Virus record (IMG/VR): IMGVR_UViG_3300031951_000001
Span: 62,001 to 126,000 of that record
Strand: one strand, 5' to 3'
DNA length: 64,000 nucleotides
Both the position numbers and the translations under genes were made by a program. How positions within the stretch are numbered: the stretch's first letter is position 1; the number at the start of each line of letters is the position of its first letter. Positions 1 to 64,000 of this stretch are shown in pieces. The notes under the pieces are model-generated. The model was given only the letters and a program-made list of their open reading frames with translations, was not told where the DNA came from and made no database searches.

Positions 1-103
1 TGGAGAATATTTCTTATCTTTAATAAAACCAACCGAATGGAAACAAGAATTCATTGGTGAGTTTGAACTTGATTCAGATAATAAATGGAAAAAAATATAA
101 ATT

Positions 104-289
104 ATGGAAAATCTATTATTAAAATCAGAACCAGTGGACGCACCTTCTTTTACATTTAGTCTAGAAGAAAAGACAATCATTGTTATTGACTCAAAAGGAT
201 TTAGTTATAAAGGAGAGTTAATTGAAGATGCCGGAGAAGTGTATAATTTATTTAAAAGTTTTTTGGAACAATCATTAAATAACTACTAA
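104..289 (+). CDS. hypothetical protein
   Basis: 61-aa ORF in a tightly packed + strand run; no motif recognised. Confidence 0.55.
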   Translation: MENLLLKSEPVDAPSFTFSLEEKTIIVIDSKGFSYKGELIEDAGEVYNLFKSFLEQSLNNY

Positions 290-300
290 AAATAAAACCA

Positions 301-528
301 ATGGCACGCTATAGAGTATTAGAAATCACAGATAAGTTAATTTATAACGGAAGACCATATTGGGTTATTGAAAAAAAAATACTAGGTCTATGGTGGACTC
401 AGTATTTTGAAGAACATTCAGAGTGGGGAGCAACCTATTATGAAAAAGATAAGGCGATGACCTGGTATGAATATCACTGCGATAATGACTCAAGAATAAA
501 AACCAAAGTAATTGCTCAAAACAAATGA
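301..528 (+). CDS. hypothetical protein
   Basis: 75-aa ORF with A-rich upstream region; ATGA overlap with next gene. Confidence 0.6.
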   Translation: MARYRVLEITDKLIYNGRPYWVIEKKILGLWWTQYFEEHSEWGATYYEKDKAMTWYEYHCDNDSRIKTKVIAQNK

Positions 529-857
529 TGGAAGACCTCAAACATAGATGGGAACAAATTGACGAGGACGATTATGTTGCCAAATATCGTGATATGATGC
601 TCCGAGTTGAAAAGATGGAGGAGCAACAATGGTGGTGGGCGGTTTATAGAGGAAAAGAAGAACTATGTCCCGAGAAACCATTTGCGAGAAAGAAAGATTA
701 TGCGATGAAGATGGCAGAGGAATGTGCCGAGGAAAACATTGAACCATATGTTTCAGATGATTTTCAGATTGGACCGGATGGTGCGTTTGAATATACTGAC
801 GATGAAATATCAGAGTGGGACGGAACATTAATGGACGGACTTGAAGAAGAGGAATAA
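525..857 (+). CDS. hypothetical protein with acidic C-terminus
   Basis: 110-aa ORF coupled to the upstream gene. Confidence 0.6.
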   Translation: MMEDLKHRWEQIDEDDYVAKYRDMMLRVEKMEEQQWWWAVYRGKEELCPEKPFARKKDYAMKMAEECAEENIEPYVSDDFQIGPDGAFEYTDDEISEWDGTLMDGLEEEE

Positions 858-1998
858 GAATATTATTTGGTTAATAATTCTCACATTAAGTGGATTGGTG
901 TCGCTCGCCCAATGTCCTAACGCAAATTTTGAATTTGGTACCTTTACTAACTGGACTGGTAAGAGAGGAACTTGTTGTCCGATTAATCTACCATTTGTAG
1001 GTATATTGGCAGGTAGACAAACAATTGTAAGTGCCGGACTTGACCCCCATTCTTGTGGGGGACTAAACAGAGTATATCAAGGTAATTTTTCGGCAAGATT
1101 GGGTAATGACCAAAACAATTCAAGAGCCGAAGGGTTGTATTATACATTTACCGTAAGCCCCGCAACAACGTTAGTTCAGTATGCTTATGCTGTTGTTTTA
1201 CAAGACCCTGGACATAATGACGGAGCTCAACCAAGATTCCAATCAAGGGTTAGATTATCTAATGGTAGTATTATACCTTGCACAGAATATGTTGTAACTG
1301 CGGGACCTAACCTTCCTGGTTATAATTATTGTATGGAAAATGATATTTTTGGAAATCCAGTACAGGTTGCTTATAGTGATTGGAGGGTTATTTCAATTGA
1401 TTTATCTTCTTATGTTGGACAAAGTGTTACACTTGAATTTGAGACAGGTGATTGTGATTTAGGTGCTCACTATGGTTACGCATATATTGACGCAATATCT
1501 TGTGGACCAATTGAGACAGAAATTTATTATTGTCAAGCAAGTGACTCTATTTTGATTGAGGGACCTGAAGGTTTTGCAACATATGAGTGGGTTGAAACTG
1601 GTGACACAACAAGGGTTATAACAATTCCCCCATTAGTTTATGATACGTTAAATTTAAATGTTACAACTGTTACTGGATGTGAATTAACTCTCCAAATTAT
1701 TTTGGACCCAATTCCACTTCTTGCAAATATTATTTGTGAGGATGTTTGTTTTCCTGATTCTAATAATTTTATTAATCTTACTCCTACCATAGAAGGATAT
1801 AATGTAAAATTTTTATGGGATTTTGACGACGGAAATATATCTGATGATATATCACCAACTCACCAGTACTTGTCACCAGGTGTTTATAATGTAACAATGA
1901 CCGCAAATGTATTAAATACAAACTGCACGGATATTGTAAATTGCGAGGTTGAGGTCTTCGATATTCCTGTAATTCCTGGAATTATTAGTCACGATTAG
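841..1998 (+). CDS. secreted Bacteroidota-type surface protein with C-terminal PKD domain
   Basis: Signal peptide ending SLA-Q; N-domain motifs SARLGN and YAVVLQDPGH; PKD motif FLWDFDDG..PTHQYLSPGVYNVTMT; ends IPVIPGIISHD. Confidence 0.75.
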   Translation: MKKRNKNIIWLIILTLSGLVSLAQCPNANFEFGTFTNWTGKRGTCCPINLPFVGILAGRQTIVSAGLDPHSCGGLNRVYQGNFSARLGNDQNNSRAEGLYYTFTVSPATTLVQYAYAVVLQDPGHNDGAQPRFQSRVRLSNGSIIPCTEYVVTAGPNLPGYNYCMENDIFGNPVQVAYSDWRVISIDLSSYVGQSVTLEFETGDCDLGAHYGYAYIDAISCGPIETEIYYCQASDSILIEGPEGFATYEWVETGDTTRVITIPPLVYDTLNLNVTTVTGCELTLQIILDPIPLLANIICEDVCFPDSNNFINLTPTIEGYNVKFLWDFDDGNISDDISPTHQYLSPGVYNVTMTANVLNTNCTDIVNCEVEVFDIPVIPGIISHD

Positions 1999-2046
1999 TC
2001 TTTTTCAAGATATTTATAGTAGAATAAACTCTAACTATTCTTTACT

Positions 2047-2604
2047 ATGAAAAAACTTATTCTATTTTTTTTGGTTCTACTTCCAGTAACATTACTGGCT
2101 CAATTTACAACTATTAATCCTGATACGGTTTGTATTAACTCTCCGTTTGCAACTTATCAGGTTCCAAATACTCCAAACTATACTTACAATTGGACTGTTT
2201 CAGCACCTGGTGTTTTAACTGCAGGTCAAGGAACAAACGAGATTACCGTTGATTGGTCGGCAGCACCTGCTGGCGGTCCTATAGTAGATGCGATTAGTGT
2301 TTATGCAACAACGCCGGCAGGTTGTGACGGACCTCCGATTACAATGAATGTTTTTATTTTGGAAATATTACCAATTGTTCTACCACTTGATTTTTGTGAA
2401 GGTGACCCTTGTGAAGATTTGGTGGCAACACCAGCTGGTGGAGTATTCACAGGACCAAATATTGTTAACGGTCAGTATTGTCCGCAAACTGCGGGAACTG
2501 AAACGGTGACTTACACCATAACTGAGGCGGGATGCACATTTACTGCGACAGCTGATATGACCGTCTATCCAATTCCTGTCTTGGACAACATTTCTCATGA
2601 CTAA
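2047..2604 (+). CDS. secreted Ig/PKD-like repeat protein
   Basis: Signal peptide ending LLA-Q; YNWTV..GQGTNEITVDW; ATPAGGVFTGP; ends IPVLDNISHD. Confidence 0.7.
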   Translation: MKKLILFFLVLLPVTLLAQFTTINPDTVCINSPFATYQVPNTPNYTYNWTVSAPGVLTAGQGTNEITVDWSAAPAGGPIVDAISVYATTPAGCDGPPITMNVFILEILPIVLPLDFCEGDPCEDLVATPAGGVFTGPNIVNGQYCPQTAGTETVTYTITEAGCTFTATADMTVYPIPVLDNISHD

Positions 2605-2606
2605 TA

Positions 2607-3179
2607 ATGAAACAAATAAAAACACTTTTGTTGTTTTTGTTGGTCATGATTGTTTCAGGACAAGACCAAAAGATAGACATATGCGAAGACGAATCTAAAA
2701 CAGAATATACGTATTCGATAGAGTCTAATACACCAAATACAACATTTTATTGGTACGTAGATGGTATCTATCATTTTGGACAAACCCTGACCGTCAATTG
2801 GGAAACTTATTCTCCTGGAGTCCATACAATTAAAGTTTATGGAAAAAGTGATGGATGTAGGTCAAACCCGATGGAGTTTAAAGTTTTCATTGGGGAATGT
2901 TCTTCAATCTATATTCCAAATGCTTTTACTCCAAACGATGATGGGTTTAACGATACTTGGTTTCCCCAAGGAACAGGATGGGAAAGTATAGAAGTATTAG
3001 TATTTGACAGATGGGGGGTACTTGTATTTAAGTCAGTTGACCCAAAAGGACAATGGATTGGTAACTTTAGAGGTGGAGAATATTACGTTCAAAATGATGT
3101 CTACGAATATAAGGTTACTTGGAAGGGTATTGACCGAGAACCTGAAATAATTTTTGGTCATGTTACAGTTGTTAGGTAA
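2607..3179 (+). CDS. secreted protein with gliding-motility-associated (T9SS type B) C-terminal domain
   Basis: Signal peptide; IYIPNAFTPNDDGFND..VFDRWG..W.G..VY.Y..GHVTVVR signature. Confidence 0.85.
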   Translation: MKQIKTLLLFLLVMIVSGQDQKIDICEDESKTEYTYSIESNTPNTTFYWYVDGIYHFGQTLTVNWETYSPGVHTIKVYGKSDGCRSNPMEFKVFIGECSSIYIPNAFTPNDDGFNDTWFPQGTGWESIEVLVFDRWGVLVFKSVDPKGQWIGNFRGGEYYVQNDVYEYKVTWKGIDREPEIIFGHVTVVR

Positions 3180-3234
3180 AAACATTTGATTTTTCATATT
3201 TGATTTAGTATGTTTATGTCAAATTAATAATTAT

Positions 3235-3468
3235 ATGTCATTACAGAAACTAGTATTTAACACAACAGACAAAACCGCTCGAGTTTTTTCAGCATCAATT
3301 CCGGATGAAGTAGTATTTCATTACGAAAACATATCAACCGTAAAACCTTTGGACGGTTACTATGAAATAATGCAGAGAGTTGATAGCTCAACCGCACCAT
3401 CAGGGTATTCAGCAATTCCCGTATTACGAGTACCGATTGTTAATACAAACATGGTTATTGAGAAATGA
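3235..3468 (+). CDS. hypothetical protein
   Basis: 77-aa ORF coupled to the next gene. Confidence 0.6.
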   Translation: MSLQKLVFNTTDKTARVFSASIPDEVVFHYENISTVKPLDGYYEIMQRVDSSTAPSGYSAIPVLRVPIVNTNMVIEK

Positions 3469-3986
3469 AATATAAAATCATTGTGAGTGGACGTGGCGCA
3501 GAATGCTACGTCCATTCTATTGACGAAAATCAAAAGTCGAAATTGTTTGAGTGTGATGTCGAGAATGACAATTGCGAACACGAAGAAATTATTGAAATAT
3601 TAAATAAAAATGATATCTTCGAAACCGATAATATCTATCTCGGTCCTTACAATGACCCCGAAAATTTTATAATCGAAGTATTCAACGAAAATGAGGTTAA
3701 AGTATGGTCATCAGAAAATGACCATGAATTCAAAGAAGACGAGTACGAGTTTATAATCGGAAAAGAAAATTACCTTATTGTAGAAGATTACACAAAAGGA
3801 CAATTCTTCAATTATGAGATTGAACTTGATGAAGAATTCGATTCTGATAAATTAAAGCCGGTAATTACTGAAGTTATCGATGGGATTGAAATAATCACCA
3901 AAATTAGATATGGTGAAATTGATTTGGAAGTATTTAAAGAATATGGTGATTACTGGAGTAAAGGTATCACATATTATTTATCATGA
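3465..3986 (+). CDS. hypothetical acidic protein
   Basis: 173-aa ORF. Confidence 0.65.
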   Translation: MKYKIIVSGRGAECYVHSIDENQKSKLFECDVENDNCEHEEIIEILNKNDIFETDNIYLGPYNDPENFIIEVFNENEVKVWSSENDHEFKEDEYEFIIGKENYLIVEDYTKGQFFNYEIELDEEFDSDKLKPVITEVIDGIEIITKIRYGEIDLEVFKEYGDYWSKGITYYLS

Positions 3987-4049
3987 GAAAAATACCATTC
4001 TATTTTTATCACATAACAAATATTATTTTAACTAAAATATTTAATATTT

Positions 4050-4868
4050 TTACGCGACGTTAATCTCAAAGTTATCAACTTTGGCAACCGCGTTAGCTCT
4101 ATGTGAGCTAGTACCTCCTCCCGCATTTATATCGGCAAAATATTCCGCAGCCTCTTTTTTGTCTGTAAAGTTTGGGAAAGTTGATGCGGATTTACCTTTA
4201 GTAAAAAATGCGATTGCGATTTTTGCTGCGATTTCAGGGTCATTAACTAAATCTGGATTTTTAACTAACTCATCACCCATACCAATCATTCTACTATATT
4301 TTTCATAATTTTTAATACCGGTTAGTTGGTTGAACCCTCTACCTCTATACGTGAAACCATCGTCTCCACCTTGATTACCAACTGTTTTAGCGTAAACTAC
4401 ATTGAAAAATTTTCTCATATCACTTTTTAATGCGTTTAATTCACTATCACTATATCCGGCCACTCTTTTACCGAATATTTTTCTAATTCTACTATTGGCC
4501 GTGGTTGCGTATGAAACCTCACTTTTAGGTTTGAAATTACATTCCTTATTAATAACTGATAAAATACCTACTTGAGTATAGGGGTTTGTTATACCCGCCT
4601 CATTCATTTTATCTATTAAAAAATTTATATTTTTTTGTTGTTCAGAATCAAAATTACCAACAATTTTCACATCACCGTTTACAGGTGAACTTTTAGTGGT
4701 GCCTGTTTCCGATGGTTTTTCTTCTGATGAGCTTGGGGTTTTGGAGGGTTTCTCAAACATTTTCTTTATTGATAAAGCAAGTGCCTTTTCAATAAAAGAT
4801 TGCTCATTTATATTGTGTAGTTTTTTTATATGACTTTTTTCTTCTTCGGTAATTAATAATTTTCTCAT
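4050..4868 (-). CDS. glycoside hydrolase family 19 (chitinase/lysozyme-like) lytic enzyme
   Basis: DGFTYRGRGFNQLTGIKNY and NPDLV..P..AA motifs; N-terminal leader MRKLLITEEEKSHIKKLH. Confidence 0.8.
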   Translation of the reverse strand: MRKLLITEEEKSHIKKLHNINEQSFIEKALALSIKKMFEKPSKTPSSSEEKPSETGTTKSSPVNGDVKIVGNFDSEQQKNINFLIDKMNEAGITNPYTQVGILSVINKECNFKPKSEVSYATTANSRIRKIFGKRVAGYSDSELNALKSDMRKFFNVVYAKTVGNQGGDDGFTYRGRGFNQLTGIKNYEKYSRMIGMGDELVKNPDLVNDPEIAAKIAIAFFTKGKSASTFPNFTDKKEAAEYFADINAGGGTSSHRANAVAKVDNFEINVA

Positions 4869-4914
4869 TACAACCTTTTTATTATAAATATATTTATAGT
4901 GATAAAGTGATACA

Positions 4915-5304
4915 ATGAAAGTTACGGTAGTGCATCAGGATAAAGACAGAGCCTCAAGAAATAAAGAGGTGTGCGATAGATTTATAAAGTTTTTATTTTC
5001 ACAATATCCTCTAAAACATGACTTAAAGATATTTTTCCTTAAAAATCGTATAGGTGAAATGAGTACCGGCTCCAGAAGTGAAAATCACGTTATTAAAGTT
5101 CTGACCAAAAATAGAATCAATAGAGATATTCTTCGCACATTGGCACACGAGTGGGTACATGAATATCAGATGGATATTATGAAAAGGGAAAGAGGTCAAG
5201 ATATTGGTGGTAAGAATGAAAATGAAGCTAACGCTCTATCCGGCTCATTAATAAAAAAGTTCGAGAAAAAATTCCCGAACTTTGAAGATACGATGTATGA
5301 ATAG
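4915..5304 (+). CDS. HExxH zincin-like metalloprotein
   Basis: LRTLAHEWVHEYQ..ENEANA. Confidence 0.65.
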   Translation: MKVTVVHQDKDRASRNKEVCDRFIKFLFSQYPLKHDLKIFFLKNRIGEMSTGSRSENHVIKVLTKNRINRDILRTLAHEWVHEYQMDIMKRERGQDIGGKNENEANALSGSLIKKFEKKFPNFEDTMYE

Positions 5305-5308
5305 AATG

Positions 5309-5734
5309 TTAGTCGATACTAACAACTTCTAAATCAAAAATCAATTTTTTACCCGCCAAAGGATGATTAGCATCAATTTTAACGGTAGATTCATTAATTT
5401 CAACAATACGAACATTAATTGGTCCATTTGGACCCATTCCCTGCAGCATATCACCAACTGAAACATTTTCCGGAACCTGCTCTTTTGCAATTTCACTAAC
5501 CAACATTTCGTTTACATCACCATAAGCATCCTCACAAGGAATTTCAATGGTTCTTTTTTCGCCAATTGTCATACCAATCAAACCGCTTTCAAAACCTTTG
5601 ATTAGTTGTCCTTGACCTAATTTAGCTTTCAATGGCTCACGACCTTCAGTAAGTGAAGTATCGAAAACTGAACCATCTTCCAATCGACCGGTGTAGTTAA
5701 CCGATACTGAATCTGAATCTTGTATTGTTTTCAT
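5309..5734 (-). CDS. FKBP-type peptidyl-prolyl isomerase (SlyD/FkpB-like, no His-rich tail)
   Basis: VNYTGRLEDGSVFDTS, GQLIKGFE, DANHPLAGKKLIFDLEV. Confidence 0.92.
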   Translation of the reverse strand: MKTIQDSDSVSVNYTGRLEDGSVFDTSLTEGREPLKAKLGQGQLIKGFESGLIGMTIGEKRTIEIPCEDAYGDVNEMLVSEIAKEQVPENVSVGDMLQGMGPNGPINVRIVEINESTVKIDANHPLAGKKLIFDLEVVSID

Positions 5735-5891
5735 ATTGTATTTTTTTAAATAATAAGGTATTTTTTATATTAAACAAACTTTTTATTTGAAATTTTTTAA
5801 TAAAAAAAACTTGTGTGATGACTAAATCGTAGTATATTTGTAAAAATAACATATTTATAATATATAATAATTTTCTAATTCATTTGGGGGA

Positions 5892-6071
5892 ATGACAAGC
5901 GAAAAAATAATGGAAGAAATGTTTCATATTGCCTACAGACACGGTCTTATGAACGAATTACATGAAAGAGCAGGACAAATTCAAAAAGAATATAGTGCTC
6001 CTATTACAACCGCAGTACCACTTGCTTTTCAAGCTATGAGAAAAGAGGGGTTACTTCAGGATGAAGAGTAA
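5892..6071 (+). CDS. small hypothetical protein (59 aa, not in ORF track)
   Basis: MTSEKIMEEMFHIAYRHG..LLQDEE translated by hand; TATATTTG and TATTTAT motifs upstream. Confidence 0.5.
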   Translation: MTSEKIMEEMFHIAYRHGLMNELHERAGQIQKEYSAPITTAVPLAFQAMRKEGLLQDEE

Positions 6072-6346
6072 TTTTCGAGTAAATCATAGGATGATTGAAT
6101 AATCAGTCGTTCTCCGTCAAATCCGGTGTATTTCCAGCATTCTTCAATGACATAATCTAATGAAGTAATTTGAGATTCCTCAAATAATTTAATGTCTGAT
6201 AGATACAACTTACAATCAACCATATAAGATTTTTTGGTTGTACAGTATTTTACGGATAAGACATCAACAATACTGTCTTTACCAAACAATAGCTCAATAT
6301 CTTTGTAGTAAAGATAGTTTAAAAGTATAATGAGGCACCCTTTCAT
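6056..6346 (-). CDS. hypothetical protein
   Basis: 96-aa ORF. Confidence 0.55.
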   Translation of the reverse strand: MKGCLIILLNYLYYKDIELLFGKDSIVDVLSVKYCTTKKSYMVDCKLYLSDIKLFEESQITSLDYVIEECWKYTGFDGERLIIQSSYDLLENYSSS

Positions 6347-6395
6347 CTTTTTTTATAATTATAATAGTAAATAAACCTAACTTAAACAAAAAATA

Positions 6396-6638
6396 ATGAT
6401 AGAATCCACTATTACTCTATTAAAAAAACTTGACAAACGTAAAAAAATTGAAAAAGACTTCGAATGGGTGGTAAAAATCGTGTCATCTAGTGAAAATTTT
6501 AACCATATTGTGATTAGTAATAGGCTTTTTGAGGCTTTTACTCACAAATGGAGAAATCATATGACTGAAAACCAATTAAAGGAGTATAGTTTTACATTTG
6601 AACAAGAAAAAATGATAACAATAGGACATTTTTTGTAG
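6396..6638 (+). CDS. hypothetical protein
   Basis: 80-aa ORF with A-rich upstream region. Confidence 0.55.
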   Translation: MIESTITLLKKLDKRKKIEKDFEWVVKIVSSSENFNHIVISNRLFEAFTHKWRNHMTENQLKEYSFTFEQEKMITIGHFL

Positions 6639-6697
6639 AAAAAGTTGATTTTTAAGTGTTTTAGGACTATTTTTCTCAAAATTACAATATTTATCAA

Positions 6698-6765
6698 AAC
6701 TATCACTCTCATCAGAGAGCCTATATATAGAAAAAGGGACTTAATTTTTGTTAAGTCCCTTTTTT
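6698..6765 (+). ncRNA. candidate small RNA
   Basis: TATTTAT at 6688-6694, hairpin CTCTC-ATCA-GAGAG, then terminator GGGACTTAA/TTAAGTCCC plus T-run; no ATG in between. Confidence 0.35.
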
Positions 6766-6794
6766 CATTAAAAAACTTGCCTTATCTTTGTAAC

Positions 6795-7034
6795 ATGAAA
6801 GCAAAACTAACATTTGATTTAGATGACATCGATGATAAGATGGCTCACGAGCGTTGTGTTAAGTCAACCGACATGGCATTAGTTCTTTGGGAGATTATGA
6901 CCAATTCATACCGTGGTTTAACCAACGGATATGACGAAGATGACTCATATCACAAAGGAGTTGATGCGGTTTATGAAAAACTTCGTGAATTGATGGAAGA
7001 ACATGACATAAATCCACATAATTTAATACGATGA
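6795..7034 (+). CDS. hypothetical protein
   Basis: Start reassigned to the ATG 4 nt after TATCTTTG; begins MKAKLTFDL. Confidence 0.65.
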   Translation: MKAKLTFDLDDIDDKMAHERCVKSTDMALVLWEIMTNSYRGLTNGYDEDDSYHKGVDAVYEKLRELMEEHDINPHNLIR

Positions 7035-7079
7035 GAAAATTTTGGAATAAATTAGTTAAATTTTTTAAAACAGTATCAG

Positions 7080-7625
7080 ATGGTATCGATGAAACACAGT
7101 ATAAAAATGGTTGGGGAAAGCTTTAAAGACATAAAATACGCTGTTAAGCGATTTATTCGAAAAATTAAGAACGTTTTTCGATGGCTTCCCACAATTTGGA
7201 AGGATGAGGACTATGATAGTCACTTCATTAATGAAATATTAATCAAAAAACTCGAACATACCCGAGATTTCTTCTTGTCTGATAATACTCACATCCTTAA
7301 TGCTAAAGAGGTTGCTGCCGAAATTCAGGAGGCAATTGACCGTCTTCACATGACCCGTGATAGTTGGGAGTTTTATGAAGACCCGGCCATGGAGGAGATT
7401 CAGAAGAAGTGGGGGAAGAGTACATTCAATTGGATTCCGACAAATGATGGTACCGGCTCAATGTTTATGGAGATTGAACATGAGAATGTAAAAACTCCCG
7501 AGGATGAGGAACAATACTCAACCGAGTTTAGAGCCACAATGAAACAAGCTCGTAAGGATTATAGAAAAGATAAAAAAGAAGCGTATAAATTCATCGCGAA
7601 GAATATTGATAAATGGTGGGATTAA
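7080..7625 (+). CDS. hypothetical protein
   Basis: 181-aa ORF ending WWD; start uncertain. Confidence 0.65.
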   Translation: MVSMKHSIKMVGESFKDIKYAVKRFIRKIKNVFRWLPTIWKDEDYDSHFINEILIKKLEHTRDFFLSDNTHILNAKEVAAEIQEAIDRLHMTRDSWEFYEDPAMEEIQKKWGKSTFNWIPTNDGTGSMFMEIEHENVKTPEDEEQYSTEFRATMKQARKDYRKDKKEAYKFIAKNIDKWWD

Positions 7626-7636
7626 AAATTAATAAT

Positions 7637-8158
7637 ATGGAATGGTATATTGTAAGAGCACAAGCTAATCGGGAACGTAAAGTTTCAGAACGACTTCTTA
7701 AAGAAGGTGAAAAAGGGGAATTATCTGGAGTATTGGGTAGAGTTGTTGTACCGTTGGAGAAGGTATTTGCCACAAAAAACGGGAAAAAGACACAACGAGA
7801 AAAAGTATTGTTTCCTGGTTATGTATTTGTTGAGACCTCGGCAATTGGGGAACTCAAACAGGTTGTTAAAAAGATTGATGGAGCCACAGGACTATTGTCT
7901 GACAGAGCCGGTAACATCCAAGTTATTCCCGAAAATGAAGTTAGTCGTATGATTGGACTTCACGAAGAGAATAAGGCGAAAGAATTCACCGATATTTTCA
8001 GTATTGGTGATGAAGTTACGGTCGCTGAAGGCCCATTCGCATCATTCAAGGGGAATATTGAACATATTGACAAAGAAAGAGGTAAAATTAAGGTAAATGT
8101 CCTTATTTTTGGTAGACCAACATCAGTTGAACTCGAAGACACACAAATAAGAAAATGA
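7637..8158 (+). CDS. nusG: transcription termination/antitermination factor NusG
   Basis: WYIVRAQANRERKV, FPGYVFVE, KOW motif GDEVTVAEGPFASFKG, IFGRPTSVEL. Confidence 0.93.
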   Translation: MEWYIVRAQANRERKVSERLLKEGEKGELSGVLGRVVVPLEKVFATKNGKKTQREKVLFPGYVFVETSAIGELKQVVKKIDGATGLLSDRAGNIQVIPENEVSRMIGLHEENKAKEFTDIFSIGDEVTVAEGPFASFKGNIEHIDKERGKIKVNVLIFGRPTSVELEDTQIRK

Positions 8159-8841
8159 AGATAACATTCATCAGCGATACTCACAATAAGCACAAACAAA
8201 TACAGGATTTACCTGGCGGTGACTTGCTTATTCACGCTGGTGATATATCAAGTATGGGTCACAAACACGAGATTCAACAATTCTGTAAGTGGTTTGATGG
8301 CTTGACTAATTATTCTGCGGTTGTCTTCATTGCCGGTAATCACGACTTTGGATTTGAGAAACGACCCGAAGAAACTATGGAAATTGTTAATTCATACAAG
8401 TGGATTACATACCTTCAAGACAATCATTTGTCCTTTGGTCCTGATATGGAAACCCTTGTTAAAATTTATGGTAGTCCATGGCAACCTGAGTTTCATAATT
8501 GGGCGTTTAATTTACCAAAGAATGGATGGGAACTTGAGCAGAAGTGGAACGACATTCCTGAGGATACGGACATCTTGATTACTCACGGACCTGCGTTTGG
8601 TATCTTGGATACTGTGGTGGGTCAGTATGATAATCTTGGTTGTGAATTACTAACCAAGCGGATTAAGAAAATTAAACCCAAAATTCATGTCTGCGGACAT
8701 ATACACTCAGGGTATGGTTATGTTTTTGACGGAGATACTCACTTCATAAATGCATCAGTGCTGGATGAACAGTATCAATACACCCAAAAACCTCTAACAG
8801 TAGAGTGGGACCCTGTAACGAATAACTTGGAGTTTATTTAA
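8155..8841 (+). CDS. calcineurin-like metallophosphoesterase
   Basis: SDTH, HAGD, AGNHD, THGP and CGHIH motifs. Confidence 0.9.
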   Translation: MKITFISDTHNKHKQIQDLPGGDLLIHAGDISSMGHKHEIQQFCKWFDGLTNYSAVVFIAGNHDFGFEKRPEETMEIVNSYKWITYLQDNHLSFGPDMETLVKIYGSPWQPEFHNWAFNLPKNGWELEQKWNDIPEDTDILITHGPAFGILDTVVGQYDNLGCELLTKRIKKIKPKIHVCGHIHSGYGYVFDGDTHFINASVLDEQYQYTQKPLTVEWDPVTNNLEFI

Positions 8842-8845
8842 TTTG

Positions 8846-8872
8846 AAACCCCTCAGAAATGAGGGGTTTTTT
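8846..8872 (+). terminator. intrinsic terminator
   Basis: CCCCTCA-GAAA-TGAGGGG followed by T6. Confidence 0.85.
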
Positions 8873-8935
8873 ATTGTCGGTTAATTATAGTAAATCAAAA
8901 AATTTTATAAAGAGTATAATGATATTTATCAATAT

Positions 8936-10528
8936 ATGGATAAAAAAATAAAAATTTTAATTTTATCGTCATTGGTCATAATGTCGGTATTTTTCATGGT
9001 TAAAACTGCGGTTTTAATCGAAATTATATCTAGCTCAAAATTAACAAGAGGAACGGAATATGTTTGTTTTTTATTTTTTATTCCTGTTTTTTACAATTTA
9101 ATTAGACACTACATTAAAACTAATAGGTTATATAATCAGTTTAAAGAATTTGAAAATTTTGTTGATACCTCAGTACTGGTTAGTAAGGCTGATAAGAATG
9201 GTAAGATAACATATGTTAACCAAAAATTCAGTGAAGTGTCAGGGTGGAGTTTAGAAGACGCCGCAGGTAAAGACCACCGAATAGTTAACTCAGGATTTCA
9301 TCCCAAAGAAATGTGGGAGGAAATGTATAAAACAACAATCAAAGATAAAAAAATATGGAATGCTGTCGTAACTAACAAAGCAAAGGATGGTCATCTATAT
9401 TGGGTTGATTCATATATTAAAGCCGAATTTGAAGAAAATGGAGACCTAAAAGGTTTTATGTCAATAAGATATGATGTTTCAGAAGTTAAGAAAAAAGAAC
9501 TTGAGATTAGAAACAGAATGAATGCCATCAATCAATCTAATGCGGTTATTGAGTTTGATTTGAGTGGTAATATAATGTATGCCAATAAAAATTTCTGTGA
9601 TACTATGGGATATACTATGGAAGAAATTGTGGGAAAACATCATAGTATATTTTTAAATGAGGAGTATTCAAAGTCACAGGAGTATAAAGAATTTTGGGAT
9701 ACTTTAAGAAGTGGTGATTTCATATCTGCTCAATTTATGAGAATTAAAAAGAATGGTGATGAAATTTGGTTACAAGCCACATATAACCCAATCTTTGATA
9801 ATGATGGTAAAGTTATTCGAATTATGAAAATTGCGATTGATATTACTGACAAAGTTTTACAATCCCAAGAGATAGAAAAAAAGAATACTTATTTGGAACA
9901 TGCCGCAAAAATATTGAGACACGACATGCACTCGGGTATTAACACTTACATGCCGAGGGGGTTAAGTTCTTTGGAGAGAAGATTAAAAACTGAAGACATT
10001 GAGAATTTAAAAATTGAAGCTCCGATTAAAATGATTAAGGAGGGATTAAGACACTCACAAAAAGTATATAAGGGTGTTTATGAATTTACCAATTTGGTTA
10101 AAAAGGATGTTGTGTTAAATAAAGCTGAATGTAATTTAAGAGACATATTAAATGATTATCTATCATCAACCGCATATCATAGTCAGGTTATTATTGAAGA
10201 ATTACCAACCATAGAAGTTAATGAAGCATTATTCTGTACTGCGGTAGATAACTTAATTAGGAATGGATTGAAGTACAATGATTCTGAATCAAAATTTGTA
10301 AAAATATACATGGAAGGTGATGAGTTAATGGTTCAGGACAATGGACGAGGTATAACTCAAGAAGATTTCGACCACTTATCAAAACCATACACAAGAAAAG
10401 AAGGACAAAAAGAGTCAGGAACTGGACTCGGATTAAACATATGTGTGGCGATATTACAAGAACACAAGTTTTTGGTAAGATGCGAGAAAAATGAGATAGG
10501 AACTAAACTGAAAATAAAAATAAAATAA
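8936..10528 (+). CDS. membrane-anchored PAS-PAS sensor histidine kinase
   Basis: Two N-terminal TM segments; two PAS/PAC domains; H-box LRHDMH, N-box NLIRNGLKY, G1 DNGRGI, G2 GTGLGL. Confidence 0.9.
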   Translation: MDKKIKILILSSLVIMSVFFMVKTAVLIEIISSSKLTRGTEYVCFLFFIPVFYNLIRHYIKTNRLYNQFKEFENFVDTSVLVSKADKNGKITYVNQKFSEVSGWSLEDAAGKDHRIVNSGFHPKEMWEEMYKTTIKDKKIWNAVVTNKAKDGHLYWVDSYIKAEFEENGDLKGFMSIRYDVSEVKKKELEIRNRMNAINQSNAVIEFDLSGNIMYANKNFCDTMGYTMEEIVGKHHSIFLNEEYSKSQEYKEFWDTLRSGDFISAQFMRIKKNGDEIWLQATYNPIFDNDGKVIRIMKIAIDITDKVLQSQEIEKKNTYLEHAAKILRHDMHSGINTYMPRGLSSLERRLKTEDIENLKIEAPIKMIKEGLRHSQKVYKGVYEFTNLVKKDVVLNKAECNLRDILNDYLSSTAYHSQVIIEELPTIEVNEALFCTAVDNLIRNGLKYNDSESKFVKIYMEGDELMVQDNGRGITQEDFDHLSKPYTRKEGQKESGTGLGLNICVAILQEHKFLVRCEKNEIGTKLKIKIK

Positions 10529-10536
10529 AAAAAACT

Positions 10537-10968
10537 ATGATTGATTCAATTTTACTGGTAGATGACGAGGATTTATTCCATTTAGTGTTTGAAGATAGTT
10601 GTTCACTTCTTGATATAACATTATCTTTAAAAAGTTTAAATAGTTCAGATGAGGCAGCCAAATTATTTGAGAAATGGCAATCAAACAGTGCCGACAAACC
10701 TGAATGTGTGTTTGTTGATTTGAATATCATTGGGTCTTCCTTTGATGGTATTGAACTTATTAGAAAGATTAACTTTGAATACGGAAATAATGTTGTGATT
10801 GGAATCATTTCATCATCAAACGAACCTGAAGAACAGGCAAAGGCAATTCAATCTGGTGCTCAATTTTGGATTATAAAATCAGACGAGATTGAACCACGAT
10901 TAGAGGAGTTTAAGAAGGATTACGAAGGATATAAAAATAGAACAGCCCCATTTAAGATTTACAAATGA
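10537..10968 (+). CDS. single-domain response regulator (receiver)
   Basis: ILLVDDED, phosphoacceptor VFVDLN, ISSS, WIIKS. Confidence 0.88.
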   Translation: MIDSILLVDDEDLFHLVFEDSCSLLDITLSLKSLNSSDEAAKLFEKWQSNSADKPECVFVDLNIIGSSFDGIELIRKINFEYGNNVVIGIISSSNEPEEQAKAIQSGAQFWIIKSDEIEPRLEEFKKDYEGYKNRTAPFKIYK

Positions 10969-11648
10969 TAAAATTTACCCCTGAAATAAAAAAAGAATTA
11001 ATTACCTTATCTGAAACAAAAAATTTATTTTTGGAAGGAAACATTGTTAAGGTAATTGATTCTGATGGGGATGATAATTTTAAAGAATACCTTAAAAAGT
11101 GTGGGGAAAGGGATACCGCAAATCGTAAGAAAAGGCTCGATATTACCAAACAAATTCAGACACAAAACAAAGAGCTATCTGACTTAAATGACGAGAATCA
11201 AAAAATATTAGAGGAGTTACAGTCAACCCTAAAAGAAGTTGAGGACTCCAAGATGACATTTGAGGTTCAAAACAGAGAATTAAACGAGTGGAAAGCCGAT
11301 AATATAAGATTAACCGAAGAACTAACAGTTGAGATGGTTAAATCCGAACAGGCGAGAGTGGATGCCGAAAAGGCAAAACAGAATGCTGAAAATGACTTGG
11401 ATGTACTTCAAAAGAAAACTCAATTTGAGTTAATCAATACAATTGTTAGAGTGGCATTATTTGTAATAATCGGTGTTGGTATTACTACCACGGCATTATA
11501 TACTGTTGCGTTATTTACAAACCAAGACACCCAAATAATAGGTTCAACTTGGAGTAATATGTTTGGTATCTTACTTACTAATGCGTTTAGTATAGTCGGA
11601 ACAATAATGGGTGTTAAATACGCATCAGAAAAACCAAAGAAGAATTAG
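10965..11648 (+). CDS. coiled-coil protein with two C-terminal TM helices
   Basis: Long heptad region then two hydrophobic segments; ATGA overlap with the receiver gene. Confidence 0.75.
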   Translation: MIKFTPEIKKELITLSETKNLFLEGNIVKVIDSDGDDNFKEYLKKCGERDTANRKKRLDITKQIQTQNKELSDLNDENQKILEELQSTLKEVEDSKMTFEVQNRELNEWKADNIRLTEELTVEMVKSEQARVDAEKAKQNAENDLDVLQKKTQFELINTIVRVALFVIIGVGITTTALYTVALFTNQDTQIIGSTWSNMFGILLTNAFSIVGTIMGVKYASEKPKKN

Positions 11649-11995
11649 TCATTAGTCATATAATCTTGGAAAATTCTTTTCTCAACAAGATTACCTTCCA
11701 TATCATACATCCACCCTTCGTATTTTCTTCCCTTAACATATTTGACTTGTGATATTTTGATACCGAATGGTGAATATGTAACCCATATTCCATCTTTTCT
11801 ACCCTCATCATAATGACCCACAGAAAATATACTACCATTATCGTAATATGCGGTCCACTCACCGGTTTTTAGATTATTTGATAGATGACCTTTCTGTTCG
11901 ATTTGACCCTTCTCATTTCTAAATAAAACTTCTTCTACTTGTGAATAACCTACAACCTGTAGGAACATAAACACCAAAAAAACAATCTGTCTCAT
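11645..11995 (-). CDS. secreted MORN-variant repeat (YwqK-like) protein
   Basis: Signal peptide; GEWTAYYDNG and GRKDGIWVTY repeats. Confidence 0.7.
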   Translation of the reverse strand: MRQIVFLVFMFLQVVGYSQVEEVLFRNEKGQIEQKGHLSNNLKTGEWTAYYDNGSIFSVGHYDEGRKDGIWVTYSPFGIKISQVKYVKGRKYEGWMYDMEGNLVEKRIFQDYMTND

Positions 11996-12086
11996 AATAT
12001 TAAGGATATATTATAAATAGATTAAGGAAATGTTAAGTAATATTAACAATTTTGACTATCGAAAAATTTAACATACATATTAGTGT

Positions 12087-12326
12087 ATGAAAACAATTCT
12101 TATATCAGTATTTTTTAGAATCATTTTTTTAGATTCACAAACGGACGAAACTTTGACAGGTGTTAAAGTTGAAACTAATCAGGGTGTATATTTTTCTAAT
12201 TTGGATGGTGAAGTTTTTATACCAACAGAGGAAGAAGTTCTATCTGTAAGTTATGTTTCTTACGAAACAAAAAATGGTGTCACCCTTTCGAATGACACCA
12301 TTATGTCTTTGAGTCAAATTCAGTAA
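12087..12326 (+). CDS. small carboxypeptidase-regulatory-like domain protein
   Basis: DSQTDETLTGVKV..SNLDG..VSYVSYE pattern. Confidence 0.55.
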   Translation: MKTILISVFFRIIFLDSQTDETLTGVKVETNQGVYFSNLDGEVFIPTEEEVLSVSYVSYETKNGVTLSNDTIMSLSQIQ

Positions 12327-12329
12327 TTT

Positions 12330-12497
12330 TTACTTTTTGAAAGAATTTTTATACTCCTCGGTACCAAATTTTTTCCATTCCCAATTCCCGTAAAAGTCGG
12401 GATTTTCAACTGAACATTCACCTGAAGATTTGTATTCGGATAAGAACTTATCCGACATTTCTTTGGTGTATCTATTTTTGACCTCAAAATTTTTCAT
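12330..12497 (-). CDS. small hypothetical protein (55 aa, not in ORF track)
   Basis: MKNFEVKNRY..FYGNWEWKKFG; abuts the stop of the upstream gene. Confidence 0.5.
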   Translation of the reverse strand: MKNFEVKNRYTKEMSDKFLSEYKSSGECSVENPDFYGNWEWKKFGTEEYKNSFKK

Positions 12498-13355
12498 TCA
12501 AAACTTATTTACATCACCGTAATTCATGTGTAATTCATCGTGTTCGGCTTTCATCATTTCGTAAGCTCGAGCCATTCGAGTCATTCCGATACCGCCACCA
12601 AATCTTTTGAAGAATTTGTGAGACAAGAATTCTTCCAATTCCTTCTCAACCCTTTCTTTACCAAACAATTCAAACAATTTGGCCGAATAACCACCATTTT
12701 CAATAGTATAGAACATTTCTCTCATTTCATCAACATCACAACTTCTTTCGGCCGAACCAATTGTTTCTTGACCATAAAGAATAACATCCACTTTGTTGAA
12801 TTTATCTCCCTCACCCGACTTCATATTCCAGAATGGGTTTGTTCTAACGGGGAAATTCTGTAATGACACTACACTACCTTTTTCATTCCACATTCTTGTT
12901 TCGTGCTCGTTCTCCAAAATCGGTACACCACCATATTCTTCACAAACATCGTCATAATTCACTTCAACAGGTGAATCAAAACCTAAAAACGCAAGTAATT
13001 CAGATTCTAATTTAAGTAATTCCTTCATACCACCCTTTGACTCGAACTCAAACATTGGGAAGATTAATTCGTGACGACCTGGGATTGGGTCTTTTTCTTG
13101 TCTGTACGATGTTGAGATACAGAACACACCTGGCCATTCAGGATTTTGTAACAATTCATACTCTAACCACATTTGACCTGTTTGTGGTAATGGCCAAATT
13201 TGACCTTGGTACTCAAACGTTGTGATTGAGTGTGGATTCTCACATGCTGCGAGAATTGATAATCTTGATTGGGTCGGAACCTCAAGAAAACCTTTGTTTA
13301 GAAAAAAGGTCCTCATCTTTTGGACCAACTCGTGATAAACTTTTGTGTTTTTCAT
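12498..13355 (-). CDS. stand-alone class IIb aaRS-like catalytic domain (AsnRS paralog; possible asparagine synthetase)
   Basis: Motif 1 FFLNKGFLEVPT, LPQTGQ, motif 2 SYRQE..GRH..FPMFEFE, ETIGSAER, motif 3 GGGIGMTR; no anticodon-binding OB domain. Confidence 0.8.
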   Translation of the reverse strand: MKNTKVYHELVQKMRTFFLNKGFLEVPTQSRLSILAACENPHSITTFEYQGQIWPLPQTGQMWLEYELLQNPEWPGVFCISTSYRQEKDPIPGRHELIFPMFEFESKGGMKELLKLESELLAFLGFDSPVEVNYDDVCEEYGGVPILENEHETRMWNEKGSVVSLQNFPVRTNPFWNMKSGEGDKFNKVDVILYGQETIGSAERSCDVDEMREMFYTIENGGYSAKLFELFGKERVEKELEEFLSHKFFKRFGGGIGMTRMARAYEMMKAEHDELHMNYGDVNKF

Positions 13356-13368
13356 ATTACTTTAGGGT

Positions 13369-13393
13369 AAAAAAAAACCTCCCGAAGGAGGTT
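13369..13393 (-). terminator. leader (attenuator) terminator 13 nt upstream of the AsnRS-like start codon
   Basis: Minus strand AACCTCC-TTCG-GGAGGTT followed by T7; no long upstream minus-strand gene to terminate. Confidence 0.75.
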
Positions 13394-13397
13394 ACGT

Positions 13398-13427
13398 TTA
13401 TTTATTATTTATTAAATTCTTGTTCAT
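13398..13427 (-). CDS. putative Asn-rich leader peptide MNKNLINNK
   Basis: ATG AAC AAG AAT TTA ATA AAT AAT AAA TAA; starts 6 nt after a TATTTAT motif and ends 4 nt before the terminator stem. Confidence 0.5.
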   Translation of the reverse strand: MNKNLINNK

Positions 13428-13499
13428 TTTGAAATAAATACGAGATAAAGTTGAAAAAATAAAGTAATCACTTAAAATTTTTTTTGAGTATTTATTAGT

Positions 13500-14540
13500 A
13501 TGAGAGTTAGATTATCGGAAGAACAATTAAAAAAGTTGATAAAAGAGGATTTGGGAGTGTCCAGAGCGGCATTAGCATATACCAATTTAATCTATTCTAA
13601 ATTAGAATCTGAAGTAAAAGAATTTTTAGACACAAAAAAAAGTGGCAAATACAAATTTACGATTTCAGTAGATGAAATGTCATATATCTATCAATCTAGT
13701 ATGGATGACTTTATCGAATTACCTATTGAACAGATTGAAATTACTCTAACTTTTGTGAGCTCTCCCAGAAAAAAAGCCAATGTTCCATTCACAACTGGTG
13801 GAGCGGCCCAATCAATACAAAAAGAATATCTAAAAGGGTCTTATTTAAAAGAACCATCATTTGAATTACCAAAATATATTTTAGAGGAAGTTGACCAAAC
13901 TATTGTTGCCAGAATGGACCTGTCTGTAGAAATAAGAAGTTCTTATGATGACAGTATGAGTGAATCGGTATTATTTGATTTTAGAGATACGATTACACAT
14001 GAATGTAACCACTTGTATGAATTCTACAAAAGAGCTGAAAGGGGTGCTAAACAGATGAATGTAACTTTAAGTTGGGCTGGTAACAAAAATGTTAATGTAA
14101 AAAGGGAAATTTTCAGTGTTTGGCAAAATTTTATGGATTATGTATATAATTCAGAACCGTATGAGGTTAATGCCAAAGTACAAGAAGCATTTAGTTTGAG
14201 GTCTAGAATGCCTTTTGAAGAATTCAAAAATACAAAGTATTGGAGAGGGGCTAATAACCTAAAGAATTTCAATTCAGATGTGTTTATTGAAACATTATTA
14301 TCTAAAATAGGTGAATTATCACCAGGTAAAGAAGTCAGTATTTTCAATAATCTATATAAGTGGTTTTTAACTGATTACTACAAATGGATGAAACTTCACA
14401 ATGAAAAACCAGCAAGATTCATCGATAACTCAAAAAATTTGGTAGATTTGATTAGTAAATTCCAACCAAGAATCAATAAAGCGGGTGAAACCTTATTAAA
14501 AAAATATATGAGGTTGTATGCTTTAGAACCGGAAATCTAA
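13500..14540 (+). CDS. HExxH zincin-like protein with N-terminal LSEEQL leader
   Basis: THECNHLYE..YEVNA; begins MRVRLSEEQLKKLIKE. Confidence 0.65.
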   Translation: MRVRLSEEQLKKLIKEDLGVSRAALAYTNLIYSKLESEVKEFLDTKKSGKYKFTISVDEMSYIYQSSMDDFIELPIEQIEITLTFVSSPRKKANVPFTTGGAAQSIQKEYLKGSYLKEPSFELPKYILEEVDQTIVARMDLSVEIRSSYDDSMSESVLFDFRDTITHECNHLYEFYKRAERGAKQMNVTLSWAGNKNVNVKREIFSVWQNFMDYVYNSEPYEVNAKVQEAFSLRSRMPFEEFKNTKYWRGANNLKNFNSDVFIETLLSKIGELSPGKEVSIFNNLYKWFLTDYYKWMKLHNEKPARFIDNSKNLVDLISKFQPRINKAGETLLKKYMRLYALEPEI

Positions 14541-14541
14541 T

Positions 14542-14584
14542 TGTCAGATATCCTGACATTTTGTCATACTTTTATTTTTGGCAC
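14542..14584 (+). promoter_or_regulatory. candidate operator upstream of dnaK
   Basis: Overlapping inverted repeats TGTCAG-N5-CTGACA and TGACA-TTT-TGTCA, then TGGCAC. Confidence 0.35.
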
Positions 14585-14657
14585 ATTATTTAATATTTTG
14601 TTGTCGGACTTGATTCCATAAAATAAACAACATATATTTCTTAAAAATAAAAGTTAT

Positions 14658-16523
14658 ATGGGTAAAATTATAGGTATTGATTTAGGAACAACAAATTCGT
14701 GTGTTGCCGTTATGGAAAGCGGCGAACCTGTTGTGATTACAAACAGTGAAGGAAAAAGAACCACCCCTTCAATTGTAGGTTTTGCGAATGGTGGTGAGAG
14801 AAAGATTGGTGACCCGGCTAAACGTCAATCAGTTACTAATCCTGACAAAACAGTTTATTCTATCAAACGTTTCATGGGAGGCAGTTTTGATGAGAGTAAA
14901 AAAGAAATTAAACGAGTACCTTACAAGGTAGTTAAAGGTGACGGTAATACTCCTCGTGTCCAAATTGAAGACAGGAAGTATTCACCACAAGAAATCTCGG
15001 CAATGGTTCTCCAAAAGATGAAACAAACTGCTGAAGATTATTTGGGCGAAACTGTAACAGAGGCGGTTATCACGGTACCGGCGTATTTCAACGACGCTCA
15101 ACGTCAGGCGACTAAAGAAGCTGGTGAAATCGCGGGTCTTACCGTTAGACGTATAATTAACGAACCAACTGCGGCGGCACTTGCTTACGGTCTTGACAAA
15201 CAAGGTAAAGACATGAAAGTTGTGGTGTTCGACTGTGGTGGTGGTACTCACGACGTATCAGTCCTTGAATTGGGTGATGGTGTATTTGAAGTATTGGCAA
15301 CTGATGGTGACACTCACCTCGGTGGTGATGACTTCGATAACGTAATCATTGACTGGCTCGTTAAAGAATTCCAAGATGAAAACGGACTTGATTTGACCAA
15401 AGACCCAATGGCACTTCAACGTCTCCGTGAAGGAGCTGAAAAGGCAAAAATTGAGTTGTCAACTTCACCATCAACAGAAATCAACCTACCTTACATTATG
15501 CCGGTAGATGGTGTTCCAAAACACCTTGTTCGCACAATGACAAAGGCAAAGTTTGAGCAACTTGTTGACAGTTTGGTACAACGTACAATCGCACCGTGTA
15601 AGTCAGCTCTCAAAAATGCCGGTTTGAAACCTGCGGACATTGATGAAATTATCTTGGTTGGAGGCTCAACTCGTATTCCGGCAATCCAAGAAGCGGTTAA
15701 AAAATTCTTCGGTAAAGAACCATCAAAAGGAGTTAATCCTGACGAAGTTGTGGCACTCGGTGCAGCAATTCAGGGAGGTGTACTCGCAGGGGATGTTAAA
15801 GATGTATTGTTACTTGATGTGACTCCACTATCACTTGGTATTGAAACTCAAGGTGGTGTATTCACAAAACTCATCGAGGCAAACACAACAATCCCAACTA
15901 AAAAGTCCCAAGTGTTCTCAACGGCGGTTGATAATCAACCATCAGTAGAGATTCACGTTCTACAAGGGGAGAGAGCAATGGCTCAAGACAACCGAACAAT
16001 TGGTCGTTTCATTTTGGACGGACTACCACCAGCAATGAGAGGTGTTCCACAAGTTGAAGTTACTTTTGACATCGATGCCAACGGTATTATCAATGTATCG
16101 GCGATGGATAAGGCAACCAACAAACAACAATCAATCCGTATTGAATCATCGTCAGGTCTTTCAAAAGAAGAAATCGAAAAGATGAAACAAGATGCGGAAA
16201 TGAACGCAGAGGCGGACAAAAAATCACGAGAAGATGCCGACGCTATTAACCAAGCGGATTCTTTGGTATTCCAATCCGAAAAAACCATGAAAGATTTGGA
16301 GGAGAAGATGACCGAAGAACAAAAAACCCAACTTGCTGAAGCAATATCAGAATTGAAGACATCAATCGCTGAAAAGGATATTGAAAAGGTAAGAAACGGT
16401 ACTGGTAAATTGGCGTTGGTCGCTCAAACGATTACTCAAGGAATTTATAGTCAAGGAGACGAAGGTCAAGTTAGCGACCCTGAAGTTTCAGACGTAGATT
16501 TTGAAGAAGTAAAACCAAGTTAA
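14658..16523 (+). CDS. dnaK: molecular chaperone DnaK (Hsp70)
   Basis: [50 protein letters not shown]. Confidence 0.98.
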
Positions 16524-16533
16524 AAAAAAAGAC

Positions 16534-16560
16534 AAAAATCCCACTTCGGTGGGATTTTTT
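16534..16560 (+). terminator. intrinsic terminator after dnaK
   Basis: ATCCCAC-TTCG-GTGGGAT followed by T-run. Confidence 0.85.
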
Positions 16561-16575
16561 GTTTATATTTGTCAA

Positions 16576-16755
16576 ATGTATTCATTTATAATCTTGTGTT
16601 TGATAAACACTTTTAGCCGTAGATTTTCCGATTATCATATACGTGATGAGAATTGGGTGTCTATAAAAGTGGAAGTTATAAAATTAATTAATGCTTTTTT
16701 TTGGAGCATTCCCATAGTTTTAATAATTTTGTTCATAATAAATCTTTTAACATAA
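16576..16755 (+). CDS. small membrane protein
   Basis: ATG 4 nt after TATATTTG; hydrophobic C-terminus. Confidence 0.45.
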   Translation: MYSFIILCLINTFSRRFSDYHIRDENWVSIKVEVIKLINAFFWSIPIVLIILFIINLLT

Positions 16756-16895
16756 TGAGTAAATTTGTAAGAAAATACGAAGACGAGGACACAATCTCAA
16801 TTTGGACTTATGATTTGGATAAGTTTAAAAATGGACCAGTTTCAGTTGAAACTATTGACAAGAAACCTGAACCCGTTAAGAAAAAAAGAAAATAA
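16755..16895 (+). CDS. small hypothetical protein
   Basis: MSKFVRKYEDED..KKKRK; TAATG coupling to upstream ORF. Confidence 0.5.
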   Translation: MSKFVRKYEDEDTISIWTYDLDKFKNGPVSVETIDKKPEPVKKKRK

Positions 16896-16924
16896 AAAAC
16901 CCCCTAAAAAGGGGGTTAATTTTA

Positions 16925-17197
16925 TTATGATTCTTCTTCGTCTTTTTTCTTATGTTTTCTTGCAGTGAATTTATCAATACTCGCAAGTCCAAGACATCCG
17001 AATGCTAATAACGCAACCGCATCAACCAAATATTCTGCCGGAGCCACATCAACAGTTGAAAAACTGTTGTGATACATGGTTAAACAAAGGGCCACGGAGC
17101 AACCCATACCAACAATTCTTTTTGATGATGGATTTCCCTTTTCATCATTAAAAATTCCTTTTAACCAGAATAATATTTCACCAATTAGTTTTTTCAT
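16925..17197 (-). CDS. holin-like two-TM membrane protein
   Basis: SSKR then two hydrophobic segments and a charged C-terminal tail. Confidence 0.5.
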   Translation of the reverse strand: MKKLIGEILFWLKGIFNDEKGNPSSKRIVGMGCSVALCLTMYHNSFSTVDVAPAEYLVDAVALLAFGCLGLASIDKFTARKHKKKDEEES

Positions 17198-17209
17198 TGT
17201 TTTGTTTTT

Positions 17210-17335
17210 TTATTTTCCTTGTCCTCTGTAAGATTTGGGTTTATTTTCTTTTGGTCCGTACTTTCTTTTCGCCTTCCCTTTTTTTCTAGTACCGAAAGTT
17301 TCTTTAGCACCAACTGCCGATGATGATTTTGCCAT
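17210..17335 (-). CDS. small basic protein ending YRGQGK (41 aa, not in ORF track)
   Basis: MAKSSSAVGAKETFGTRKKGKAKRKYGPKENKPKSYRGQGK; TATTTAT upstream. Confidence 0.65.
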   Translation of the reverse strand: MAKSSSAVGAKETFGTRKKGKAKRKYGPKENKPKSYRGQGK

Positions 17336-17384
17336 AATTTTTATTTTATTTTTGTTTTATTACTTATAAATATTTTCATAAAAC

Positions 17385-17459
17385 AAAAAAGGGGACAGTA
17401 GCGAACTTCCCCTTTTCCTGTTATGTAACATAACGGTCCTAAGACTCCTCTTACGAGGT
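17385..17459 (-). other. multi-hairpin intergenic element ending in a terminator
   Basis: CCTC-GTAA-GAGG, GTC-TTAG-GAC, GTTATG-TTA-CATAAC, GGGGA..TCCCC plus T6. Confidence 0.45.
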
Positions 17460-17981
17460 TTATTTTTCTTTAATTAAAGCTATACATCTTTTCAAATATT
17501 CTTTGGCTCTTGGTGATGGAGTGAACTCGTCATCTCTCGATTGTAATGCCAAAACTCTTTCAATGTCCTTTACAAGTTCGGTACCGTGCTCATTTTCTTT
17601 GTATAATTCTATGACTTTATCCATAGCTTTATTACATTCACCACTTGTTTCATCATAGTAGTTTTTGTTTCTAAATTTGTTAAGGTGATTCATCATTTCA
17701 TAAGATAAATGAGCTCCACCATCGGTAACGTCCTTAAATAATCTCAAATTATTAAGGATACCAATGGTATCAACCATAGAATTGACACCCATACCCCTTC
17801 TCATAACACCTGGAGTGTAATTAACGTAGTTATCGGCCTGACCGACAATCTCATCCAAAGGAATGGTGTTATTAGTTAAACACATTGGTTTGCGTTCTTT
17901 TTCTTTAATTTCAGTTTCTTCTAAAATTCTTTGACGTATTACTTTTCGTAGTTGAGCTTCGTCTATTTTAATTCTTTCCAT
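17460..17981 (-). CDS. hypothetical protein with IKIDEAQLRKVI leader
   Basis: Start reassigned to MERIKIDEAQLRKVIRQRILEE. Confidence 0.65.
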   Translation of the reverse strand: MERIKIDEAQLRKVIRQRILEETEIKEKERKPMCLTNNTIPLDEIVGQADNYVNYTPGVMRRGMGVNSMVDTIGILNNLRLFKDVTDGGAHLSYEMMNHLNKFRNKNYYDETSGECNKAMDKVIELYKENEHGTELVKDIERVLALQSRDDEFTPSPRAKEYLKRCIALIKEK

Positions 17982-18104
17982 TTTTGGGTTACTTTTCTTC
18001 CATAAATATATCGTAACTACCAATTTATTTCATTAACGACATATTTATCGATGTTAGACATGTTAATTGTCGAAACATAAAAAGTAAATGTCCTAACATG
18101 GAAG

Positions 18105-18323
18105 ATGGAGATAGTAAAAACAACTTGGAGAAAAATTTTCGTGGGGAATCTATCAGTCAAATTTCTAATGTTAGGGATGTTTTTCAACCCGTTTGGATTC
18201 GATATAATTCAGTACTACCTTTTATCTTTGACAGGAGATTTGTGGAAAGCAAATTTCGTTTTGTACTGTTTGTCGGTTTTGTCCTTTGGGTTTGCTTTTT
18301 TGTTTCGCAAATATTCTAAATAG
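18105..18323 (+). CDS. small membrane protein
   Basis: 72 aa, hydrophobic, FFNPFGFD. Confidence 0.55.
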   Translation: MEIVKTTWRKIFVGNLSVKFLMLGMFFNPFGFDIIQYYLLSLTGDLWKANFVLYCLSVLSFGFAFLFRKYSK

Positions 18324-18327
18324 AAAA

Positions 18328-18519
18328 TCAGTAATGTTGTATGATTTCTTGAACTGCTCTAGCGGTACCCCAAGAAAAAATTATATATAGTAATTTTCCG
18401 TATATTGGCCAAACGAGTGGATTAAACTCACTTGATAATAGAATTCCGATACAGTACCAAAATCCAAAACCAAATAAGAAGGATACTGATACCTGTGTTA
18501 TAAATTTAAGTAATTTCAT
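18328..18519 (-). CDS. small membrane protein
   Basis: Two hydrophobic segments; TATATTTG upstream on the minus strand. Confidence 0.55.
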   Translation of the reverse strand: MKLLKFITQVSVSFLFGFGFWYCIGILLSSEFNPLVWPIYGKLLYIIFSWGTARAVQEIIQHY

Positions 18520-18571
18520 TTTTTTAGGTTTATATACAAATATAAGGGTATTTATTAATAAAGTTAATATT

Positions 18572-19006
18572 ATGTCTAAAATTGTAAGATTGACAGAATC
18601 TGATTTAAAAAGAATTATCGAAATGGTCTCTTTGGAGATGAAAAAAAACTTAACTGAATCTGTTGAGTCAAAATCAAGAATTATCTATGAAGATGCATAT
18701 GGTAGCGTTGAGGAAACTGATTTTGTGGTCAGTGATTTATTAAGTGAAGCTGAATATAAAGGTAGAAAAGTACAACTTGGTAAAATCATGCAGGGTGACG
18801 TAAAGAAATTCAAAGTTTATGTTAAAAACGATAAAGGTAATGTGGTTAAAGTTAATTTTGGATTTGGGGGCTCGTCGGCCAAAGGTAAAAGAATGGTAAT
18901 TAAAAAAAATAATCCGGCAAGACGTAAATCATTCAGAGCAAGACACAACTGTGACAATCCTGGACCAAGATGGAAGGCCAGATATTGGGCGTGTCGTACT
19001 TGGTAA
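18572..19006 (+). CDS. basic phage protein with RLTESDL leader
   Basis: KKFKVYVK..KVNFG..RRKSFRARHNC..ARYWAC..W; begins MSKIVRLTESDLKRII. Confidence 0.7.
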   Translation: MSKIVRLTESDLKRIIEMVSLEMKKNLTESVESKSRIIYEDAYGSVEETDFVVSDLLSEAEYKGRKVQLGKIMQGDVKKFKVYVKNDKGNVVKVNFGFGGSSAKGKRMVIKKNNPARRKSFRARHNCDNPGPRWKARYWACRTW

Positions 19007-20014
19007 TTACTTATCGTATCTTTTACGGGCGTTTTCTGTTATGAACACAAAATCAGAATATTTGAATGACTCAAGATTTTTTGAATTGGTATAAGACATT
19101 GCCGACCTCAAATAATCCTTAAAGTTTTCAGTCCAACCCGTTAATGAGTATTCGACTTTATTCATCCGATGGACACCCTCGGATGTTTTAATTTTACCTC
19201 GACCCCATTTTTTCTGAACCTCCTTTGTACTCATACCTCTAAACTTTTTGTAGAAATACTTTCTCATAAATGGATATTTTTCCCAAATTTTAGTAGCCCG
19301 TTCTTTGGATAATTTAAACTTACCAAACAACAGAGTATCTGAACATGATTCCAAAGTTTTATTCAACATACCTCCTAACATCACATAGTCGGCACCTAAA
19401 GCAAGGGCTTTAATAATGTCATCATAATTTTTAAAACCACCATCGGCAACAATTTTAGAGTTATAACCCCACTGTTTTTTAATTTCAAAACATTCCTTAA
19501 TCAAAGACGCCATGGGATAATGGACACCAGTATTTGCCGATGTTAAACAACCACTACCACCACCGATACCAACACGAATATATTTTACACCAATCTCGGC
19601 AAATTTTTCATACGTCTTTGGGTTGGCAATATTACCAATCATCAGTTCTCCATATGGGTATTGTTCCATAAATCTTTTGGATAGATTATATAGTTTTTCC
19701 ATATGACCGTTGGCAATATCAACCAGTATTTTTGGTAGTACCGAACACTTGGTATTTACCAATTTCTCAAATTCATCTAATGATATAGATTTGAAACCTG
19801 TATAAGTCGGCTCCATTCCCCTTGGGTAACATAGAACCATGTTTTCTTGCCAAAAATCGATAGAACTTGTGTAATCAATAACAGTATCCATTGGTGACAC
19901 CATAAGGGGTAAATGTTTAGAATCTGTCAAAATATCAATCTCACTACGAGACGAAATTGATGAGATGGTTTCAGGAACCAATGTGATATCTTTGAAATCG
20001 AACTTTTTATCCAT
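19007..20014 (-). CDS. GMP reductase / IMP dehydrogenase family protein
   Basis: SPMDTV, DIANGH, RVGIGGGSGCLT, ADGG, VMLGGML, FRGMS, SAMSY. Confidence 0.88.
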   Translation of the reverse strand: MDKKFDFKDITLVPETISSISSRSEIDILTDSKHLPLMVSPMDTVIDYTSSIDFWQENMVLCYPRGMEPTYTGFKSISLDEFEKLVNTKCSVLPKILVDIANGHMEKLYNLSKRFMEQYPYGELMIGNIANPKTYEKFAEIGVKYIRVGIGGGSGCLTSANTGVHYPMASLIKECFEIKKQWGYNSKIVADGGFKNYDDIIKALALGADYVMLGGMLNKTLESCSDTLLFGKFKLSKERATKIWEKYPFMRKYFYKKFRGMSTKEVQKKWGRGKIKTSEGVHRMNKVEYSLTGWTENFKDYLRSAMSYTNSKNLESFKYSDFVFITENARKRYDK

Positions 20015-20077
20015 ATTATTTGTTTAACACTAAAATATAAGTGAAAAATTATTATTGGTCAAAGAGTATTTATTGAT

Positions 20078-21058
20078 ATGTTAAGTGAAAAATCGATAGA
20101 TAGGATTAATGATATACTAAAGGACCAAACATTCAACTACACTGGAGAAATATTGAGCACTATTGATTGTGATATTGATTTCAAAATTGAGTTGTTAGGG
20201 TATCGAAATATGATAAGAGTGGGTACGGAATACCCATATATGAGAGTCAAAATTATTTTTACAAAGTTTAATGATGATGTTAGTAAATTGATTTTCAGAA
20301 GATTGGAGGAAGTTGGCCCTAATCATAAATTTAATTTTATGAAAACTGCGTTATCCATGAAGTATGGATTAGAAAATTACTTATCTTCGGTGCTACAATT
20401 CTTCGACCCCGAAAATAATCAAAATGTGGTTATAGATGATGTTGAAATACGAGACAAGTTTGAAAGTGACGAACCAATACTAGAACAAAGAATGAGCAGA
20501 CAAGCAACCAGACAAGTAGTACGAGACATTGTAAATGCTTTAAAATTAGGTAAATCAGGTGAATTTTATTTACCTGAAGATGAATCTGGTTTGTATATTT
20601 TTTCTAAATACCCTATTGGATTTACAGTTGAGTTATCATTGAAAAGAACAAAAAAAGTTGATGGTTTTAAAATCAATGCGAATTATGTTCCTGATGAGGA
20701 TGTGATTGAAATAGTCATTATGTTTAATCCTGCCAATTTGTCTAAAAATCTATATGATATCATTGGAGAACTTAATGAAATTATTGCTCACGAATTAGAA
20801 CATGGGGTGCAAACTTACAAAGGTGAATTTGACGGTCACGATGAGGACGATGTTGAAAATTCATTGGAGTATTATACCCAATCTCACGAAATTCCGGCTC
20901 AAGTGAAAGGTTTTAGAAGATTATCAAGTTTGAGAAAACAACCATTTGAACAAATTGTTAGAAATTGGTTTGATACTCACGGAGATATTCACAATTTAAG
21001 TGATGATGAAAAAGAACAAGTAATTGACCAAATTATGGATTATAATAAAACGATTTAA
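20078..21058 (+). CDS. two-domain protein with C-terminal HExxH zincin-like domain
   Basis: IAHELEHGVQ..YYTQSHEIPA; internal ILE|Q junction. Confidence 0.65.
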   Translation: MLSEKSIDRINDILKDQTFNYTGEILSTIDCDIDFKIELLGYRNMIRVGTEYPYMRVKIIFTKFNDDVSKLIFRRLEEVGPNHKFNFMKTALSMKYGLENYLSSVLQFFDPENNQNVVIDDVEIRDKFESDEPILEQRMSRQATRQVVRDIVNALKLGKSGEFYLPEDESGLYIFSKYPIGFTVELSLKRTKKVDGFKINANYVPDEDVIEIVIMFNPANLSKNLYDIIGELNEIIAHELEHGVQTYKGEFDGHDEDDVENSLEYYTQSHEIPAQVKGFRRLSSLRKQPFEQIVRNWFDTHGDIHNLSDDEKEQVIDQIMDYNKTI

Positions 21059-21687
21059 TTACCTCTGAATCGATTTACCATTTTTTTGACAAGTTTGACG
21101 ATACCAATAGAAGATACGGTCAATAATCCAAAGGATGAAATTCTCAAAGCCAACTGTTTTAAATCGGCTTCATCCAATTGACCCGTTTGAGCAATACCGA
21201 TTAGTTTTTCAACCAAAGGAATGATGAATGTGTAGGTCATCATATTAGTTACTTTATGAAATGTCAAATTTAAACTTTCAATAAAAGTTAAAAAACTATC
21301 CTTTAATTCTTTTGCCTTTGTAAAAACCTCCTTAAAATATTCGGATAACCCCTTCTCTTTAATTTTTTCAAGAATTGAGGAAATCATTTTTTTATTGTCC
21401 AAATAAAATGTTGAAATGATTCCAATTAATATTGAAGTTATTTGAGCCGAATTTAATTCAGGAAATTTTCCCTCGATAAAATCTGTCAGAGGACCAACAA
21501 AACCACCAATACTAGCTCCCCAAGTCATCATAAACTGAAGATTAAGTCCCATCTGTTCTTTTGATTCCTTTAGAATTTCAGAGGCCATTTGGTAATTTTT
21601 TTTAATGGTTTCAGCAAAATCATCAGATAAAGATTCTGTAATTAGAACTTTTCTCTGATGTTCTGTTATTAATACTGACATTTTCAT
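21055..21687 (-). CDS. hypothetical protein with VLITEHQ leader
   Basis: MKMSVLITEHQRKVLITES; hydrophobic segments. Confidence 0.65.
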   Translation of the reverse strand: MKMSVLITEHQRKVLITESLSDDFAETIKKNYQMASEILKESKEQMGLNLQFMMTWGASIGGFVGPLTDFIEGKFPELNSAQITSILIGIISTFYLDNKKMISSILEKIKEKGLSEYFKEVFTKAKELKDSFLTFIESLNLTFHKVTNMMTYTFIIPLVEKLIGIAQTGQLDEADLKQLALRISSFGLLTVSSIGIVKLVKKMVNRFRGN

Positions 21688-21732
21688 ATACTAATAAATA
21701 CTTCGAATATATTTATTGGTATAATTTTATAG

Positions 21733-22308
21733 ATGTTAAATCCTGAACTAAAAAAAGGCGATACAGTAATTTGTTACCACATGGAAGACGAGTGGAACAG
21801 TGTGCCACCAGGTACCAAGGGTACCGTAACTGGTAAAAGTAGTTTATTTGGTGATATTCAATATTCAGTAAATTGGGAAAACGGCTCAACATTGGCGTTG
21901 ATTTCATCTTGTGACGCTTGGAAACTAGATAAAGAAAGGGTCGACGAACAAGACGGGTCAAATGAAGTTTTCATGAGAAACATTGACGTATTCAGTTACT
22001 TTAAAATGAAATTTTTCAAAAACTACTTACTTAAATTGAGAGAATGTAGTGCTGTTAATATGTTTCAAGCGGCTCCATTTTTATATATGGGAAAAGATAG
22101 GATGGAATTAGAATTTAGATACCACAGAACGGATAATGAAATTTGTGATGAGGTTTTGGATATGGCTAACATAGCTCAAGCCGAAATGATTTCTGGTGTC
22201 ATCAGATATTTGGAAGATAACGGTAAAGAAGTCGAATTAAGCTCAATTAATCGTTTTATACCTAGATTTGCGACTAAAGTACTTGAGAATTACATGCATT
22301 TAGTCTAG
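21733..22308 (+). CDS. DUF4314-like N-terminal domain protein
   Basis: GDTV..MED..VPPGTKGTV..VNWENGSTLAL. Confidence 0.55.
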   Translation: MLNPELKKGDTVICYHMEDEWNSVPPGTKGTVTGKSSLFGDIQYSVNWENGSTLALISSCDAWKLDKERVDEQDGSNEVFMRNIDVFSYFKMKFFKNYLLKLRECSAVNMFQAAPFLYMGKDRMELEFRYHRTDNEICDEVLDMANIAQAEMISGVIRYLEDNGKEVELSSINRFIPRFATKVLENYMHLV

Positions 22309-22587
22309 ATTAAAGACCCATTCACCATTTACAGGAACCGGAGTAATCTCAATATCTAAAAAAACAGGATTTAAGTCGGACGCGTATAACCCAAGAATAT
22401 TATAATCATAGAATTCTTGTGCTTCACTCTCGGTCATACCATCTCTAACCATCAAAATGTTTATAATTTTGGTTTTAGAGTATAATATTTTTCTACCTGT
22501 GAAATCTTCCACAATTCCGATGATTGCGTTATCTAAACCTGTTAGTAAAACCGCATCTTCGGCGTATTCATGAATATCTATCGTCAT
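22300..22587 (-). CDS. phage hypothetical protein
   Basis: GLDNAIIG..EAQEFYDYNILG..PVF; coupled to rmlC. Confidence 0.65.
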   Translation of the reverse strand: MTIDIHEYAEDAVLLTGLDNAIIGIVEDFTGRKILYSKTKIINILMVRDGMTESEAQEFYDYNILGLYASDLNPVFLDIEITPVPVNGEWVFNLD

Positions 22588-23081
22588 TTTTGTATGTATT
22601 CGTTAAATTCTATAGCAACATTATCTTTATCACTTATTACAAGTTGGTTATTACCCAAGTGAGATTCAACAACCGACTTAACTTCAGGAACACTCATCCA
22701 ATGAACCGAAACTTCGTGTTCTTTTGAATAAATCTCATCCACAAAATAACTTACAATTGTACCCGACTCTAAAGTTAAAAACCCGTGAGCATAATTCTTG
22801 GGGACATAAAGACCTTCACCTTCCTTCAACTCATAAACTTCAACCTCACCTATATTATCACCTGTTAAACATACAATAACATCGATGATTCTACCTTTGA
22901 TTACTGTGATGTATTTTGATTGTCTCCTTGGACCGACTTGGAAATGGAGACCTCTCCATGTATATGGGTTGTCGTTAATGCTTAAATTACTTTGCACCCA
23001 ATTATCTTCTAATTTAATTGGTACGAACGACCCTCTGTTATCTTTGTAAACTGGTTGAGTAAATTTTTTCGGAGTTTTCAT
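22584..23081 (-). CDS. rmlC: dTDP-4-dehydrorhamnose 3,5-epimerase
   Basis: DNRGSF, WVQSNLS, RGLHFQ, LYVPKNYAHGFLTL. Confidence 0.88.
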   Translation of the reverse strand: MKTPKKFTQPVYKDNRGSFVPIKLEDNWVQSNLSINDNPYTWRGLHFQVGPRRQSKYITVIKGRIIDVIVCLTGDNIGEVEVYELKEGEGLYVPKNYAHGFLTLESGTIVSYFVDEIYSKEHEVSVHWMSVPEVKSVVESHLGNNQLVISDKDNVAIEFNEYIQK

Positions 23082-23140
23082 GACAGAAATATAAAAAACA
23101 ATTTAACATCAATCAATATATTTATTATAAAAACAAAACT

Positions 23141-23740
23141 ATGAATTCATATTTTTTCAAGATGACCCAAGCAGAAAAGAATAATATTCTTGACCAACAT
23201 AAAACAGTATATGATGGATACGCCACCCAATACGGCCAAAATAACCAACAACCATTATATGTACAAGATTTGGCTAACGACAAAGGTGGTATAACTGTGA
23301 ATAATAGAGGTGATGTTAAATCATACACAAATATGAATATCAATGAGATGTATTATAGTGTAGATGCCGAAACCGCTCCAGAAGTGTCTTTTGATTTTGG
23401 TGGTCCTGATAGCATGGCCGTTAATATGGAAGAACATGAAGATATGATTGGTGATGGACCAACAGATATGGACCACGGGACATTTGAAGATGATGAAACA
23501 GAAATGTTGGTAGGCCCTGAAGGTGAAATGGAAATATTTGTTGATGATGACGATGAGGATATGGATACAATGAGAGGTCGTTTCTTTGATGACGAGGATA
23601 TGGAATCAGAATGGGATGAGCCAAAATTTGACAAGATTGATTTGTCAAAATCAGATGATATTGACATGGACCAATTGGAACCACTTGAAGAACAAGTTAA
23701 TAAAACATTGGACATGTTTAAAAGAATAATTGGCAGATAA
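23141..23740 (+). CDS. acidic hypothetical protein (possibly head-associated)
   Basis: Very D/E/M-rich; ends LEEQVNKTLDMFKRII; TATTTAT upstream. Confidence 0.65.
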   Translation: MNSYFFKMTQAEKNNILDQHKTVYDGYATQYGQNNQQPLYVQDLANDKGGITVNNRGDVKSYTNMNINEMYYSVDAETAPEVSFDFGGPDSMAVNMEEHEDMIGDGPTDMDHGTFEDDETEMLVGPEGEMEIFVDDDDEDMDTMRGRFFDDEDMESEWDEPKFDKIDLSKSDDIDMDQLEPLEEQVNKTLDMFKRIIGR

Positions 23741-23780
23741 TCTGTATTTTAATTTTTTTTTTAATATTTGTTAAGAAAAG

Positions 23781-24122
23781 ATGGATATTATGGAAATCAA
23801 AGAATTAGTTTCATATAGTGTGAACGAAACGACTCAAACTTTGGATGTTACATTCAGATTAATTGAGGATAGCGATGATGAAATCAGAACAGACCAAATT
23901 GGTTTAGATGAAATAAAGAAATTTGGTTATTCTTTTTTAGATAACGATTCAATTAAATTCAGCGACTTATTTGAGGAAGATGAAGAATATGCCGACTTCG
24001 ATGATTTCGATGACGAAGATGAATATCTTGAAGAATCAATCGACGAAGGAGAAGTGGTTTCTTTTTTGACTGAATATTATTTAGTTAATTCAAGAAATTT
24101 ACCAAACGCAGAATTGTTTTAA
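23781..24122 (+). CDS. acidic hypothetical protein
   Basis: 113-aa ORF. Confidence 0.6.
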   Translation: MDIMEIKELVSYSVNETTQTLDVTFRLIEDSDDEIRTDQIGLDEIKKFGYSFLDNDSIKFSDLFEEDEEYADFDDFDDEDEYLEESIDEGEVVSFLTEYYLVNSRNLPNAELF

Positions 24123-24625
24123 GGACCAATTCTTGTCATCTGTAAGGTTATCGATTTTTGGGATAATTCCGTTTCATCATAATACCATTGACCTGTTGTT
24201 CTCAAGGTCAAGCTTTCAAGACCATCGTCTATAATTTTGAATAAAACTCTACGACCTGGTATATTAAATTCAACATAACCAGGGTCATGTATGGACCAAG
24301 ACGGAATCAAATCGTAGAAATATTTTTCAGACCATTCATACTCACCCCATGGAGTGGGAGTAGGACTAAAACAAACGGCACTATAGTCAAAGTGCCAACG
24401 AGAAGAACCGACTTCAATAAAATCGGTAGGGAAATCAGACAACGTATCAGAGTATATATCACCTGGTAAATAGATACTATCGTTAGGTGACCCAAAACTT
24501 TCATTATTCAAAACCGTAATTTTATCAATAACATACTCACCTGATAGAGTTGGAGTGGTTTGTTCTGCGTATCTATAACAAGAAGTTAGACATACGACAA
24601 AAAATAAAATCAGTGTGTTCTTCAT
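24119..24625 (-). CDS. lipoprotein
   Basis: Lipobox CLTS-C; ATG 6 nt after TATATTTG. Confidence 0.65.
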   Translation of the reverse strand: MKNTLILFFVVCLTSCYRYAEQTTPTLSGEYVIDKITVLNNESFGSPNDSIYLPGDIYSDTLSDFPTDFIEVGSSRWHFDYSAVCFSPTPTPWGEYEWSEKYFYDLIPSWSIHDPGYVEFNIPGRRVLFKIIDDGLESLTLRTTGQWYYDETELSQKSITLQMTRIGP

Positions 24626-24674
24626 AATGGGCAAATATAAATTAAATTTTCTATACTACAAAATATTTATCATT

Positions 24675-24935
24675 ATGTCAATGAATATTGATGATTTAAT
24701 TTTAGTATTTAATAAGTACAGTACTGACACCTCAAAAGAAGAATTTGGGGAACAAGACGCGGCGCCGGCAAGTAGTGGTGGGGCATCATCCGGAGGTGGA
24801 GCTAAACCCGTATACCCCACGGTAACAAAGTGGGAATCAGGTGTTGCCAGAACGGGTCCGGCTAATCAAATAGGTCTTACCAAATGGTCCGAAATCGTCA
24901 AAATAAATAGAGGTAAAGCAAACACTTTATTATAG
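24675..24935 (+). CDS. hypothetical protein
   Basis: ATG 4 nt after TATTTAT; KWESGVARTGPANQI. Confidence 0.6.
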   Translation: MSMNIDDLILVFNKYSTDTSKEEFGEQDAAPASSGGASSGGGAKPVYPTVTKWESGVARTGPANQIGLTKWSEIVKINRGKANTLL

Positions 24936-24966
24936 AAAGATATATTTATTAAAAAACCATTTTAAA

Positions 24967-25875
24967 ATGAACAAAAGACAAATTGCTGAGGAAGAGTTAA
25001 AAAGAGCTCTACTCATGATGAAATACGATAGTCGTAAGACTTTAACTGAAAATATTAACAGTAATCAATTAATTACCGAAATAATTCCTGCCGCCTTTCT
25101 TACGATACCTTGGCTTACCACGTATGGGATTGCCGCGGCTAGCTCAATAGGTGCTTGGATTTACAACACTTCTGGTGGAGGAGATGCTTTTGCAAAAACT
25201 CAAGCGTTTTTTCAAGGATGTAATTCAAATACTAAAAATTTAAAACCCACTTTGGGTAAAAGTGAGCACAGGGCCGCCGCAGATAAAATATATAATGCAA
25301 TTGAGGGGGTGGGAACAACACTTAACGATATAAAATCGGCCTTTTCTGAAATGACAACCGTAGCTGACATTTGTGCTATGTACCAGTACTATAATAATAC
25401 CTATGGTGATTTATATGATGATTTGGATAGTGATATTGATGGGGAAGATTTTAGAAAGTATGTTTGGTCGGCAATAGCCCCGCAAGTTGCTGATGCGGAA
25501 GAAGAATTAAACAAAGTCCAAGCAAATCCTGAAACGACTGATGGTAAAAAAACCGAAGATGGTAAAAAAACCGAAGATGGTAAAAAAACCGTATATACTG
25601 GAGGTTCATATAAAGCATGTACTGGTACATACACTCAAGGATGTAAATCAGAAGCAATTAAAAAAGTTCAGGGTTGTTTAGGTTTAGTTGCCGACGGTAA
25701 ATTTGGACCTAAAACTCAAAAAGCTCTCACCGCTAAAGGTTTTACCGGTGGATTTACAGATGCTGATGTTGATAAGATTTGTAAAGTACAAGCGTCTCCA
25801 GAACCTAAAAAAGACGCAATTGATATGTCGGTTGACACAGGACGTGATGTTGCCGATAATAATATAGCACCTTAA
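24967..25875 (+). CDS. protein with C-terminal peptidoglycan-binding domain
   Basis: IKKVQGCLGLVADGKFGPKTQKAL; N-terminal EEELKRALLMMKYD..LTE. Confidence 0.7.
   Translation: MNKRQIAEEELKRALLMMKYDSRKTLTENINSNQLITEIIPAAFLTIPWLTTYGIAAASSIGAWIYNTSGGGDAFAKTQAFFQGCNSNTKNLKPTLGKSEHRAAADKIYNAIEGVGTTLNDIKSAFSEMTTVADICAMYQYYNNTYGDLYDDLDSDIDGEDFRKYVWSAIAPQVADAEEELNKVQANPETTDGKKTEDGKKTEDGKKTVYTGGSYKACTGTYTQGCKSEAIKKVQGCLGLVADGKFGPKTQKALTAKGFTGGFTDADVDKICKVQASPEPKKDAIDMSVDTGRDVADNNIAP
25540..25591 (+). repeat. 18-bp in-frame tandem repeat, about 3 copies (DGKKTE)
   Basis: GATGGTAAAAAAACCGAA repeated. Confidence 0.9.
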
Positions 25876-25887
25876 AATCAAAAAAAA

Positions 25888-27678
25888 ATGAAAAAAAATA
25901 TTAAAGAACAAGCGGCAGGGGCGGCCCAAACGCAATCAGATGAGGGATTTTTGAAAAATTCGTTGAATGCTTGCTTCAAAATTGACCCTAATACTAATAT
26001 TTCAGGAAAATACGGATGGTTCAAATTAGATACTGACCATACCCAACCTGTAAAATTGAAAGATGGTAGATTCGCAATCAAAGGATTTAAAATAAAATTT
26101 ACTAAAACTGAGGGGGTAAATGAAAACATTTATTTTTTAGCTGACAAAACAGTAGTTAACGCAACAACAGGAAACAAGAAACTTTGGGATTGTACAGAAA
26201 TCGCTCAAACCGCCGGTGTGGCTCAAGACACTACAAATTTAACTCCGGACCAAGGCATTAAGCTTAAGGTCATCCAGTCAAAAGATAAAGGTATAACTAC
26301 CACAAAACCTGAAGATATGACAGGTTGGAAATCGGATACTACATCAATCCCTGGTGTTACTCTTTACAAGCAAACCGCTCTTACAAACATGAGGCCAGAC
26401 CAAATTACAAAGCTAGATGAAGTATTGACTGAGAAGGGATATACTAGAGAAGCCCCGGCTTATGGAACACCTGACTATGAGTATGCGAAAAGCAACCCTA
26501 AGACTTTAGCTGATGTGCTTACCCAATATGATATTACTGAAATAGGTATTACTGATTTAACTACAAGAATATATAGATTAAATGTGACTGATTTGGGGCC
26601 TAAGAAGAAAGAAGATGTAAAAAAAGAGATTAAATCATACAAAAATGCTCCAAGATATACCGCATTAGAATGTAAGACAAATATTGAAAACCTTTATTAT
26701 AATTCACCATCGGCAACAAAAAAACCAAGAAAATTCACACCACTCACTGACGAATATGCTATTGAGGAGGCAAAAAATATCGTAATGGCCTGTATAGCTC
26801 AACAAGGTATTGATGGATTTACTGTTGCAAGAGGTTACGACGCAGGAGTATTTGGGGTAAGCACCGATGACCAAGTTAGACAATTAACTAGAGATAAAGG
26901 AATGTATGGTATAAAATCTATGTACGACAGTTGGAGAACATCCCAAAGAACTGCAAGTAATGAAGGAATTGAAAAAGAATTAAAAAATATTATACGTGAA
27001 AATCTAATCTCAATCCAACAAAACAAGAAAAAAGTTTTAACTGAAGAAAGTAAAATCGTTAAAAATAGATTTAAAATTATTGGTGAAGGTAGAACAATTA
27101 AAGGTAAAAAAGATAGAATTAAGTTAAGTGATGAATTAATCAATGAAATGGTCTACCTTAGTTCTCAAGGTTTTGACAAACAAGTAATTAACGAAGGGTT
27201 TTGGGAAGTTCTTTCTGGATTATTTCCAAAAGGAATAGATTCAATATTTGACACATTCAAGGAAAGAGGAATTGCTTGGTTATTAGAAAAAGTAGGATTA
27301 AATCCTGATAGCTGGTTAGGTAGCGTTTTAGTTACAGGACTAGGCGATGTTGATATCATGGATATACCAAAATTATTTAGTGATTGTAATTTTGCAACTA
27401 AAGTGATTTCAAAGGCAATGGCTGAAGGCACGGTTAGACAATTACAACAAAAATATGCTAGTGATAGCCCACTTGCGGATATATTAAGAAATACCGTAGT
27501 TGAGGTGTTAAGTGATACTGAATTAGGTCAAAAGATTGAATCGGCATTGGGTTCAGTGATATGTCCTTTAATTAGTTCAATATCGGGTAAAATGAAAGAT
27601 GCCGCTGCTAGCATTACGGATAATGCGGTAGGGGCTAAAGAAGATTCAGGTATTTTATCAAAAATTGGATTAAGTTAA
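25888..27678 (+). CDS. large hypothetical protein (possibly virion-associated)
   Basis: 596 aa; internal ELKNIIRE, VLTEE and VINE motifs. Confidence 0.7.
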   Translation: MKKNIKEQAAGAAQTQSDEGFLKNSLNACFKIDPNTNISGKYGWFKLDTDHTQPVKLKDGRFAIKGFKIKFTKTEGVNENIYFLADKTVVNATTGNKKLWDCTEIAQTAGVAQDTTNLTPDQGIKLKVIQSKDKGITTTKPEDMTGWKSDTTSIPGVTLYKQTALTNMRPDQITKLDEVLTEKGYTREAPAYGTPDYEYAKSNPKTLADVLTQYDITEIGITDLTTRIYRLNVTDLGPKKKEDVKKEIKSYKNAPRYTALECKTNIENLYYNSPSATKKPRKFTPLTDEYAIEEAKNIVMACIAQQGIDGFTVARGYDAGVFGVSTDDQVRQLTRDKGMYGIKSMYDSWRTSQRTASNEGIEKELKNIIRENLISIQQNKKKVLTEESKIVKNRFKIIGEGRTIKGKKDRIKLSDELINEMVYLSSQGFDKQVINEGFWEVLSGLFPKGIDSIFDTFKERGIAWLLEKVGLNPDSWLGSVLVTGLGDVDIMDIPKLFSDCNFATKVISKAMAEGTVRQLQQKYASDSPLADILRNTVVEVLSDTELGQKIESALGSVICPLISSISGKMKDAAASITDNAVGAKEDSGILSKIGLS

Positions 27679-27748
27679 GAAACCTCTCGGAGTAGACTCC
27701 GAATGGGATAAACCAATTAAAGAAAGGGGGTATTCCAAATCTAACAGA

Positions 27749-27778
27749 AAGATGTCGAGAGACATCTTTTTGTTTTTT
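27749..27778 (+). terminator. intrinsic terminator between convergent genes
   Basis: AGATGTC-GAGA-GACATCT followed by T-run. Confidence 0.75.
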
Positions 27779-28268
27779 ATATGAAACTCTTTCTGAACTC
27801 TTCCCAAATGAACTCAACCTGAGGATTTACAACATCTGAAAATATTGTGGGTTCATACGGTTTTTTTAACAGTTTCATGCCGGCTTCATCAGGAGTTCGA
27901 TTGTCTTTAAATCTATTACAACTTGAACAACACGTTACCAAATTGGTCCAACCATTTCCACCACCTCTAGATTTGGGGACAACATGGTCCACGGTTAAAT
28001 TCCTTTTACTTCCACAATAAACACATTGGTAATCATCTCGTCTGAAAAGCCGGTGACGATTAATTTTTAATTTGTGGTATCTGAATTTTACGTAATTGAA
28101 TAAGCGTATTATGAGAGGTCTAACAAATGTTTGTAAACCAGCAAGTATTGGCTTTTCGTGAGATTTTAATATCTCCGCCTTACCTTTATTAACCAAATTG
28201 AACCCCTTATAAACGGATGTCACATTAATGGGGGTAAAATCTGAGTTTAAAACTAAAACTTTCTCCAT
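27777..28268 (-). CDS. HNH endonuclease
   Basis: RDDYQCVYCG..LTVDHVVPKSRGG..NLVTCCSSCNRFK. Confidence 0.9.
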   Translation of the reverse strand: MEKVLVLNSDFTPINVTSVYKGFNLVNKGKAEILKSHEKPILAGLQTFVRPLIIRLFNYVKFRYHKLKINRHRLFRRDDYQCVYCGSKRNLTVDHVVPKSRGGGNGWTNLVTCCSSCNRFKDNRTPDEAGMKLLKKPYEPTIFSDVVNPQVEFIWEEFRKSFI

Positions 28269-28378
28269 CTATCCAAATATACAAAATTTATGTCGGATAA
28301 AAAATAACTTGTAAAAAAATAATTTATTTGGTTATTTGAAATATGTTCGTATATTTGTACTCAGGAACAACAACATTT

Positions 28379-28450
28379 GCCCCTGTAAGTAAAGGGATAT
28401 ACTATTTCACTTCTAATGAAATTTTTCTGGTTCGAATCCAGACGGGGGTA
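28379..28450 (+). tRNA. tRNA-Arg(TCT)
   Basis: Acceptor GCCCCTG/CGGGGGT; anticodon arm TTTCA-CTTCTAA-TGAAA; T-arm TCTGG-TTCGAAT-CCAGA. Confidence 0.85.
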
Positions 28451-28495
28451 CTAATTTTTTTTGACTATTGGTTCGAGTTGTGATATTTATTAAAT

Positions 28496-29098
28496 ATGGA
28501 AACCGAACAAAAATTTAAAAAAGAAGATTTATATAAATTAATCTTCGAAGAAAAAAAATCCTACAGAGAAATTGGTAGGATGTACAATGTAAGTGATACT
28601 TACATAAAAAAAATATCTAAAAAAATGGGATTAACTTTAGAAAAAAGAAAGGTTTTCCCTGAAGATTTTGTCCCCCATAATAAAGGGATAAATGAACAAA
28701 AAAATTGTAAGTATTGTAGTAATAATATATCTGAAAATGCCCCTAAAGAGCAGAAATATTGTTCTTTTGAATGTTCGGTAAAAGACAGAACAAAGTTTAA
28801 TTACGAAAACTATTTAAATAATCAAAAAGATTATTGTTATGATAGGAATATTAGTTATTTAAAACCATATTTTCTCGAAGACCAAAACCACAAATGTGCG
28901 ATTTGTGATTTGGAGGATAAATGGAATGAAAAGAAGTTAGTTTTTGTTTTAGACCACATTGATGGAAATGCGTCGAACAATATGAGAGATAATTTAAGAT
29001 TGGTTTGCCCCAACTGTGATTCACAGCTCGATACATTTAAGAGAAAAAACAAAAACTCGGCAAGAAAAGAAAGATATTTGAAAAATTATAAAAATTAA
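28496..29098 (+). CDS. HNH homing-endonuclease-like protein with N-terminal HTH and Cys motifs
   Basis: SYREIGR HTH; CKYC..YCSFEC; CAIC..LDHIDGNASNN..NLRLVCPNC. Confidence 0.85.
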   Translation: METEQKFKKEDLYKLIFEEKKSYREIGRMYNVSDTYIKKISKKMGLTLEKRKVFPEDFVPHNKGINEQKNCKYCSNNISENAPKEQKYCSFECSVKDRTKFNYENYLNNQKDYCYDRNISYLKPYFLEDQNHKCAICDLEDKWNEKKLVFVLDHIDGNASNNMRDNLRLVCPNCDSQLDTFKRKNKNSARKERYLKNYKN

Positions 29099-29099
29099 A

Positions 29100-29480
29100 A
29101 TGAAAAAAACACTAATTACGTTAGTTTTATGTTTACTCACATCACTAACATTTGCCCAAACATGGGCCGCCGCGGTTAATCTTACAATTGGTATTAGAGA
29201 CAACGAGTATTCTAAATTTGCTTGGGGTGAAACAAAACCGGTATCTGACAAACTTCTAATTAAGTTAGAAGGTAGTGATGTTATAGTATATACTGAAGAA
29301 ATTCAGTTCTATCAAACCTTGAATCCCGAATATAAAACTGATGACGGTAATGGTTCATATTGGTATGCGGTTGATGAGGAAATGAAGAGATGTAAAGTTT
29401 ATTTATATTATAGGAATGGTAATGTTCTAATGATTGAATATGATGATGTTTGTATTATTTACGGTATAATTTATAGATGA
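29100..29480 (+). CDS. secreted hypothetical protein
   Basis: Signal peptide ending TFA-Q. Confidence 0.65.
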   Translation: MKKTLITLVLCLLTSLTFAQTWAAAVNLTIGIRDNEYSKFAWGETKPVSDKLLIKLEGSDVIVYTEEIQFYQTLNPEYKTDDGNGSYWYAVDEEMKRCKVYLYYRNGNVLMIEYDDVCIIYGIIYR

Positions 29481-29481
29481 T

Positions 29482-30423
29482 ATGAGAGTAATTGTAACAG
29501 GTGGTGCCGGTTTTATTGGGTCGAGTTTTATTAACTACTTACTTGACCACTACGAATTGGATGTTGTTTGTGTTGATAAAATGACATATTGTGCAAATAA
29601 AGATAACATAAAACATAAAGTCGAGTTTATTGAGAAAGATATCTGCGATATAACTGCCGATGACCTGGGAAGTTATGATTATCTTGTGAATTTTGCGGCG
29701 GAGAGTCACGTAGATAACTCTATATCTAACGGAATGCCCTTTATTAAATCAAACATAGAGGGAACATTTAATCTTTTGGAGGTTGCAAGGAAAAATCCTA
29801 ACCTCATTAAGTTCATTCAAATTTCGACGGACGAAGTTTATGGTGATATGTTTGACTATGGTGTAGGAGTAGAAGCCGATGAGACTTTCCCATTAAAGGC
29901 GAGTTCATATTATTCGGCATCAAAAGCGGCAGCCGACCTTTTAGTCCAAGCTTGCCATAGAACATTCGGACTCCCATATCTTATCACAAGAACTTGTAAT
30001 AATTTCGGAGAACACCAGTATCCTGAGAAGTTCCTACCTAAAATATATCAGTCAATTAAAGAAGGAAAAGAAATTCCACTCTATGGTGATGGGAGTCACG
30101 TAAGAGAATGGATACACTCTGAAGATAACGCAAGATATATCGCTCTTTTAATGTTTTCTGATATTAAAAACGAAGTGGTTAATATTGGTTCGGGGATAAA
30201 ATACTCAAACAATAGAATTATCAATATTATCTATGAAAAAACTGGCGGAAAAGGGGTTAAAATTAAATCGGTCCCCGATAGATTAGGTCATGATAAAAAA
30301 TATTCATTAAACTCTGATAAATTAAAGGATATTTTAGTTAAAATTGGTCAAGTGACTTATACATTACATATTTTAGAATATTTTGATAAATTATATGGAA
30401 GACCCGATAAAATACAAAATTAA
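29482..30423 (+). CDS. rmlB: dTDP-glucose 4,6-dehydratase
   Basis: TGGAGFIG, FAAESHVDNSI, ISTDEVYG, YSASKAA, DRLGHD. Confidence 0.92.
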   Translation: MRVIVTGGAGFIGSSFINYLLDHYELDVVCVDKMTYCANKDNIKHKVEFIEKDICDITADDLGSYDYLVNFAAESHVDNSISNGMPFIKSNIEGTFNLLEVARKNPNLIKFIQISTDEVYGDMFDYGVGVEADETFPLKASSYYSASKAAADLLVQACHRTFGLPYLITRTCNNFGEHQYPEKFLPKIYQSIKEGKEIPLYGDGSHVREWIHSEDNARYIALLMFSDIKNEVVNIGSGIKYSNNRIINIIYEKTGGKGVKIKSVPDRLGHDKKYSLNSDKLKDILVKIGQVTYTLHILEYFDKLYGRPDKIQN

Positions 30424-30586
30424 AAATTCTCATTATTATAAATTTGAGGGTATTGCCCCCGATGGATTTAAGTTAATACCTAATAAAACATTTGAAAGAT
30501 TGTTAGATTTTGACAACTGGAAAGAGTGGAAAACCAACCCCGAAATTTTAGAAAAGTGGATGATTGAGGATACTACAGATAAATAA
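30395..30586 (+). CDS. hypothetical protein
   Basis: 63-aa ORF overlapping the end of rmlB. Confidence 0.5.
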   Translation: MEDPIKYKIKNSHYYKFEGIAPDGFKLIPNKTFERLLDFDNWKEWKTNPEILEKWMIEDTTDK

Positions 30587-30623
30587 ATTTGTGTAATTCA
30601 AATTACTACCGTATATTTGTCAA

Positions 30624-31247
30624 ATGAAAACAATAACAATAACATTATTTATTACAATTTTACTTTCATCTTGTCAATCAAAAGGTGACCACACTTTCCC
30701 ACTTTTAGATAATGAAGAACGCGATAAAATTTATACTAGTGTATCAGAGATACCTGTCACCAAACCTAAATCTTTAAAACCAAGACCTAAGCGAGTTATA
30801 ATTCGGGGGCTCGGTGACTTCAATCAATCAGTATTGGAGCAGGTTGAATCAAATATCGAAGAGTTTTATGGATACGACTGTATTATTGAATCTCCCGTAC
30901 AAACCAATCCCGAGATGTACAGTTCGAATGGAAATAGTTTGGAAATTACAAACTGTATTCCCCAACTCAGACGTGATGGAGTAAAAATGATTTACATCAC
31001 CAATGAAAACTTAGTCGCGGGTGATATGGAATTACGTGGAGGTACTACTTACCGAAGTAATACAGTTATTTTGGAGTCTGGTAGATATAATAAAAAGACA
31101 ATTCTCCATGAGATTGGGCATACTTTAGGACTTGAGCACTGTAATAATATGAATTGTCTTATGGCAATTTATAATGATGACTACGATGTTAATGATTTTT
31201 GTGAAAATTGTAAAAAATTAATTAAAACCGATGAAGAACTTTATTGA
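30624..31247 (+). CDS. archaemetzincin-like zinc metalloprotease lipoprotein
   Basis: Lipobox LLSS-C; HEIGHTLGLEHC..CLM..FCENC. Confidence 0.8.
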   Translation: MKTITITLFITILLSSCQSKGDHTFPLLDNEERDKIYTSVSEIPVTKPKSLKPRPKRVIIRGLGDFNQSVLEQVESNIEEFYGYDCIIESPVQTNPEMYSSNGNSLEITNCIPQLRRDGVKMIYITNENLVAGDMELRGGTTYRSNTVILESGRYNKKTILHEIGHTLGLEHCNNMNCLMAIYNDDYDVNDFCENCKKLIKTDEELY

Positions 31248-31515
31248 TTTAGAATTCAAACCACACCCAAATGGAATGGGTGGTAAATTAGCCCAAATGG
31301 AATTGGGTAATGGATACAAAATATCAGTTGTTGGTGGTGGAAAAGGTTTATACGGGGATGGTGAAAAAACATTCGAAGTTGCTGTGTTTGATAGAGTGGG
31401 AGATATGATTAAACTTGGAGAAAACGACCAAGTTTTGGGATGGCAAACAATTAATGAGGTTAATGAAATTATTGAAAAATTTGATAGTCAACCAATATTA
31501 AAGGTAAAAATATGA
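31231..31515 (+). CDS. phage hypothetical protein
   Basis: NGYKISVV..LYG..FEVAV..VLGW. Confidence 0.65.
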   Translation: MKNFIDLEFKPHPNGMGGKLAQMELGNGYKISVVGGGKGLYGDGEKTFEVAVFDRVGDMIKLGENDQVLGWQTINEVNEIIEKFDSQPILKVKI

Positions 31516-31676
31516 GTAAAGAAGCTAAAGATTTCGCATTTTGGATTCCAACGGTGTATGAACCTTGTGGGCAGCATGATTGGAAATATAGGTACCCAAA
31601 AACATCAGAAGAGATGACAATGTGTTTTACGGTTGAGGAGGTATATAATCATTATACACAAAAAAAGGGGAGTTAA
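31512..31676 (+). CDS. small hypothetical protein (54 aa)
   Basis: ATGA-coupled ORF MSKEAKDFAFW.. Confidence 0.45.
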   Translation: MSKEAKDFAFWIPTVYEPCGQHDWKYRYPKTSEEMTMCFTVEEVYNHYTQKKGS

Positions 31677-31705
31677 AACTCCCCTTAATACTCAAAAATG
31701 AGGTA

Positions 31706-31870
31706 TTATTTATTGGATAATACAGACCAAACAGCACCTACAAAGGTTACAGCCATACCAACAATATCCATGATTTGACCTTCAGATGCTAAACCTTTAG
31801 CGACCAAAATACCACCGATAAAAGTTAGACCGTGTCTAATTAAACCCAAAATTTGTTCTTTTTGTACCAT
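31706..31870 (-). CDS. small holin-like two-TM protein (54 aa, not in ORF track)
   Basis: MVQKEQILGLIRHGLTFIGGILVAKG..VGAVWSVLSNK; TATTTAT upstream. Confidence 0.6.
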   Translation of the reverse strand: MVQKEQILGLIRHGLTFIGGILVAKGLASEGQIMDIVGMAVTFVGAVWSVLSNK

Positions 31871-31949
31871 TATTTTTTGATTAAAGTTTATTTACTATAA
31901 ATATTCGGTTGATTGAGTAAAATTAGTTAGTATATTTGTAACTCAATAT

Positions 31950-32084
31950 AGTCAAGTGGCGGAAATGAAAGAGTACTCTTCAGGCAGACGCGACGCATGG
32001 TTATAGCAGCGTGGGTTAAAAAGCATCGTTTCGATGTGGTTACTATAATGACACCCCGTGAAGGTTCGAACCCTTCCTTGACTA
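31950..32084 (+). ncRNA. expanded tRNA-like RNA (135 nt)
   Basis: Acceptor AGTCAAG/CTTGACT, T-arm GAAGG-TTCGAAC-CCTTC, Leu-type D-arm with insertion, non-canonical centre; own TATATTTG promoter at 31931. Confidence 0.7.
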
Positions 32085-32100
32085 CTAATTTTTTAATAAA

Positions 32101-32217
32101 ATGAAATACAATAACAATACACCTTTCGAAGAATTTATGTATCGTTTTGCGGTGGCTTTCGGAGTAACCGTGGTAGTTTTAAACTTAATTATTTTGGTTT
32201 TTAAGTTGATTGGTTAA
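32101..32217 (+). CDS. small single-TM protein (38 aa)
   Basis: MKYNNNTPFEEFMYRFAVAFGVTVVVLNLIILVFKLIG. Confidence 0.4.
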   Translation: MKYNNNTPFEEFMYRFAVAFGVTVVVLNLIILVFKLIG

Positions 32218-32253
32218 GGTTTTCGCCTTACATTTGCATAAGTTATTTGAAAT

Positions 32254-32337
32254 GCTGGGATGGTGTAACGGTAGCCACGAGGGACTTAAAATCCCTTGGA
32301 CATTGTGTCTGTGCGGGTTCGAGTCCCGCTCCCAGTA
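32254..32337 (+). tRNA. tRNA-Leu(TAA)
   Basis: Anticodon arm AGGGA-CTTAAAA-TCCCT; long variable arm; T-arm GCGGG-TTCGAGT-CCCGC. Confidence 0.92.
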
Positions 32338-32343
32338 CTTTTA

Positions 32344-32417
32344 GTGCCTTTAGCTCAATCGGTTAGAGCAACTGACTCATAATCAGTAGGTCGTAGGTTC
32401 GATTCCTACAAGGCGCA
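32344..32417 (+). tRNA. tRNA(CAT), probably Ile2 (lysidine type) rather than Met
   Basis: ACTGA-CTCATAA-TCAGT; acceptor GTGCCTT/AAGGCGC with C4-G69 and C5-G68. Confidence 0.85.
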
Positions 32418-32448
32418 CGATATTTATATAAACTAAAAACTAAATTTG

Positions 32449-33480
32449 ATGAAAAACGTAACTCTAACTTTAATTGCTTTTTTATTCTCGATAGTTTCGT
32501 TCTCACAATGTGAGAATGATTCGATTAACCCTTATTTTGTTAATTTTGAACCTGAAATCAGCATATCTTGTGATGTTGATTTGAGTGTTATCTTTCCTGT
32601 TGCGTTAGATGAATGTGATGACAGTGTAGAGATTGCATGGTATCAGGAAGTTTCTACTGGTATATGTGAAAACAATTATGATATTTTTAGAGTATACAGA
32701 GCCTTCGATAACTTTGGAAATCAGTCAGTGGAGAGTCAAATGATTCACGTTGTTGACGAGACATCACCACTTTTTATCCCATTTGAAGCTCGTACTGTAG
32801 ATTGTAGTGATTCGATAGTATTCGACGACCCCCAAGTTACAGATAACTGTAGTGATTTTGCTTTAACAAGTTATGACATTATATCTCAAATAGATAGTTG
32901 TACGACTAACTATATTAGAGTTTGGCAAGCAATTGATTTTTGTGGTAATACTTCAATTTCATCACAAACAATTACTTCACAAGATTTAACTCCACCTGTT
33001 ATAACTGGTCAAATTTACCTTGAATTTTCGGACAGTGTAAATATAGATTCTATTTTTATTACAGTAACTGATAATTGTGTCATTCCGGTCATTACTTATT
33101 CAGATGTTGAAACATCAGGAAACAACATTATTAGAACTTACACCGCTACTGACTATTGTGGAAATACATCAACTTTTGAGCAAATTATCCATATTGATGT
33201 TGTTATCCCGCCTGGCGATGATGACGATGATGACGATGATGATGGTAATAATGGTGGCGGAAATTTAGTTGCTATCTGTCATGCTGAAGGTAATGGTAGT
33301 TATCATACTATTTACGTGGCACCACAGGCGGTACCGGCTCACCTTGCTCACGGTGACTATCTCGGTCCTTGTACGGAAATAATTATTGATTGGCAGTCAA
33401 TACTACCTAATAGTGATTTACAAATGAGAGTTATCAAAGGAAAAGACAATAAGTATAAAAAGTTTGTCAAAGTACAATAA
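32449..33480 (+). CDS. secreted HYR-like repeat protein
   Basis: Signal peptide; repeated D.C..R...A.D.CGN.S...Q.I; poly-Asp linker; ICH..AHLAHGDYLGPC. Confidence 0.7.
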   Translation: MKNVTLTLIAFLFSIVSFSQCENDSINPYFVNFEPEISISCDVDLSVIFPVALDECDDSVEIAWYQEVSTGICENNYDIFRVYRAFDNFGNQSVESQMIHVVDETSPLFIPFEARTVDCSDSIVFDDPQVTDNCSDFALTSYDIISQIDSCTTNYIRVWQAIDFCGNTSISSQTITSQDLTPPVITGQIYLEFSDSVNIDSIFITVTDNCVIPVITYSDVETSGNNIIRTYTATDYCGNTSTFEQIIHIDVVIPPGDDDDDDDDDGNNGGGNLVAICHAEGNGSYHTIYVAPQAVPAHLAHGDYLGPCTEIIIDWQSILPNSDLQMRVIKGKDNKYKKFVKVQ

Positions 33481-33498
33481 AGTAACTATATTTGTCTG

Positions 33499-33969
33499 AT
33501 GAAACACAAAATATATCTCGATGACGTAAGAACACCAATCAACCCTGATTGGGTTGTGGTTCGTTCTTATGATGAATTTGTTGAAAAAGTAAGGGAACTT
33601 GGATTTGAGAGCATCGAAGTAATTTCTTTGGACCACGATTTGGGTGATACCGCAATGAATGAATACTTCAATAATGTTAGTCCTAACTATACTTTGGATT
33701 ATACTCATATAACCGAAAAGACAGGTATGGATTGTGCCAAATGGCTTGTTGATTATTACTATGATAATTATAATTTCGCGGAGGACATAATTTCAAGGAA
33801 GAGTAAAAAAATTAATGGAATTACTTTTCCAAAAGTTTATACTCACTCGGCAAATCCTATCGGTTCGGCAAATATTATGGGGTATATTAATAACTTTTTA
33901 ATGAACGAAGCTCAACCACAAGATTGTGTTAGAGTACAAATAGAACACAATGTTGAACACTTTAATTAA
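33499..33969 (+). CDS. cyclic-phosphate-processing receiver-like domain protein
   Basis: YLDDVRTP, VRSYDEF, ISLDHDLG, TGMDCAKWL, HSANPIG. Confidence 0.75.
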   Translation: MKHKIYLDDVRTPINPDWVVVRSYDEFVEKVRELGFESIEVISLDHDLGDTAMNEYFNNVSPNYTLDYTHITEKTGMDCAKWLVDYYYDNYNFAEDIISRKSKKINGITFPKVYTHSANPIGSANIMGYINNFLMNEAQPQDCVRVQIEHNVEHFN

Positions 33970-34105
33970 ACTGTATGTGGTTTTCTGTTTAAGCTTTTAT
34001 GGTTTCATTATAATATCTGAAATCATAAGTAGAAAACTACCTAACACAGGTTATAGTAAATGGTGGAGAAAGTATTTTATGGATGAGTGTGAGAAGTGTG
34101 ACTAA
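33950..34105 (+). CDS. small membrane protein (51 aa)
   Basis: MLNTLIKLYVVFCLSFYGFIII..KWWRKYF; followed by a terminator hairpin. Confidence 0.45.
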   Translation: MLNTLIKLYVVFCLSFYGFIIISEIISRKLPNTGYSKWWRKYFMDECEKCD

Positions 34106-34157
34106 ATGTCACACTTTTTTTTTATTTCATAATATTTATAGATATATTTTTTGCTTA

Positions 34158-34493
34158 ATGGAACAACAAATTTATACTGTGGTAATCACATTGTTAACTG
34201 TTTTAACTTCTACCGCTGCGTGGAGGTATTATGAAAAAAGGATGGTGTTAAAGGCTAAACAAGAACAGGATGTACATAAAGATAGCGAAATGTATCGAGA
34301 TGACCTGAGAGAAAGAGTTGTTAAGTTGGAGACATTGTTAAATGAGTCGGCTAAAGAAAAAGATAAAATGAGAGAAAACATTGTATTATTGACTGCTCAA
34401 GTATCCAAATTAGAAGTGGAAGTTGAATTTTTAAGAAGGGATAACGAAAATCTTCGAGCCGAAAATCATTCATTAAGACAAAGATTGGTATAA
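34158..34493 (+). CDS. N-terminal TM plus coiled-coil protein (possibly lysis-related)
   Basis: Start reassigned to MEQQIYTVVITLLTVL; coiled coil; directly precedes the M23 gene. Confidence 0.65.
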   Translation: MEQQIYTVVITLLTVLTSTAAWRYYEKRMVLKAKQEQDVHKDSEMYRDDLRERVVKLETLLNESAKEKDKMRENIVLLTAQVSKLEVEVEFLRRDNENLRAENHSLRQRLV

Positions 34494-35215
34494 TGACAAA
34501 TTTTTCTTACATAACAAATACCTCTAAAGGTAGAATAACATCCCCTTTCGGTAATAGGGTACATCCTACATTAGGTAAGGTTAAAAAACATTCTGGATTA
34601 GATATTGCTCATCCAACAGGAACTGAAGTACTAGCAATGACCGATGGTGTTGTTATTCAAAGTGAAATGGCGAATAATGCTTGTGGTGGCACAATTGCTA
34701 TAGACCACGGAATGGTTGATGGAAAAAAACTTAAAACCAGATTTTGTCATAATAGTAAATTACTTAAAAAAGTAGGAGATAATGTTAAAAAGGGTGAGGT
34801 AATTGCAATTTCTGGAGGGGGTAAAAGTGATGTTGGTAGAGGTCGCTCAACAGGACCTCATATCCATTTTGAAGTGTATGAAAACGGTCAAACTGTAAAT
34901 CCAAAACCGTATTATGAGGGTTCATCAGTGGGATTAAAATCTGATAGTGAAACTACAACCGATTCAGATACCACAACTGAACCAACCAAACCAATTACCT
35001 CACAATCGAGTGATGAAGATATTGAAAATTTTATAAAATATTTGATTGGTGGTAAGGACATGACAATCGCTCAAAAAAACAAAGCTTTGATGCCACTTGT
35101 TAAACAATTATCACCAGGATTGGCGGATATTTTAAGTTCAGCAATACAAAATGAATCAACGGAATATGTTACAAAATTGACCGAAGATATAAAAAGAATA
35201 AAAAATTTACTTTAA
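34493..35215 (+). CDS. M23 family peptidase
   Basis: ITSPFG.R.HP, HSGLD, STGPHIHFEV, VNP; ends LTEDIKRIKNLL. Confidence 0.9.
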   Translation: MTNFSYITNTSKGRITSPFGNRVHPTLGKVKKHSGLDIAHPTGTEVLAMTDGVVIQSEMANNACGGTIAIDHGMVDGKKLKTRFCHNSKLLKKVGDNVKKGEVIAISGGGKSDVGRGRSTGPHIHFEVYENGQTVNPKPYYEGSSVGLKSDSETTTDSDTTTEPTKPITSQSSDEDIENFIKYLIGGKDMTIAQKNKALMPLVKQLSPGLADILSSAIQNESTEYVTKLTEDIKRIKNLL

Positions 35216-35216
35216 T

Positions 35217-35786
35217 ATGGACTATTTTTCACCAGTAAACGGAGTAGAAGCCGAAGAAAAAACGTTTTCAAAAACAGTAGAATTTAATCCAAGGTCCGAA
35301 AGTACTATACTATCTCCTGTAGACGGAACAGTAATAGACAAAAGAGGTGAAAGTATTAAAATAGAAGGTGATGATGGACATATACTAACTTTTGATAAAG
35401 TTGGTAGAGCGTCGGTCACAAATGGAAGCAGAGTTTTTAAAAAAAGAACTGTAGTAGGATATACCAAATCAGACGATGCTCTTGAGCTTACAATTTTTAA
35501 TGACAAAAATTCTAAAGTGGATGTAAAAAAATATCTAAAAGGTGAAATCGCACCAATTACTACAGGAAATGATAAGACAGGTTCATCGACTGGTAGTAAA
35601 TTATATAAAAGTACAAATGTTACTGATGGTAAAAAAATAAGTGACTACGCTTTAGTACGAGGAGTTGTAAAAGACGTGGCACTGGCCCCATTTACCGCAT
35701 TCCAAGCTCTAACAAAAGAAAGTGTTGAGGAGTCGGAAAAAATCTTAAAGGAACAAGTCGAGAGAATCAAACAATTGATGAAATAA
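35217..35786 (+). CDS. degenerate M23-like protein
   Basis: ILSPVDGTV scaffold without zinc His ligands; ends LKEQVERIKQLMK. Confidence 0.55.
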   Translation: MDYFSPVNGVEAEEKTFSKTVEFNPRSESTILSPVDGTVIDKRGESIKIEGDDGHILTFDKVGRASVTNGSRVFKKRTVVGYTKSDDALELTIFNDKNSKVDVKKYLKGEIAPITTGNDKTGSSTGSKLYKSTNVTDGKKISDYALVRGVVKDVALAPFTAFQALTKESVEESEKILKEQVERIKQLMK

Positions 35787-35800
35787 AAAAAATTTCAGAT

Positions 35801-36074
35801 TTTGCTTGTTCCAGCAATATTTATTCTTACATTTGTAGAGGATTTGACACCTACAGGTGATGAAAGATACTCGGAAGTTAAATCTAAAAAAACTTACAAA
35901 TAAATTTGGTAGAATGAAAAAGTCACCATATATTTGTAAAAGATTTGAGACGGACAACGATTAAGATACAAGTCTCGAATCTTTAAAAAAAAGTTTAAGA
36001 AAAATTTGACAGAACGAAAAATTTGACTTAAATTTGTAAAACAATTCGGAAATGACCGAAGAAGTTCTTTGAAA
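35801..36074 (+). promoter_or_regulatory. three tandem Bacteroidota-type promoters plus boxB/boxA-like site
   Basis: TAnnTTTG at 35828, 35929 and 36029, the last two with TTTG 20 nt upstream; hairpin TTCGG-AAATGA-CCGAA then AGTTCTTTGAAA. Confidence 0.7.
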
Positions 36075-36079
36075 ATTAG

Positions 36080-36925
36080 ATTATCCATCAGGATGTTGAT
36101 GATGAGACCTTAGGGTTGATTCTGAGACAACTGTAAAAGATAATGGGCCGTGTATGGTCCTTAAATAAACTACGAAAGTAGGATAAAGTGACCTCCCCCG
36201 TGTTGAGGAGGTTGCGGTTTCGAAAGGAACTCGAGTACACAAGTGGGATATCACAAGACCTTTAGTACCGAGGGTAACACTGTAGGGAAAGTGGTCAGGT
36301 GACTTGGCAAAGTGGATTGTCAAGTTGAGGTGGGAACACCAACAAGAATAACCCATAGGAATCAAGTAAGAAATGTGGCTTCCAACTACAATATTGCGGA
36401 TTCCAATACAGAAGGGTACTTAAAACCGAAAGGTAAGGTAGAGAACGAGTGGTGTCGCTACTACCCCTAAGGAAGACCTACCAAGGTCTCTTTATGAAGT
36501 AATCTGAAAGTATGGAGATAGGGATATCTCACGGAGTAGTTTAGTATTCTGTCGCTCAAAAGGAGACGGAACTTACGGTGGACCACTACTCTGACACATC
36601 CACGACACAATCTTAAATTATTAAAAAATAATTAAAGGAAAAGTGTCCATCAGGTTTAAGTGAAAGGTCACTACCTAATCACTGGCTGTCAGTGGTACAG
36701 AAAGACCCCAAGTCCGACTGTAGTTTTACGAAAAACCTTTAATCCCGCAAGGATGAACTGGGGTGGCAACCTCGGAAAGAGTTAAGTAATAAGAGAGTAA
36801 CTTAAACCTCAAGGAGTGGTAAACCTAAAAGACCGTGACTGAGAAATACTTCTCAAAAGGAAGTGGATACGAAGGGAAACAATAATCCTTCAAAAGGTTC
36901 TCACAGAAAGCTGTAATCTCAGGCT
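36080..36925 (+). ncRNA. giant structured RNA, probably GOLLD
   Basis: About 845 nt, GC-richer than its flanks, many GNRA-capped hairpins, no credible ORF, directly upstream of a tRNA in a phage; family call from size and context only. Confidence 0.65.
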
Positions 36926-36941
36926 TCGTTTAATCTTACAT

Positions 36942-37014
36942 CGCAACTTAGAGCAGAGGCCAGCTCGTCAGGCTCATAACCTGAAGGTCGGAGGTTCGAA
37001 TCCTTCAGTTGCAA
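36942..37014 (+). tRNA. initiator-type tRNA-fMet(CAT)
   Basis: C1-A72 mismatch; anticodon arm TCAGG-CTCATAA-CCTGA; T-arm GGAGG-TTCGAAT-CCTTC. Confidence 0.85.
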
Positions 37015-37099
37015 CAAATTTACAGGTGAGCTTGTCTCACCTTTTTTTATTCTTATATTTCTTATACCATTCAGGTATAAACAATAATTCTTTTATTTT

Positions 37100-37399
37100 A
37101 TGGAAATGTTTTATTTCACTTTAGGTGTTCTTACGGTTATTGCTCTGACATTAGTTGGGGTGGTAGTTTTGGGAATGGGTAGAGTTCAAAAGCTCCAAAG
37201 AGAAATGCAGAGTTACAGAGAACAGTACAGATGGGATTTTGAAAATAACCATCGTCGTTTTGATGAACAACAGAGAATAACTCAAGAAAGATTCTCGGAT
37301 TTCTACAGAGATTTTGAAAAACTTCACCAAGAATGTACAAGTTACACGGACAAAAGAATTGATAAATTTATTTATCAATACAAAGAGAAAGAAAGTTAA
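37100..37399 (+). CDS. N-terminal TM plus coiled-coil protein
   Basis: 99 aa; hydrophobic residues 4-26. Confidence 0.65.
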   Translation: MEMFYFTLGVLTVIALTLVGVVVLGMGRVQKLQREMQSYREQYRWDFENNHRRFDEQQRITQERFSDFYRDFEKLHQECTSYTDKRIDKFIYQYKEKES

Positions 37400-37430
37400 A
37401 AAGAAAACCCCTCCGAGTGAGGGGTTTTTT
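37397..37430 (+). repeat. 34-bp direct repeat, copy 1 (stop codon plus bidirectional terminator)
   Basis: TAAAAAGAAAACCCCTCCGAGTGAGGGGTTTTTT, identical to 38517-38550. Confidence 0.9.
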
Positions 37431-37505
37431 ATTATTAAAATATTACAAAAAAGTAATACACATTTGAGGTTTTCACCTTATTTATAGATATAATCCCACC
37501 CAATT

Positions 37506-38519
37506 ATGAAAAAAGAAAAAAAAGTCCTTTTTATATTGAAAAAAAGGCAATCGTCCCACCCAAATTATAGTTCAGTATCGTCTGGATTGTTAAACTCCGC
37601 TAAATTCGTATCAGATATGTTAAACAAAAATGGTATCGAATCGAATTTAGTCGAAGTAAATGATAACAACTGTATTGACAGAGAGGTTACCAAATATAAA
37701 CCAACTCATGTAATTATTGAGGCTCTTTGGGTTGTCCCATCAAAGTTTGAAGTTTTAACAAAACTACATCCTAATGTAAAGTGGATTATAAGATTACATA
37801 GTGATATATCATTTTTGGCAAATGAAGGGATTGCAATTGACTGGATATATCAATACACAAAATATCCGAATGTCATTATATCAGCAAATGATTATGATAC
37901 TAATGAAAATTTTTCAGACCTGACAAATAGAGCTTTTTTATATCTACCAAATTATTACCCTGTAGGATTTTTTAACAAAAATAAACCAAAACCATTCTTC
38001 AAAAAAGAATTAAATATTGGTTGTTTTGGTGCTGTAAGACCACTTAAAAATCAGTTGATACAAGCGGTTGCAGCTATTGATTATGCTGACACCTATGGTA
38101 AAAAATTAAAATTTCACATCAATGTTAAAAGAATTGAAGGAAAGGGTGAGCCGGTATTAAAGAATATTCGAGAACTCTTTAAGAACAACCCAAGACACGA
38201 ATTAATTGAATATAGCTGGTTAACTCACGATGAATTTATTGATGTTGTACAATCTATGGACTTGGGGATGCAGGTTTCATTCACGGAGACTTTTAACATT
38301 GTAACCGCTGATTTTGTAAATAACAATATACCTGTTGTTGTGTCAAAAGAGATACCATGGGTTAGTCGATTGTTCCATGCCAACCCATCAAAGGTTGATA
38401 GTATTGTTAGAAGAATGAGGTTAGCGTTGTTATATCCACACACAAGAGTGTTCAATAAGTTAGGATTGTGGTGGTATTCACTGAAATCAGAAAGAATTTG
38501 GACAAAATACTTTTCATAA
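37506..38519 (+). CDS. GT-B fold glycosyltransferase (GT4-like)
   Basis: IRLHS, FGAVRPLKNQ, SFTETFNIV..D..IPVV. Confidence 0.75.
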   Translation: MKKEKKVLFILKKRQSSHPNYSSVSSGLLNSAKFVSDMLNKNGIESNLVEVNDNNCIDREVTKYKPTHVIIEALWVVPSKFEVLTKLHPNVKWIIRLHSDISFLANEGIAIDWIYQYTKYPNVIISANDYDTNENFSDLTNRAFLYLPNYYPVGFFNKNKPKPFFKKELNIGCFGAVRPLKNQLIQAVAAIDYADTYGKKLKFHINVKRIEGKGEPVLKNIRELFKNNPRHELIEYSWLTHDEFIDVVQSMDLGMQVSFTETFNIVTADFVNNNIPVVVSKEIPWVSRLFHANPSKVDSIVRRMRLALLYPHTRVFNKLGLWWYSLKSERIWTKYFS

Positions 38520-38550
38520 AAAGAAAACCCCTCCGAGTGAGGGGTTTTTT
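38517..38550 (+). repeat. 34-bp direct repeat, copy 2 (terminator between the GT and tmRNA)
   Basis: Identical to 37397-37430. Confidence 0.9.
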
Positions 38551-38557
38551 CTTACGG

Positions 38558-38932
38558 TGGAGGTACGGGGAGTCGAACCCCTTCCTACTCATCTTAACTA
38601 CTAAGCCCTACATGTTTAGGTCAACATCGCTTCTCAATGTTCCGAAATATTGGTTTTTGAGCTCTCAAAACCACAAACGAGTTGTGTTTCTTTTCGGGTA
38701 GAAACCACACCACAGTACGAGCTTCTGTTCCAAGGTTGTATGCTTACCGACCCGTTTTGTATCCCAATCCTAGATTAGGCTACTGAAATGTTCTCTTCAG
38801 TACGGATAAGACCAACTGCAGAGAGTTTGTTGATAACGTTGCCGTTTATCGTGTGAACCAGTTTTACAAGGTTAGTTCAGCCTCGACATGCTCCGAGTAA
38901 TTAACTATGCTAGTCAATTCCAAGTTACCCCC
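38558..38932 (-). ncRNA. ssrA: tmRNA
   Basis: 5' GGGGGTAACTTGGAATTGAC; 3' GGTTCGACTCCCCGTACCTCCA with G3-U70; tag frame 38843-38775 after ATAAAC. Confidence 0.93.
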
Positions 38933-39005
38933 ATATTTCAAATAACGTTCTACAAATATATACATAGTTTATTGGTAATCCAAGTATTTATATAAAAAGT
39001 TTTTA

Positions 39006-40067
39006 ATGGAATTATATCAGGCACTTGTACAATTTCGTGATTCGGATATTGACCCTATGTTTGTTAGGGAGGCGGATGATGACAATGTTGTTAAAATAAT
39101 CAAAGTTGCTAAAAATAGAGGTAAATCTTTGGTTGAGCTACGTTTTACCGAAGAGGAGTTTATGAAAATTTTTATTGACGATAAAAATGAATACGGTAAT
39201 AATAGTGCGGTAATTGCCGCTTGTGAAAATAAATATTCAAGTAATTTATTTGTCGACTCATATTGGGGTAGGGACGAAATGAAAGGAGGTTATCCATTTC
39301 ATTATTTTAATGAAGAAAATATGCAGTTATTAAGAAATATTTTAAAATTAGTTAATCCATCACTCGCTAATTTTAACCTTGGTAATACAGAAGACGCTGG
39401 TGCTTTTTTTTCTAGAGTTTTTGAAAGGGAATCTGATGATATTGCGGATTACTATGCGGATTATTATGATGAGGCGCTTAAGGCCGGGTGTTTGGATTAT
39501 GTGAATCGAAAATTATGTGGAAAGTTTGACAATTATGGTATTATGGAAAAAAGTTGTCGAGAACATTATGTAACAACAGTAGATTTTTTAATTGATTTTT
39601 GGGACTCTACAGGAACACCACATGATGAAAGTATTATAGAAATGTTTAAAAATTTTGTATCTAAAAATAATTTGGAGTTTGATGAAGATTTATGGGAGGA
39701 CTATTGGGATTATTGGAGCAGTAATAATTGGGATGGAGATTCATTTAATAAAGAGGTTGATAGAATTTTGGTTAGATTATATGATAGATTAACCGAAGAC
39801 ATGGAACCCGAAGAATTGGAAAACATGAAAAAGGTCTATGTTATGTTGGATAAATTAAATGTTCAAATTGGAAATTGGAGTACATTCCCAAAACAAAAAA
39901 CATTTGGTAAAACGGACCCAAACAAGATTTTTCAAGTTTCTGATTTTGAAGATGGTAAAATAAAAGTTCTTTATAAAAAAGATAAAGGTAACTTTTACGG
40001 TGTGGAAAAAATGTTAATTCCTATAGAAGATTTTGCCAATTTCTTATATCACCCAGAATTATTCTAA
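39006..40067 (+). CDS. hypothetical protein
   Basis: 353 aa, rich in acidic and aromatic residues; TATTTAT upstream. Confidence 0.7.
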   Translation: MELYQALVQFRDSDIDPMFVREADDDNVVKIIKVAKNRGKSLVELRFTEEEFMKIFIDDKNEYGNNSAVIAACENKYSSNLFVDSYWGRDEMKGGYPFHYFNEENMQLLRNILKLVNPSLANFNLGNTEDAGAFFSRVFERESDDIADYYADYYDEALKAGCLDYVNRKLCGKFDNYGIMEKSCREHYVTTVDFLIDFWDSTGTPHDESIIEMFKNFVSKNNLEFDEDLWEDYWDYWSSNNWDGDSFNKEVDRILVRLYDRLTEDMEPEELENMKKVYVMLDKLNVQIGNWSTFPKQKTFGKTDPNKIFQVSDFEDGKIKVLYKKDKGNFYGVEKMLIPIEDFANFLYHPELF

Positions 40068-40109
40068 ATAAATTTTATTTATAAACAATCTTGACCTATC
40101 TTTGTCATT

Positions 40110-40934
40110 ATGACAAGAGACCTAAATTTACTTAAATCAGTTTTATCTGTGCCAACCAAAACTTATCAAGAGGAATTGATGATTGAGTTTTTGATTGATT
40201 GGTTAGAACGAAACAACATTGAATATTCGGTAGACGAACATTGGAATGTTTATGCGACCAAAGGTGAAGTTGATGAGCATTCTTACTATCCTTGCGTTGT
40301 TGCTCACACAGATACCGTACATAACATTGATGTAATCAATATACGTGAGGAGGAATTAAAGAACGCACAAGGTCAGATTCGACCATCTTTGAAGGCGTAT
40401 AATGACTTTGGAAAACCAACTGGTATTGGTGGTGATAATAAGTGTGGAGTTTTTGCTTGTTTGGAATTGTTAAAAGAACTTCCCGTATTAAAGGCGGCAT
40501 TTTTTGTATCAGAAGAAACAGGTTGTCACGGCTCAAGAAAGGCGGACCCAAATTTCTTTGAAAACGTAGGATACGCAATTCAATTCGATGCTCCATTCAA
40601 TTGGATGGTCACTGAATACAGCATGGGAGTTAAATTGTTTGATAAGTCAGACGATTTCTTCAAGAAATGTGATGAAGTCCTGAATGAATCATTTGAAGGA
40701 CGACAAAAATATGGGTCACACCCATACACCGATGTATATGCCTTGAGAAGCAAGTTTGATTTTTCTTGTATCAATATCTCAATCGGATATTATGATTATC
40801 ACACACCTGAAGAATATGTTGTAATCGAAGATGTATTCAGTGGAATTGATGCTGGTAAAAAAATGATTGAAAAATTGGGTAACAAAAAACACAAGGCCTC
40901 AATTGTAAAAGAAAAACAATTTTTGCTTTTTTAG
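40110..40934 (+). CDS. M20/M28-clan zinc peptidase-like protein
   Basis: VAHTDTVH, GGDNKCG, SEETGC, QFD, GYYDYHT.EE. Confidence 0.8.
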   Translation: MTRDLNLLKSVLSVPTKTYQEELMIEFLIDWLERNNIEYSVDEHWNVYATKGEVDEHSYYPCVVAHTDTVHNIDVINIREEELKNAQGQIRPSLKAYNDFGKPTGIGGDNKCGVFACLELLKELPVLKAAFFVSEETGCHGSRKADPNFFENVGYAIQFDAPFNWMVTEYSMGVKLFDKSDDFFKKCDEVLNESFEGRQKYGSHPYTDVYALRSKFDFSCINISIGYYDYHTPEEYVVIEDVFSGIDAGKKMIEKLGNKKHKASIVKEKQFLLF

Positions 40935-40957
40935 GATATTTATTAAAAAAAAATATC

Positions 40958-41347
40958 ATGGCAAAAGTTATTAAACTCACAGAAGCGGATTTAGAAAATA
41001 TTGTAAGAAAAGTAATAGAGGAACAAGAAACCCAAGAAGGTGTTTTTGACCCTTTGGTTAATGCGGCTCAAGGTCTAAAAGGCGTTTGGAGAGGAGAAGG
41101 ATATGACTACTTCAAATATTTGAGCTCATTGAGAGGTTTAACTCGTAAGTTAAAAAAACTTGATGCTCCGAATGTTAAAATAATGACTCAATTAACCGAT
41201 TTGAAAAATAAGGTTACCGTTTCAAAAATGCCAACCGATAAAAAACAAAATCTTATAAATACAATAGATAAAGCGATAGCTCATTTTAACGCCTATTCCG
41301 GATTGATTAATACAATAGAACAGTTAGCATCACAAAAATTAGCATAA
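40958..41347 (+). CDS. hypothetical protein with IKLTEADL leader
   Basis: MAKVIKLTEADLENIVRKVIEEQ. Confidence 0.7.
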   Translation: MAKVIKLTEADLENIVRKVIEEQETQEGVFDPLVNAAQGLKGVWRGEGYDYFKYLSSLRGLTRKLKKLDAPNVKIMTQLTDLKNKVTVSKMPTDKKQNLINTIDKAIAHFNAYSGLINTIEQLASQKLA

Positions 41348-41358
41348 AAAAAGGGGTC

Positions 41359-43389
41359 TTATGACCCCTTCTTCTTTCTTACCTTTTTAGTCTCGATAAT
41401 TTTGACATTACCTTCTTCCGCGACTAACTCATATTCCTTTTCTTCGGATATGTTTCCTTTTAATACTTCTTCAGAAATATAATCTTCTATTTTATCTTGG
41501 ATTGCCCTTTTAAGTGGACGAGCTCCATATGTTTCATCAAAACCAACTTCAGATATTAAATCGATAATTGAATCCGTGAAATTAATTTGATATTTCAAAC
41601 CACTTAATCTTTTAGATAATTTATTCAATTCAATTTTAACAATCTCGGCAATTTGTTCTTTCTTGAGATTATTGAAGACAATTATTTCATCGATTCGGTT
41701 AAGGAATTCAGGTGCGAAGAATTTCTTCAATTCTTTTTTCAATATATCCCTTTTGTATTCTTCTTCAATGTACGTATTTGTTCCAGATTTAAATCCAATC
41801 CCCGTACCAAAATCTTGTAACATTTTAGCCCCAATGTTTGAGGTCATAATAATGACACAATTCTTGAAGTTGATTTTTCTACCCAAACCATCGGTGATAT
41901 GACCATCATCCAATACTTGTAACAGTGCTGAAAAAATATCTTTGTTTGCCTTTTCAATTTCGTCAAACAATACCACAGAATAAGGTTTGTTTTTCACTTG
42001 TTCTGTAAGTTGTCCTCCTTCATCATAACCAACATATCCGGGAGGAGCTCCAATCAAACGAGAGATTGTATGTTTTTCTTGGAATTCAGACATATCAACT
42101 CTGATAAGGCTGTCCTCACTACCAAATATTTCTTTGGCAAGTTGTTTTGCGAGTAATGTTTTACCAACACCAGTAGAGCCCAAGAATATAAATGACCCAA
42201 TTGGTTTGTTAGGGTCCTTGATACCCAAACGATTTCTTCTGATTGATTTTGAAATTTTGATTACCGCTTCTTCTTGACCAATAACTTTTCCTGAAAGATT
42301 TTTCTCTAATTCTGTCAGTAATTTTGTTTCATCGGAGTTTAGTTTTGAGATTGGAATTTTGGTCATATTTGATACAACCTCATATACCAATTCTTCGGTC
42401 ACATCTCGTTTTGATAACAACAAATCACTCTCAAATTTCTTTTTCTCATCTTCAAGTTTTGATAGGATTTTCTTTTCCTTATCTCTCAAATTTGCGGCTT
42501 CCTCATAGTTTTGTTTTTTAACAACATCTAACTTTTGTTGTTTAATATCTTGAGCCTGCTTCTTCAAATCATCAATAATCTCCGGCATCTTAATCTCAAC
42601 TTGACTACGAGCACCAACTTCATCAATGATGTCAAAGGCTTTATCAGGAAACTCACGGTCTGTAATATATCGTTCGGCCAAATCAACGCACAAACTTAAA
42701 ATTGGGTCTGAATATGATACTTTGTGATATGTTTCATATTTGTCCTTTGTATTTTTTAGAATTTGAAGTGTTTCGGCCTTTGTTGCGGCATCCACGACAA
42801 CCTTTTGGAAACGACGCTCAAGGGCCCCATCCTTTTCAAAGTTTTTACGATATTCATCATTGGTTGTTGCCCCAACACATTGAATTTCTCCACGAGCAAG
42901 TGCCGGTTTGAAGATATTGGAAGCATCTAATGACCCCGACGAGTTACCGGCTCCTACAATAGTGTGAATTTCGTCAATGAAGACAATAATATTTGGATTA
43001 CTTTGTAACTCCTCAATAATCACCTTCATACGTTCTTCAAACTGACCACGATACTTTGTACCGGCAACAATTGAAGTCATATCTAAAGATACAATTCTTT
43101 TGTCCTGTAGATTTCTTGGGCAATCTCCTTCAAAGATTTTAATTGCTAATCCTTCGACAATTGCGGTTTTACCACAACCTGGCTCACCAATGATAATTGG
43201 ATTGTTCTTTTTTCTTCTTGAAAGAATTTGAGCTATCCTTGTTATTTCTCGTTCTCTACCGACCACAGGGTCAATTTTACCTTGTTCTGCAAGTTTAATT
43301 AAATCCCTACTAAAATTATCTAGTACAGGGGTACCACTATCACTAGTTTGTTTTGATTTTTTTCCATCATTATCCGCAGATTCTATCAT
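41359..43389 (-). CDS. ClpC/ClpB-family AAA+ ATPase lacking the Clp N-domain
   Basis: Walker A GEPGCGKT and GSTGVGKT; FIDEIH; UVR-like YEEAANLRD; GAPPGYVGY; GARPL. Confidence 0.93.
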   Translation of the reverse strand: MIESADNDGKKSKQTSDSGTPVLDNFSRDLIKLAEQGKIDPVVGREREITRIAQILSRRKKNNPIIIGEPGCGKTAIVEGLAIKIFEGDCPRNLQDKRIVSLDMTSIVAGTKYRGQFEERMKVIIEELQSNPNIIVFIDEIHTIVGAGNSSGSLDASNIFKPALARGEIQCVGATTNDEYRKNFEKDGALERRFQKVVVDAATKAETLQILKNTKDKYETYHKVSYSDPILSLCVDLAERYITDREFPDKAFDIIDEVGARSQVEIKMPEIIDDLKKQAQDIKQQKLDVVKKQNYEEAANLRDKEKKILSKLEDEKKKFESDLLLSKRDVTEELVYEVVSNMTKIPISKLNSDETKLLTELEKNLSGKVIGQEEAVIKISKSIRRNRLGIKDPNKPIGSFIFLGSTGVGKTLLAKQLAKEIFGSEDSLIRVDMSEFQEKHTISRLIGAPPGYVGYDEGGQLTEQVKNKPYSVVLFDEIEKANKDIFSALLQVLDDGHITDGLGRKINFKNCVIIMTSNIGAKMLQDFGTGIGFKSGTNTYIEEEYKRDILKKELKKFFAPEFLNRIDEIIVFNNLKKEQIAEIVKIELNKLSKRLSGLKYQINFTDSIIDLISEVGFDETYGARPLKRAIQDKIEDYISEEVLKGNISEEKEYELVAEEGNVKIIETKKVRKKKGS

Positions 43390-43436
43390 AACTGTTTTTT
43401 TTCTAATAATAACCATTATTTTTTAAAAAAAAAGTT

Positions 43437-43679
43437 ATGGCAATACTCAAAGAAGAAATTATTGGTACAAAGATTATCAACGAGATTCAGTCAAGTAATA
43501 TTAAGAAGACCGAATATGATACTGAAACTAAAAATTTATTGGTGACATTCAATAATGGAGCAATATACGAATATCAGGAAGTACCTCACCAACTTTATAC
43601 TCAATTTAGGATGAGCGAGTCACAAGGTAAGTTTTTTAGTGGAAAAATTGCAAAGGCGTTTAAATACAAAAAATTCTAA
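43437..43679 (+). CDS. KTSC domain protein
   Basis: SSNI..YD..L.VTFNNGAIYEYQEVP..SQGKFF. Confidence 0.85.
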   Translation: MAILKEEIIGTKIINEIQSSNIKKTEYDTETKNLLVTFNNGAIYEYQEVPHQLYTQFRMSESQGKFFSGKIAKAFKYKKF

Positions 43680-43709
43680 CAATTAACTCAACTCAAATAT
43701 TTATGAGTG

Positions 43710-45923
43710 ATGAGTAATTTAAAAAAGATTTTATCAAGTTTTAAGGTTAGAGAATCTTTAAATCCTAAAATTTGGAAAAAAATTGATGGTACGGTTAAAA
43801 TGAATCCAGAAGTTAGGGCAGCCCTTTTGGATATTGCTAATGATTTTATAGAGTACCTTAAAGTTGAAATTGTGGTTACGGATGTAATCATGACGGGGTC
43901 TTTGGCTAATTTTAATTGGTCAAGTTTCTCTGATATTGATTTACACATAGTTGCTGATTTCAGTCAATTTCCTGAAGAACAATTGGACCTTTACAAAGAA
44001 CTTTTTAATCTAAAAAAAACTTTATACAACGACAAACATGATATAACTATTTTTGGTTATGACGTTGAGTTATATGTTCAGAACGAAACCGAATCTCACT
44101 TTAGTAGTGGAGTTTATTCCGTTTTATTTGATGAGTGGTCAAACAAACCAAAAAAAGAAAATGTAAAAATTGATACATCATTGATTAAAACAAAAACAAA
44201 TCAATGGATGGATATTATCGATGGAGTTATTGAGAATGTATCTGACGAACCGATTGATAAGGCAAAACAAATCATCAAAAAATATAAAGACAAACTTAAA
44301 AAATATAGAACTTGCGGTCTTGAAAAACAGGGTGAATATTCTGATGAAAATCTAGTCTTTAAGGCTTTAAGAAGAAATGGGTATATTGAAAAATTACACA
44401 GTTTTGAAGACAAACTTATCGACAAAACTTACACTCTAAAAGAGGCTTCCACATCGATTGGAGGACCATTCAAAACAGATATTGAGAATGGTCCATCAAA
44501 TCACTCCAAAAGAGCATTTGGTAATTGGCAGTCAGATAACGCTTGGGACATATTTGCCCCTCCTGGTAGTGTGGTAAATTCTTACACTGAAGGTAAAGTG
44601 ACTAAAATAAGAAATACTAATAAAAGGTCAGGAAAAGTTTTCGGAACCCAAGTTAGTATTAAAGGCACTGGAGAATATCCTGATATATTTTACACTCACT
44701 TAAAGAATGTAAAACTTAAACCTGGTGATACAGTAAGATTAGGTGATTATATTGGTGAAGTCACAGAATGGTGTAAGGACGAATCATGTAAGGAAATGCA
44801 TGGAGGAACTCACGTACATTTAGGACTTCCAAAAGGAAGACATTTAAGAGAGTTACTTACTAATTCTGATAAAATATTTACGGGAAGCGAGTCTTCATCA
44901 CCATCGAAGGAAGATTCCACCGGACTAGAAATAACACCATCAAAAGAATTATCTGGAACTGAGGAAGTAAATTTTGAAAATTTTGTAGATAAGTTATCTC
45001 AACTGAAAAATTTAATCAAACCTCTAAAAAACCTAAAATCTGAGGGGTCATCGATACCATTTGATTCAAACGTTGAAACATTACAAACCGCTTTACAAAT
45101 TTTAGGTTTTTCACTGCCAAAATGGGGTGTGGATGGTAAGTTTGGTAATGAAACAGAAGCGGCTGTTAAAAAATATCAACAGTCCATTGGGTTAGAAGAA
45201 ACAGGAATAATATCACCATATGATATTGAAAAATTGGTTTCTTTGGTATCGACTACAATAGAAAAGAATCCAGATGCGGTTGGTGATGTACAAAAAACTA
45301 AGGTGGAAACTATGCCTGATGGGCCAAAACCGAATGAAATGTCACCTTCTGAAGTATCATCTACTTCAGATAATGAGTATGCGATAATTAGACCTAATGG
45401 ATACAAAGGAAATAGAGTTCACGTATTATTTGGAGGTGCTCACACTTCAGGTTATTCCCCAAATAGTGCTAAACCACAAAATATTAGAAAATATATTGGT
45501 GTAATGACACCTTATGCAAATAATATTATTATTGTTGTAACTCATCACCAAAACACTTTGGCAAATGTTAGACAATATGTTAAAGAAAAATTTGGTGGAA
45601 TTGTTACGTCTATCGCCGGATTTTCACAAGGAGGCAAGGAAGCTTGGGAACATGCTGACGACAGTACTTTGAGTTTGGTTGGTTTGATTGACCCATCAAC
45701 TTATGAGACAGGTTTAACTTTTGGTTCAAATACTATTCTTTATTGTGACCCTAAAAATTGGGGAACTTCAGGTTTTTATGGTCAAACTAGAAAAAGACTT
45801 GAATGGTATTGTGCGAACAAAAATCAATATGCTGGGCGAGTAGTATGCTTCAATAAAGGAGGTACTCACATGAATTTCGAGATATTAAAATCTTTTTACA
45901 GTCAATACGGAGGTAAGATGTAA
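43710..45923 (+). CDS. multidomain fusion: nucleotidyltransferase + M23-like + PG-binding + alpha/beta hydrolase
   Basis: GSLANFNWSSFSDIDLH; FYTHL..THVHLG; LQTALQILG..VDGKFGNETEAAVKKYQ; AGFSQGG. Confidence 0.75.
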   Translation: MSNLKKILSSFKVRESLNPKIWKKIDGTVKMNPEVRAALLDIANDFIEYLKVEIVVTDVIMTGSLANFNWSSFSDIDLHIVADFSQFPEEQLDLYKELFNLKKTLYNDKHDITIFGYDVELYVQNETESHFSSGVYSVLFDEWSNKPKKENVKIDTSLIKTKTNQWMDIIDGVIENVSDEPIDKAKQIIKKYKDKLKKYRTCGLEKQGEYSDENLVFKALRRNGYIEKLHSFEDKLIDKTYTLKEASTSIGGPFKTDIENGPSNHSKRAFGNWQSDNAWDIFAPPGSVVNSYTEGKVTKIRNTNKRSGKVFGTQVSIKGTGEYPDIFYTHLKNVKLKPGDTVRLGDYIGEVTEWCKDESCKEMHGGTHVHLGLPKGRHLRELLTNSDKIFTGSESSSPSKEDSTGLEITPSKELSGTEEVNFENFVDKLSQLKNLIKPLKNLKSEGSSIPFDSNVETLQTALQILGFSLPKWGVDGKFGNETEAAVKKYQQSIGLEETGIISPYDIEKLVSLVSTTIEKNPDAVGDVQKTKVETMPDGPKPNEMSPSEVSSTSDNEYAIIRPNGYKGNRVHVLFGGAHTSGYSPNSAKPQNIRKYIGVMTPYANNIIIVVTHHQNTLANVRQYVKEKFGGIVTSIAGFSQGGKEAWEHADDSTLSLVGLIDPSTYETGLTFGSNTILYCDPKNWGTSGFYGQTRKRLEWYCANKNQYAGRVVCFNKGGTHMNFEILKSFYSQYGGKM

Positions 45924-45980
45924 AAAAATTTTCATAAAACTGATATATTTATATAAAAATAATTTACACAAAAAAATAAC

Positions 45981-47222
45981 ATGGGAAAATTAAAGCCTAT
46001 TGGAAGTGAAAAACTTCAGGGTATGGACAAAATCAATCGTATGATTGAGATTGCTAGATACAAAGAAAACATACCAAATCCAATCAATGAAGATGCTTCT
46101 GTTGAGTACAAAAAAGTTTTACCTGACGGACATACTTACCGAATTGATAAGGAGAAGAATGGTTATGTAATCGTTAAAGGACTTAATGAGTCTGAAATGG
46201 ATTATATTGAACCAATGAAAAATAGAAAATATTATTCTTCATACTCGCAAGCATTCAAGAGATTGAACTTAATCACCAAAGAAGTTAATAGTTTGGTGGG
46301 TAACGAAAAAAATGTTTCATTGTTCAATGAAGGTGATGAGAAGAAGGATAAAACAAAATATTTCCTGAAAATGGAACAAGCTCCTCCCACCGCGGCTCCC
46401 GCACCGGCACCTGCTCCGGCACCTGCTCCGGCGCCTGCGGAAGTACCGGCTGAAGAACCAGCTCCTGAAATGCCAGAGGAACCAATGGAACCTGAAATGG
46501 ATGCGGAGACTGAAATGGGTGATGAACAAGATGAAGAGATTGTAACTTTCAAAACCATTCAGAAATTAACAGGTAAGTTGGCTCAAAAAATTAGAACACT
46601 TGCGGCTGACGAGGAAAACCCAATGTCATCAAAAGACATTAAGTATGTAATTAATTCTGTTTTATCAGCATTTGATTTGAATTTATTGGATGAAGAAGAC
46701 AGAGATGAAATCATGGGTAAATTCGAAGGTGAAGAAATGGCAGGTGATGAGATGGGAATGGAAGATATGGGTGATATGGGTGATGAAGAAATGCCTGCGG
46801 ATGAAATGGGGGCTGAAGAAATACCTGCGGAAATGATGGAGATGTTTGATGAATATGAATCAGAAGCTCCTGAAGAACCAAGAATGGCTAAAATCAAAGG
46901 TCTTGATGACAAACATTCGTTTGGGGTTGAGGACATGATTGAAGGTTTGTTTAGTGAGTCGAAAGTTGACCAAATCCTGAAAAAATATTTCAATGTAAGT
47001 GAAACTGAAAAAGTAATCACTGAACAAAAGAAAGATAGAAAAAAAGAAATGATTTGGAAAATTAATCAGTTGAGTGAAAATGTGGAACAAGAAGTTATCT
47101 CACGTAAATTGATTAACAAATTTTCTGACGCTAAATTACTTGGCAGAACAAAGAAAAAAGATTTAGTTTTTGAAATAAATGAATCAAAAGTTAGAGTAAC
47201 CCCAAAAGGTGAAATTCTATGA
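45981..47222 (+). CDS. acidic hypothetical protein with Pro-Ala linker
   Basis: 413 aa; (PA)n and E/M/D-rich tracts; several INE/LNE/ITE/LSE motifs. Confidence 0.7.
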   Translation: MGKLKPIGSEKLQGMDKINRMIEIARYKENIPNPINEDASVEYKKVLPDGHTYRIDKEKNGYVIVKGLNESEMDYIEPMKNRKYYSSYSQAFKRLNLITKEVNSLVGNEKNVSLFNEGDEKKDKTKYFLKMEQAPPTAAPAPAPAPAPAPAPAEVPAEEPAPEMPEEPMEPEMDAETEMGDEQDEEIVTFKTIQKLTGKLAQKIRTLAADEENPMSSKDIKYVINSVLSAFDLNLLDEEDRDEIMGKFEGEEMAGDEMGMEDMGDMGDEEMPADEMGAEEIPAEMMEMFDEYESEAPEEPRMAKIKGLDDKHSFGVEDMIEGLFSESKVDQILKKYFNVSETEKVITEQKKDRKKEMIWKINQLSENVEQEVISRKLINKFSDAKLLGRTKKKDLVFEINESKVRVTPKGEIL

Positions 47223-47629
47223 GTTATTTGATTTATGTAAATGAGTTAGGTCCAAACTATAAGGGAGACAACATTTATGAGTTTATTTTCTCGGATAGTT
47301 TAGACGGAGTTTGGGGTGACTCTTGGGAATCAAAACCGTCAAACGGTTACCCATCACCACCGGACTTGGAATTTATAAAAAAGGTAGGAGTTCTAAAAAA
47401 CGATACAATTAGTATGTCAGTTATTCAGAACTCCGATTTTTTTTCTATGATAGACGCAATTGACGGAGTTATTGCCCTATCTTGGGAGAACGATAGTGAA
47501 GAAGTTAATTTCGATACGAAAAAAAGATTAGTTTTTCGTTTCGGAGAAAAAGAAGAAACGGTTAAAAATAAACTTTACGAACGAGATTTAGTATTAGAGT
47601 TCGAAAAAAAAGTGGTTTATGAACATTGA
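47219..47629 (+). CDS. hypothetical protein
   Basis: 136 aa, coupled to its neighbours. Confidence 0.7.
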   Translation: MSYLIYVNELGPNYKGDNIYEFIFSDSLDGVWGDSWESKPSNGYPSPPDLEFIKKVGVLKNDTISMSVIQNSDFFSMIDAIDGVIALSWENDSEEVNFDTKKRLVFRFGEKEETVKNKLYERDLVLEFEKKVVYEH

Positions 47630-48578
47630 AAAAAAGATATTAAGATTATTGGAACATGGGTTCAATACATCTACATTAGCAGACCTGAAACCAAAGCAGA
47701 TTGAAGCGTTATACAATAGATTGGTTGAGGCTAAAGAAGAAAATAAAGAACAGTCAACACCCCAAAATACAACCGCAACAAGTAAAACAATCACATCATA
47801 TGAAGTTAAACCAAATAGTAAAACTATGGTTAATGGACTTGAGGTTGATACTACGGGAGGTAAAACCAGAATAACTCCATTAAAAGAAATAGATGACACT
47901 GAAACCGAGGATATTGCTTTAGCGGTAAGTGAGAAAGACCCTGATTTAGGTTTAGCGATGAGTGAAGACTTAAAAGAAAAATTTGAATCCAAGAAACAAC
48001 AGAAATATTTTTTTGCTAAATGTGGTGATGGTAAAACTAAAGAACAAAAAAAATGGTGTAAAATGGCAAAAGAATTCGCCGATTCTACCAAAAACTTTAG
48101 TAAATTACCTGAAAAAAAAGATGAAACAAATGAAGATTTTTCCTTCAAAAATTATTTAGAAAAGGTTGGAAGTACTATAGCGGGAAATATTGCTAAAGAG
48201 GTTCCAAACTCATTAAGACCAACATTCGAAGGTAAATTGGAAGAAAGTATTATGAACATGGTAAACAAACACATAACACCAAAAATGACCAAAAAAGATT
48301 TTATAAAAACAATCACTGAAGCGGAAAGGGAAGTTGAGACACCTGTTAAACCAGATGTTAAACCTGAAAGACCAAGACCACAAACTCCGTATCAACCGAA
48401 GCATAAACCAGCCCCAAAGGCGGGTGAGAAAGAAGTAGAAACCCCTGTCAAACCTGACGTTAAACCTGAAAGACCAAGACCGGCAACTCCATATCAACCA
48501 AAACATAAACCAGCCCCAAAAGCGGAGGATATCCCACAGTGGATAACATTTGACGCTATTGGTATTAATTTGAAGTAA
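47619..48578 (+). CDS. hypothetical protein with duplicated Pro/Lys-rich tail
   Basis: FESKKQQKYFFAKC; 34-aa tandem repeat. Confidence 0.7.
   Translation: MNIEKKILRLLEHGFNTSTLADLKPKQIEALYNRLVEAKEENKEQSTPQNTTATSKTITSYEVKPNSKTMVNGLEVDTTGGKTRITPLKEIDDTETEDIALAVSEKDPDLGLAMSEDLKEKFESKKQQKYFFAKCGDGKTKEQKKWCKMAKEFADSTKNFSKLPEKKDETNEDFSFKNYLEKVGSTIAGNIAKEVPNSLRPTFEGKLEESIMNMVNKHITPKMTKKDFIKTITEAEREVETPVKPDVKPERPRPQTPYQPKHKPAPKAGEKEVETPVKPDVKPERPRPATPYQPKHKPAPKAEDIPQWITFDAIGINLK
48324..48527 (+). repeat. 102-bp in-frame tandem duplication
   Basis: E(R/K)EVETPVKPDVKPERPRP(Q/A)TPYQPKHKPAPKA twice, with synonymous divergence. Confidence 0.85.
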
Positions 48579-48579
48579 A

Positions 48580-49905
48580 ATGAGCTTTAATCCTAATATG
48601 AAAAAAACTTTAGAGACAAAAACTAAATTGGAAAAAAAATTAGTTACTGAAGGTCTAACAAAAAAAGAAAAAGATACTTTGAAAAAGTTGAAAACAAAAA
48701 TTAATGAAGCTCCAATCGATTATGAAGGTCCTGAAAGAATGGACCCCAATATCGAGAGAAAAATTACAAGTAGAGAAACTCCATTTTCATCTAGTCCGGC
48801 AATGCCAACAGGTGACCGTGATTTCGTTGAATTGGTTTCATCTCAAAGATTTAAAAACTCTGTAGAGAATGTTGGTCGTTATTTAGGAACTACCGCACCT
48901 TTACAAGGTCGTAATCCTTTGATGCAACTTATGGGAATGGCGATGCAATCGCTACAACAAGTTATGAGAATTGAATTCCAGAACAGGGAATATCTCGAAA
49001 GACTGGCAGTTGATTTGGTTAAAAAAGAAATGGGAATTCCTGAAGGAGCAATGCAGTTTGATGCGAAGTTAGTTTCAGGTCCAATGTCTTCGGCTGAAGG
49101 AATGAGAGCCGAACCTCAAACACCAAGTAAGGAAGATGTAAAACAGGCTTTCAAACACCAAGAAGAACTTGAGGATTTTGCCGATGAGTTTGAAAAATTT
49201 AATTTGGAGAAGTCAAAAAGAAGATTTATTAATTCATTGATACAAGGTGCGTCTAAAAAAGGACACTATATGTTTGAGTTGGTTAGAGATGAACTAAATC
49301 GTCTTGACCCGAATTTGGTTAATTTATATGGTGTTAATCAATCGCTTATGGACCATTTATATTGGGTAATGCCTGATATGGAAAGTATGGCTGCTAGCGG
49401 TGGAGGTCAAATGGGGCAAACTAGTGTTGACCCTGAAACAGACCCCCCAACAGTTAAAGCAAGAGCCGCAACTTTTCCACTCCTTATTCACGAATTGATT
49501 AAGGGTGTTTATGAAATATTTGGTACTCACGGATTACCTGATGACCCACGTCAAGCCGAAATGGTTATGGGGTCTGAAGATACATTACCTGCGGAAATAT
49601 GGGATATGAGATTAGGTCCGATATTTTGGGAAAAATTCACCGCGGCATATCCAATTGAATTATTTGATGATGATAAGAAACATATCCAACATTACTTGTT
49701 CATGAGATTTTCTAAATTACCGGCTGAGGACTTTTTCAAATTTGCCAAAGCGGTATTAAACGGAGACCCGGCAGGAACAAAAGCGATACAAAGAATGGTT
49801 GATGAGATTGTTTCTGATTTGAAGAAACAAGAATATGAACAAGAAGCTTCCAAATGGGAAGACGATGATATCGATGACGTAGATTTAAGTAGTTTAGGTC
49901 TTTAA
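48580..49905 (+). CDS. phage protein upstream of terminase
   Basis: 441 aa; KRRFINSLIQG and HELIKG motifs. Confidence 0.7.
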   Translation: MSFNPNMKKTLETKTKLEKKLVTEGLTKKEKDTLKKLKTKINEAPIDYEGPERMDPNIERKITSRETPFSSSPAMPTGDRDFVELVSSQRFKNSVENVGRYLGTTAPLQGRNPLMQLMGMAMQSLQQVMRIEFQNREYLERLAVDLVKKEMGIPEGAMQFDAKLVSGPMSSAEGMRAEPQTPSKEDVKQAFKHQEELEDFADEFEKFNLEKSKRRFINSLIQGASKKGHYMFELVRDELNRLDPNLVNLYGVNQSLMDHLYWVMPDMESMAASGGGQMGQTSVDPETDPPTVKARAATFPLLIHELIKGVYEIFGTHGLPDDPRQAEMVMGSEDTLPAEIWDMRLGPIFWEKFTAAYPIELFDDDKKHIQHYLFMRFSKLPAEDFFKFAKAVLNGDPAGTKAIQRMVDEIVSDLKKQEYEQEASKWEDDDIDDVDLSSLGL

Positions 49906-49958
49906 TTAAAAACCCCCACATTGTTGGGGGTTTAATATTTATATACAAATACAATCTT

Positions 49959-51719
49959 ATGACAAAAGAACAAGTGATGATTGAATACGTTAGGTGTATG
50001 AAGGATACTTCATATGCCCTTCGTACATATCTACAAACCTATGACAATACAGTTTCAAAATACGTTCCTTTGGAATTATTCCCTGACCAGATATCCTTAC
50101 TTGAGGATTATGAGAACTTTAATGAAAACATTGCGTTAAAATATAGACAGGCGGGGGTATCTACGGTGACCGCCGCTTGGATATCAAAAAAACTGGCGTT
50201 CGCTAAAAAAATTAAGCCTGAAAAAATTCTTATAATCGCCAACAAACTTGATACATCTCAAGAAATGGCAAATAAAATTAGGGCATTTATGACACAATGG
50301 CCGTCTTGGGTTGGGATTGATTTTTCAACAGAAAAAGACTCACAGAAACATTATAAATTAAATAATGGTTGTGAGGTTAAAGCCGTGGCAACATCTAAAG
50401 ACGCATTACGTGGATTTACCCCAACGATATTAATATTTGACGAGGCGGCATTTATAGACGCTGACAGTGATTTTTGGGCGGCTTGTATGGCGTCGTTGTC
50501 TACGGGTGGTAAAGTAATAGTTGTATCAACTCCTAACGGATATGACCCAATCTATTATGAAATCTACGACCAAGCATTAAGGAATATGAACGATTTCAAA
50601 ATTTCTGAAATGTATTGGTTTAGAGACCCAAGATATACAAAAGATTTATATCTTGTTAAGACAAAAGACATTATTCATTATCTATTAAATAAAGAAGAAT
50701 ATAATCCTGATGATATTATAAGTTGGGAAAATATACCATTTGAAAAACGAGATTACGTTGAGTTAAAATCAATTATGGACACAGGTTATAAGCCATGTTC
50801 TGCTTGGTTTGAGGGGATGGTTAAGAAACTTAAGTACGACAAACGTAAGGTTTCACAGGAATTGGAATGTAACTTTTTGGGGTCAGGTGATAACGTATTT
50901 GACTCAAATTTGTTACAAAAAGTTAGGGAAAATTATATACGAGAACCACAAAATAAAATGATGGGTAACGCCCTTTGGATTTGGAAAGAACCTGTTATTG
51001 GTCATAAGTATGTGATGGGTGTCGATGTTAGTAGGGGTGATAGTGAAGATTTTAGTTCGTTTCAAATAATTGATTTTGATACTAGAGAACAAGTTGCGGA
51101 GTTTGTTGGAAAACTTCCTCCTGACACCATGGCCGATGTTTGTTACAAATGGGCAAATATGTATTCTTGTTTTGTTGTGATTGATATCACTGGTGGAATG
51201 GGCGTTTCTACCGCAAGAAAAATGCAAGAAATAGGATATAAGGACTTATATGTTGATGGTGTTGATACCGCGAACAAATGGAAGTGGGACCCAAAGGCTG
51301 CTGAAAAAATACCGGGAATAAATTTTAACAATAAACGAGTACAGATTATTGCGGCTTTTGAGGAAGCAATGAGACACGAATTTAAGATTTACAGTAATCG
51401 TTTGTTTAACGAGATGAATACGTTTGTTTATATAAACGGACGACCTGACCACCAAAAAGGTCACCACGATGACTTAATCATGTCAATCGCTATGGCTTGT
51501 TATGTTGCGGAATCTTCATTCTCACAATTAACAAAAGTTACAGAACAGACAAAAGCGATGTTAGAATCTTGGTCTGTCAGTAATAACGATAATGTAAGTG
51601 CTCAAATCGCATTTAATCCGGTAATACCAAATTATACAGATAGAACCAATCAATTTAACGGTAATAATATAACCAAAGATGATTATATGAAATACGGTTG
51701 GTTATTTGGAGGTAGATAA
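49959..51719 (+). CDS. terminase large subunit
   Basis: KYRQAGVST (Walker A-like), LIFDEAAF, STPNG, QELEC, GVDVSRG..DFS, HDDLIMS. Confidence 0.92.
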   Translation: MTKEQVMIEYVRCMKDTSYALRTYLQTYDNTVSKYVPLELFPDQISLLEDYENFNENIALKYRQAGVSTVTAAWISKKLAFAKKIKPEKILIIANKLDTSQEMANKIRAFMTQWPSWVGIDFSTEKDSQKHYKLNNGCEVKAVATSKDALRGFTPTILIFDEAAFIDADSDFWAACMASLSTGGKVIVVSTPNGYDPIYYEIYDQALRNMNDFKISEMYWFRDPRYTKDLYLVKTKDIIHYLLNKEEYNPDDIISWENIPFEKRDYVELKSIMDTGYKPCSAWFEGMVKKLKYDKRKVSQELECNFLGSGDNVFDSNLLQKVRENYIREPQNKMMGNALWIWKEPVIGHKYVMGVDVSRGDSEDFSSFQIIDFDTREQVAEFVGKLPPDTMADVCYKWANMYSCFVVIDITGGMGVSTARKMQEIGYKDLYVDGVDTANKWKWDPKAAEKIPGINFNNKRVQIIAAFEEAMRHEFKIYSNRLFNEMNTFVYINGRPDHQKGHHDDLIMSIAMACYVAESSFSQLTKVTEQTKAMLESWSVSNNDNVSAQIAFNPVIPNYTDRTNQFNGNNITKDDYMKYGWLFGGR

Positions 51720-51784
51720 TATTTATATAAAACCAACAAAATAATATCTATTTAGTTATTATTTGTGGTGATTAAAATTACCCT

Positions 51785-53584
51785 ATGGAGAATAACAATA
51801 ATCAAATTACGGTTTGGCAAAGGTTAACGAGAGCATTTGGTCCAAATGCGTTACTCAACCAGGATTATCCAACCTACAAATTCGATAAGAAGGAGTTACT
51901 TCGCACAACTTCAAAACAAGAATACGATAAAGAGCTGTTACAAGCTCAACAAACTTTTTATTTAGCAAATCAATGGACTAAAATAGAAAGTAATCTTTAT
52001 ACCCAAGCGGTTTATTACGAACCAACAAGATTGGCTTCGTTTTATGATTATGAATCTATGGAATATACTCCCGAGATTTCAGCGGCTTTGGATATCTACG
52101 GTGAAGAGTCAACAACCGTTGACCAGAATGGTTATATGCTTCAGATTTATTCTGAATCAAAAAGAATTAAGGGTATTCTAACCGATTTATTTAACAATGT
52201 TTTAGATATTAACACCAACTTACCTATGTGGACTAGAAACACTTGTAAGTATGGTGATAACTTTGTGTATTTGAAATTAGACCCTGAAAAGGGTGTTGTT
52301 GGGTGTATGCAGTTACCGAACATTGAGATTGAGCGTTTGGAACGTGGTATGCCGGCAAAATCACAGAATGTAGAAGAACCAAAAGAAAATAGAGGGTTAA
52401 GATTTAAGTGGAAAGCAAAGGACATGGAATTTAATTCATGGGAAATTGCTCACTTTAGATTGATGGGTGATGACAGAAAGCTGCCATACGGTACATCTAT
52501 GTTGGAAAAGGCTCGTCGTATTTGGAAACAATTATTGTTATCTGAAGATGCTATGTTGATTTATAGAACATCGAGAGCACCTGAAAGAAGGGTATTCAAA
52601 GTGTTTGTTGGTAATATGGACGATAAAGATGTGGAGGCGTATGTACAACGTGTCGCCAACAAATTCAAACGTGACCAAGTTGTTGACAATAAAACAGGTA
52701 ATGTTGATATGAGATTTAATCAAATGGCCGTTGACCAAGATTACTTTATCCCTGTTAGAGACGCGGCAGCTCCAAACCCAATTGATACATTACCTGGTGC
52801 TCAAAACCTGTCAGAAATTGCGGATATTGAATATATCCAAAAGAAACTTTTGACCGCACTTCGCGTACCAAAAGCATTTTTAGGGTTTGAAGAAGTTGTT
52901 GGTGAAGGTAAAAATTTATCATTACAGGATATTCGTTTTGCTCGCACAATCAATAGAATTCAAAAATGTATGATTGCCGAATTAAATAAAATCGCAATCA
53001 TTCACTTGTTCTTGATGGGATTTGAAGATGAGTTATCAAACTTTACATTAGGGTTAACCAATCCGTCAACCCAAGCAGATTTACTTAAAATTGACGTTTG
53101 GAAAGAAAAAGTTTTATTATATAAAGACGCGGTTACCGCCATCGAAGGTATTGCACCTGTGTCAGTTTCTTGGGCTAAAAAACACGTACTTGGTTTTTCT
53201 GATGAAGAAATTAAACTTGATTTACAACAACAAAGAATTGAAAAGGCAGTTGGTGCAGAATTGACTAACACCGCAACAATCATTACACATACAGGTATAT
53301 TTGATAATATCGATAAATTATATGGTTCTATCACTGGAGGTACTGCGGCTGGAGGAGCACCACCTCCACCACCAGGAGGTGAAGAAATGGGAGGAGCTCC
53401 CCCACCATCTCCACCGGCAGGAGGTGAAGAACCGCCAATTCCCGAGTCGTTTAAGAGGGATAATTTGAAAATTTTACTAGAGAATGATAGTCTAACTGAA
53501 TCAGATAGTTTTATCGATTTATCAAGAGCTAAAAATTCTTTGGGGGAAATTGAGTCTGAATTGTCAAAACTCTTGAGGGATTGA
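51785..53584 (+). CDS. portal protein (T4 gp20-like)
   Basis: EDAMLIYRTSRAPERRVF, DYFIPVR, IDTLPGAQNL, ALRVPK. Confidence 0.93.
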   Translation: MENNNNQITVWQRLTRAFGPNALLNQDYPTYKFDKKELLRTTSKQEYDKELLQAQQTFYLANQWTKIESNLYTQAVYYEPTRLASFYDYESMEYTPEISAALDIYGEESTTVDQNGYMLQIYSESKRIKGILTDLFNNVLDINTNLPMWTRNTCKYGDNFVYLKLDPEKGVVGCMQLPNIEIERLERGMPAKSQNVEEPKENRGLRFKWKAKDMEFNSWEIAHFRLMGDDRKLPYGTSMLEKARRIWKQLLLSEDAMLIYRTSRAPERRVFKVFVGNMDDKDVEAYVQRVANKFKRDQVVDNKTGNVDMRFNQMAVDQDYFIPVRDAAAPNPIDTLPGAQNLSEIADIEYIQKKLLTALRVPKAFLGFEEVVGEGKNLSLQDIRFARTINRIQKCMIAELNKIAIIHLFLMGFEDELSNFTLGLTNPSTQADLLKIDVWKEKVLLYKDAVTAIEGIAPVSVSWAKKHVLGFSDEEIKLDLQQQRIEKAVGAELTNTATIITHTGIFDNIDKLYGSITGGTAAGGAPPPPPGGEEMGGAPPPSPPAGGEEPPIPESFKRDNLKILLENDSLTESDSFIDLSRAKNSLGEIESELSKLLRD

Positions 53585-53603
53585 TATTTATAAATAAAAA
53601 GAC

Positions 53604-54320
53604 ATGGTAAAGTTCGGTTTATTAAAATCAAAGATAGAAAAATTGATGTTAGAATCTTATTCTAACGGAACATTCAAGACTGAAATGAAAAATTTCAAAA
53701 AGAATGTATTGGAAAATAAAAACATTTCAAAACTTTTTTATCTATATGATGAATTGAATTCTAATAAAGGTTTGAATGAATCTATTGTGGATGATTATAT
53801 CTACGAATGTATAACGATATATGAAAATACAATCAATAAGATTAAAAATTCAACCCTTGTTGATTTATCTAATTGGGTGGTTAATGTAAAGTCAGATAAC
53901 AATTACTCTACTATCGACAATCTATTCTCTAATGATGTTCTCACAATTGAATCTAGATTATCTAGCAAAAAATTGATTAAAGAGTCGTTAAAGAAAAAAC
54001 CTGCAGATAAAAAAGAAGTTGTTAATTTACCATTAAGTACTATGGTAAATGTTGCTAATAAAACAATTTCTAATTTTATTGAAAGTTTGAATGAGTCTGA
54101 AAAGAAAGAATTAGTTGATTTTCTTAAGACTGACGATAAAGAATTAGAGGGTAATTTTGAGCAACTAAAAGAAAGTGTCACCAAAAAATTGGAGACAATT
54201 AAAGAGAATGCTGACACAGAAACTAAAAGTAGGATTAATGAAACTTTGGAAAAGGTGGTTTCAGAAAAATACGACAAATTTACTTATTTCAAATTAAAGA
54301 ATCTTAACGAGAATCTTTAA
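53604..54320 (+). CDS. head-module hypothetical protein
   Basis: 238 aa directly after the portal; LNES motifs. Confidence 0.7.
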   Translation: MVKFGLLKSKIEKLMLESYSNGTFKTEMKNFKKNVLENKNISKLFYLYDELNSNKGLNESIVDDYIYECITIYENTINKIKNSTLVDLSNWVVNVKSDNNYSTIDNLFSNDVLTIESRLSSKKLIKESLKKKPADKKEVVNLPLSTMVNVANKTISNFIESLNESEKKELVDFLKTDDKELEGNFEQLKESVTKKLETIKENADTETKSRINETLEKVVSEKYDKFTYFKLKNLNENL

Positions 54321-54505
54321 AAGTCTTTGTTTTTCATTTTCTGAACATACTTGGCCTTTTTCAACATTTTTCTTTTTCTAACCGACTTCTTTTCATACTC
54401 CTTTCTTTCGACGAGTTGACTTGACTGTCGGGTCTTAATCACTTTACTTTTGAGTAACTTTAATGCTCTCTCAATACCGTTTTTATCTACTTTGACAATT
54501 AACAT
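54317..54505 (-). CDS. rpsU: phage-encoded ribosomal protein bS21
   Basis: IERALKLLKSKV..RKEYEKKSVRKR pattern; 62 aa, basic. Confidence 0.85.
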   Translation of the reverse strand: MLIVKVDKNGIERALKLLKSKVIKTRQSSQLVERKEYEKKSVRKRKMLKKAKYVQKMKNKDF

Positions 54506-54599
54506 ATATAATAAATAACGCTTAAATTGAATTTTTTTTGACTACCGATACAAATATACTTATTTTTTTAAAAATAAACATCGGTAAAATGAAAAGTTG

Positions 54600-55061
54600 A
54601 TGAAAAAAGGGAAAACTTCACCAATCGCAGGATTTAAAAATGCGAAGGTGATTTATGGCACGGTAGATTCAGTTGAATTTAAGTCTTTATATTTAAACAT
54701 ACAAACTTGGGTAGAACCAATTGTTGATTCTGATAACTGGCAAAGGGTTGTATTAAATCTAACAAGGTCGATTAAACATACGGTACATGAAATATTAGAT
54801 AGATTAGTCTTTGAGGAAAACTTTATTGTGGATTTAGATTTAAGGTCAAGTGGATTATCTCTAAAGAAAAAATCGTTTTTAAATCTAGAGATAAATTTTT
54901 ATATTAAAAAGAAAGATTTAGATTTTAAATCAAAAAAATTAAAGGATATATTGAAAAAAGTAACCAAGGAAATAATATCAATACACTTCACAAAAAACGA
55001 ATACTTCAAATTTTATTTACGTAAAACCGTCAAACCAAAGGAAACTATACTACAAAGTTGA
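54600..55061 (+). CDS. hypothetical protein
   Basis: YGTVD..SLYLNIQTW..IVDLDLRSSG. Confidence 0.7.
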   Translation: MKKGKTSPIAGFKNAKVIYGTVDSVEFKSLYLNIQTWVEPIVDSDNWQRVVLNLTRSIKHTVHEILDRLVFEENFIVDLDLRSSGLSLKKKSFLNLEINFYIKKKDLDFKSKKLKDILKKVTKEIISIHFTKNEYFKFYLRKTVKPKETILQS

Positions 55062-55085
55062 AAAACAAAGTATTTATTATAAAAA

Positions 55086-55811
55086 ATGAATATGGAAGTT
55101 TTGAAACCCGGACAATCAGGCAAAGGCATTCTAATCGAATACGATGCTGGATACTTATCACCAACTGAAAAACGTAATGTTGATTTGATACATGAGTCCA
55201 AAGGAATGTTGGACCATTCAAAACCATTTGAATTCTACGCAGTACTTCAGAAATTTAACACCCCAAACAGAAACGGAAGAATATATCCTGAAAAAGTATT
55301 AAAGAGAGAAGCCGACAATTATAAGAAAATGATTAACAAGGGTATTGCTTTATCCGAACTTAATCACCCTGAGTCATCACTTGTTGACTTGGACAGAGTT
55401 TCTCATTCAATTAGTGATATATGGTGGGAAGGTCCTGTTCTTATGGGTAAATTAAAATTATTAACTTCACCAGGTTTTCATGAGAGAGGTATTGTATCAA
55501 CCAAAGGAGACCAAGCGGCAAATCTTTTAAGACAAGGTGTTACACTTGGTATATCATCTCGTGGTGTAGGGTCGCTTAAAAAAATTGGGGAACAAAACGA
55601 AGTACAGGATGACTTTGAGTTGATTTGTTTTGACCTTGTATGGTCTCCATCCACTCCTGGTGCTTATCTTTTCACTGAACCTGATGACAGATTTAAGTTT
55701 GAAGAAAACTTGGATGAGGAGAAAAAAATGAAAGCTGAAAGAGAATTTGGTGGCCCAACCGACAAATCGCTTGACTTAATGAAGAAATTGAACGATTATT
55801 TGGGTTACTAA
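55086..55811 (+). CDS. prohead core protease (T4 gp21-like)
   Basis: NRNGRIYP, ELNHP, VSH, GISSRGVGS, FDLV..PSTPGA. Confidence 0.92.
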   Translation: MNMEVLKPGQSGKGILIEYDAGYLSPTEKRNVDLIHESKGMLDHSKPFEFYAVLQKFNTPNRNGRIYPEKVLKREADNYKKMINKGIALSELNHPESSLVDLDRVSHSISDIWWEGPVLMGKLKLLTSPGFHERGIVSTKGDQAANLLRQGVTLGISSRGVGSLKKIGEQNEVQDDFELICFDLVWSPSTPGAYLFTEPDDRFKFEENLDEEKKMKAEREFGGPTDKSLDLMKKLNDYLGY

Positions 55812-55822
55812 AACTCAATAAA

Positions 55823-56032
55823 ATGGACGAAAAATATTTTGTAGCAAAAATTACAACAGACATGCCTGACTCCGAAACAGGTAAAATTAAAAAATTAAGA
55901 CAGGAAAAATTAGTTAAAGGTTATTCACCGACTGATGTTGAAGCAAAAGTGACAAAGGTTTTTGAGAACTATTCGGAAGACTGGAGAATAACAGCTATTG
56001 TAGAAAGTAAAATTGATGAAGTGATAGGATAA
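55823..56032 (+). CDS. small hypothetical protein
   Basis: 69 aa followed by a terminator at about 56055-56082. Confidence 0.7.
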   Translation: MDEKYFVAKITTDMPDSETGKIKKLRQEKLVKGYSPTDVEAKVTKVFENYSEDWRITAIVESKIDEVIG

Positions 56033-56103
56033 TCAAAAAATTATCAATAGTTGTAAAAGGAGGGGAAACCCTCCTTTTTTTTATTCTGATATATTTATCA
56101 GAT

Positions 56104-57060
56104 ATGAAAATTACAATTTCAGAGGGTCAGTATAAGATACTATCAGAATATTTCAAAAGACCAACAGACCCTATTGCCGCTCATATTAGGAAAACATTGA
56201 AAGATGTTTATTCCCCATCTAATTGGGGTAAAATTGAAAACCCTGATGAGGGTTGTGCCACCGATTTTGGGGTCATTGGGGTTTATCAGCATATACCTGG
56301 TAAAGATGAATGGTCGATACTTAACAGATTTGACACCAATACCAAAGTAAGACGAAAAATGGAGTCCTTGTTTCATGAGGATGAACCTGATACTGAATTA
56401 ACTCCTAAAAAATTCATGGAGTGGATTACTCTGAACGCAGAAAGATTATTTAAGGGTCCAATCACTGATGAATTAGTAGAATTGAATAAAACCACAATTG
56501 AGAGGGGAAATCAAAATGAAGATTATGCAATTCAAATATTACAAGAATTTTTCGGTGAGAACGCCAAAATTGTAAGATTTTGTTCTGGTGATATTAGAGA
56601 CACTAGAAAGGGAATGGATATTGCGGTAACTGCGGGTGGTAAAACATTTCACGTACAAGTAAAACCATTTACCTACATAAGAAGTTTGGTTGATAAAGAT
56701 GGTGATACTTTTTTTGAAGTAACATCAAGGGGTTTTGACTCTACAAAATATTCTGAATCAAATGTACAAGTATTTTTATTCGTTGATTTAGATAGAAAAA
56801 GATATGTTGCATTCGCTAATAAGAAAAATAAAATTAGAAAAGTAACAACTGAAATAACAAGGTATGACGAACCGTATCTGTTAAGCAATATAAATTTTGA
56901 AGGTCAAACAAAAGTTAAGTCATATAGAAACACTCCTGTCGAAGACGATATATTCAAAGTCGGAGAAAGAAGATTACAAAATCTAGAATTTAGAAAAGCG
57001 GAAATCGAAAAAATGATTGAGCTTGAAAAACAAAAGTTAGGAAAATCAGGAGAAAAATAA
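56104..57060 (+). CDS. PD-(D/E)xK-like nuclease with ITISEGQY leader
   Basis: GNQNE..D..KGMDIAV..HVQVKP. Confidence 0.55.
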   Translation: MKITISEGQYKILSEYFKRPTDPIAAHIRKTLKDVYSPSNWGKIENPDEGCATDFGVIGVYQHIPGKDEWSILNRFDTNTKVRRKMESLFHEDEPDTELTPKKFMEWITLNAERLFKGPITDELVELNKTTIERGNQNEDYAIQILQEFFGENAKIVRFCSGDIRDTRKGMDIAVTAGGKTFHVQVKPFTYIRSLVDKDGDTFFEVTSRGFDSTKYSESNVQVFLFVDLDRKRYVAFANKKNKIRKVTTEITRYDEPYLLSNINFEGQTKVKSYRNTPVEDDIFKVGERRLQNLEFRKAEIEKMIELEKQKLGKSGEK

Positions 57061-57142
57061 TAAAAAATATTTAGTATCAAAACGAATAATAAAAAATTTT
57101 TATGATTTGATACATATTTATATAGAAAAATAAAAACAAAGA

Positions 57143-58663
57143 ATGGCAAAAGAAAAATCTATTGTTGAAGAAGCAATCCTCCAAATGAAAAATTTGGAAG
57201 AAGCGGTTGCGGAAAATGCAAAAGGAATACTTGCTTCGACTATGAAGGAAGAAATCAAAGAATTAGTAAAAGAATCTCTTAACGAACAAGGCGAAGAAGA
57301 GGTTGACATGGAAGTGGACATGGAAGAACCCGAAATGGAAGATGAGGACGAAATGGACTCAGACGAAATGGATATGGGTATGGAAATGGACACTGATAAC
57401 ATCGAAGATGACGAACCTATCGACTTAACTGACAAATCAGATGAGGAGGTTTTACGTGTTTTCCAATTAATGGGTCCTGATGACCATATCGTTGTTACTA
57501 AAGATGACAGCGGTAACATTAGTGTGAAAGATACTGAAACTGACAAAGAATACATGATTGTTGGTGAAGGAGAAGAATCTGATTACACATCTATGGAAAA
57601 AGACATGTATGACATGGCGGACGACTCAGAAATGGGTGATGCTATGATGGATGACACAATGATGGATGACACAATGATGGAAGATGACGACGTTATTCCT
57701 ATGGAAGAAGAAGAATATCTATCTGAAAAAAGTGTTGAAGACATCGTTAATGACATATTCGATGAAGGTAATGAAGAACAAGAAGAAGGTTACGTCTATG
57801 AAATCGACATGAATGAAGAATCTGACGATGATGAGGATGATACTGATGAGGAATCTGAAGGTATTGTCTATGAAATCGAAATGGATGAAGAAATCGAAGA
57901 GGACATGGATGAATCATATGACCAAGAAAATGAAGGTTACTTGGAAGAAGGTAAAAAATCCACCAGGGCTAAAGGCATGGGCATGGGTAAGGCTTCAAAA
58001 TTCAAGTATCGTAAAAATCCGAATCAAGGCGAAGGGTTTAAAGTTGTTAAGAAAACCGCCAACAAAACTATGGGAACAGGAAGTGCTAAAAAAGGCTTCT
58101 CCTATGACAAGAATGGTGAAAATCTTGACGGCGAATTTAAAATTAAACCAAAAGGCGTTAAGAAGGCGGAAACAAAAGAAGCTGCACGTACATACGGAAA
58201 TGGTTCTAAAGAAGGACGTGGTTTAAGAAAAGGAATCACACCTAACAGAAACTTGAAGTTTGAAAGTGTGGATAGCAGTGAGTTACAACTTCTTCGTGAA
58301 AAGAATGAAGAATACAGAAAAGCGTTGAACGTATTCAGAAACAAATTAAATGAAGTTGCCGTGTTTAATTCAAATTTGGCATACGCAACTCGTTTATTTA
58401 CTGAACACTCAACATCTAAACAAGAGAAAATTAACATCTTGAGAAGATTTGATTCTGTTGAAACATTGAAAGAATCGAAGAATTTGTACAAATCAATCAA
58501 AGATGAGTTGTCAGGAAGTTCTGCTCAACCAATGAATGAGTCAATCGGTCAAGTAATCGAAAAGGCACCATCAACAGGTTCAGCAATCAACTTAATTGAG
58601 TCAAAAACATATGAAAACCCTCAATTCCTGAGAATGAAAGATTTGATGAATAAATTAAAATAA
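57143..58663 (+). CDS. prohead scaffold/core protein
   Basis: Highly acidic centre, C-terminal coiled coil (LNEVAVFNSNLAY), immediately upstream of the capsid gene. Confidence 0.8.
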   Translation: MAKEKSIVEEAILQMKNLEEAVAENAKGILASTMKEEIKELVKESLNEQGEEEVDMEVDMEEPEMEDEDEMDSDEMDMGMEMDTDNIEDDEPIDLTDKSDEEVLRVFQLMGPDDHIVVTKDDSGNISVKDTETDKEYMIVGEGEESDYTSMEKDMYDMADDSEMGDAMMDDTMMDDTMMEDDDVIPMEEEEYLSEKSVEDIVNDIFDEGNEEQEEGYVYEIDMNEESDDDEDDTDEESEGIVYEIEMDEEIEEDMDESYDQENEGYLEEGKKSTRAKGMGMGKASKFKYRKNPNQGEGFKVVKKTANKTMGTGSAKKGFSYDKNGENLDGEFKIKPKGVKKAETKEAARTYGNGSKEGRGLRKGITPNRNLKFESVDSSELQLLREKNEEYRKALNVFRNKLNEVAVFNSNLAYATRLFTEHSTSKQEKINILRRFDSVETLKESKNLYKSIKDELSGSSAQPMNESIGQVIEKAPSTGSAINLIESKTYENPQFLRMKDLMNKLK

Positions 58664-58691
58664 ACTTTAAATTAATAAAAAACCAAACAAA

Positions 58692-60545
58692 ATGGGAGCA
58701 TTATTAGAATCAGGTCTTGTTGGTAACATCGGTCTTAAGCACCTTAAAGTTATCAAAGAAGATACTATCAACAAATGGGACAAATTAGGGTTCCTCGAAG
58801 GTCTTAAGGGCCACCTAAAAGAAAATGTTGCGCAGTTATATGAAAACCAAGCGTCACATTTGATTAACGAAGCAACTTCTGACGGTTCTTCAGGTTCATT
58901 TGAAACTGTTGTATTCCCAATCGTTAGACGTGTATTCTCTAAGTTACTTGCTAACGACATTGTATCTGTACAAGCTATGAACTTACCAATTGGTAAATTG
59001 TTCTACTTCGTACCGAAGATTCAAGGTTATAACAATGGTGTTGGTGGTTCCTCAACCGGACCATTTGACTCAAGTTCAGGTCAGCACTACGCACCTGTAG
59101 GTTCACCTGGTAATTACCCTGGTGACCCAAATTCTGGTTACACTTTGTCAAATGGTTCATACAACGGTACTTATGCTAAAAACCTTTATGATTTATTCTA
59201 TGAAGGCACTGAACCTGGATTGAACCCAGCAGGTCTTTTTGACTATTCAAAAGGTCGTTGGTCGGCAGTAACCACATCAGCTACAGTTGTTGCTTGGTCT
59301 AATGGTACACTAGAACCCGCTCAGTCAGTTTACATCGGTAACAACATAAGAAAAGTTATTATCAGAGTTGGTGGTTTCACTAACACTGGTGTAGGTAAAT
59401 TAATAGCACCTGATGGTAATGAGATTGATACTGAAACTTTCTTGGCTAGTTTGATTGTTTATACTGGTACAGGTATTAGCGCGTCAACAACACCATGTGC
59501 GATTTCTACAGGACCACTTTTGTATAGAGTTGTAACTCAACAGTATGGTAAGGGTATTGTTAGTCCTACCTACACTCCAACAACAACTACTTGGCCTACC
59601 GATGGTGGTGGTGGTACTTATGATAAAGTTTGTGACCAGACAGGTTATATCTATTTAGAAGTTGATTTGTCATGTCCTACATGTCCAACATGTGGTAGTG
59701 ACACTATCGATGGTTACACAGGTGCAACTATCACTAACATTTTCTCAGGTTCAGCATTTAACGTAGCTTGGAGACGTTATGAAGAACTCGAATTCGAAGA
59801 TAAAATCGGTGAAGTTTCTTTCGACCTTGAGTCAGTAACAGTTTCTGTGACTGAAAGAAAGTTGAGAGCTCAGTGGTCACCAGAACTTGCTCAAGACGTT
59901 GCGGCATTCCACAACATCGACGCTGAAGCCGAATTGACAGCTTTATTGTCAGAACAAGTTGCGGCTGAAATTGACCGTGAAATTCTTCGTGACCTTCGTA
60001 AAGGAGCGGCTTGGAATTTACGTTGGGATTACAACGGATGGAGAAGAGTTGCTAATACAACTTCTTACACTCAAAAAGACTGGAACCAAACTTTGATTAC
60101 AGCAATCAACCAATTATCTGCTCAAATTCACAAGTCAACACTTCGTGGTGGAGCAAACTGGATTGTTGTTTCTTCCGAAGTTTCAGCTATCTTTGATGAC
60201 TTGGAATATTTCCACGTTTCAAATGCGTCACCTGAACAAGACCAATACAACATGGGTATTGAGAGAGTGGGTACACTTGCTGGTCGTTACCAAGTATATC
60301 GTGACCCATACTTCCCATCAAACCAAGTATTGATTGGTCATAAAGGTACATCGTTACTTGATACTGGTTACATTTACGCACCGTATGTACCACTTCAATT
60401 AACTCCAACTATGTACAACCCATTCAACTTTACACCTATCAAGGGTATCATGACACGTTACGCGAAGAAAATGGTTAATAACCGTTTCTACGGACGTATC
60501 ACAGTTGATGGTGTACGTACATTTGACTTACAAGAACTTAGATAA
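58692..60545 (+). CDS. major capsid protein (T4 gp23-like)
   Basis: FPIVRRVF, VSVQAMNLPIG.LFY, RKLRAQWSPELAQD, EIDREI, YAPYVPL, GIMTRYA; probable cleavage LINE|A. Confidence 0.96.
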   Translation: MGALLESGLVGNIGLKHLKVIKEDTINKWDKLGFLEGLKGHLKENVAQLYENQASHLINEATSDGSSGSFETVVFPIVRRVFSKLLANDIVSVQAMNLPIGKLFYFVPKIQGYNNGVGGSSTGPFDSSSGQHYAPVGSPGNYPGDPNSGYTLSNGSYNGTYAKNLYDLFYEGTEPGLNPAGLFDYSKGRWSAVTTSATVVAWSNGTLEPAQSVYIGNNIRKVIIRVGGFTNTGVGKLIAPDGNEIDTETFLASLIVYTGTGISASTTPCAISTGPLLYRVVTQQYGKGIVSPTYTPTTTTWPTDGGGGTYDKVCDQTGYIYLEVDLSCPTCPTCGSDTIDGYTGATITNIFSGSAFNVAWRRYEELEFEDKIGEVSFDLESVTVSVTERKLRAQWSPELAQDVAAFHNIDAEAELTALLSEQVAAEIDREILRDLRKGAAWNLRWDYNGWRRVANTTSYTQKDWNQTLITAINQLSAQIHKSTLRGGANWIVVSSEVSAIFDDLEYFHVSNASPEQDQYNMGIERVGTLAGRYQVYRDPYFPSNQVLIGHKGTSLLDTGYIYAPYVPLQLTPTMYNPFNFTPIKGIMTRYAKKMVNNRFYGRITVDGVRTFDLQELR

Positions 60546-60564
60546 TCTTATCTATAGTATAATT

Positions 60565-60593
60565 AAAAAGGGACGAGAAATCGTCCCTTTTTT
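60565..60593 (+). terminator. intrinsic terminator after the capsid gene
   Basis: GGGACGA-GAAA-TCGTCCC followed by T6. Confidence 0.88.
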
Positions 60594-60698
60594 ATTTATA
60601 AATATATTGTAAAAAACATCACATAATAAGTTTATTTTACAAATTGCGTGAATTAGACTATATTTATCATTATTATAATAAATTTTAAAAAACAAATA

Positions 60699-61493
60699 AT
60701 GAAAAAACAAATCTTATTTTTAACCTTAATGATTATGTCGTTATTTACAATGGCCCAAACTTCAGTTCCTGTAGATACGACAAAAACCGGTGGTCTATTC
60801 TACAAACCGGCTAAAAAACAAAGTCCGTTCACAAGTGAATTTGGTATTGCCACATCTAATCTTTGGAGAGGTGTTGATGTAGGTAAGCAACCCGTAATAA
60901 AAATGATTGCGGATTATCAACCAGTAGATTGGTTTACACTAACTTCAGAGGCGAATGTGGTGTATAATCAATTTAAAGATGGTTATGGAAACACAGTGAA
61001 GAATCAAGCAATGTTCAATATCTATAACACTTCTTTAGGCGTTCAGGACATTTACTTTACTCAAAACACTTTTTTACAGAGTGATACAAATTATTTCCAT
61101 TATAATAAAAAAACAACTTCCCACTTTTTAGAAGCGGCTATTAGATATAAGGGTGATGCTAAAAGTAGAATTGACTTTTTAGCAACTTATGTGTTCTACC
61201 AAAACGAAGCTTACAAAAAAGGAGCGGCATATTTTGAAGCAACCTACCACTTGGATTATAACGCGGACCTATTCGTAGGATACGTGACAGGAGAATCCCA
61301 AGTTAATTTCCAACAAAAGGCGGGTTTCACTAATGTCGGTGTTGTTGTTAAAAGAACATTACAATTCTCTAAAACAACTGACGCAAATACAAGACTTACA
61401 ATTATGGTAAATCCTATGTATAAAACGGCAATTGTACCAAACTCAACGGTTGCTAATAGACCTATTACGGCCAATCTACAGATATTATTTTAA
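60699..61493 (+). CDS. putative outer-membrane beta-barrel (TorF-like)
   Basis: Signal peptide; SNLWRG; alternating hydrophobic strands; C-terminal Phe. Confidence 0.65.
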   Translation: MKKQILFLTLMIMSLFTMAQTSVPVDTTKTGGLFYKPAKKQSPFTSEFGIATSNLWRGVDVGKQPVIKMIADYQPVDWFTLTSEANVVYNQFKDGYGNTVKNQAMFNIYNTSLGVQDIYFTQNTFLQSDTNYFHYNKKTTSHFLEAAIRYKGDAKSRIDFLATYVFYQNEAYKKGAAYFEATYHLDYNADLFVGYVTGESQVNFQQKAGFTNVGVVVKRTLQFSKTTDANTRLTIMVNPMYKTAIVPNSTVANRPITANLQILF

Positions 61494-61633
61494 TCTGATA
61501 TAAGATTTTTGATTAAAGGAGGGTATAACCCTCCTTTTTTTTTAGACAAAAATATTTAATCCTTCGACATAAAATCTTATAGAAACAGAATATGAATATT
61601 TATTAAGATATTTATATATGAATTGTTTTTTAT

Positions 61634-62215
61634 ATGAGGTTTATTTTATTCTCGATTTTATTATTTTTACAAATTAGTGTTTTTTCACAGTTAAGAGATT
61701 CGGTCTATGTTAAGACTGAAATTTTTAATATTGTCTATTCTGAAAAATTACAACAACCTAAGTGGGTTGAATATAACGTGATATGTCACGATGGTAAAAT
61801 ATCTAGAAAAGGGTTAGATTTTTATCCTATAAAGGGAATAGTTACTTCTACAAATGAAGATTATGAAAATAATATTTATGATAAGGGCCATCTAGCACCC
61901 GCAGCGGACTTCAATTGTAATCAAGACTATCTAAAACAAACATTTTCTTACTTGAATTGTGTTCTACAACACGAAAGATTAAATAGAGGGGTTTGGAGAT
62001 TACTAGAATCTCGTGAGAGAGAACTCTCAAAACAATATAAGGTATCTGTTGAAATAAGAATTAATTACAGTAAAAATTCAAAAGTCCTGTCAACAGGGGC
62101 CACAGTTCCCGATTCTTTTACTAAGACAATTATGTATAATAATAAAAAAGAAAAATATTTCTTCAAAAATGAAGAACCGAAATCATCTGACCCTAATTTA
62201 TATAGGGTTAATTGA
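61634..62215 (+). CDS. secreted DNA/RNA non-specific endonuclease
   Basis: Signal peptide; YDKGHLAPAADF, TFSYLN..LNRG.W..LE. Confidence 0.9.
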   Translation: MRFILFSILLFLQISVFSQLRDSVYVKTEIFNIVYSEKLQQPKWVEYNVICHDGKISRKGLDFYPIKGIVTSTNEDYENNIYDKGHLAPAADFNCNQDYLKQTFSYLNCVLQHERLNRGVWRLLESRERELSKQYKVSVEIRINYSKNSKVLSTGATVPDSFTKTIMYNNKKEKYFFKNEEPKSSDPNLYRVN

Positions 62216-62248
62216 TGTTTAATAAACAAATAAAATAAAATTAAAAAA

Positions 62249-64000
62249 ATGAAAAAAGTAATCTTATCATTACTGTTTGTTTTCTCATTTATTTTCGGGT
62301 ATAGTCAATACGACTTATCTAAAAATATTGACAGACAAATTATTGTGGTTCCGAAAAAAGGAATGGAACCACAAGCAAAGAATCACTTTAATCAAGGTGA
62401 TACAAAAGTTGTAGTCGAATTTGACCAACTTGGATGGTATGTTGTCCTGATTCCGAATGGTGTAAACCAAGATGAATTTATTAATCAAAACAAAAGTTTA
62501 AGTTTCGTTCAAAATCTTTACAAAGACGAGGCAAGACAGATGCAATTGGATTATATTCCAAACGACGCCGAGTTCACATCTTGTTGGCATCTTAAACAAT
62601 CTACCGATAAGGATATTGATGCGGACGAAGCTTGGGATTTAGTTCCGACCGACAATCCATTTGTTAGTGTTGCAATGTTTGACGGGGGATTGGATTTAAC
62701 TATTCCTGACCTAGTTGGTAATACTAACAGCCCATTTAACGCAGTTAATAGTACAACGTCAATCCCCTATGTGAATTCTTTTGATAAACACGGAACAGCT
62801 TGTTCAGGAACAATTGCCGCAGTAACAAATAATAGTATTGGTGTTAGTAGTGTTGGTAACAACAAAGTAAAAGTAATGCCAGTTAATATTATGTCACAAG
62901 TTTATGATGGAGGTAGTTTTGCTACTTCAGACGTTATTCAAATTAATGGAGTAAATGCTGCAATGGCAAACCCAACTTGTGTTGCAATTGCGATGTCCTA
63001 TGGTGGTTCATCATACTCGGCGTCTCTTGAAGCGGCTTTTAACGCTGCAAGAACAACTGCAAGAGGTGGTAAAGGTATGGTGGTTATGGCATCATCAGGT
63101 AATCAATACTCAGGAACCGCGGCTCAGTATCCCGCAAATTACAATAATGTTTGGGGAATTGGAGCAACTTCTTCAACAGATGTAAGAGCTTCTTTCTCAA
63201 ACTACGGACAAATTTGTGACATTTCAGCACCTGGTGTAAGTATTAGAACTACAGATAGATTGGGAGCTGCAGGTTACGACCCTGGTGATTATCGTAGTAT
63301 TAGTGGAACATCATTTTCGTGCCCGATAACAGCCGCCGCAGCGGCATTTATATTCTATAAAAATTGGGAACTTACTGACGACCAAGTATTACAGATACTT
63401 GCTCAAACATGCGAGAAAGTAGGAGGATATACTTACTCCAACAATCCTACGTGGCCACTCTCAACAAGAAGTAACGAACTTGGATATGGTAGAATTAACT
63501 TGAAGGACGCTATTAATGCCACACCAAACCCTGGTGGAGTAATTCCACCTCCTCCACCACCTCCTACACAAATTCATAATTTTGTTATTAACACTTTAAC
63601 TGTTAATCCAACATCAGTTATCGCTGGTAACAATATTACTATAACGGCGACGATTGCAACTCAAAACCCTACATATCCATCGGTTAATGTAATGACCCAA
63701 CATAGACTATCAACCAATACAACTTGGGGTGATGCTGATGACATTGTAATCGGAACAACTAGTGGTAATCTTGGTGGTGGAGTTGCAACTGATGTTGAAA
63801 CAATTATTTATACTGTTGGAAATATAACAGGGACAAGATATATTATTAGTAGAGTTAATTATATGGGGTCTATTTCAGAAACCGTATCTACAGATAATAC
63901 AAGACAGGCTAGTTTTATATCAAGTCAACCAGCAATTTCAGGAGCCGACTTATCTGCAACCCTTACTTCACCATCAACATCTAGTGTTACAATTTCACCA
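62249..64000 (+). CDS. secreted S8 (subtilisin-like) peptidase, runs off the window end (not in ORF track)
   Basis: Signal peptide; FDGG, HGTACSG, SSGN, SGTSFSCP catalytic motifs; Pro linker then Ig/CARDB-like region. Confidence 0.88.
   Translation, partial: MKKVILSLLFVFSFIFGYSQYDLSKNIDRQIIVVPKKGMEPQAKNHFNQGDTKVVVEFDQLGWYVVLIPNGVNQDEFINQNKSLSFVQNLYKDEARQMQLDYIPNDAEFTSCWHLKQSTDKDIDADEAWDLVPTDNPFVSVAMFDGGLDLTIPDLVGNTNSPFNAVNSTTSIPYVNSFDKHGTACSGTIAAVTNNSIGVSSVGNNKVKVMPVNIMSQVYDGGSFATSDVIQINGVNAAMANPTCVAIAMSYGGSSYSASLEAAFNAARTTARGGKGMVVMASSGNQYSGTAAQYPANYNNVWGIGATSSTDVRASFSNYGQICDISAPGVSIRTTDRLGAAGYDPGDYRSISGTSFSCPITAAAAAFIFYKNWELTDDQVLQILAQTCEKVGGYTYSNNPTWPLSTRSNELGYGRINLKDAINATPNPGGVIPPPPPPPTQIHNFVINTLTVNPTSVIAGNNITITATIATQNPTYPSVNVMTQHRLSTNTTWGDADDIVIGTTSGNLGGGVATDVETIIYTVGNITGTRYIISRVNYMGSISETVSTDNTRQASFISSQPAISGADLSATLTSPSTSSVTISP

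Follow-up and report, generated by a model that had tools for sequence, protein, structure and literature searches.

Organization of the locus

We analyzed a window of 64,000 nucleotides (positions 62,001 to 126,000 of IMG/VR record IMGVR_UViG_3300031951_000001) from the 322-kb genome of a giant freshwater phage. Near the start of the window three consecutive genes, ORF1, ORF2 and ORF3, encode separately exported proteins, with the following features.

841 to 1998, plus strand: ORF1 (385 aa, TTG start), proposed tip or head subunit; signal peptide aa 1-23, jelly-roll MAM/CBM-like head aa 24-222, Ig-like domain aa 223-293, PKD domain aa 294-373, tail aa 374-385.
1984 to 1995, plus strand: core of the ORF1 C-terminal tail, I-S-H-D, followed by a TAG stop.
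2047 to 2604, plus strand: ORF2 (185 aa), proposed adaptor subunit; signal peptide aa 1-18, N-terminal PKD_6-like putative acceptor domain aa 19-104, second Ig-like domain aa 105-173, tail aa 174-185.
2590 to 2601, plus strand: core of the ORF2 C-terminal tail, I-S-H-D, followed by a TAA stop two bases before the ORF3 start.
2607 to 3179, plus strand: ORF3 (190 aa), proposed anchor or carrier subunit; signal peptide aa 1-18, N-terminal domain aa 19-98 homologous to the ORF2 putative acceptor domain, type-B T9SS CTD aa 99-190.
2901 to 3176, plus strand: type-B (CHU_C / TIGR04131) T9SS sorting domain of ORF3, starting IYIPNAFTPNDDGFND and ending GHVTVVR.

ORF1 ends with VFDIPVIPGIISHD (...IISHD) and ORF2 with VYPIPVLDNISHD (...NISHD). 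All three proteins start with a basic n-region, a hydrophobic h-region and an A/G↓Q cleavage context (SLA↓QC, LLA↓QF and VSG↓QD, respectively; for ORF3, MKQIKTLLLFLLVMIVSG↓Q). These signal peptides were read by eye, following the Bacteroidota ‘Q-rule’, and no signal-peptide predictor was run; no lipobox was seen. In profile searches only ORF3 matched CHU_C (PF13585, 50.1 bits, cut-off 27) and TIGR04131 (46.7 bits, cut-off 35); ORF1 and ORF2 had no match and are not members of this class. ORF1 contains a PKD domain (35.9 bits) and ORF2 a PKD_6 domain (PF19408, aa 22-88, 39.5 bits, cut-off 25); the two domains of ORF2 match repeats of adhesins of 1,000-6,000 aa. The N-terminal domains of the ORF2 and ORF3 families are homologous by profile comparison (hhalign, probability 99%, E-value 7e-18). 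No match to PorP/SprF (PF11751) was found anywhere in the phage genome at E-value ≤1.

The AF2 model of ORF1 had pLDDT 88. In Foldseek searches it resembled MAM-Ig modules, TmCBM61 (TM by target 0.68) and an AFDB ‘carbohydrate binding protein’ (TM by hit 0.73). In this monomer model residues 374-385 have no secondary structure and the last block has pLDDT 67.

The observation made in the earlier note, that three consecutive signal-peptide proteins are encoded, of which the first two share a C-terminal ISHD tail and only the third carries a type-B T9SS CTD, was confirmed.

Conservation of the C-terminal tail

Among 333 ORFs of at least 100 aa in the phage genome 0.04 are expected by chance to end with I-x-H-[DN]; two do, and they are the adjacent ORF1 and ORF2. 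Lack of conservation of the tail in homologs had been named in advance as an outcome that would refute the interpretation given in the earlier note; we observed the opposite. I(-4) and H(-2) are nearly invariant at the extreme C-terminus of more than 200 homologs in two families, down to about 40% identity, while the preceding linker varies. Of the best 120 ORF1 homologs, 107 end in a tail-like terminus (last residue D/N after one of H/S/F/Y/I/V/P/W); among them I(-4) is present in 107 of 107 and H(-2) in 88 of 107, with the last residue being N in 65 and D in 42. In the ORF2 family, for which we found 191 short homologs, I(-4) is present in 118 of 120 and H(-2) in 119 of 120 sequences, with the last residue being N (47), D (32), F (31) or Y (8). 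No covariation between tail residues and acceptor N-termini was visible; the D/N switches look neutral.

The search for tail-bearing genes next to type-B CTD genes, also proposed beforehand as a test, showed that the tail is modular. The ORF2 family is present in 135 IMG/VR loci. At least five unrelated head families carry the same tail and sit directly upstream of an ORF2-ORF3 pair: the ORF1-like family, a family of ∼197 aa (62 loci), an ALK/LTK-type Gly-rich domain, an SprB-repeat protein and a 244-aa protein; a bacterial CUB+PKD protein of 771 aa does the same. Such arrangements were seen in 80 phage loci (37 clusters at 90% identity, 14 at 70%) and in two Bacteroidota MAG loci, one in clearly chromosomal context. 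Of the 80 phage loci, ORF3 was called directly downstream in 70 of the 73 with enough sequence (in the other three an ORF3-family ORF was listed but fell outside the gap criterion), and a tail-bearing ORF lies directly upstream in 67 of 78. The ORF2 stop and the ORF3 start overlap by one base in 50 of 70 related loci. A Ferruginibacter MAG has the system in chromosomal context; it is not phage-specific. A Flavobacteriales MAG has the order head, ORF2, ORF2, ORF3, i.e. three tails and three putative acceptors.

A phage GenBank collection searched in DNA and protein modes returned no match. A profile search for ORF2 orthologs in 401 sampled Bacteroidota genomes found none at E-value ≤1e-20; as only eight candidates were scored per genome, orthologs are rare in the genomes searched but not proven absent. 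A DNA pattern for I-x-H-N-stop in 41 genomes of the same family as the Ferruginibacter MAG gave counts equal to those of the reversed-pattern control, the apparent clusters in genome G430 contained no tail-ended ORFs, and the approach was abandoned. Two small contigs from RNA libraries cover the ORF2 3′-end and the ORF2-ORF3 junction; the three differences listed in that contig are two synonymous changes and one intergenic change, leaving the tail unchanged. DNA carry-over cannot be excluded here, so this observation does not show transcription. A promoter and terminator scan found no more sites than in shuffled sequence.

Split and single-chain versions

We observed a Rosetta-stone pattern twice. 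ORF1-like heads occur as single chains of 633-901 aa with their own CTD, no tail and no adjacent ORF2 or ORF3. In addition, a 604-aa protein encoded in this same phage (G000:C1:51331-53145, G000 being this genome) consists of the X-family head, the two ORF2-like domains and an ORF3-like part in one chain, collinear with the split genes. In this fused protein and in three of four homologs that span this junction, I-T-H-N lies four residues upstream of the PDTTC start of the ORF2-like domain. At the second junction A-P-N-I-I-Y-S-AEL-IDLC aligns with the ORF2 tail plus the mature N-terminus of ORF3. The split genes are therefore cut immediately after the motif. (One combined MAFFT alignment of the fused protein with all fragments misaligned the fragments and was discarded in favour of another.) The AF2 model of the fused junction places ITHN in a confident region (block pLDDT 87) with T-H in a strand or bridge, while the same motif in trans, on monomeric ORF1, is coil with pLDDT 67.

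Proposed assembly

In our view the three genes most likely encode one modular cell-surface adhesin made of a tip, an adaptor and an anchor, although we hold this reading as only somewhat more probable than not. ORF1 would be the tip, a carbohydrate-binding/MAM-like jelly-roll head on an Ig plus PKD stalk; ORF2 would be the adaptor, with two Ig-like domains; ORF3 would be the anchor, with one Ig-like domain and a type-B T9SS CTD. After Sec export and signal-peptide cleavage, the tail (P)-I-x-H-[D/N] of ORF1 would dock as a short beta-strand extension onto the N-terminal PKD_6-like domain of ORF2, and the tail of ORF2 would dock in the same way onto the homologous domain of ORF3. In this view the motif is the same element that precedes the ORF2-like domain in cis in single-chain relatives. 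The CTD of ORF3 would then take the folded complex through the host T9SS translocon and hand it to a host PorP/SprF-like shuttle, so that the infected Bacteroidota cell displays a phage-specified adhesin; the head is exchangeable between phages, while adaptor and anchor are conserved. The architecture agrees with this logic, as heads have a tail only, ORF2 has a putative acceptor and a tail, and ORF3 has a putative acceptor and a CTD. The T9SS moves folded proteins, and orphan type-B CTDs can use a shared host shuttle (PMC9251779, PMC12618676).

The gene structure, the domains, the conservation of the motif, the modular synteny, the existence of fused and split forms and the motif in cis are shown, and the reading rests on comparative genomics; the binding of tail to domain, the order of assembly, co-translocation and the biological role are our inference. 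There is no direct evidence of binding, and dependence of secretion on the T9SS, the CTD or the tail was not measured. Co-folding, which had been suggested as a check of strand insertion, was run once, with mature ORF1 + ORF2 + ORF3; the score was 0.50, against 0.01 and 0.00 in controls with the partner replaced and 0.59 in a control with ORF1 replaced, an outcome that speaks neither for nor against docking and is not used here as evidence. The putative acceptor domains appear complete, with no obvious empty groove. The tail-to-acceptor ratio is not always 1:1: the phage of loci L030/L060 has three tail-ended ORFs for two acceptors, and some phages have an ORF1-like gene next to a bare 111-aa CTD protein with the ORF2-ORF3 pair elsewhere in the genome (loci L017 and L043, about 30 kb apart). 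Piggy-back export has not, to our knowledge, been demonstrated for the T9SS, and in the library searched we found no report of it, nor any description of this tail or of split type-B adhesins. The role of the conserved His is unexplained. The tail as a whole is strongly conserved and modular, which fits an assembly tag.

The interpretation given in the earlier note, that the ISHD tail is a donor strand or piggy-back signal assembling the subunits onto the CTD carrier so that the phage builds its own surface structure through the host T9SS, is partly supported. The three genes are a real, conserved split of an adhesin that also exists as one chain, and the PorP/SprF-like partner that the note did not see in the window is absent from the phage genome as well; yet the lack of an adjacent shuttle gene is not anomalous, as orphan type-B substrates in Flavobacterium johnsoniae share a host shuttle (PMC12618676). 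A strict donor strand supplying a missing Ig strand is not supported. The acceptor N-termini (QxTTxNPDTVC) align, through TxNPDTVC, with the generic first strand [VI]-[ST]-G-P-x-x-V-C of PKD_6 repeats, so no strand seems missing, and only 4-5 tail residues are conserved (I(-4), H(-2) and the terminal residue among them); with no structure of the complex obtained, these observations do not settle whether strand complementation takes place. The tail looks like a short edge-strand or N-terminal-extension docking motif, and its likely acceptor is the N-terminal domain of the next subunit (ORF1 to ORF2 to ORF3), not necessarily the CTD carrier for both tails.

One could speculate further, and we do so tentatively, that the I-x-H-[N/D] tail is a general ‘plug’ that lets CTD-less proteins hitch-hike through the T9SS. 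A family of Bacteroidota phages, and some bacteria, would use it as a plug-and-display system, with interchangeable ligand-binding heads mounted, via one or more adaptors (possibly a short polymer), on a single CTD anchor. Phages would exploit it to re-decorate the infected cell surface, e.g. for adhesion to particles or for excluding other phages. As T9SS cargo is defined today by a covalently attached C-terminal domain, a conserved four-residue tag attaching CTD-less subunits to a CTD carrier would be the first case of multi-subunit (piggy-back) cargo for this system. It would change the prediction of T9SS secretomes, since proteins ending I-x-H-N next to small CTD proteins are currently missed; it would show that large freshwater phages remodel the surface of Bacteroidota hosts with their own adhesins; and it would offer a very small natural docking tag for surface display in Bacteroidota.

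Alternative explanations

It is possible, though unlikely, that the tail is an independent sorting or recognition signal read by a host component (a T9SS part, a PorP/SprF-like shuttle, a periplasmic chaperone or another surface protein), with each subunit exported or anchored on its own and the neighbourhood of the CTD gene reflecting only a shared function. The same short motif does sit on many unrelated proteins, as sorting signals do, both tails in one phage are nearly identical and tails can outnumber acceptor domains (L030/L060). Still, in fused relatives the motif is internal, directly upstream of the ORF2-like domain, where it cannot act as a C-terminal signal; fused forms with their own CTD drop the tail; and the T9SS signals described are folded domains of 70-100 aa (PMC12618676). 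Slightly less likely, the tail could be a vestige of the inter-domain linker left when a single-chain gene was split, kept only for folding or stability of the last Ig domain or as a cap, with the subunits acting separately in the periplasm or being released. The tail does sit where the next Ig domain would begin, and in giant repeat adhesins the linker V.V.P.P is followed by [TV][VP][ST]-I-[TS]-G. However, a vestige would not keep I and H nearly invariant, and the chain ending exactly one residue after the His, across at least 14 deep lineages and at least five head families while the linker drifts; I-x-H-[DN] is not enriched in generic repeat linkers (16 observed, 23 expected), and the monomer model leaves the tail unpacked.

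Covalent joining of the C-terminal Asn/Asp to the next subunit, by a transpeptidation or isopeptide-type reaction as in sortase-built or SpyTag-like systems, seems more doubtful yet. A conserved His next to a terminal Asn/Asp is chemically suggestive, and Bacteroidota use a sortase-like PorU for type-A cargo; but about a third of the ORF2 family ends in F or Y, the second junction of fused proteins tolerates Y-S in place of H-N and no candidate enzyme is conserved in the neighbourhood. That the three ORFs are one gene broken by mutation, or read through by recoding or frameshifting, is very unlikely. The domain order resembles that of one-chain adhesins and ORF2 and ORF3 are only two bases apart, yet each ORF has its own signal peptide, the split with its tails is conserved in dozens of lineages, the two stops differ (TAG and TAA) and the rest of the genome reads normally under table 11. 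An intein-like role of the terminal H-N was also rejected, as there was no Hint or intein Pfam match and the motif is the last residue pair of an Ig-domain protein with no C-extein.

Comparison with known systems

In Tat ‘hitchhiker’ and peroxisomal ‘piggy-back’ transport a subunit without the targeting signal is carried across a membrane by a signal-bearing partner, in a system that moves folded proteins, as would be the case here, though with a different membrane and a different machine. In comparison with cellulosome dockerin-cohesin assembly, there is no dockerin or cohesin fold, the tag is a tetrapeptide, the organisms are Gram-negative and assembly must precede or accompany outer-membrane translocation.

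Type V pili of Bacteroidota (FimA/Mfa1) and chaperone-usher pili, which use donor-strand complementation or exchange, share the logic of a tip with only a donor element, a middle subunit with acceptor and donor, and an anchor with only an acceptor; the modules are Ig-like and a C-terminal element is proposed to bind the next subunit. However, among the conserved neighbours we found no chaperone or usher and no lipoprotein pilins with protease priming, no protease-primed groove is present, the acceptor domains look complete, the conserved element has 4-5 residues rather than being a full strand of 10-20, and export would be through the T9SS.

The closest systems are the type-B CTD adhesins of the T9SS (SprB, Fjoh_3952, PG1035) with their PorP/SprF-like shuttles. 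ORF3 carries a bona fide type-B CTD, heads and stalks use the same domain repertoire (PKD, PKD_6, SprB repeats, CBM-like heads) and single-chain relatives exist, including one in this phage. What differs is that the cargo is split into two to four polypeptides of which only the last has the CTD while the others carry a conserved four-residue tail, and that the genes are phage-borne with no shuttle gene encoded alongside.

Gene content and domain structure

The window (bases 62,001-126,000) belongs to a 322,372-bp IMG/VR virus record with 34% GC, judged complete, which is a T4-like jumbo phage. The T4-type structural module, with large terminase (Terminase_6N), portal gp20 and major capsid gp23, lies further along the window, at 49959-60545; the same phage or near relatives occur in many lake and freshwater metagenomes. 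At 841-3179 we observed three ORFs on the same strand:

841-1998, ORF1, 385 aa, TTG start
2047-2604, ORF2, 185 aa
2607-3179, ORF3, 190 aa

Each ORF begins with a typical signal peptide ending in the Bacteroidota context, A/G followed by Q. ORF1 ends ...VFDIPVIPGIISHD and ORF2 ends ...VYPIPVLDNISHD, while only ORF3 matches the type-B T9SS sorting domain, with PF13585 at 50.1 bits and TIGR04131 at 46.7 bits, both above cut-off. No PorP/SprF gene was found anywhere in the phage genome. The observation made in the earlier note, of three consecutive signal-peptide proteins with only the third carrying a type-B CTD and no PorP/SprF-like partner in view, is therefore correct as written. In the whole genome only these two ORFs, ORF1 and ORF2, end I-x-H-[DN], against 0.04 expected.

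An AlphaFold2 model of ORF1 (pLDDT 88) shows a jelly-roll head (aa 24-222), an Ig-like domain and a PKD domain. The head resembles MAM domains and carbohydrate-binding modules, e.g. TmCBM61 (TM by target 0.68) and an AFDB ‘carbohydrate binding protein’ (TM by hit 0.73). The last 12 residues have no secondary structure in this model, and the last block has pLDDT 67. ORF2 consists of a PKD_6 domain and a second Ig-like domain, whose relatives are the repeats of Bacteroidota adhesins of 1,000-6,000 aa. The N-terminal domain of ORF3 is homologous to the first domain of ORF2 (hhalign probability 99%, E 7e-18).

Other genes of the window were recorded as well:

4050-4868 (-), just downstream of the trio, a GH19 (chitinase class I-like) putative lysin
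8936-10528 (+), a PAS-domain protein with an HATPase_c domain (histidine-kinase-like sensor)
14658-16523 (+) and 41359-43416 (-), a full-length Hsp70/DnaK (855 bits) and a ClpB-like double AAA+ protein, a chaperone set that is unusual for a phage
43707-45923 (+), a 738-aa protein combining a nucleotidyltransferase, an M23 peptidase and a peptidoglycan-binding domain

Conservation of the C-terminal tail

Absence of the tail from homologs had been named beforehand as an outcome that would count against a role in assembly; we observed conservation instead. Among the best 120 homologs of ORF1 (40-97% identity), 107 end in a tail-like terminus; I(-4) is present in all 107, H(-2) in 88, and the last residue is N in 65 and D in 42. 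Four are 616-aa single chains with their own CHU_C domain. Among the best 120 short homologs of ORF2, I(-4) is present in 118 and H(-2) in 119, and the last residue is N, D, F or Y. In giant repeat adhesins the linker V.V.P.P is followed by [TV][VP][ST]-I-[TS]-G, so the tail sits where the next domain would start; however, I-x-H-[DN] itself is not enriched there (16 observed, 23 expected).

We examined 104 related IMG/VR loci, in which ORF2 and ORF3 homologs are almost always adjacent. ORF3 is called directly downstream in 70 of 73 loci with enough sequence; the other three list an ORF3-family ORF that fell outside our gap criterion. The stop and start overlap by one base in 50 of 70 loci, and a tail-bearing ORF lies directly upstream in 67 of 78. 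The upstream protein is not always ORF1-like: in 62 loci it is an unrelated ~197-aa family, while in others it is an ALK/LTK-type glycine-rich protein (349-371 aa), an SprB-repeat protein (262 aa) or a 244-aa protein. All of these have signal peptides and all end I-x-H-N; in one related locus, L115, both tails end H-Y. The loci form 37 clusters at 90% identity and 14 at 70%.

In related phages, proteins of 111 aa consisting only of a signal peptide and a type-B CTD (‘bare CTD’) are encoded at L017:5430-5765 and L018:5430-5765, next to the ORF1-like gene, and at L021:770-1105, where the gene lies about 5 kb upstream; they could be minimal carriers or competitors for host shuttles. In the clade with the order ORF2-ORF3-ORF1, a small outer-membrane-protein-like gene (L006:4066-4590, 174 aa, ending ...VIYNF) precedes ORF2, and a 48-aa single-TM or lipoprotein-like ORF (L006:5853-5999) lies between ORF3 and ORF1; these are possible extra components.

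Fused and split forms

ORF1-like heads also occur as 633-901-aa single chains with PKD repeats and their own type-B CTD, which have no tail and no adjacent ORF2/ORF3 (loci L022, L023, L026, L027 and L031-L034). More tellingly, the same phage encodes, about 9 kb upstream of window base 1, a 604-aa single-chain paralogous adhesin (G000:C1:51331-53145 in the phage genome, L002:187-1998 in the corresponding locus). Its order is the ~197-aa head family, Cys-rich repeats, the two ORF2-like domains, the ORF3-like domain and a type-B CTD, and it is therefore collinear with the trios of other phages.

The first internal junction of this protein reads FSMGD-ITHN-FIPC-PDTTC, and ITHN is kept in three of the four homologs that span the junction. 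The second junction, AP-NIIYS-AEL-IDLC, aligns with the ORF2 tail (LD-NISHD) plus the mature N-terminus of ORF3 (QDQK-IDIC). So the motif is an N-terminal extension of the ORF2-like (PKD_6-like) domain in cis, and the split genes are cut right after it. An AlphaFold2 model of the fused junction (pLDDT 89.6) puts ITHN in a confident block (87), with T-H in a strand or bridge; the contacts of these residues are not known. The internal I-T-H-N lies just upstream of the ORF2-like domain.

Occurrence in bacteria

The arrangement is not confined to phages. A Flavobacteriales MAG (974-kb contig) has a 771-aa CUB+PKD head ending AITHN, two ORF2 copies ending PIQHN, and an ORF3-like CTD protein. A Ferruginibacter MAG has three consecutive genes, encoding a protein of at least 1,532 aa ending IIIYHN, a protein of about 525 aa ending AITHN, and a 358-aa protein that begins AQ followed by NAMPDTVC and ends in a type-B CTD; these are flanked by what look, by eye, like trehalase, MFS-transporter and LacI-type genes. 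Close ORF2 orthologs were not found in 401 sampled Bacteroidota genomes. The bacterial form therefore seems uncommon or divergent.

Proposed mechanism

Heads carry only a tail, ORF2 carries an acceptor-type domain and a tail, and ORF3 carries an acceptor-type domain and the CTD, which is the logic of tip, shaft and anchor. We propose that each tail docks, as a short edge-strand or extension with I and H facing the domain, onto the N-terminal PKD_6-like domain of the next subunit (ORF1 to ORF2 to ORF3). The folded complex would then leave through the host T9SS on the CTD of ORF3 and be held by a host PorP/SprF-like shuttle. Orphan type-B CTDs that use a shared host shuttle are documented in F. 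johnsoniae (PMC12618676), and the T9SS moves folded proteins (PMC9251779).

The interpretation offered in the earlier note, that the tail is a donor strand or a piggy-back signal assembling the subunits onto the CTD carrier, is partly supported. A classical donor strand that fills a missing strand is not supported, because the acceptor domains keep their own first strand and only 4-5 tail residues are conserved. While the gene structure, the conserved tail and the fused and split forms are shown, binding, the order of assembly, co-translocation and the benefit to the phage are all inferred; possible benefits are adhesion to particles via a CBM-like head, or exclusion of other phages. Co-folding, suggested in advance as a way to look for insertion of the C-terminal strand, returned no verdict and thus leaves docking neither favoured nor disfavoured. 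The tail-to-acceptor count is not always 1:1, no covariation was seen, and the role of the conserved His is unexplained. RNA support amounts to two small contigs, which could be DNA carry-over. These are weak points of the proposal, which offers a clear route to experiment.

Relation to known T9SS adhesins

In the literature searched we found nothing on this tail, on split type-B adhesins, on phage-encoded T9SS cargo of this kind, or on piggy-back export by the T9SS. T9SS type-B adhesins themselves are already known, and we regard the trio as a variant of them, differing in that the adhesin is split among separately encoded subunits, of which only ORF3 carries the type-B CTD while ORF1 and ORF2 end in the conserved tail.

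What the first reader, a model, noticed from the sequence alone, without database searches (positions are those of the whole stretch)
4050..57060. Shared N-terminal address tag on unrelated proteins: a possible modular head-loading system
Seen: unrelated bodies start with similar leaders: KLLITEEEKSHIKKL (GH19, 4868-), RVRLSEEQLKKLIKE (zincin, 13500), RIKIDEAQLRKVI (17981-), IVRLTESDLKRII (18572), VLITEHQRKVLITE (21687-), VIKLTEADLENIV (40958) and ITISEGQYKILSE (nuclease, 56104). The rough consensus is phi-x-phi-[STD]-E-x-[QDE] followed by an amphipathic helix and a later [IL]-x-E, and all seven have TATTTAT upstream. Known: T4 internal proteins use an N-terminal capsid-targeting sequence removed by gp21, which cuts after [LI]-x-E. 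Inference: a portable tag lets this phage package and inject a variable enzyme payload scattered across the genome.
Basis: partly seen in the sequence, partly recalled or inferred. Interest (0 to 1): 0.8.

Follow-up and report, generated by a model that had tools for sequence, protein, structure and literature searches.

The report
Swappable N-terminal leader peptides on phage proteins
Seven unrelated late proteins of this large T4-like lake phage begin with short leader peptides from one interchangeable family, found on roughly 9,000 protein clusters in uncultured phages; each leader ends in the cut site of the phage's head protease, so it most likely works like T4's capsid-targeting tag, but this is unproven.

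Summary
All seven N-termini are at the stated coordinates, and all seven genes have TATTTAT upstream.

Relatives show three leader classes:
- A: MKKvIRLTESDLKRIVKRVIxE (genes at 13500, 17981, 18572, 40958).
- B: MKIIITESQYKxLxE (21687, 56104).
- C: lIITEEEKxxIrxLYxLNE (GH19 gene, 4868).

Evidence that the leaders are portable:
- They are strictly N-terminal.
- The peptide is conserved while synonymous codons vary freely.
- Classes are swapped on the same body: GH19, DUF5872 and the 17981 family each carry two to four leader types.
- A class A profile finds 8,992 protein clusters among 1.84 billion representatives.
- A cultured AT-rich T4-like control phage has none.

The window encodes a gp21-type prohead protease (Peptidase_S77), a gp23-type capsid protein with an invariant FLINE|AT site, a portal and a scaffold. 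Each leader class ends in [IL]-x-E, the gp21 motif, and in class A (the only class with a multi-sequence column analysis) conservation stops exactly there.

The best reading is a cleavable capsid-targeting propeptide, analogous to the T4 CTS. Packaging, cleavage and injection are untested, and the complex prediction gave no answer. I rate it a new variant of a known kind, with interest about 0.7.

The parts
4803..4868 (-). Class C leader MRKLLITEEEKSHIKKLHNINE of the GH19 protein (gene 4050-4868). The predicted cut is after I20-N-E22.
   Evidence: Searches give the sequence. GH19 homologues carry class C, B, A or helix-only leaders, almost all ending in [IL]-x-E. The class C profile scores it 46.6 bits, but that profile is not independent of its orthologues.
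13500..13547 (+). Class A/B-intermediate leader MRVRLSEEQLKKLIKE of a 346-aa HExxH protein (gene 13500-14540). The predicted cut is after I14-K-E16.
   Evidence: It scores 19.3 bits with a profile built from foreign contigs. The orthologue in L009 starts MKVLLSENQLKTLIKED. The HECNH motif is at residues 167-171. There is no Pfam or PDB match.
17919..17981 (-). Diverged class A leader MERIKIDEAQLRKVIRQRILE of a 173-aa protein (gene 17460-17981). The predicted cut is after I19-L-E21.
   Evidence: Orthologues carry a canonical class A leader (L021, L059) or a class C leader (L020). E8 and E21 are invariant, and a linker of variable length follows.
18572..18637 (+). Class A leader MSKIVRLTESDLKRIIEMVSLE of a 144-aa protein with a DUF5872-type body (gene 18572-19006).
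   Evidence: It scores 29.9 bits with the external profile. Among 8 orthologues the leader is 85% identical and the linker 50%. The same body carries class B or helix-only leaders in L022, L030, L044 and L074. It carries no such leader in pelagiphages or phage C48C1.
21634..21687 (-). Class B-like leader MKMSVLITEHQRKVLITE of a 210-aa protein with several hydrophobic segments (gene 21055-21687). The predicted cut is after I16-T-E18.
   Evidence: Searches give the sequence. The 40%-identical homologue in L009 starts MKLTVVINESQKKVLITES. Profile support alone is within noise.
40958..41023 (+). Canonical class A leader MAKVIKLTEADLENIVRKVIEE of a 129-aa protein (gene 40958-41347). The predicted cut is after I20-E-E22.
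   Evidence: It scores 34.7 bits with the external profile. It is the first row of alignment A1, in which conservation ends at E22.
56104..56148 (+). Class B leader MKITISEGQYKILSE of a 318-aa PD-(D/E)xK-like protein (gene 56104-57060). The gene is inserted between the protease/DUF4494 genes and the scaffold gene. The predicted cut is after L13-S-E15.
   Evidence: There are 100 full-length homologues, and E15 is at least 90% conserved while the leader type varies. The AF2 model has pLDDT 89 overall, with the leader as a lower-confidence N-terminal helix. The fold resembles Hjc and I-Ssp6803I, weakly. The gene has the same position in the 307-kb relative L079 but is present in only 4 of about 60 related head modules.
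55086..55811 (+). Prohead protease, T4 gp21 type (Peptidase_S77). This is the presumed enzyme that removes the leaders.
   Evidence: Pfam PF03420 at E = 1.2e-24 and PHROG 207 head maturation protease. It has its own N-terminal GILIE site.
57143..58663 (+). Putative scaffold (gp22 position): 506 aa, with very acidic linkers and a conserved C-terminal coiled-coil region. It is a candidate receptor of the leaders.
   Evidence: The assignment rests on its position between the protease and capsid genes and on the alignment of four relatives. It has no family match.
58692..60545 (+). Major capsid protein, gp23 type. The predicted maturation site FLINE|AT is at residues 57-60 (nt 58860-58871).
   Evidence: Pfam Gp23 at E = 2e-73. 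The site is invariant in 32 related capsid proteins and kept as L[IL]xE|AT in more distant ones.
51785..53584 (+). Portal protein, gp20 type. TerL lies at 49959-51719.
   Evidence: PHROG 213 portal and TerL PHROG hits. The orthologue in L079 matches Portal_T4.
4884..4890 (-). One of seven TATTTAT promoter-like sites upstream of the tagged genes. The others are 13489-13495(+), 18002-18008(-), 18549-18555(+), 21694-21700(-), 40937-40943(+) and 56092-56098(+). The extended form is (A/G)TATTTAT.
   Evidence: There are 56 sites against 36 expected. The motif lies within 45 nt upstream of 31 of 89 genes, including TerL, the 53604 gene, the protease, the scaffold and all 7 tagged genes. It is kept in relative L079.

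Best explanation
The leaders are cleavable capsid-targeting propeptides. The steps below are marked as shown or inferred.

**Shown.**
- This large T4-like phage, and a big uncultured clade around it, puts a short N-terminal module in front of many fast-evolving accessory proteins.
- The module is a hydrophobic strand, then a T/S-E helix cap, then an amphipathic helix that ends in [IL]-x-E.
- It comes in interchangeable classes A, B and C, plus helix-only forms.

**Inferred from the T4 precedent.**
- The module docks the protein onto the assembling prohead core (scaffold, protease or the capsid delta domain).
- The gp21-type protease then cuts after the terminal Glu and frees the mature cargo inside the head.
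- The cargo is available for ejection with the DNA.

**Also consistent.**
- The genes are driven by the same ATATTTAT promoter-like element as the head genes.
- They sit in variable islands, so new cargo can be recruited simply by acquiring a leader.
For: **The module is portable and selected as a peptide.**
- It is strictly N-terminal: all 78 IMG/VR matches, and 127 of 128 profile hits.
- It sits on at least 28 unrelated bodies in the loci and on 8,992 clusters in 1.84e9 representatives.
- Synonymous codons vary freely.
- Different classes occur on one body: GH19, DUF5872 and the 17981 family.

**Conservation ends at a protease-type site.**
- In 63 class A leaders L7, T8, E9, D11, I15 and E22 are nearly invariant, and nothing after E22 is conserved.
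- P3 is I/L in 90% and P1 is E in 90% of leaders, in columns the search pattern did not constrain.
- E15 is at least 90% conserved in the 56104 family, E21 is invariant in the 17981 family, and class C ends in L-N-E.
- In two-body proteins, internal copies of the module are preceded by phi-x-E in 32 of 50 cases, against a background of 0.28 (P = 1e-7).

**The matching machinery is present.**
- The window has a Peptidase_S77 protease, a gp23-like capsid protein, a portal and a scaffold.
- The capsid site FLINE|AT is invariant, and the protease carries its own GILIE.
- T4 gp21 cuts after L/I-x-E, and the T4 CTS loads diverse internal proteins (PMC9026906, PMC3012670).

**Leader-bearing contigs with visible head genes are all T4-like with an S77 protease**.

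**Regulation and cargo type fit.**
- All 7 tagged genes share the promoter-like motif of the head genes.
- Recognisable bodies are GH19, lysozyme+LysM, M23, PG_binding_1 and a nuclease-like fold.
- None of the 20 longest tagged bodies scanned with Pfam, nor the window's seven, is a replication or metabolic enzyme.
Against: - No direct evidence places any tagged protein in a virion or shows cleavage.
- The complex prediction with scaffold and protease gave no answer.
- [IL]-x-E is a short motif (1.45 per 100 aa proteome-wide). About a fifth of class B leaders lack it at the expected place, and the 18572 leader has S rather than I/L at P3.
- For two leader-bearing groups I could not see head genes, so co-occurrence with an S77 protease is unproven there. 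These are the marine contig filed under a Prochlorococcus single-cell genome and the gut Bacteroidales MAG contigs.
- If about 8% of genes are tagged, a ~320-kb genome would have dozens of cargo species, which is many.
- A GH19 enzyme could instead be the endolysin, which is not normally packaged.
- The leaders show no evident sequence similarity to the 10-residue T4 CTS.
Confidence: 0.55

Rival explanations
1. The leader is a docking or assembly helix for some other destination or partner and is not removed by the head protease. Candidates are a tail or baseplate site, the cell envelope, or the phage's own chaperones (DnaK, ClpA/B-type AAA+).
For: - The module is an amphipathic helix, a generic protein-protein or membrane-binding element.
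- The phage encodes DnaK and a double AAA+ unfoldase, and the 13500 and 40958 genes lie next to them.
- Many recognisable bodies act on the cell wall, which would also fit tail-associated or lysis-related proteins.
- Packaging has not been shown.
Against: - It does not explain why conservation stops exactly at a Glu preceded by I/L at P3.
- It does not explain why internal copies are flanked by phi-x-E.
- It does not explain why the same motif marks the capsid protein's maturation site.
- Classes A, B and C differ strongly in charge yet substitute for one another, which argues against simple membrane binding.
Confidence: 0.2
2. The leader is a protease-removed pro-sequence whose main job is to keep enzymes inactive or soluble until head maturation (a zymogen-type propeptide), not to address them.
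For: - It has the same cleavage-site features as the best explanation.
- Several bodies are potentially self-harming hydrolases: GH19, M23, lysozyme and a nuclease-like fold.
Against: - A nearly invariant 22-residue peptide shared by thousands of unrelated, mostly non-enzymatic small bodies is unlikely to inhibit each of them specifically.
- A shared partner explains the conservation better.
- The head protease acts inside proheads, so its substrates must get there anyway.
Confidence: 0.1
3. The similarity reflects a nucleic-acid-level element (a recombination cassette boundary or a translation-initiation region), or is a compositional accident of AT-rich gene starts.
For: - The leaders are A/T-rich and directly follow a promoter-like motif, in some genes only 4-6 nt from the ATG.
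- Shared 5' ends could promote cassette exchange.
Against: - Codons vary synonymously at every conserved residue.
- Conservation extends 22 residues.
- The module also occurs internally in proteins.
- An AT-rich T4-like control phage has none.
- Chance matches in cellular genomes are internal, not N-terminal.
Confidence: 0.03

Closest known systems
T4 capsid targeting sequence (CTS) of internal proteins IPI/IPII/IPIII and Alt, removed by the gp21 prohead protease
   Same: - It is a short N-terminal peptide shared by otherwise unrelated proteins.
- It ends in L/I-x-E.
- The phage has gp21-, gp22- and gp23-type head machinery.
- The cargo set is diverse and fast-evolving, and the genes are late (PMC9026906, PMC3012670).
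   Different: - There is no evident sequence similarity to the 10-residue T4 CTS.
- The leaders here are 15-22 residues long, with a strand, a cap and a helix.
- There are at least three interchangeable classes.
- There are far more tagged genes: 7 in 64 kb, and about 9,000 clusters for class A alone.
- Internal copies occur in two-body proteins.
- Function is untested.
Propeptides of phiKZ / 201phi2-1 / SPN3US head and inner-body (ejection) proteins, cut by a gp21-like protease
   Same: These are giant phages with many head proteins processed after Glu. Propeptides contain several redundant sites, and many of the proteins are ejected (PMC9026906, PMC5694885).
   Different: Their motif is S/A-x-E, and no conserved shared leader sequence is described. 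Here a nearly invariant leader is shared across unrelated bodies, and the head genes are closer to T4 than to phiKZ.
P1 DarB N-terminal capsid targeting signal
   Same: The N-terminal ~30 residues are sufficient to load a heterologous protein into a myovirus head (PMC9024508).
   Different: It is a single protein rather than a family of tagged genes. No shared consensus or protease-site ending is described.
Encapsulin cargo-loading peptides
   Same: A short conserved peptide addresses diverse cargo to the interior of an HK97-fold shell. This comparison is from my own knowledge, not a tool result.
   Different: They are usually C-terminal and not proteolytically removed, and they act in cellular nanocompartments rather than virions. 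This is an analogy only.

Membership tests
T4-type capsid targeting propeptide (CTS) system | A short peptide at the extreme N-terminus, shared by otherwise unrelated proteins | tested here: met
   the leaders are strictly N-terminal, sit on at least 28 unrelated bodies in the loci, and match 8,992 clusters in the representative library.
T4-type capsid targeting propeptide (CTS) system | The peptide ends in the prohead protease motif L/I-x-E | tested here: met
   P3 is I/L in 90% and P1 is E in 90% of class A leaders, and conservation ends there. Searches show the same for the 56104 family, class C and the 17981 family. This holds at sequence level only, and about 20% of class B leaders lack it.
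T4-type capsid targeting propeptide (CTS) system | The phage encodes a gp21-type protease, a scaffolding core and a gp23-type capsid protein that is itself processed at L/I-x-E | tested here: met
   Pfam Peptidase_S77 and Gp23, plus the portal PHROG. The FLINE|AT site is conserved. The scaffold is assigned by position only.
T4-type capsid targeting propeptide (CTS) system | Sequence homology to the T4 IPIII/IPI CTS decapeptide | not tested
   No T4 sequence was fetched, and a 10-residue peptide is too short for a meaningful homology test. By length and pattern the leaders are clearly different, so I do not claim membership by descent.
T4-type capsid targeting propeptide (CTS) system | The leader is sufficient to load a protein into proheads, and the tagged proteins are present in virions | not testable with these tools
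   This needs virion proteomics or a reporter fusion. The complex prediction gave no answer.
T4-type capsid targeting propeptide (CTS) system | The leader is removed by the prohead protease during maturation | not testable with these tools
   Cleavage is inferred only from motif position and conservation.
phiKZ-like inner-body / ejection protein propeptides | Cleavage motif S/A-x-E and phiKZ-type head genes | tested here: not met
   The motif here is [IL]-x-E. The head genes match the T4 families Gp23, Portal_T4 and S77.

The most novel reading that the evidence does not exclude
A very abundant, uncultured clade of large T4-like aquatic and gut phages may use a small set of interchangeable, nearly invariant leader peptides as a general cargo-loading code. 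If so, dozens of accessory proteins per genome, and thousands of families in all, would be packed into the head and delivered to the host. These include cell-wall hydrolases, nuclease-like proteins and many unknown small proteins. The leader would then be a sequence-only marker of the whole 'ejectome' of uncultivated phages, and a ready-made tag for loading foreign proteins.
Probability: 0.4. Interest if true: 0.85.

Novelty: new variant of a known kind. Interest (0 to 1): 0.7.

Why it matters
- **A sequence marker for delivered proteins.** If the leaders are capsid-targeting propeptides, one could list from sequence alone the proteins that a large group of uncultivated phages carries into cells. 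This class is normally found only by virion proteomics of cultured phages, and it is rich in anti-defence and host-takeover functions.
- **Cargo recruitment by leader swapping.** It would show that cargo is recruited by exchanging leaders, on a scale far beyond the handful of T4 internal proteins.
- **Practical use.** It would offer new tags for packaging proteins in phage heads.
- **Value if the capsid reading is wrong.** A 22-residue peptide that is nearly invariant on about 9,000 unrelated protein clusters is an undescribed and testable feature of phage biology. I found no paper that mentions it.

Tried and rejected
**Searches and predictions that led nowhere.**
- The complex prediction (scaffold + protease + first 60 residues of the 40958 protein) gave no answer and is not used as evidence.
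- tblastn of a 30-residue leader against 50,697 cultured phage records found no match. tblastn of the 56104 protein also found none.
- A full-text search for the motif strings, and a search for CTS-type descriptions in T4-like or metagenomic phages, found nothing on this leader.
- The short class B profile (14 columns) cannot separate 56104, 21687 and 4868 from internal decoys. I placed these three through their homologues instead.
- Class C and helix-only profiles found no further members in the window.
- I could not see the head genes of the marine leader-bearing contig or the gut leader-bearing contigs. One contig was too short, and the flanks of the others were uninformative.
- The protein atlas returned only unnamed viral clusters.
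- A PDB sequence search for the 13500 protein found nothing, so 'zincin' stays a motif-level guess.
- The RNA runs holding the window exist only as low-share contigs, which are useless for mapping transcript starts, so I did not run read laying.

**Ideas considered and rejected.**
- Ribbon-helix-helix N-terminus: there is no second helix, and the bodies are unrelated.
- Sec, Tat or SAR signal: the leaders are charged, not hydrophobic.
- Cationic membrane-active helix: classes B and C are not cationic yet substitute for class A.

Full report
**What the window is.** The window is 33-36% G+C and carries a T4-type head module:
- large terminase at 49959-51719;
- gp20-type portal at 51785-53584;
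- Peptidase_S77 (gp21-type) prohead protease at 55086-55811;
- a 506-aa acidic protein in the scaffold position at 57143-58663;
- gp23-type major capsid protein at 58692-60545.

The nearest cultured relatives are distant. TerL is 27% identical to that of Flavobacterium phage vB_FspM_immuto. Identical segments lie on IMG/VR contigs of 166 and 322 kb. The clade is abundant: more than 600 IMG/VR stretches matched patterns from the protease, 598 encode a relative of it, and the best 80 are at least 77% identical. The RNA runs that hold the window, at a low share of words, are labelled aquatic metagenomes, with linked lake-water runs.

**Checking the observation.** All seven N-termini are as quoted. 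Seven of those hits start at residues 3-5, against 0.1 expected. Because the pattern was derived from these same seven proteins, I looked for independent data.
- A degenerate DNA pattern encoding [IV][KR]LTExDL[KR][KR][IV][IV] found 78 matches in IMG/VR. Every match lies 0-10 codons after an ORF-initial ATG (in one the first pattern codon is itself the ATG), and the bodies fall into at least 28 unrelated clusters.
- The same pattern in 596 Gb of cellular genomes found 10 matches. Six are internal chance matches in ordinary proteins. Four are N-terminal leaders on phage-like contigs.
- In the loci fetched, the loose pattern is N-terminal 166 times against 2.6 expected.
- In 100 kb of the AT-rich control phage immuto it occurs 0 times in 121 ORFs.

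**Anatomy of the leaders.** Relatives reveal three main classes.
- Class A: M-K-K-[IV]-[IV]-[RK]-L-T-E-S-D-L-[KR]-[KR]-I-V-[KR]-R-V-[IL]-x-E. Four HMM iterations give 128 ORFs, and 127 of the hits start within the first 12 residues.
- Class B: M-K-I-I-I-T-E-S-Q-Y-K-x-L-x-E. There are 46 ORFs, all N-terminal.
- Class C: [IL]-I-T-E-E-E-K-x-x-I-[RK]-x-L-Y-x-L-N-E.
- Helix-only forms such as M-K-x-L-I-R-K-I-L-K-E-E also exist.

The window's genes are assigned as follows.
- With a profile built only from foreign contigs, 40958, 18572 and 13500 score 34.7, 29.9 and 19.3 bits. The best internal decoy scores 7.0.
- The 17981 gene is a diverged class A. Its orthologues carry canonical class A leaders, and one homologue carries class C.
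- The 56104 and 21687 genes are class B-like.
- The GH19 gene is class C.
- The short class B profile alone cannot prove the last three. Their placement rests on homologues.

**Portability.** The same body carries different leader classes in different phages.
- GH19 homologues have class C (most), class B, class A or helix-only leaders. Some 184-aa forms have none.
- The DUF5872-type body of 18572 has class A, class B or helix-only leaders in relatives. It has no such leader in pelagiphages, Roseobacter phages or archaeal viruses.
- The 17981 family has class A or class C leaders.

Conserved residues use all synonymous codons, so selection acts on the peptide. A profile of 63 class A leaders finds 8,992 representative clusters (E ≤ 1e-3) among 1.84 billion, and nearly all matches start at residue 1.

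**The link to the head protease.**
- In class A, L7, T8, E9, D11, I15 and E22 are nearly invariant, and nothing after E22 is conserved.
- In columns that the search pattern did not fix, P3 is I/L in 90% and P1 is Glu in 90% of leaders.
- E15 is at least 90% conserved across 90 homologues of 56104, although their leader types differ.
- E21 is invariant in the 17981 family and is followed by a linker of variable length.
- The capsid protein has an invariant F-L-I-N-E|A-T at residues 57-60. This is the place where T4 gp23 is cut (that position is from my own knowledge, not a tool result). More distant relatives keep L-[IL]-x-E|A-T.
- The protease has its own G-I-L-I-E near its N-terminus.
- T4 gp21 cuts after L/I-x-E, and the T4 CTS is a 10-residue N-terminal peptide that loads unrelated internal proteins into the scaffolding core (PMC9026906, PMC3012670).
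- Among the top-scoring representatives, 50 internal copies of the module occur in two- or three-body proteins. In 32 of them a phi-x-E lies within 15 residues upstream, against a background of 0.28 (P = 1e-7). This is as if the module were excised on both sides.

**Context.**
- TATTTAT, in extended form (A/G)TATTTAT, precedes 31 of 89 genes. These include TerL, the gene after the portal, the protease, the scaffold and all seven tagged genes (Fisher p = 4e-4). It is kept in a 307-kb relative.
- Every leader-bearing contig on which head genes are visible is T4-like with an S77 protease.
- Tagged genes are rare among core head genes (13 of 982 ORFs near the protease). They cluster in variable islands, for example four in 13.5-21.7 kb of the window and five in tandem in L014.
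- The 56104 gene is an accessory insertion between DUF4494 and the scaffold in 4 of about 60 related modules. Its AF2 model (pLDDT 89) has a PD-(D/E)xK-like core, with weak Foldseek matches to Hjc and I-Ssp6803I. The leader appears as a separate, lower-confidence helix.
- Bodies with recognisable domains are mostly cell-wall enzymes or binders: GH19, Phage_lysozyme+LysM, M23 and PG_binding_1, plus DUF5872. None of the 20 longest tagged bodies scanned, nor the window's seven, is a replication or metabolic enzyme.

**Interpretation.** The best-supported explanation is a cleavable capsid-targeting propeptide, functionally like the T4 CTS (confidence about 0.55).
- Shown: a portable, peptide-level-selected N-terminal module that ends in the protease motif, in phages with the matching protease.
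- Inferred: docking to the prohead core, cleavage, residence in the head and ejection.

The rivals are as follows.
- A docking helix for another destination or for the phage's own DnaK or ClpA/B-type chaperones (0.2).
- A zymogen-type pro-sequence (0.1).
- A nucleic-acid-level or compositional effect (0.03), largely excluded by the codon analysis and the controls.

The complex prediction gave no answer. Co-occurrence with the protease could not be checked for the marine and gut leader-bearing contigs.

**Comparison and novelty.** The system works like the T4 CTS, but it is not a sequence relative of it as far as can be judged. It differs in several ways: longer structured leaders, several interchangeable classes, internal copies, and a scale of thousands of protein families. 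I found no description of it. I rate it a new variant of a known kind, with interest about 0.7. The most novel reading not excluded is a general cargo-loading code that marks the ejected proteome of a large uncultured phage clade (probability about 0.4).

Noticed in passing
window 14658-16523 (+), 41359-43416 (-), 8936-10528 (+): The phage encodes a DnaK/Hsp70 homologue, a ClpA/ClpB-type double AAA+ protein (AAA, AAA_lid_9, AAA_2, ClpB_D2-small) and a PAS-domain histidine kinase. Two tagged genes (13500 and 40958) lie directly beside the chaperone genes.
   Followed up: partly
window 54317-54505 (-): A 62-aa ORF lies on the opposite strand inside the head module, between the gene after the portal and the protease. 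Its orthologue in L079 has a weak Pfam Ribosomal_S21 hit, so it may be a phage-encoded ribosomal protein S21. It is conserved in 63 of 80 related loci.
   Followed up: partly
window, e.g. 13489-13495, 20067-20073, 28484-28490, 43698-43704, 56092-56098: The (A/G)TATTTAT promoter-like motif lies only 4-6 nt from the ATG of eight genes. This would give leaderless or nearly leaderless mRNAs if it acts as a -10-type element. Other genes are preceded by TAnnTTTG, the Bacteroidota-type host promoter.
   Followed up: no
P0113-P0168 (representative proteins), e.g. P0113 residues 107-131, P0134 residues 161 and 470: The class A module also occurs internally, once or twice, in multi-body proteins. It is usually preceded by a phi-x-E such as ..LSEN|KKVVRLTESDL... 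This looks like a polyprotein-like arrangement with an excisable linker.
   Followed up: partly
L091 (QCKH01000009.1, filed as Prochlorococcus sp. AG-409-L21), 6505-18369; L095 1675-2139 (immuto gp083): Further N-terminal leader types occur. The helix-only form MKxLIRKILKEE is on five genes within 12 kb (6.5-18.4 kb) of the 20-kb locus L091, from a 64-kb contig binned with a Prochlorococcus single-cell genome. A ..RMQKLAGIITESQF.. type occurs in the cultured Flavobacterium phage immuto. The true host of the single-cell contig is unclear.
   Followed up: partly
window 56104-57060 (+); L097, L112, L118: The PD-(D/E)xK-like tagged gene is present between DUF4494 and the scaffold in only 4 of about 60 related head modules. 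It is therefore a mobile accessory insertion with its own TATTTAT, not a core head gene.
   Followed up: yes
L002 1429-1746 (phage C48C1, Kyanoviridae): The leaderless DUF5872 homologue of a cyanophage-family phage starts MKKFKQYIDE. This decapeptide ends in I-x-E and recalls the length and pattern of the T4 CTS (the T4 comparison is from my own memory). It might be a T4-style tag on the same body.
   Followed up: no
window 28379-28451, 32254-32418, 36942-37015: There are four tRNA genes: Arg-TCT, Leu-TAA and two Met-CAT. The 35.8-37.1 kb stretch has few convincing ORFs.
   Followed up: no
window 43710-45923 (+): A 737-aa protein combines a nucleotidyltransferase-like N-terminus with Peptidase_M23 and PG_binding_1 domains. 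It has TATTTAT upstream but no leader. A second M23 protein lies at 34493-35215.
   Followed up: no

What the first reader, a model, noticed from the sequence alone, without database searches (positions are those of the whole stretch)
8936..11648. Phage-encoded two-component cassette with no DNA-binding output
Seen: an operon of a 2TM-PAS-PAS histidine kinase, a stand-alone receiver and a translationally coupled coiled-coil/2TM protein, insulated by an upstream terminator and preceded by TATTTAT. Catalytic His, Asp and Lys appear intact. Known: PAS domains often bind flavin or heme and sense redox or oxygen; complete two-component systems are uncommon in phages. Inference: late in infection the phage senses host energy state and signals to a membrane effector, for example to time lysis.
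Basis: partly seen in the sequence, partly recalled or inferred. Interest (0 to 1): 0.7.

Follow-up and report, generated by a model that had tools for sequence, protein, structure and literature searches.

The report
Phage two-component system wired to lysis
A 322-kb freshwater phage, and thousands of its relatives, carry their own sensor kinase and receiver protein, which appear to signal to a phage-only membrane protein that usually sits next to the cell-wall-digesting enzymes; this suggests the phage uses its own signalling pathway to decide when to burst the host.

Summary
The window holds three co-directional genes behind a real terminator and a recurrent ATATTTAT motif:
- a membrane-anchored PAS-PAS histidine kinase, 8936-10528;
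- a 143-aa stand-alone receiver, 10537-10968;
- a coiled-coil protein ending in a two-helix membrane hairpin (ORF3), 10965-11648, joined to the receiver gene by an ATGA overlap.

The window lies in a complete 322-kb virus genome that also encodes ribosomal protein bS21; the host is probably Bacteroidota.

The trio is not a recent host capture. It keeps the same gene order in 74 distinct phage loci. The receiver is 72-100% identical among phages but only 21-36% identical to the best matches in sampled genomes of a Flavobacteriales bin's phylum (presumably Bacteroidota).

The ORF3 hairpin is a compact family seen only on phage-like contigs. Its input end is interchangeable:
- an N-domain, present whenever a receiver gene is adjacent;
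- PAS, PAS-PAS or GAF fused directly, in phage genomes that have no kinase and no receiver.

In all these forms the hairpin gene lies beside lysis genes. Five different lysin types are involved, and in places a holin and spanin-like genes. A lysin is the commonest neighbour of the trio (46 of 72 loci) and is often the next gene after ORF3.

Best reading: a phage phosphorelay controls a holin-like lysis protein after translation. The signal sensed, the direction of control and receiver-ORF3 binding are not shown.

The parts
8845..8870 (+). Intrinsic terminator that ends the upstream NusG-like and phosphoesterase genes and insulates the cassette.
   Evidence: 11-bp stem with 5 G-C pairs, then a T-run. 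Conserved in close relatives, with a compensatory C:G to G:C change in the stem.
8883..8895 (+). Conserved upstream box AATTATAGTAAAT. Its role is unknown. A similar AGTAAATAG box occurs upstream of the kinase gene in many relatives.
   Evidence: Largely conserved (9 of 13 bases invariant) in the five closest loci. Related boxes appear in divergent loci.
8922..8929 (+). ATATTTAT promoter-like motif ending 6 nt before the kinase ATG. It implies a very short or absent leader.
   Evidence: Present in the same place in most related loci even though their flanks differ. Genome-wide it starts at -13..-11 of 34 genes, against about 0.4 expected, including the prohead protease and bS21 genes. It also lies upstream of both lysin genes.
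8936..10528 (+). Sensor histidine kinase, 530 aa. It has an N-terminal membrane anchor (TM about 13-31, and probably about 42-58), PAS1 at about 75-190, PAS2 at about 200-305, a divergent DHp with H-box RH(329)D, and a catalytic ATPase domain at 433-529.
   Evidence: Pfam, hydropathy, conservation of the DHp and CA domains in 75 phage kinases, matches to the catalytic domains of solved kinases CpxA, QseC and HK853.
10537..10968 (+). Stand-alone receiver (single-domain response regulator), 143 aa. The predicted phospho-acceptor is D61; there is a conserved 28-aa C-terminal extension.
   Evidence: Pfam Response_reg above the cut-off. Invariant D9, D10, E11, D61, S92-94, K114; mean column identity 88% across 34 phages and mean pairwise identity 84%. 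The nearest solved relative is a Bacteroidota-type single-domain receiver, 3ILH.
10965..11648 (+). ORF3, the proposed output protein, 227 aa. It has a cytoplasmic N-domain (1-70, proposed receiver-docking part), a heptad-registered coiled coil (about 37-157), a TM hairpin (TM1 about 158-182, a 12-aa outer loop, TM2 about 195-220 with a small/polar stripe N198-G201-T205-S209-G212-G216), and a K-rich C-tail.
   Evidence: Alignment A1. AF2 model. Region identities: TM2 90%, N-domain 52%. Coiled-coil lengths all differ by multiples of 7. The family was seen only on phage or phage-like contigs. Sensor-fused variants and lysis-gene neighbours.
4050..4868 (-). GH19-type endolysin, 272 aa. This is the lysin that lies directly beside the trio in many related phages. 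Here it is displaced about 4 kb upstream on the other strand.
   Evidence: Pfam Glyco_hydro_19 and PHROG endolysin. Matches the solved chain 4OK7, deposited as 'Endolysin', at E 4e-13. No TM segment. ATATTTAT lies upstream.

Best explanation
The three genes form a phage-owned phosphorelay whose output is a membrane protein rather than a DNA-binding protein.

Proposed mechanism, step by step:
1. The membrane-anchored kinase reads an unknown cytoplasmic cue through its two PAS domains.
2. It autophosphorylates, most likely on H329, and passes the phosphate to D61 of the stand-alone receiver.
3. The receiver acts on the cytoplasmic N-domain of ORF3.
4. ORF3 is a rigid coiled-coil rod ending in a highly conserved two-helix membrane hairpin. 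The hairpin is a holin-like lysis element: either the hole-former itself or a partner (antiholin) that gates another holin.
5. The state of the relay therefore advances or delays the moment at which the soluble GH19 endolysin reaches the cell wall.

This would be a phage-encoded counterpart of lysis inhibition. Related phages add a second kinase with a periplasmic sensor, so outside and inside cues could converge on one receiver.

Shown by computation:
- the domain make-up and intact catalytic motifs;
- deep conservation of the trio and its order in phages;
- a hairpin family seen only on phage or phage-like contigs, with swappable inputs;
- mutually exclusive 'relay' and 'sensor-fused' forms;
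- heptad-exact coiled-coil lengths;
- repeated adjacency to lysis genes.

Inferred: phosphotransfer, receiver-ORF3 contact, hole formation, the direction of control, the signal, and late timing.
For: 1. Real and conserved.
- HK-RR-ORF3 in the same order in essentially all of 185 fetched viral loci, giving 74 distinct complete trios, while the flanks vary.
- The ATGA or one-base RR/ORF3 overlap is kept.
- RR pairwise identity is 72-100% among phages, but only 21-36% to the best hits in 301 sampled genomes of a Flavobacteriales bin's phylum, presumably Bacteroidota.
- The ORF3 profile found only 8 contigs among one genome each of 185,579 species. All are metagenome bins of eight different phyla, and most carry trio or fusion genes.

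2. ORF3 is the output.
- Its TM2 (90% mean identity) and the RR (84%) are the most conserved parts. The sensor part of the kinase varies in length and make-up: 353-728 aa, GAF, one to three PAS.
- The hairpin family has 114 representatives among 1.84 billion proteins and is always C-terminal. It occurs behind the ORF3 N-domain, behind one PAS, behind PAS-PAS or behind GAF.
- Four 95-100% complete genomes carrying the PAS-PAS fusion have no REC and no kinase.
- Distant N-domain forms again follow a REC-like gene.

3. Mechanical coupling.
- The spacing between the RKKRL and DLDxxQKK motifs is 48, 55, 62, 83 or 90 residues, all equal to 6 mod 7, in 216 of 217 sequences.

4. Lysis link.
- A lysin is the commonest neighbour of the trio: 46 of 72 distinct loci within 4 kb, 29 within 100 bp, and 12 directly after ORF3 on the same strand. 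In L127 the gap is 12 nt.
- The L193 fusion sits among a GH19 endolysin, a PG_binding_1 lysin and a Phage_holin_4_1 holin.
- The GAF fusion is followed by a 2-TM protein, spanin-like genes, a GH19 protein and a glucosaminidase.
- A distant PAS fusion is followed by Amidase_2. Another PAS fusion overlaps a Peptidase_M15_3 gene.

5. Holin-like features and own genome.
- Two TMs with both ends in the cytoplasm, a small/polar stripe in TM2 and a charged C-tail.
- The window's GH19 enzyme has no TM or signal peptide and so would need a hole-former.
- No Phage_holin_4_1 homologue was found in the genome, and only about six small proteins have two or more TMs.

6. Shared promoter-like motif with the lysin genes, the prohead protease and bS21.

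7. Small RNA-library contigs from five metatranscriptomes cover the RR, the HK/RR junction and ORF3 at 90-99% identity. This is weak evidence.
Against: - No experiment of any kind exists; all evidence is comparative.
- In this very window the trio is not next to a lysin. The GH19 gene is 4 kb away on the other strand, and the second lysin is 59 kb away.
- 26 of 72 trio loci show no lysin within 4 kb, although several of those contigs are cut short.
- The many trio loci are related phages, so adjacency to GH19 may be partly inherited synteny.
- ORF3, at 227 aa with a long cytoplasmic rod, is unlike typical small holins.
- L193 already has a recognisable holin, so there the hairpin protein may be a regulator rather than the hole-former.
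- The co-fold of RR with ORF3 did not reach the mark (0.25 against 0.32; 'no answer').
- Fold searches found no known holin or channel.
- The receiver is conserved over nearly its whole surface, more than the ORF3 N-domain it is supposed to bind. This hints at further partners, possibly host proteins.
- Pfam sees no HisKA-type domain, so the phospho-acceptor histidine is assigned by motif only.
- The RNA evidence cannot exclude DNA carry-over, and the runs were selected for holding these words.
Confidence: 0.55

Rival explanations
1. The relay does control the ORF3 hairpin, but the hairpin is not a lysis element. It would be a regulated ion-conducting or membrane-perturbing protein used for something else, such as adjusting proton-motive force, superinfection exclusion or envelope remodelling. 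It would then sit near lysins only because phage envelope genes cluster.
For: - No homology or fold match to any known holin.
- Unusual size and a long cytoplasmic rod.
- In this window and its closest relatives the trio lies among host-like auxiliary genes (NusG-like, phosphoesterase, DnaK, FKBP), not lysis genes.
- L193 has a separate holin.
Against: - Adjacency to five different lysin families in independent architectures.
- The hairpin gene often takes the exact holin position, directly before the endolysin.
- A spanin-like gene set follows the GAF fusion.
Confidence: 0.2
2. The receiver's real target is a host protein, for example a host kinase, a transcription or translation factor, or a motility component. 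ORF3 would be only a membrane scaffold that holds the kinase and receiver in place, or an unrelated co-transcribed gene.
For: - The receiver is conserved over almost its whole surface (84% mean pairwise identity; residues 56-115 at 92%), while the ORF3 N-domain is only 52%.
- The co-fold gave no support.
- Some distant RR+ORF3-like pairs have no adjacent kinase, so host kinases might feed them.
Against: - A scaffold would not need a 90%-conserved TM2 with invariant polar residues.
- Sensor-hairpin fusions exist in genomes that have no receiver at all. The hairpin therefore receives sensory input in its own right.
- The ORF3 N-domain is present exactly where a receiver gene is adjacent.
- The overlapping RR/ORF3 reading frames are conserved.
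Confidence: 0.12
3. The cassette is a passenger: a host-derived two-component system picked up by a jumbo phage, with no role in infection.
For: - PAS kinases and single-domain receivers are common in Bacteroidota.
- The nearest solved receiver is a bacterial one.
- The window is rich in other host-like genes.
Against: - Hundreds of viral contigs keep the trio in order with intact catalytic residues.
- The best bacterial receiver matches are 21-36% identical.
- ORF3 was not found in cellular genomes, apart from 8 contigs in metagenome bins of eight different phyla that look like misassigned phage DNA.
- The cassette carries the phage's own promoter-like motif.
Confidence: 0.03

Closest known systems
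Canonical bacterial two-component systems with single-domain receivers (CheA-CheY-FliM logic; Rcp1- or DivK-type stand-alone receivers; structure 3ILH)
   Same: A kinase with PAS inputs, an ATPase domain and an H-box. A receiver with the full acidic pocket, the Ser/Thr and the Lys. Output through protein-protein contact instead of DNA binding.
   Different: - Encoded by a phage and conserved there.
- The DHp domain is not recognised by Pfam.
- The proposed target is a membrane hairpin protein, seen only on phage-like contigs, with no known homologue.
- Several kinases (cytoplasmic and periplasmic sensors) share one receiver in relatives.
Phage T4 lysis inhibition: holin T with antiholins RI and RIII (established knowledge, not tested here)
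   Same: A large (about 220 aa) holin-type protein with a soluble regulatory domain. Partner proteins change the timing of hole formation in response to a cue sensed during infection. Relatives here even have a periplasmic sensor, as RI is periplasmic.
   Different: - No sequence or topology similarity. T has one TM and a periplasmic domain; ORF3 has a cytoplasmic rod and two TMs.
- Here the cue would travel through a His-Asp phosphorelay or a directly fused PAS or GAF sensor.
Class II holins and holin/antiholin pairs (lambda S105/S107, phage 21 S68/S71; established knowledge)
   Same: Two TM helices with both ends in the cytoplasm, a charged C-terminal tail, small/polar helix faces, and a gene placed just before the endolysin.
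   Different: - ORF3 carries about 155 extra cytoplasmic residues (N-domain plus coiled coil).
- There is no dual-start motif.
- No Pfam or PHROG holin family matches.
LytSR-LrgAB/CidAB: a bacterial two-component system controlling holin-like proteins (established knowledge; seen among the hits)
   Same: A two-component system linked to holin-like membrane proteins and to cell lysis.
   Different: - LytR is a DNA-binding regulator acting on transcription in the host's own genome.
- Here the receiver has no DNA-binding domain, the system is viral, and control would be post-translational.
Phage sensing systems for life-cycle decisions (arbitrium AimR/AimP; VP882 VqmA; established knowledge)
   Same: A phage encodes its own sensor to tune a life-cycle decision.
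   Different: Those are one-component transcription regulators deciding between lysis and lysogeny. This is a His-Asp relay (or a sensor-fused membrane protein) placed in or near the lysis cassette.

Membership tests
Two-component sensor histidine kinase | GHKL-type catalytic ATPase domain with N, G1 and G2 boxes | tested here: met
   Pfam HATPase_c, 51 bits against a cut-off of 26.4, residues 433-529. NLIRNGLKYN, DNGRG and GTGLGL are conserved in 75 phage kinases. Matches the CpxA, QseC and HK853 catalytic domains.
Two-component sensor histidine kinase | Dimerisation/phosphotransfer (DHp, HisKA-type) domain with the phospho-acceptor histidine | tested here: inconclusive
   No Pfam DHp family matches, even at E 10 on the isolated segment. 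The segment is helical-looking and carries an invariant H-box-like RH(329)DMHSGIN; H322 and H332 are also invariant. The assignment of H329 is by motif only.
Two-component sensor histidine kinase | Autophosphorylation and phosphotransfer to a cognate receiver | not testable with these tools
   Needs biochemistry.
Response regulator receiver (CheY-like) | Receiver fold with acidic pocket (DD), phospho-acceptor Asp, conserved Ser/Thr and Lys | tested here: met
   Pfam Response_reg, 35.3 bits against a cut-off of 30.2. D9, D10, E11, D61, S92-94 and K114 are invariant in 34 sequences. Profile match to receiver 3ILH.
Response regulator receiver (CheY-like) | Output (effector) domain, usually DNA-binding | tested here: not met
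Only 143 aa. There is no second Pfam domain, just a conserved 28-aa tail.
Holin / antiholin (functional class) | Small phage membrane protein with one or more TM helices and a charged C-terminal tail | tested here: met
   Two TM segments and a K-rich tail, KYASEKPKKN. However, the protein is 227 aa, larger than most holins.
Holin / antiholin (functional class) | Gene located in the lysis cassette, typically just upstream of the endolysin | tested here: inconclusive
   Met in many relatives and in the sensor-fused forms. Not met in this window, where the GH19 gene is 4 kb away on the opposite strand.
Holin / antiholin (functional class) | Homology to a described holin family | tested here: not met
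   No Pfam or PHROG hit. No structural match in PDB, BFVD or the AlphaFold DB clusters.
Holin / antiholin (functional class) | Forms or gates membrane lesions that release the endolysin at a set time | not testable with these tools
   Needs expression and complementation assays.

The most novel reading that the evidence does not exclude
The ORF3 hairpin is a previously undescribed signalling output module, seen only on phage-like contigs: a sensor-gated holin or holin regulator. Phages would drive it in one of two ways. Some use their own His-Asp phosphorelay, fed by cytoplasmic PAS or GAF kinases and, in some lineages, by a periplasm-sensing kinase. Others fuse PAS or GAF sensors straight onto it. 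Lysis timing would then be computed post-translationally from cues inside and outside the infected cell. This would be the first viral two-component system with a defined non-transcriptional target, and a phosphorelay analogue of T4 lysis inhibition, widespread in freshwater Bacteroidota phages.
Probability: 0.45. Interest if true: 0.88.

Novelty: new variant of a known kind. Interest (0 to 1): 0.8.

Why it matters
Lysis timing sets phage fitness and burst size. Known controls are holin clocks, antiholins and, in T4, lysis inhibition.

A phage-owned phosphorelay that feeds sensory information into a holin-like protein would be a new layer of control. It would also give a function to viral two-component genes, which so far have none.

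The module is abundant. There are more than 7,000 ORF3 homologues in metagenomes and hundreds of viral contigs, up to 322 kb, mostly from lakes and rivers. It could therefore influence when Bacteroidota cells are lysed and carbon is released in fresh waters.

The swappable-input architecture (N-domain with receiver, or PAS, PAS-PAS or GAF fused directly) makes the hypothesis directly testable. It also offers a compact sensor-to-membrane switch for engineering.

Tried and rejected
- DNA search of GenBank phages with window 8000-12000: no match. No cultured relative was found there.
- Co-fold of RR with ORF3, using paired alignments: score 0.25, below the mark of 0.32. The controls were not run. 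This counts as no evidence either way.
- Fold searches with the ORF3 model in PDB, BFVD and the AlphaFold DB clusters returned only a family member (A0A6J5PRT3, uncharacterised) and chance coiled-coil or hairpin matches. The ESM Atlas gave only virus clusters without names.
- Pfam on the isolated DHp segment: no HisKA-type hit.
- Rfam on 4000-14000: nothing. The sigma-70 consensus scan was not above shuffles (34 found, 37 expected), so host-type promoters were not used as evidence.
- Literature: no paper in the searchable library describes a phage two-component system tied to a holin. The jumbo-phage survey of Iyer et al. describes only a different, kinase-independent cREC receiver. The bS21-phage paper and its supplements do not mention these genes.
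- Homologues of the small 2-TM protein and the holin of L193 were sought in the own genome and not found.
- Recent host capture was considered and rejected.
- Treating the 8 hits in bacterial bins as cellular homologues was considered and rejected. They lie in eight unrelated phyla, and most carry the phage trio or fusion.
- A LOV- or heme-type PAS was considered from the sequence. I saw no diagnostic motif and made no formal test, so I make no claim about the ligand.
- RNA-library contigs cover parts of the cassette. The runs were chosen for holding these words and DNA carry-over cannot be excluded, so I do not count this as proof of expression or of timing.
- The L284 145-aa ORF could not be compared because it has in-frame stops under code 11.
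Full report
**1. What is in the window**

Window 8936-11648 holds three co-directional ORFs. All three were scanned against Pfam and PHROGs.

Kinase, 8936-10528, 530 aa:
- Two PAS stretches (PAS_3 93.8 bits; best stretch 213-299) and HATPase_c at residues 433-529.
- One strong N-terminal hydrophobic segment at 13-31. A second, weaker one lies at about 42-58 and is strong in relatives.
- No Pfam HisKA-type domain, even when the DHp segment is scanned alone at E 10.
- The segment carries LEHAAKILRHDMHSGINTY, invariant in 75 phage kinases, together with the N, G1 and G2 boxes.
- The catalytic half matches solved CpxA, QseC and HK853 domains.
- H329 (RHD) fits the H-box pattern best. H322 and H332 are also invariant, so the acceptor is assigned by motif, not shown.

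Receiver, 10537-10968, 143 aa:
- A receiver domain and nothing else (35.3 bits, cut-off 30.2).
- D9, D10, E11, D61, S92-94 and K114 are invariant across 34 diverse phage homologues.
- The nearest solved relative is the single-domain receiver 3ILH.

ORF3, 10965-11648, 227 aa:
- No Pfam or PHROG match.
- AlphaFold2 with a 34-sequence alignment gives a small N-domain, one helix from 37 to 184 and a return helix 190-220, mean pLDDT 84.
- Two TM segments, 160-178 and 199-217.

Signals around the genes:
- The receiver stop and ORF3 start overlap as ATGA.
- The terminator at 8845-8870 is real by the scan. Close relatives carry a compensatory C:G to G:C change in the stem.
- TATTTAT lies at 8923-8929.

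**2. Where it sits**

The window is bases 62001-126000 of a 322,372-bp IMG/VR virus record, CheckV 100%. It has one receiver match and one HATPase_c match.

Other features of the genome and window:
- The genome encodes ribosomal protein bS21. A prohead protease lies beside it.
- The window has four tRNAs.
- It also encodes a type IX secretion CHU_C-domain protein, PKD proteins, MORN_2, FKBP, a NusG-like protein, a metallophosphoesterase, DnaK and an AsnA/class-II-synthetase-like gene.

This fits the bS21-encoding freshwater phages, up to 331 kb, predicted to infect Bacteroidota (PMC9723584). That paper and its supplements do not mention these genes.

**3. Conservation**

Scans of IMG/VR found relatives of each protein:

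| Protein | Stretches confirmed | Identity to the window's protein, best loci listed |
|---|---|---|
| Kinase | 28 (27 loci) | 55-100% |
| ORF3 | 334 | 58-100% |
| Receiver | 477 | 84-100% |

- In essentially all of the 185 loci the order is kinase-receiver-ORF3, while the flanks differ. There are 74 distinct complete trios.
- The word-indexed protein search found 7,372 ORF3 homologues, none with an informative name.
- Mean pairwise identity in the same 34 phages: receiver 84% (residues 56-115, 92%), ORF3 TM2 90%, membrane-proximal segment 75%, ORF3 N-domain 52%, coiled coil 49%.
- The kinase DHp and catalytic domains are well conserved. The sensor part is not: lengths run from 353 to 728 aa, with GAF or one to three PAS domains.
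- About 20 loci carry an extra pair between the first kinase and the receiver. One is a 205-aa protein with a signal peptide. The other is a second kinase with a signal peptide, a periplasmic domain of about 170 aa, one TM and the same H-box.
- In 301 sampled genomes of the phylum of a Flavobacteriales bin, the best receiver matches are 21-36% identical.
- The ORF3 profile found 8 contigs among 185,579 species genomes. All are metagenome bins of eight unrelated phyla, and most carry the trio or a fusion.

The trio is therefore an old, selected phage module, not a recent capture.

**4. ORF3 is the output**

A profile of the last 92 residues of ORF3 was scored against 1.84 billion representative proteins. 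It found 114 proteins, with the match always at the C-terminus.

The hairpin follows one of several N-terminal parts:
- the ORF3-type N-domain (motif LEGN...RKKRL);
- one PAS domain (P0139, P0223, P0232);
- PAS-PAS (P0149; L193:5341-6456, 371 aa);
- GAF (P0123).

The PAS-PAS fusion occurs on at least 180 viral stretches. Four genomes that carry it, 95-100% complete and 116-160 kb long, have no receiver and no histidine-kinase ATPase.

Distant members with the N-domain again follow a receiver-like gene:
- L279 has a 226-aa mini-kinase, a 163-aa receiver (hhalign 95.7%) and an ORF3-like gene.
- L292 has a 143-aa receiver-like gene (77%) overlapping an ORF3-like gene.

So the N-domain is present where a receiver is present. 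Where a sensor is fused directly, the N-domain, receiver and kinase are all absent. This is the pattern expected if the hairpin is the effector and the N-domain is the receiver's docking site.

The coiled coil between the RKKRL and DLDxxQKK motifs is 48, 55, 62, 83 or 90 residues long in 216 of 217 distinct sequences. All of these equal 6 mod 7. At least four independent length classes differ by whole heptads. This argues for a register-sensitive rod coupling the input end to the hairpin.

**5. The link to lysis**

I clustered all ORFs within 4 kb of 72 distinct trios. The commonest neighbour family is a set of lysins, in 46 loci. The next families are DnaK (20), the second kinase (20) and the phosphoesterase (18).

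The lysins are of two kinds:
- PG_binding_1 plus GH19, about 275 aa;
- a 200-aa domain that elsewhere is fused to PG_binding_1.

Twenty-nine loci have a lysin within 100 bp of the trio. There are two recurrent layouts:
- directly after ORF3 on the same strand (12 loci; in L127 the gap is 12 nt);
- directly before the kinase gene, divergently transcribed (56-77 bp).

Independent architectures show the same association:

| Hairpin form | Locus | Lysis-type neighbours |
|---|---|---|
| PAS-PAS fusion | L193 | GH19 endolysin, PG_binding_1 lysin, Phage_holin_4_1 holin |
| GAF fusion | L276 | 2-TM 78-aa protein, N-terminal-TM coiled-coil protein, lipoprotein, GH19, glucosaminidase |
| Distant PAS fusion | L277 | Amidase_2 |
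| PAS fusion P0139 | contig listed without DNA; partly L281 | Peptidase_M15_3, overlapping the hairpin gene's stop |

In the PAS-PAS group, about half of 85 loci show one of the L193 lysins within 6 kb.

In the window itself:
- The GH19 gene (4050-4868, minus strand) matches the solved chain 4OK7, deposited as 'Endolysin', at E 4e-13.
- It has no TM or signal peptide, so it would need a hole-former.
- No Phage_holin_4_1 homologue is present.
- Only about six small proteins in the whole genome have two or more TMs, ORF3 among them.

ORF3 has the class II holin topology (both ends in the cytoplasm) and a K-rich tail. TM2 has a small/polar stripe, N198-G201-T205-S209-G212-G216, all invariant. Such stripes are typical of homo-oligomeric channel formers (established knowledge).

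**6. Expression signals**

- ATATTTAT stands 5-7 nt before the kinase ATG in most related loci, although the upstream flanks differ.
- In this genome TATTTAT starts at -13..-11 of 34 of about 347 predicted genes (about 0.4 expected). A second peak lies at -25..-21.
- Genes with the motif include the kinase gene, the prohead protease, bS21 and a 737-aa peptidase/PG-binding protein. The motif also lies upstream of both lysin genes.
- bS21 was reported as co-expressed with structural genes late in infection (PMC9723584). A late class is therefore plausible but not shown.
- Small contigs from five RNA libraries cover the receiver gene, the kinase/receiver junction (for example 10422-10641 with 4 differences) and ORF3. 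The runs were selected for these words and DNA carry-over cannot be excluded.

**7. Mechanism proposed, and its limits**

Proposed sequence:
1. An unknown cytoplasmic cue is read by the PAS domains.
2. The kinase phosphorylates D61 of the receiver.
3. The receiver binds the ORF3 N-domain.
4. A change is passed down the coiled coil.
5. The hairpin is released to oligomerise or is restrained from doing so, or its hold on another holin changes.
6. The endolysin reaches the wall earlier or later.

Steps 2-6 are inferred.

Counter-points:
- The trio is not adjacent to a lysin in this window.
- Part of the adjacency may be inherited synteny.
- ORF3 is atypically large for a holin.
- L193 has its own holin.
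- The co-fold gave no answer.
- Fold searches were blank.
- The receiver's near-total surface conservation suggests additional partners.

**8. Comparison with what is known**

It works like a two-component system with a CheY-type protein-protein output. In purpose it resembles T4 lysis inhibition or holin/antiholin control.

- It passes the membership tests for the kinase ATPase domain and for the receiver.
- It is inconclusive for a HisKA-type DHp domain.
- It fails homology to any holin family.

I therefore file it as a two-component system with a new kind of output, not as a member of a known holin family.

No paper in the searchable library describes such a system.

**9. Verdict**

- Observation: confirmed.
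- Interpretation: partly supported. The membrane-effector and lysis idea is strengthened; the energy-sensing idea is unsupported.
- Novelty: new variant of a known kind.
- Interest: 0.8.

Noticed in passing
whole genome; in the window e.g. 8922-8929, upstream of 13500, 20078, 43710, 55086, 56104 and of the minus-strand genes ending at 21687 and 54505: The motif (A)TATTTAT sits at a fixed distance, starting at -13..-11, before 34 of about 347 start codons (about 0.4 expected). A second peak lies at -25..-21. This looks like a phage promoter giving leaderless or near-leaderless mRNAs. It precedes the prohead protease, bS21 and the lysin genes, and also arrays of small genes that each have their own terminator.
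   Followed up: partly
window 54317-54505 (-), 55086-55811 (+): A ribosomal protein bS21 gene lies next to a head maturation protease. This places the genome among the freshwater bS21 jumbo phages of Bacteroidota described in PMC9723584.
   Followed up: partly
L095:3613-5558; L010:7587-9601: About 20 related phages insert a secreted 205-aa protein and a second kinase between the first kinase and the receiver. The second kinase has a signal peptide, a periplasmic domain of about 170 aa, one TM and the same H-box. Two different sensors would then feed one receiver.
   Followed up: partly
genome 12159-12767 (-), outside the window; L127:3716-4324 (-); L193:6747-7556: A 200-aa domain with no Pfam family and no match to solved structures is fused to PG_binding_1 in some phages and often flanks the trio. 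It is probably an undescribed peptidoglycan hydrolase domain (phrog_3000).
   Followed up: partly
window 7613-8158, 14658-16523, 12498-13355 (-), 5309-5734 (-), 2607-3179: The neighbourhood is rich in host-like genes: a NusG-like factor, a full-length DnaK/Hsp70, an AsnA/class II synthetase-like protein, an FKBP isomerase, and a protein with a type IX secretion CHU_C sorting domain next to PKD-domain proteins. The last points to a Bacteroidota host.
   Followed up: no
L102:9050-9499: A cREC_REC (cyclic-phosphate-processing receiver) gene lies about 2.4 kb downstream of the trio in six loci. This is the kinase-independent receiver type described for jumbo phages by Iyer et al. 2021.
   Followed up: no
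L284:4216-5211; L285: A distant ORF3-like gene (P0210) lies in a crAss-like contig beside the muzzle protein gene, preceded by a 145-aa gene called in the source record. Under code 11 that upstream ORF has two in-frame stops, which suggests stop-codon recoding in that phage.
   Followed up: no
window 43710-45923: A 737-aa protein combines an unknown N-terminal domain (phrog_36119), a metallopeptidase-like region and a PG-binding-like region, and carries the ATATTTAT motif. It may be a virion-associated or second lytic enzyme.
   Followed up: no
window 11645-11995 (-) versus 10965-11648 (+): ORF3 and the convergent MORN-repeat gene (which has a signal-peptide-like N-terminus) overlap by 4 nt at their 3' ends. 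No terminator was detected between them.
   Followed up: no
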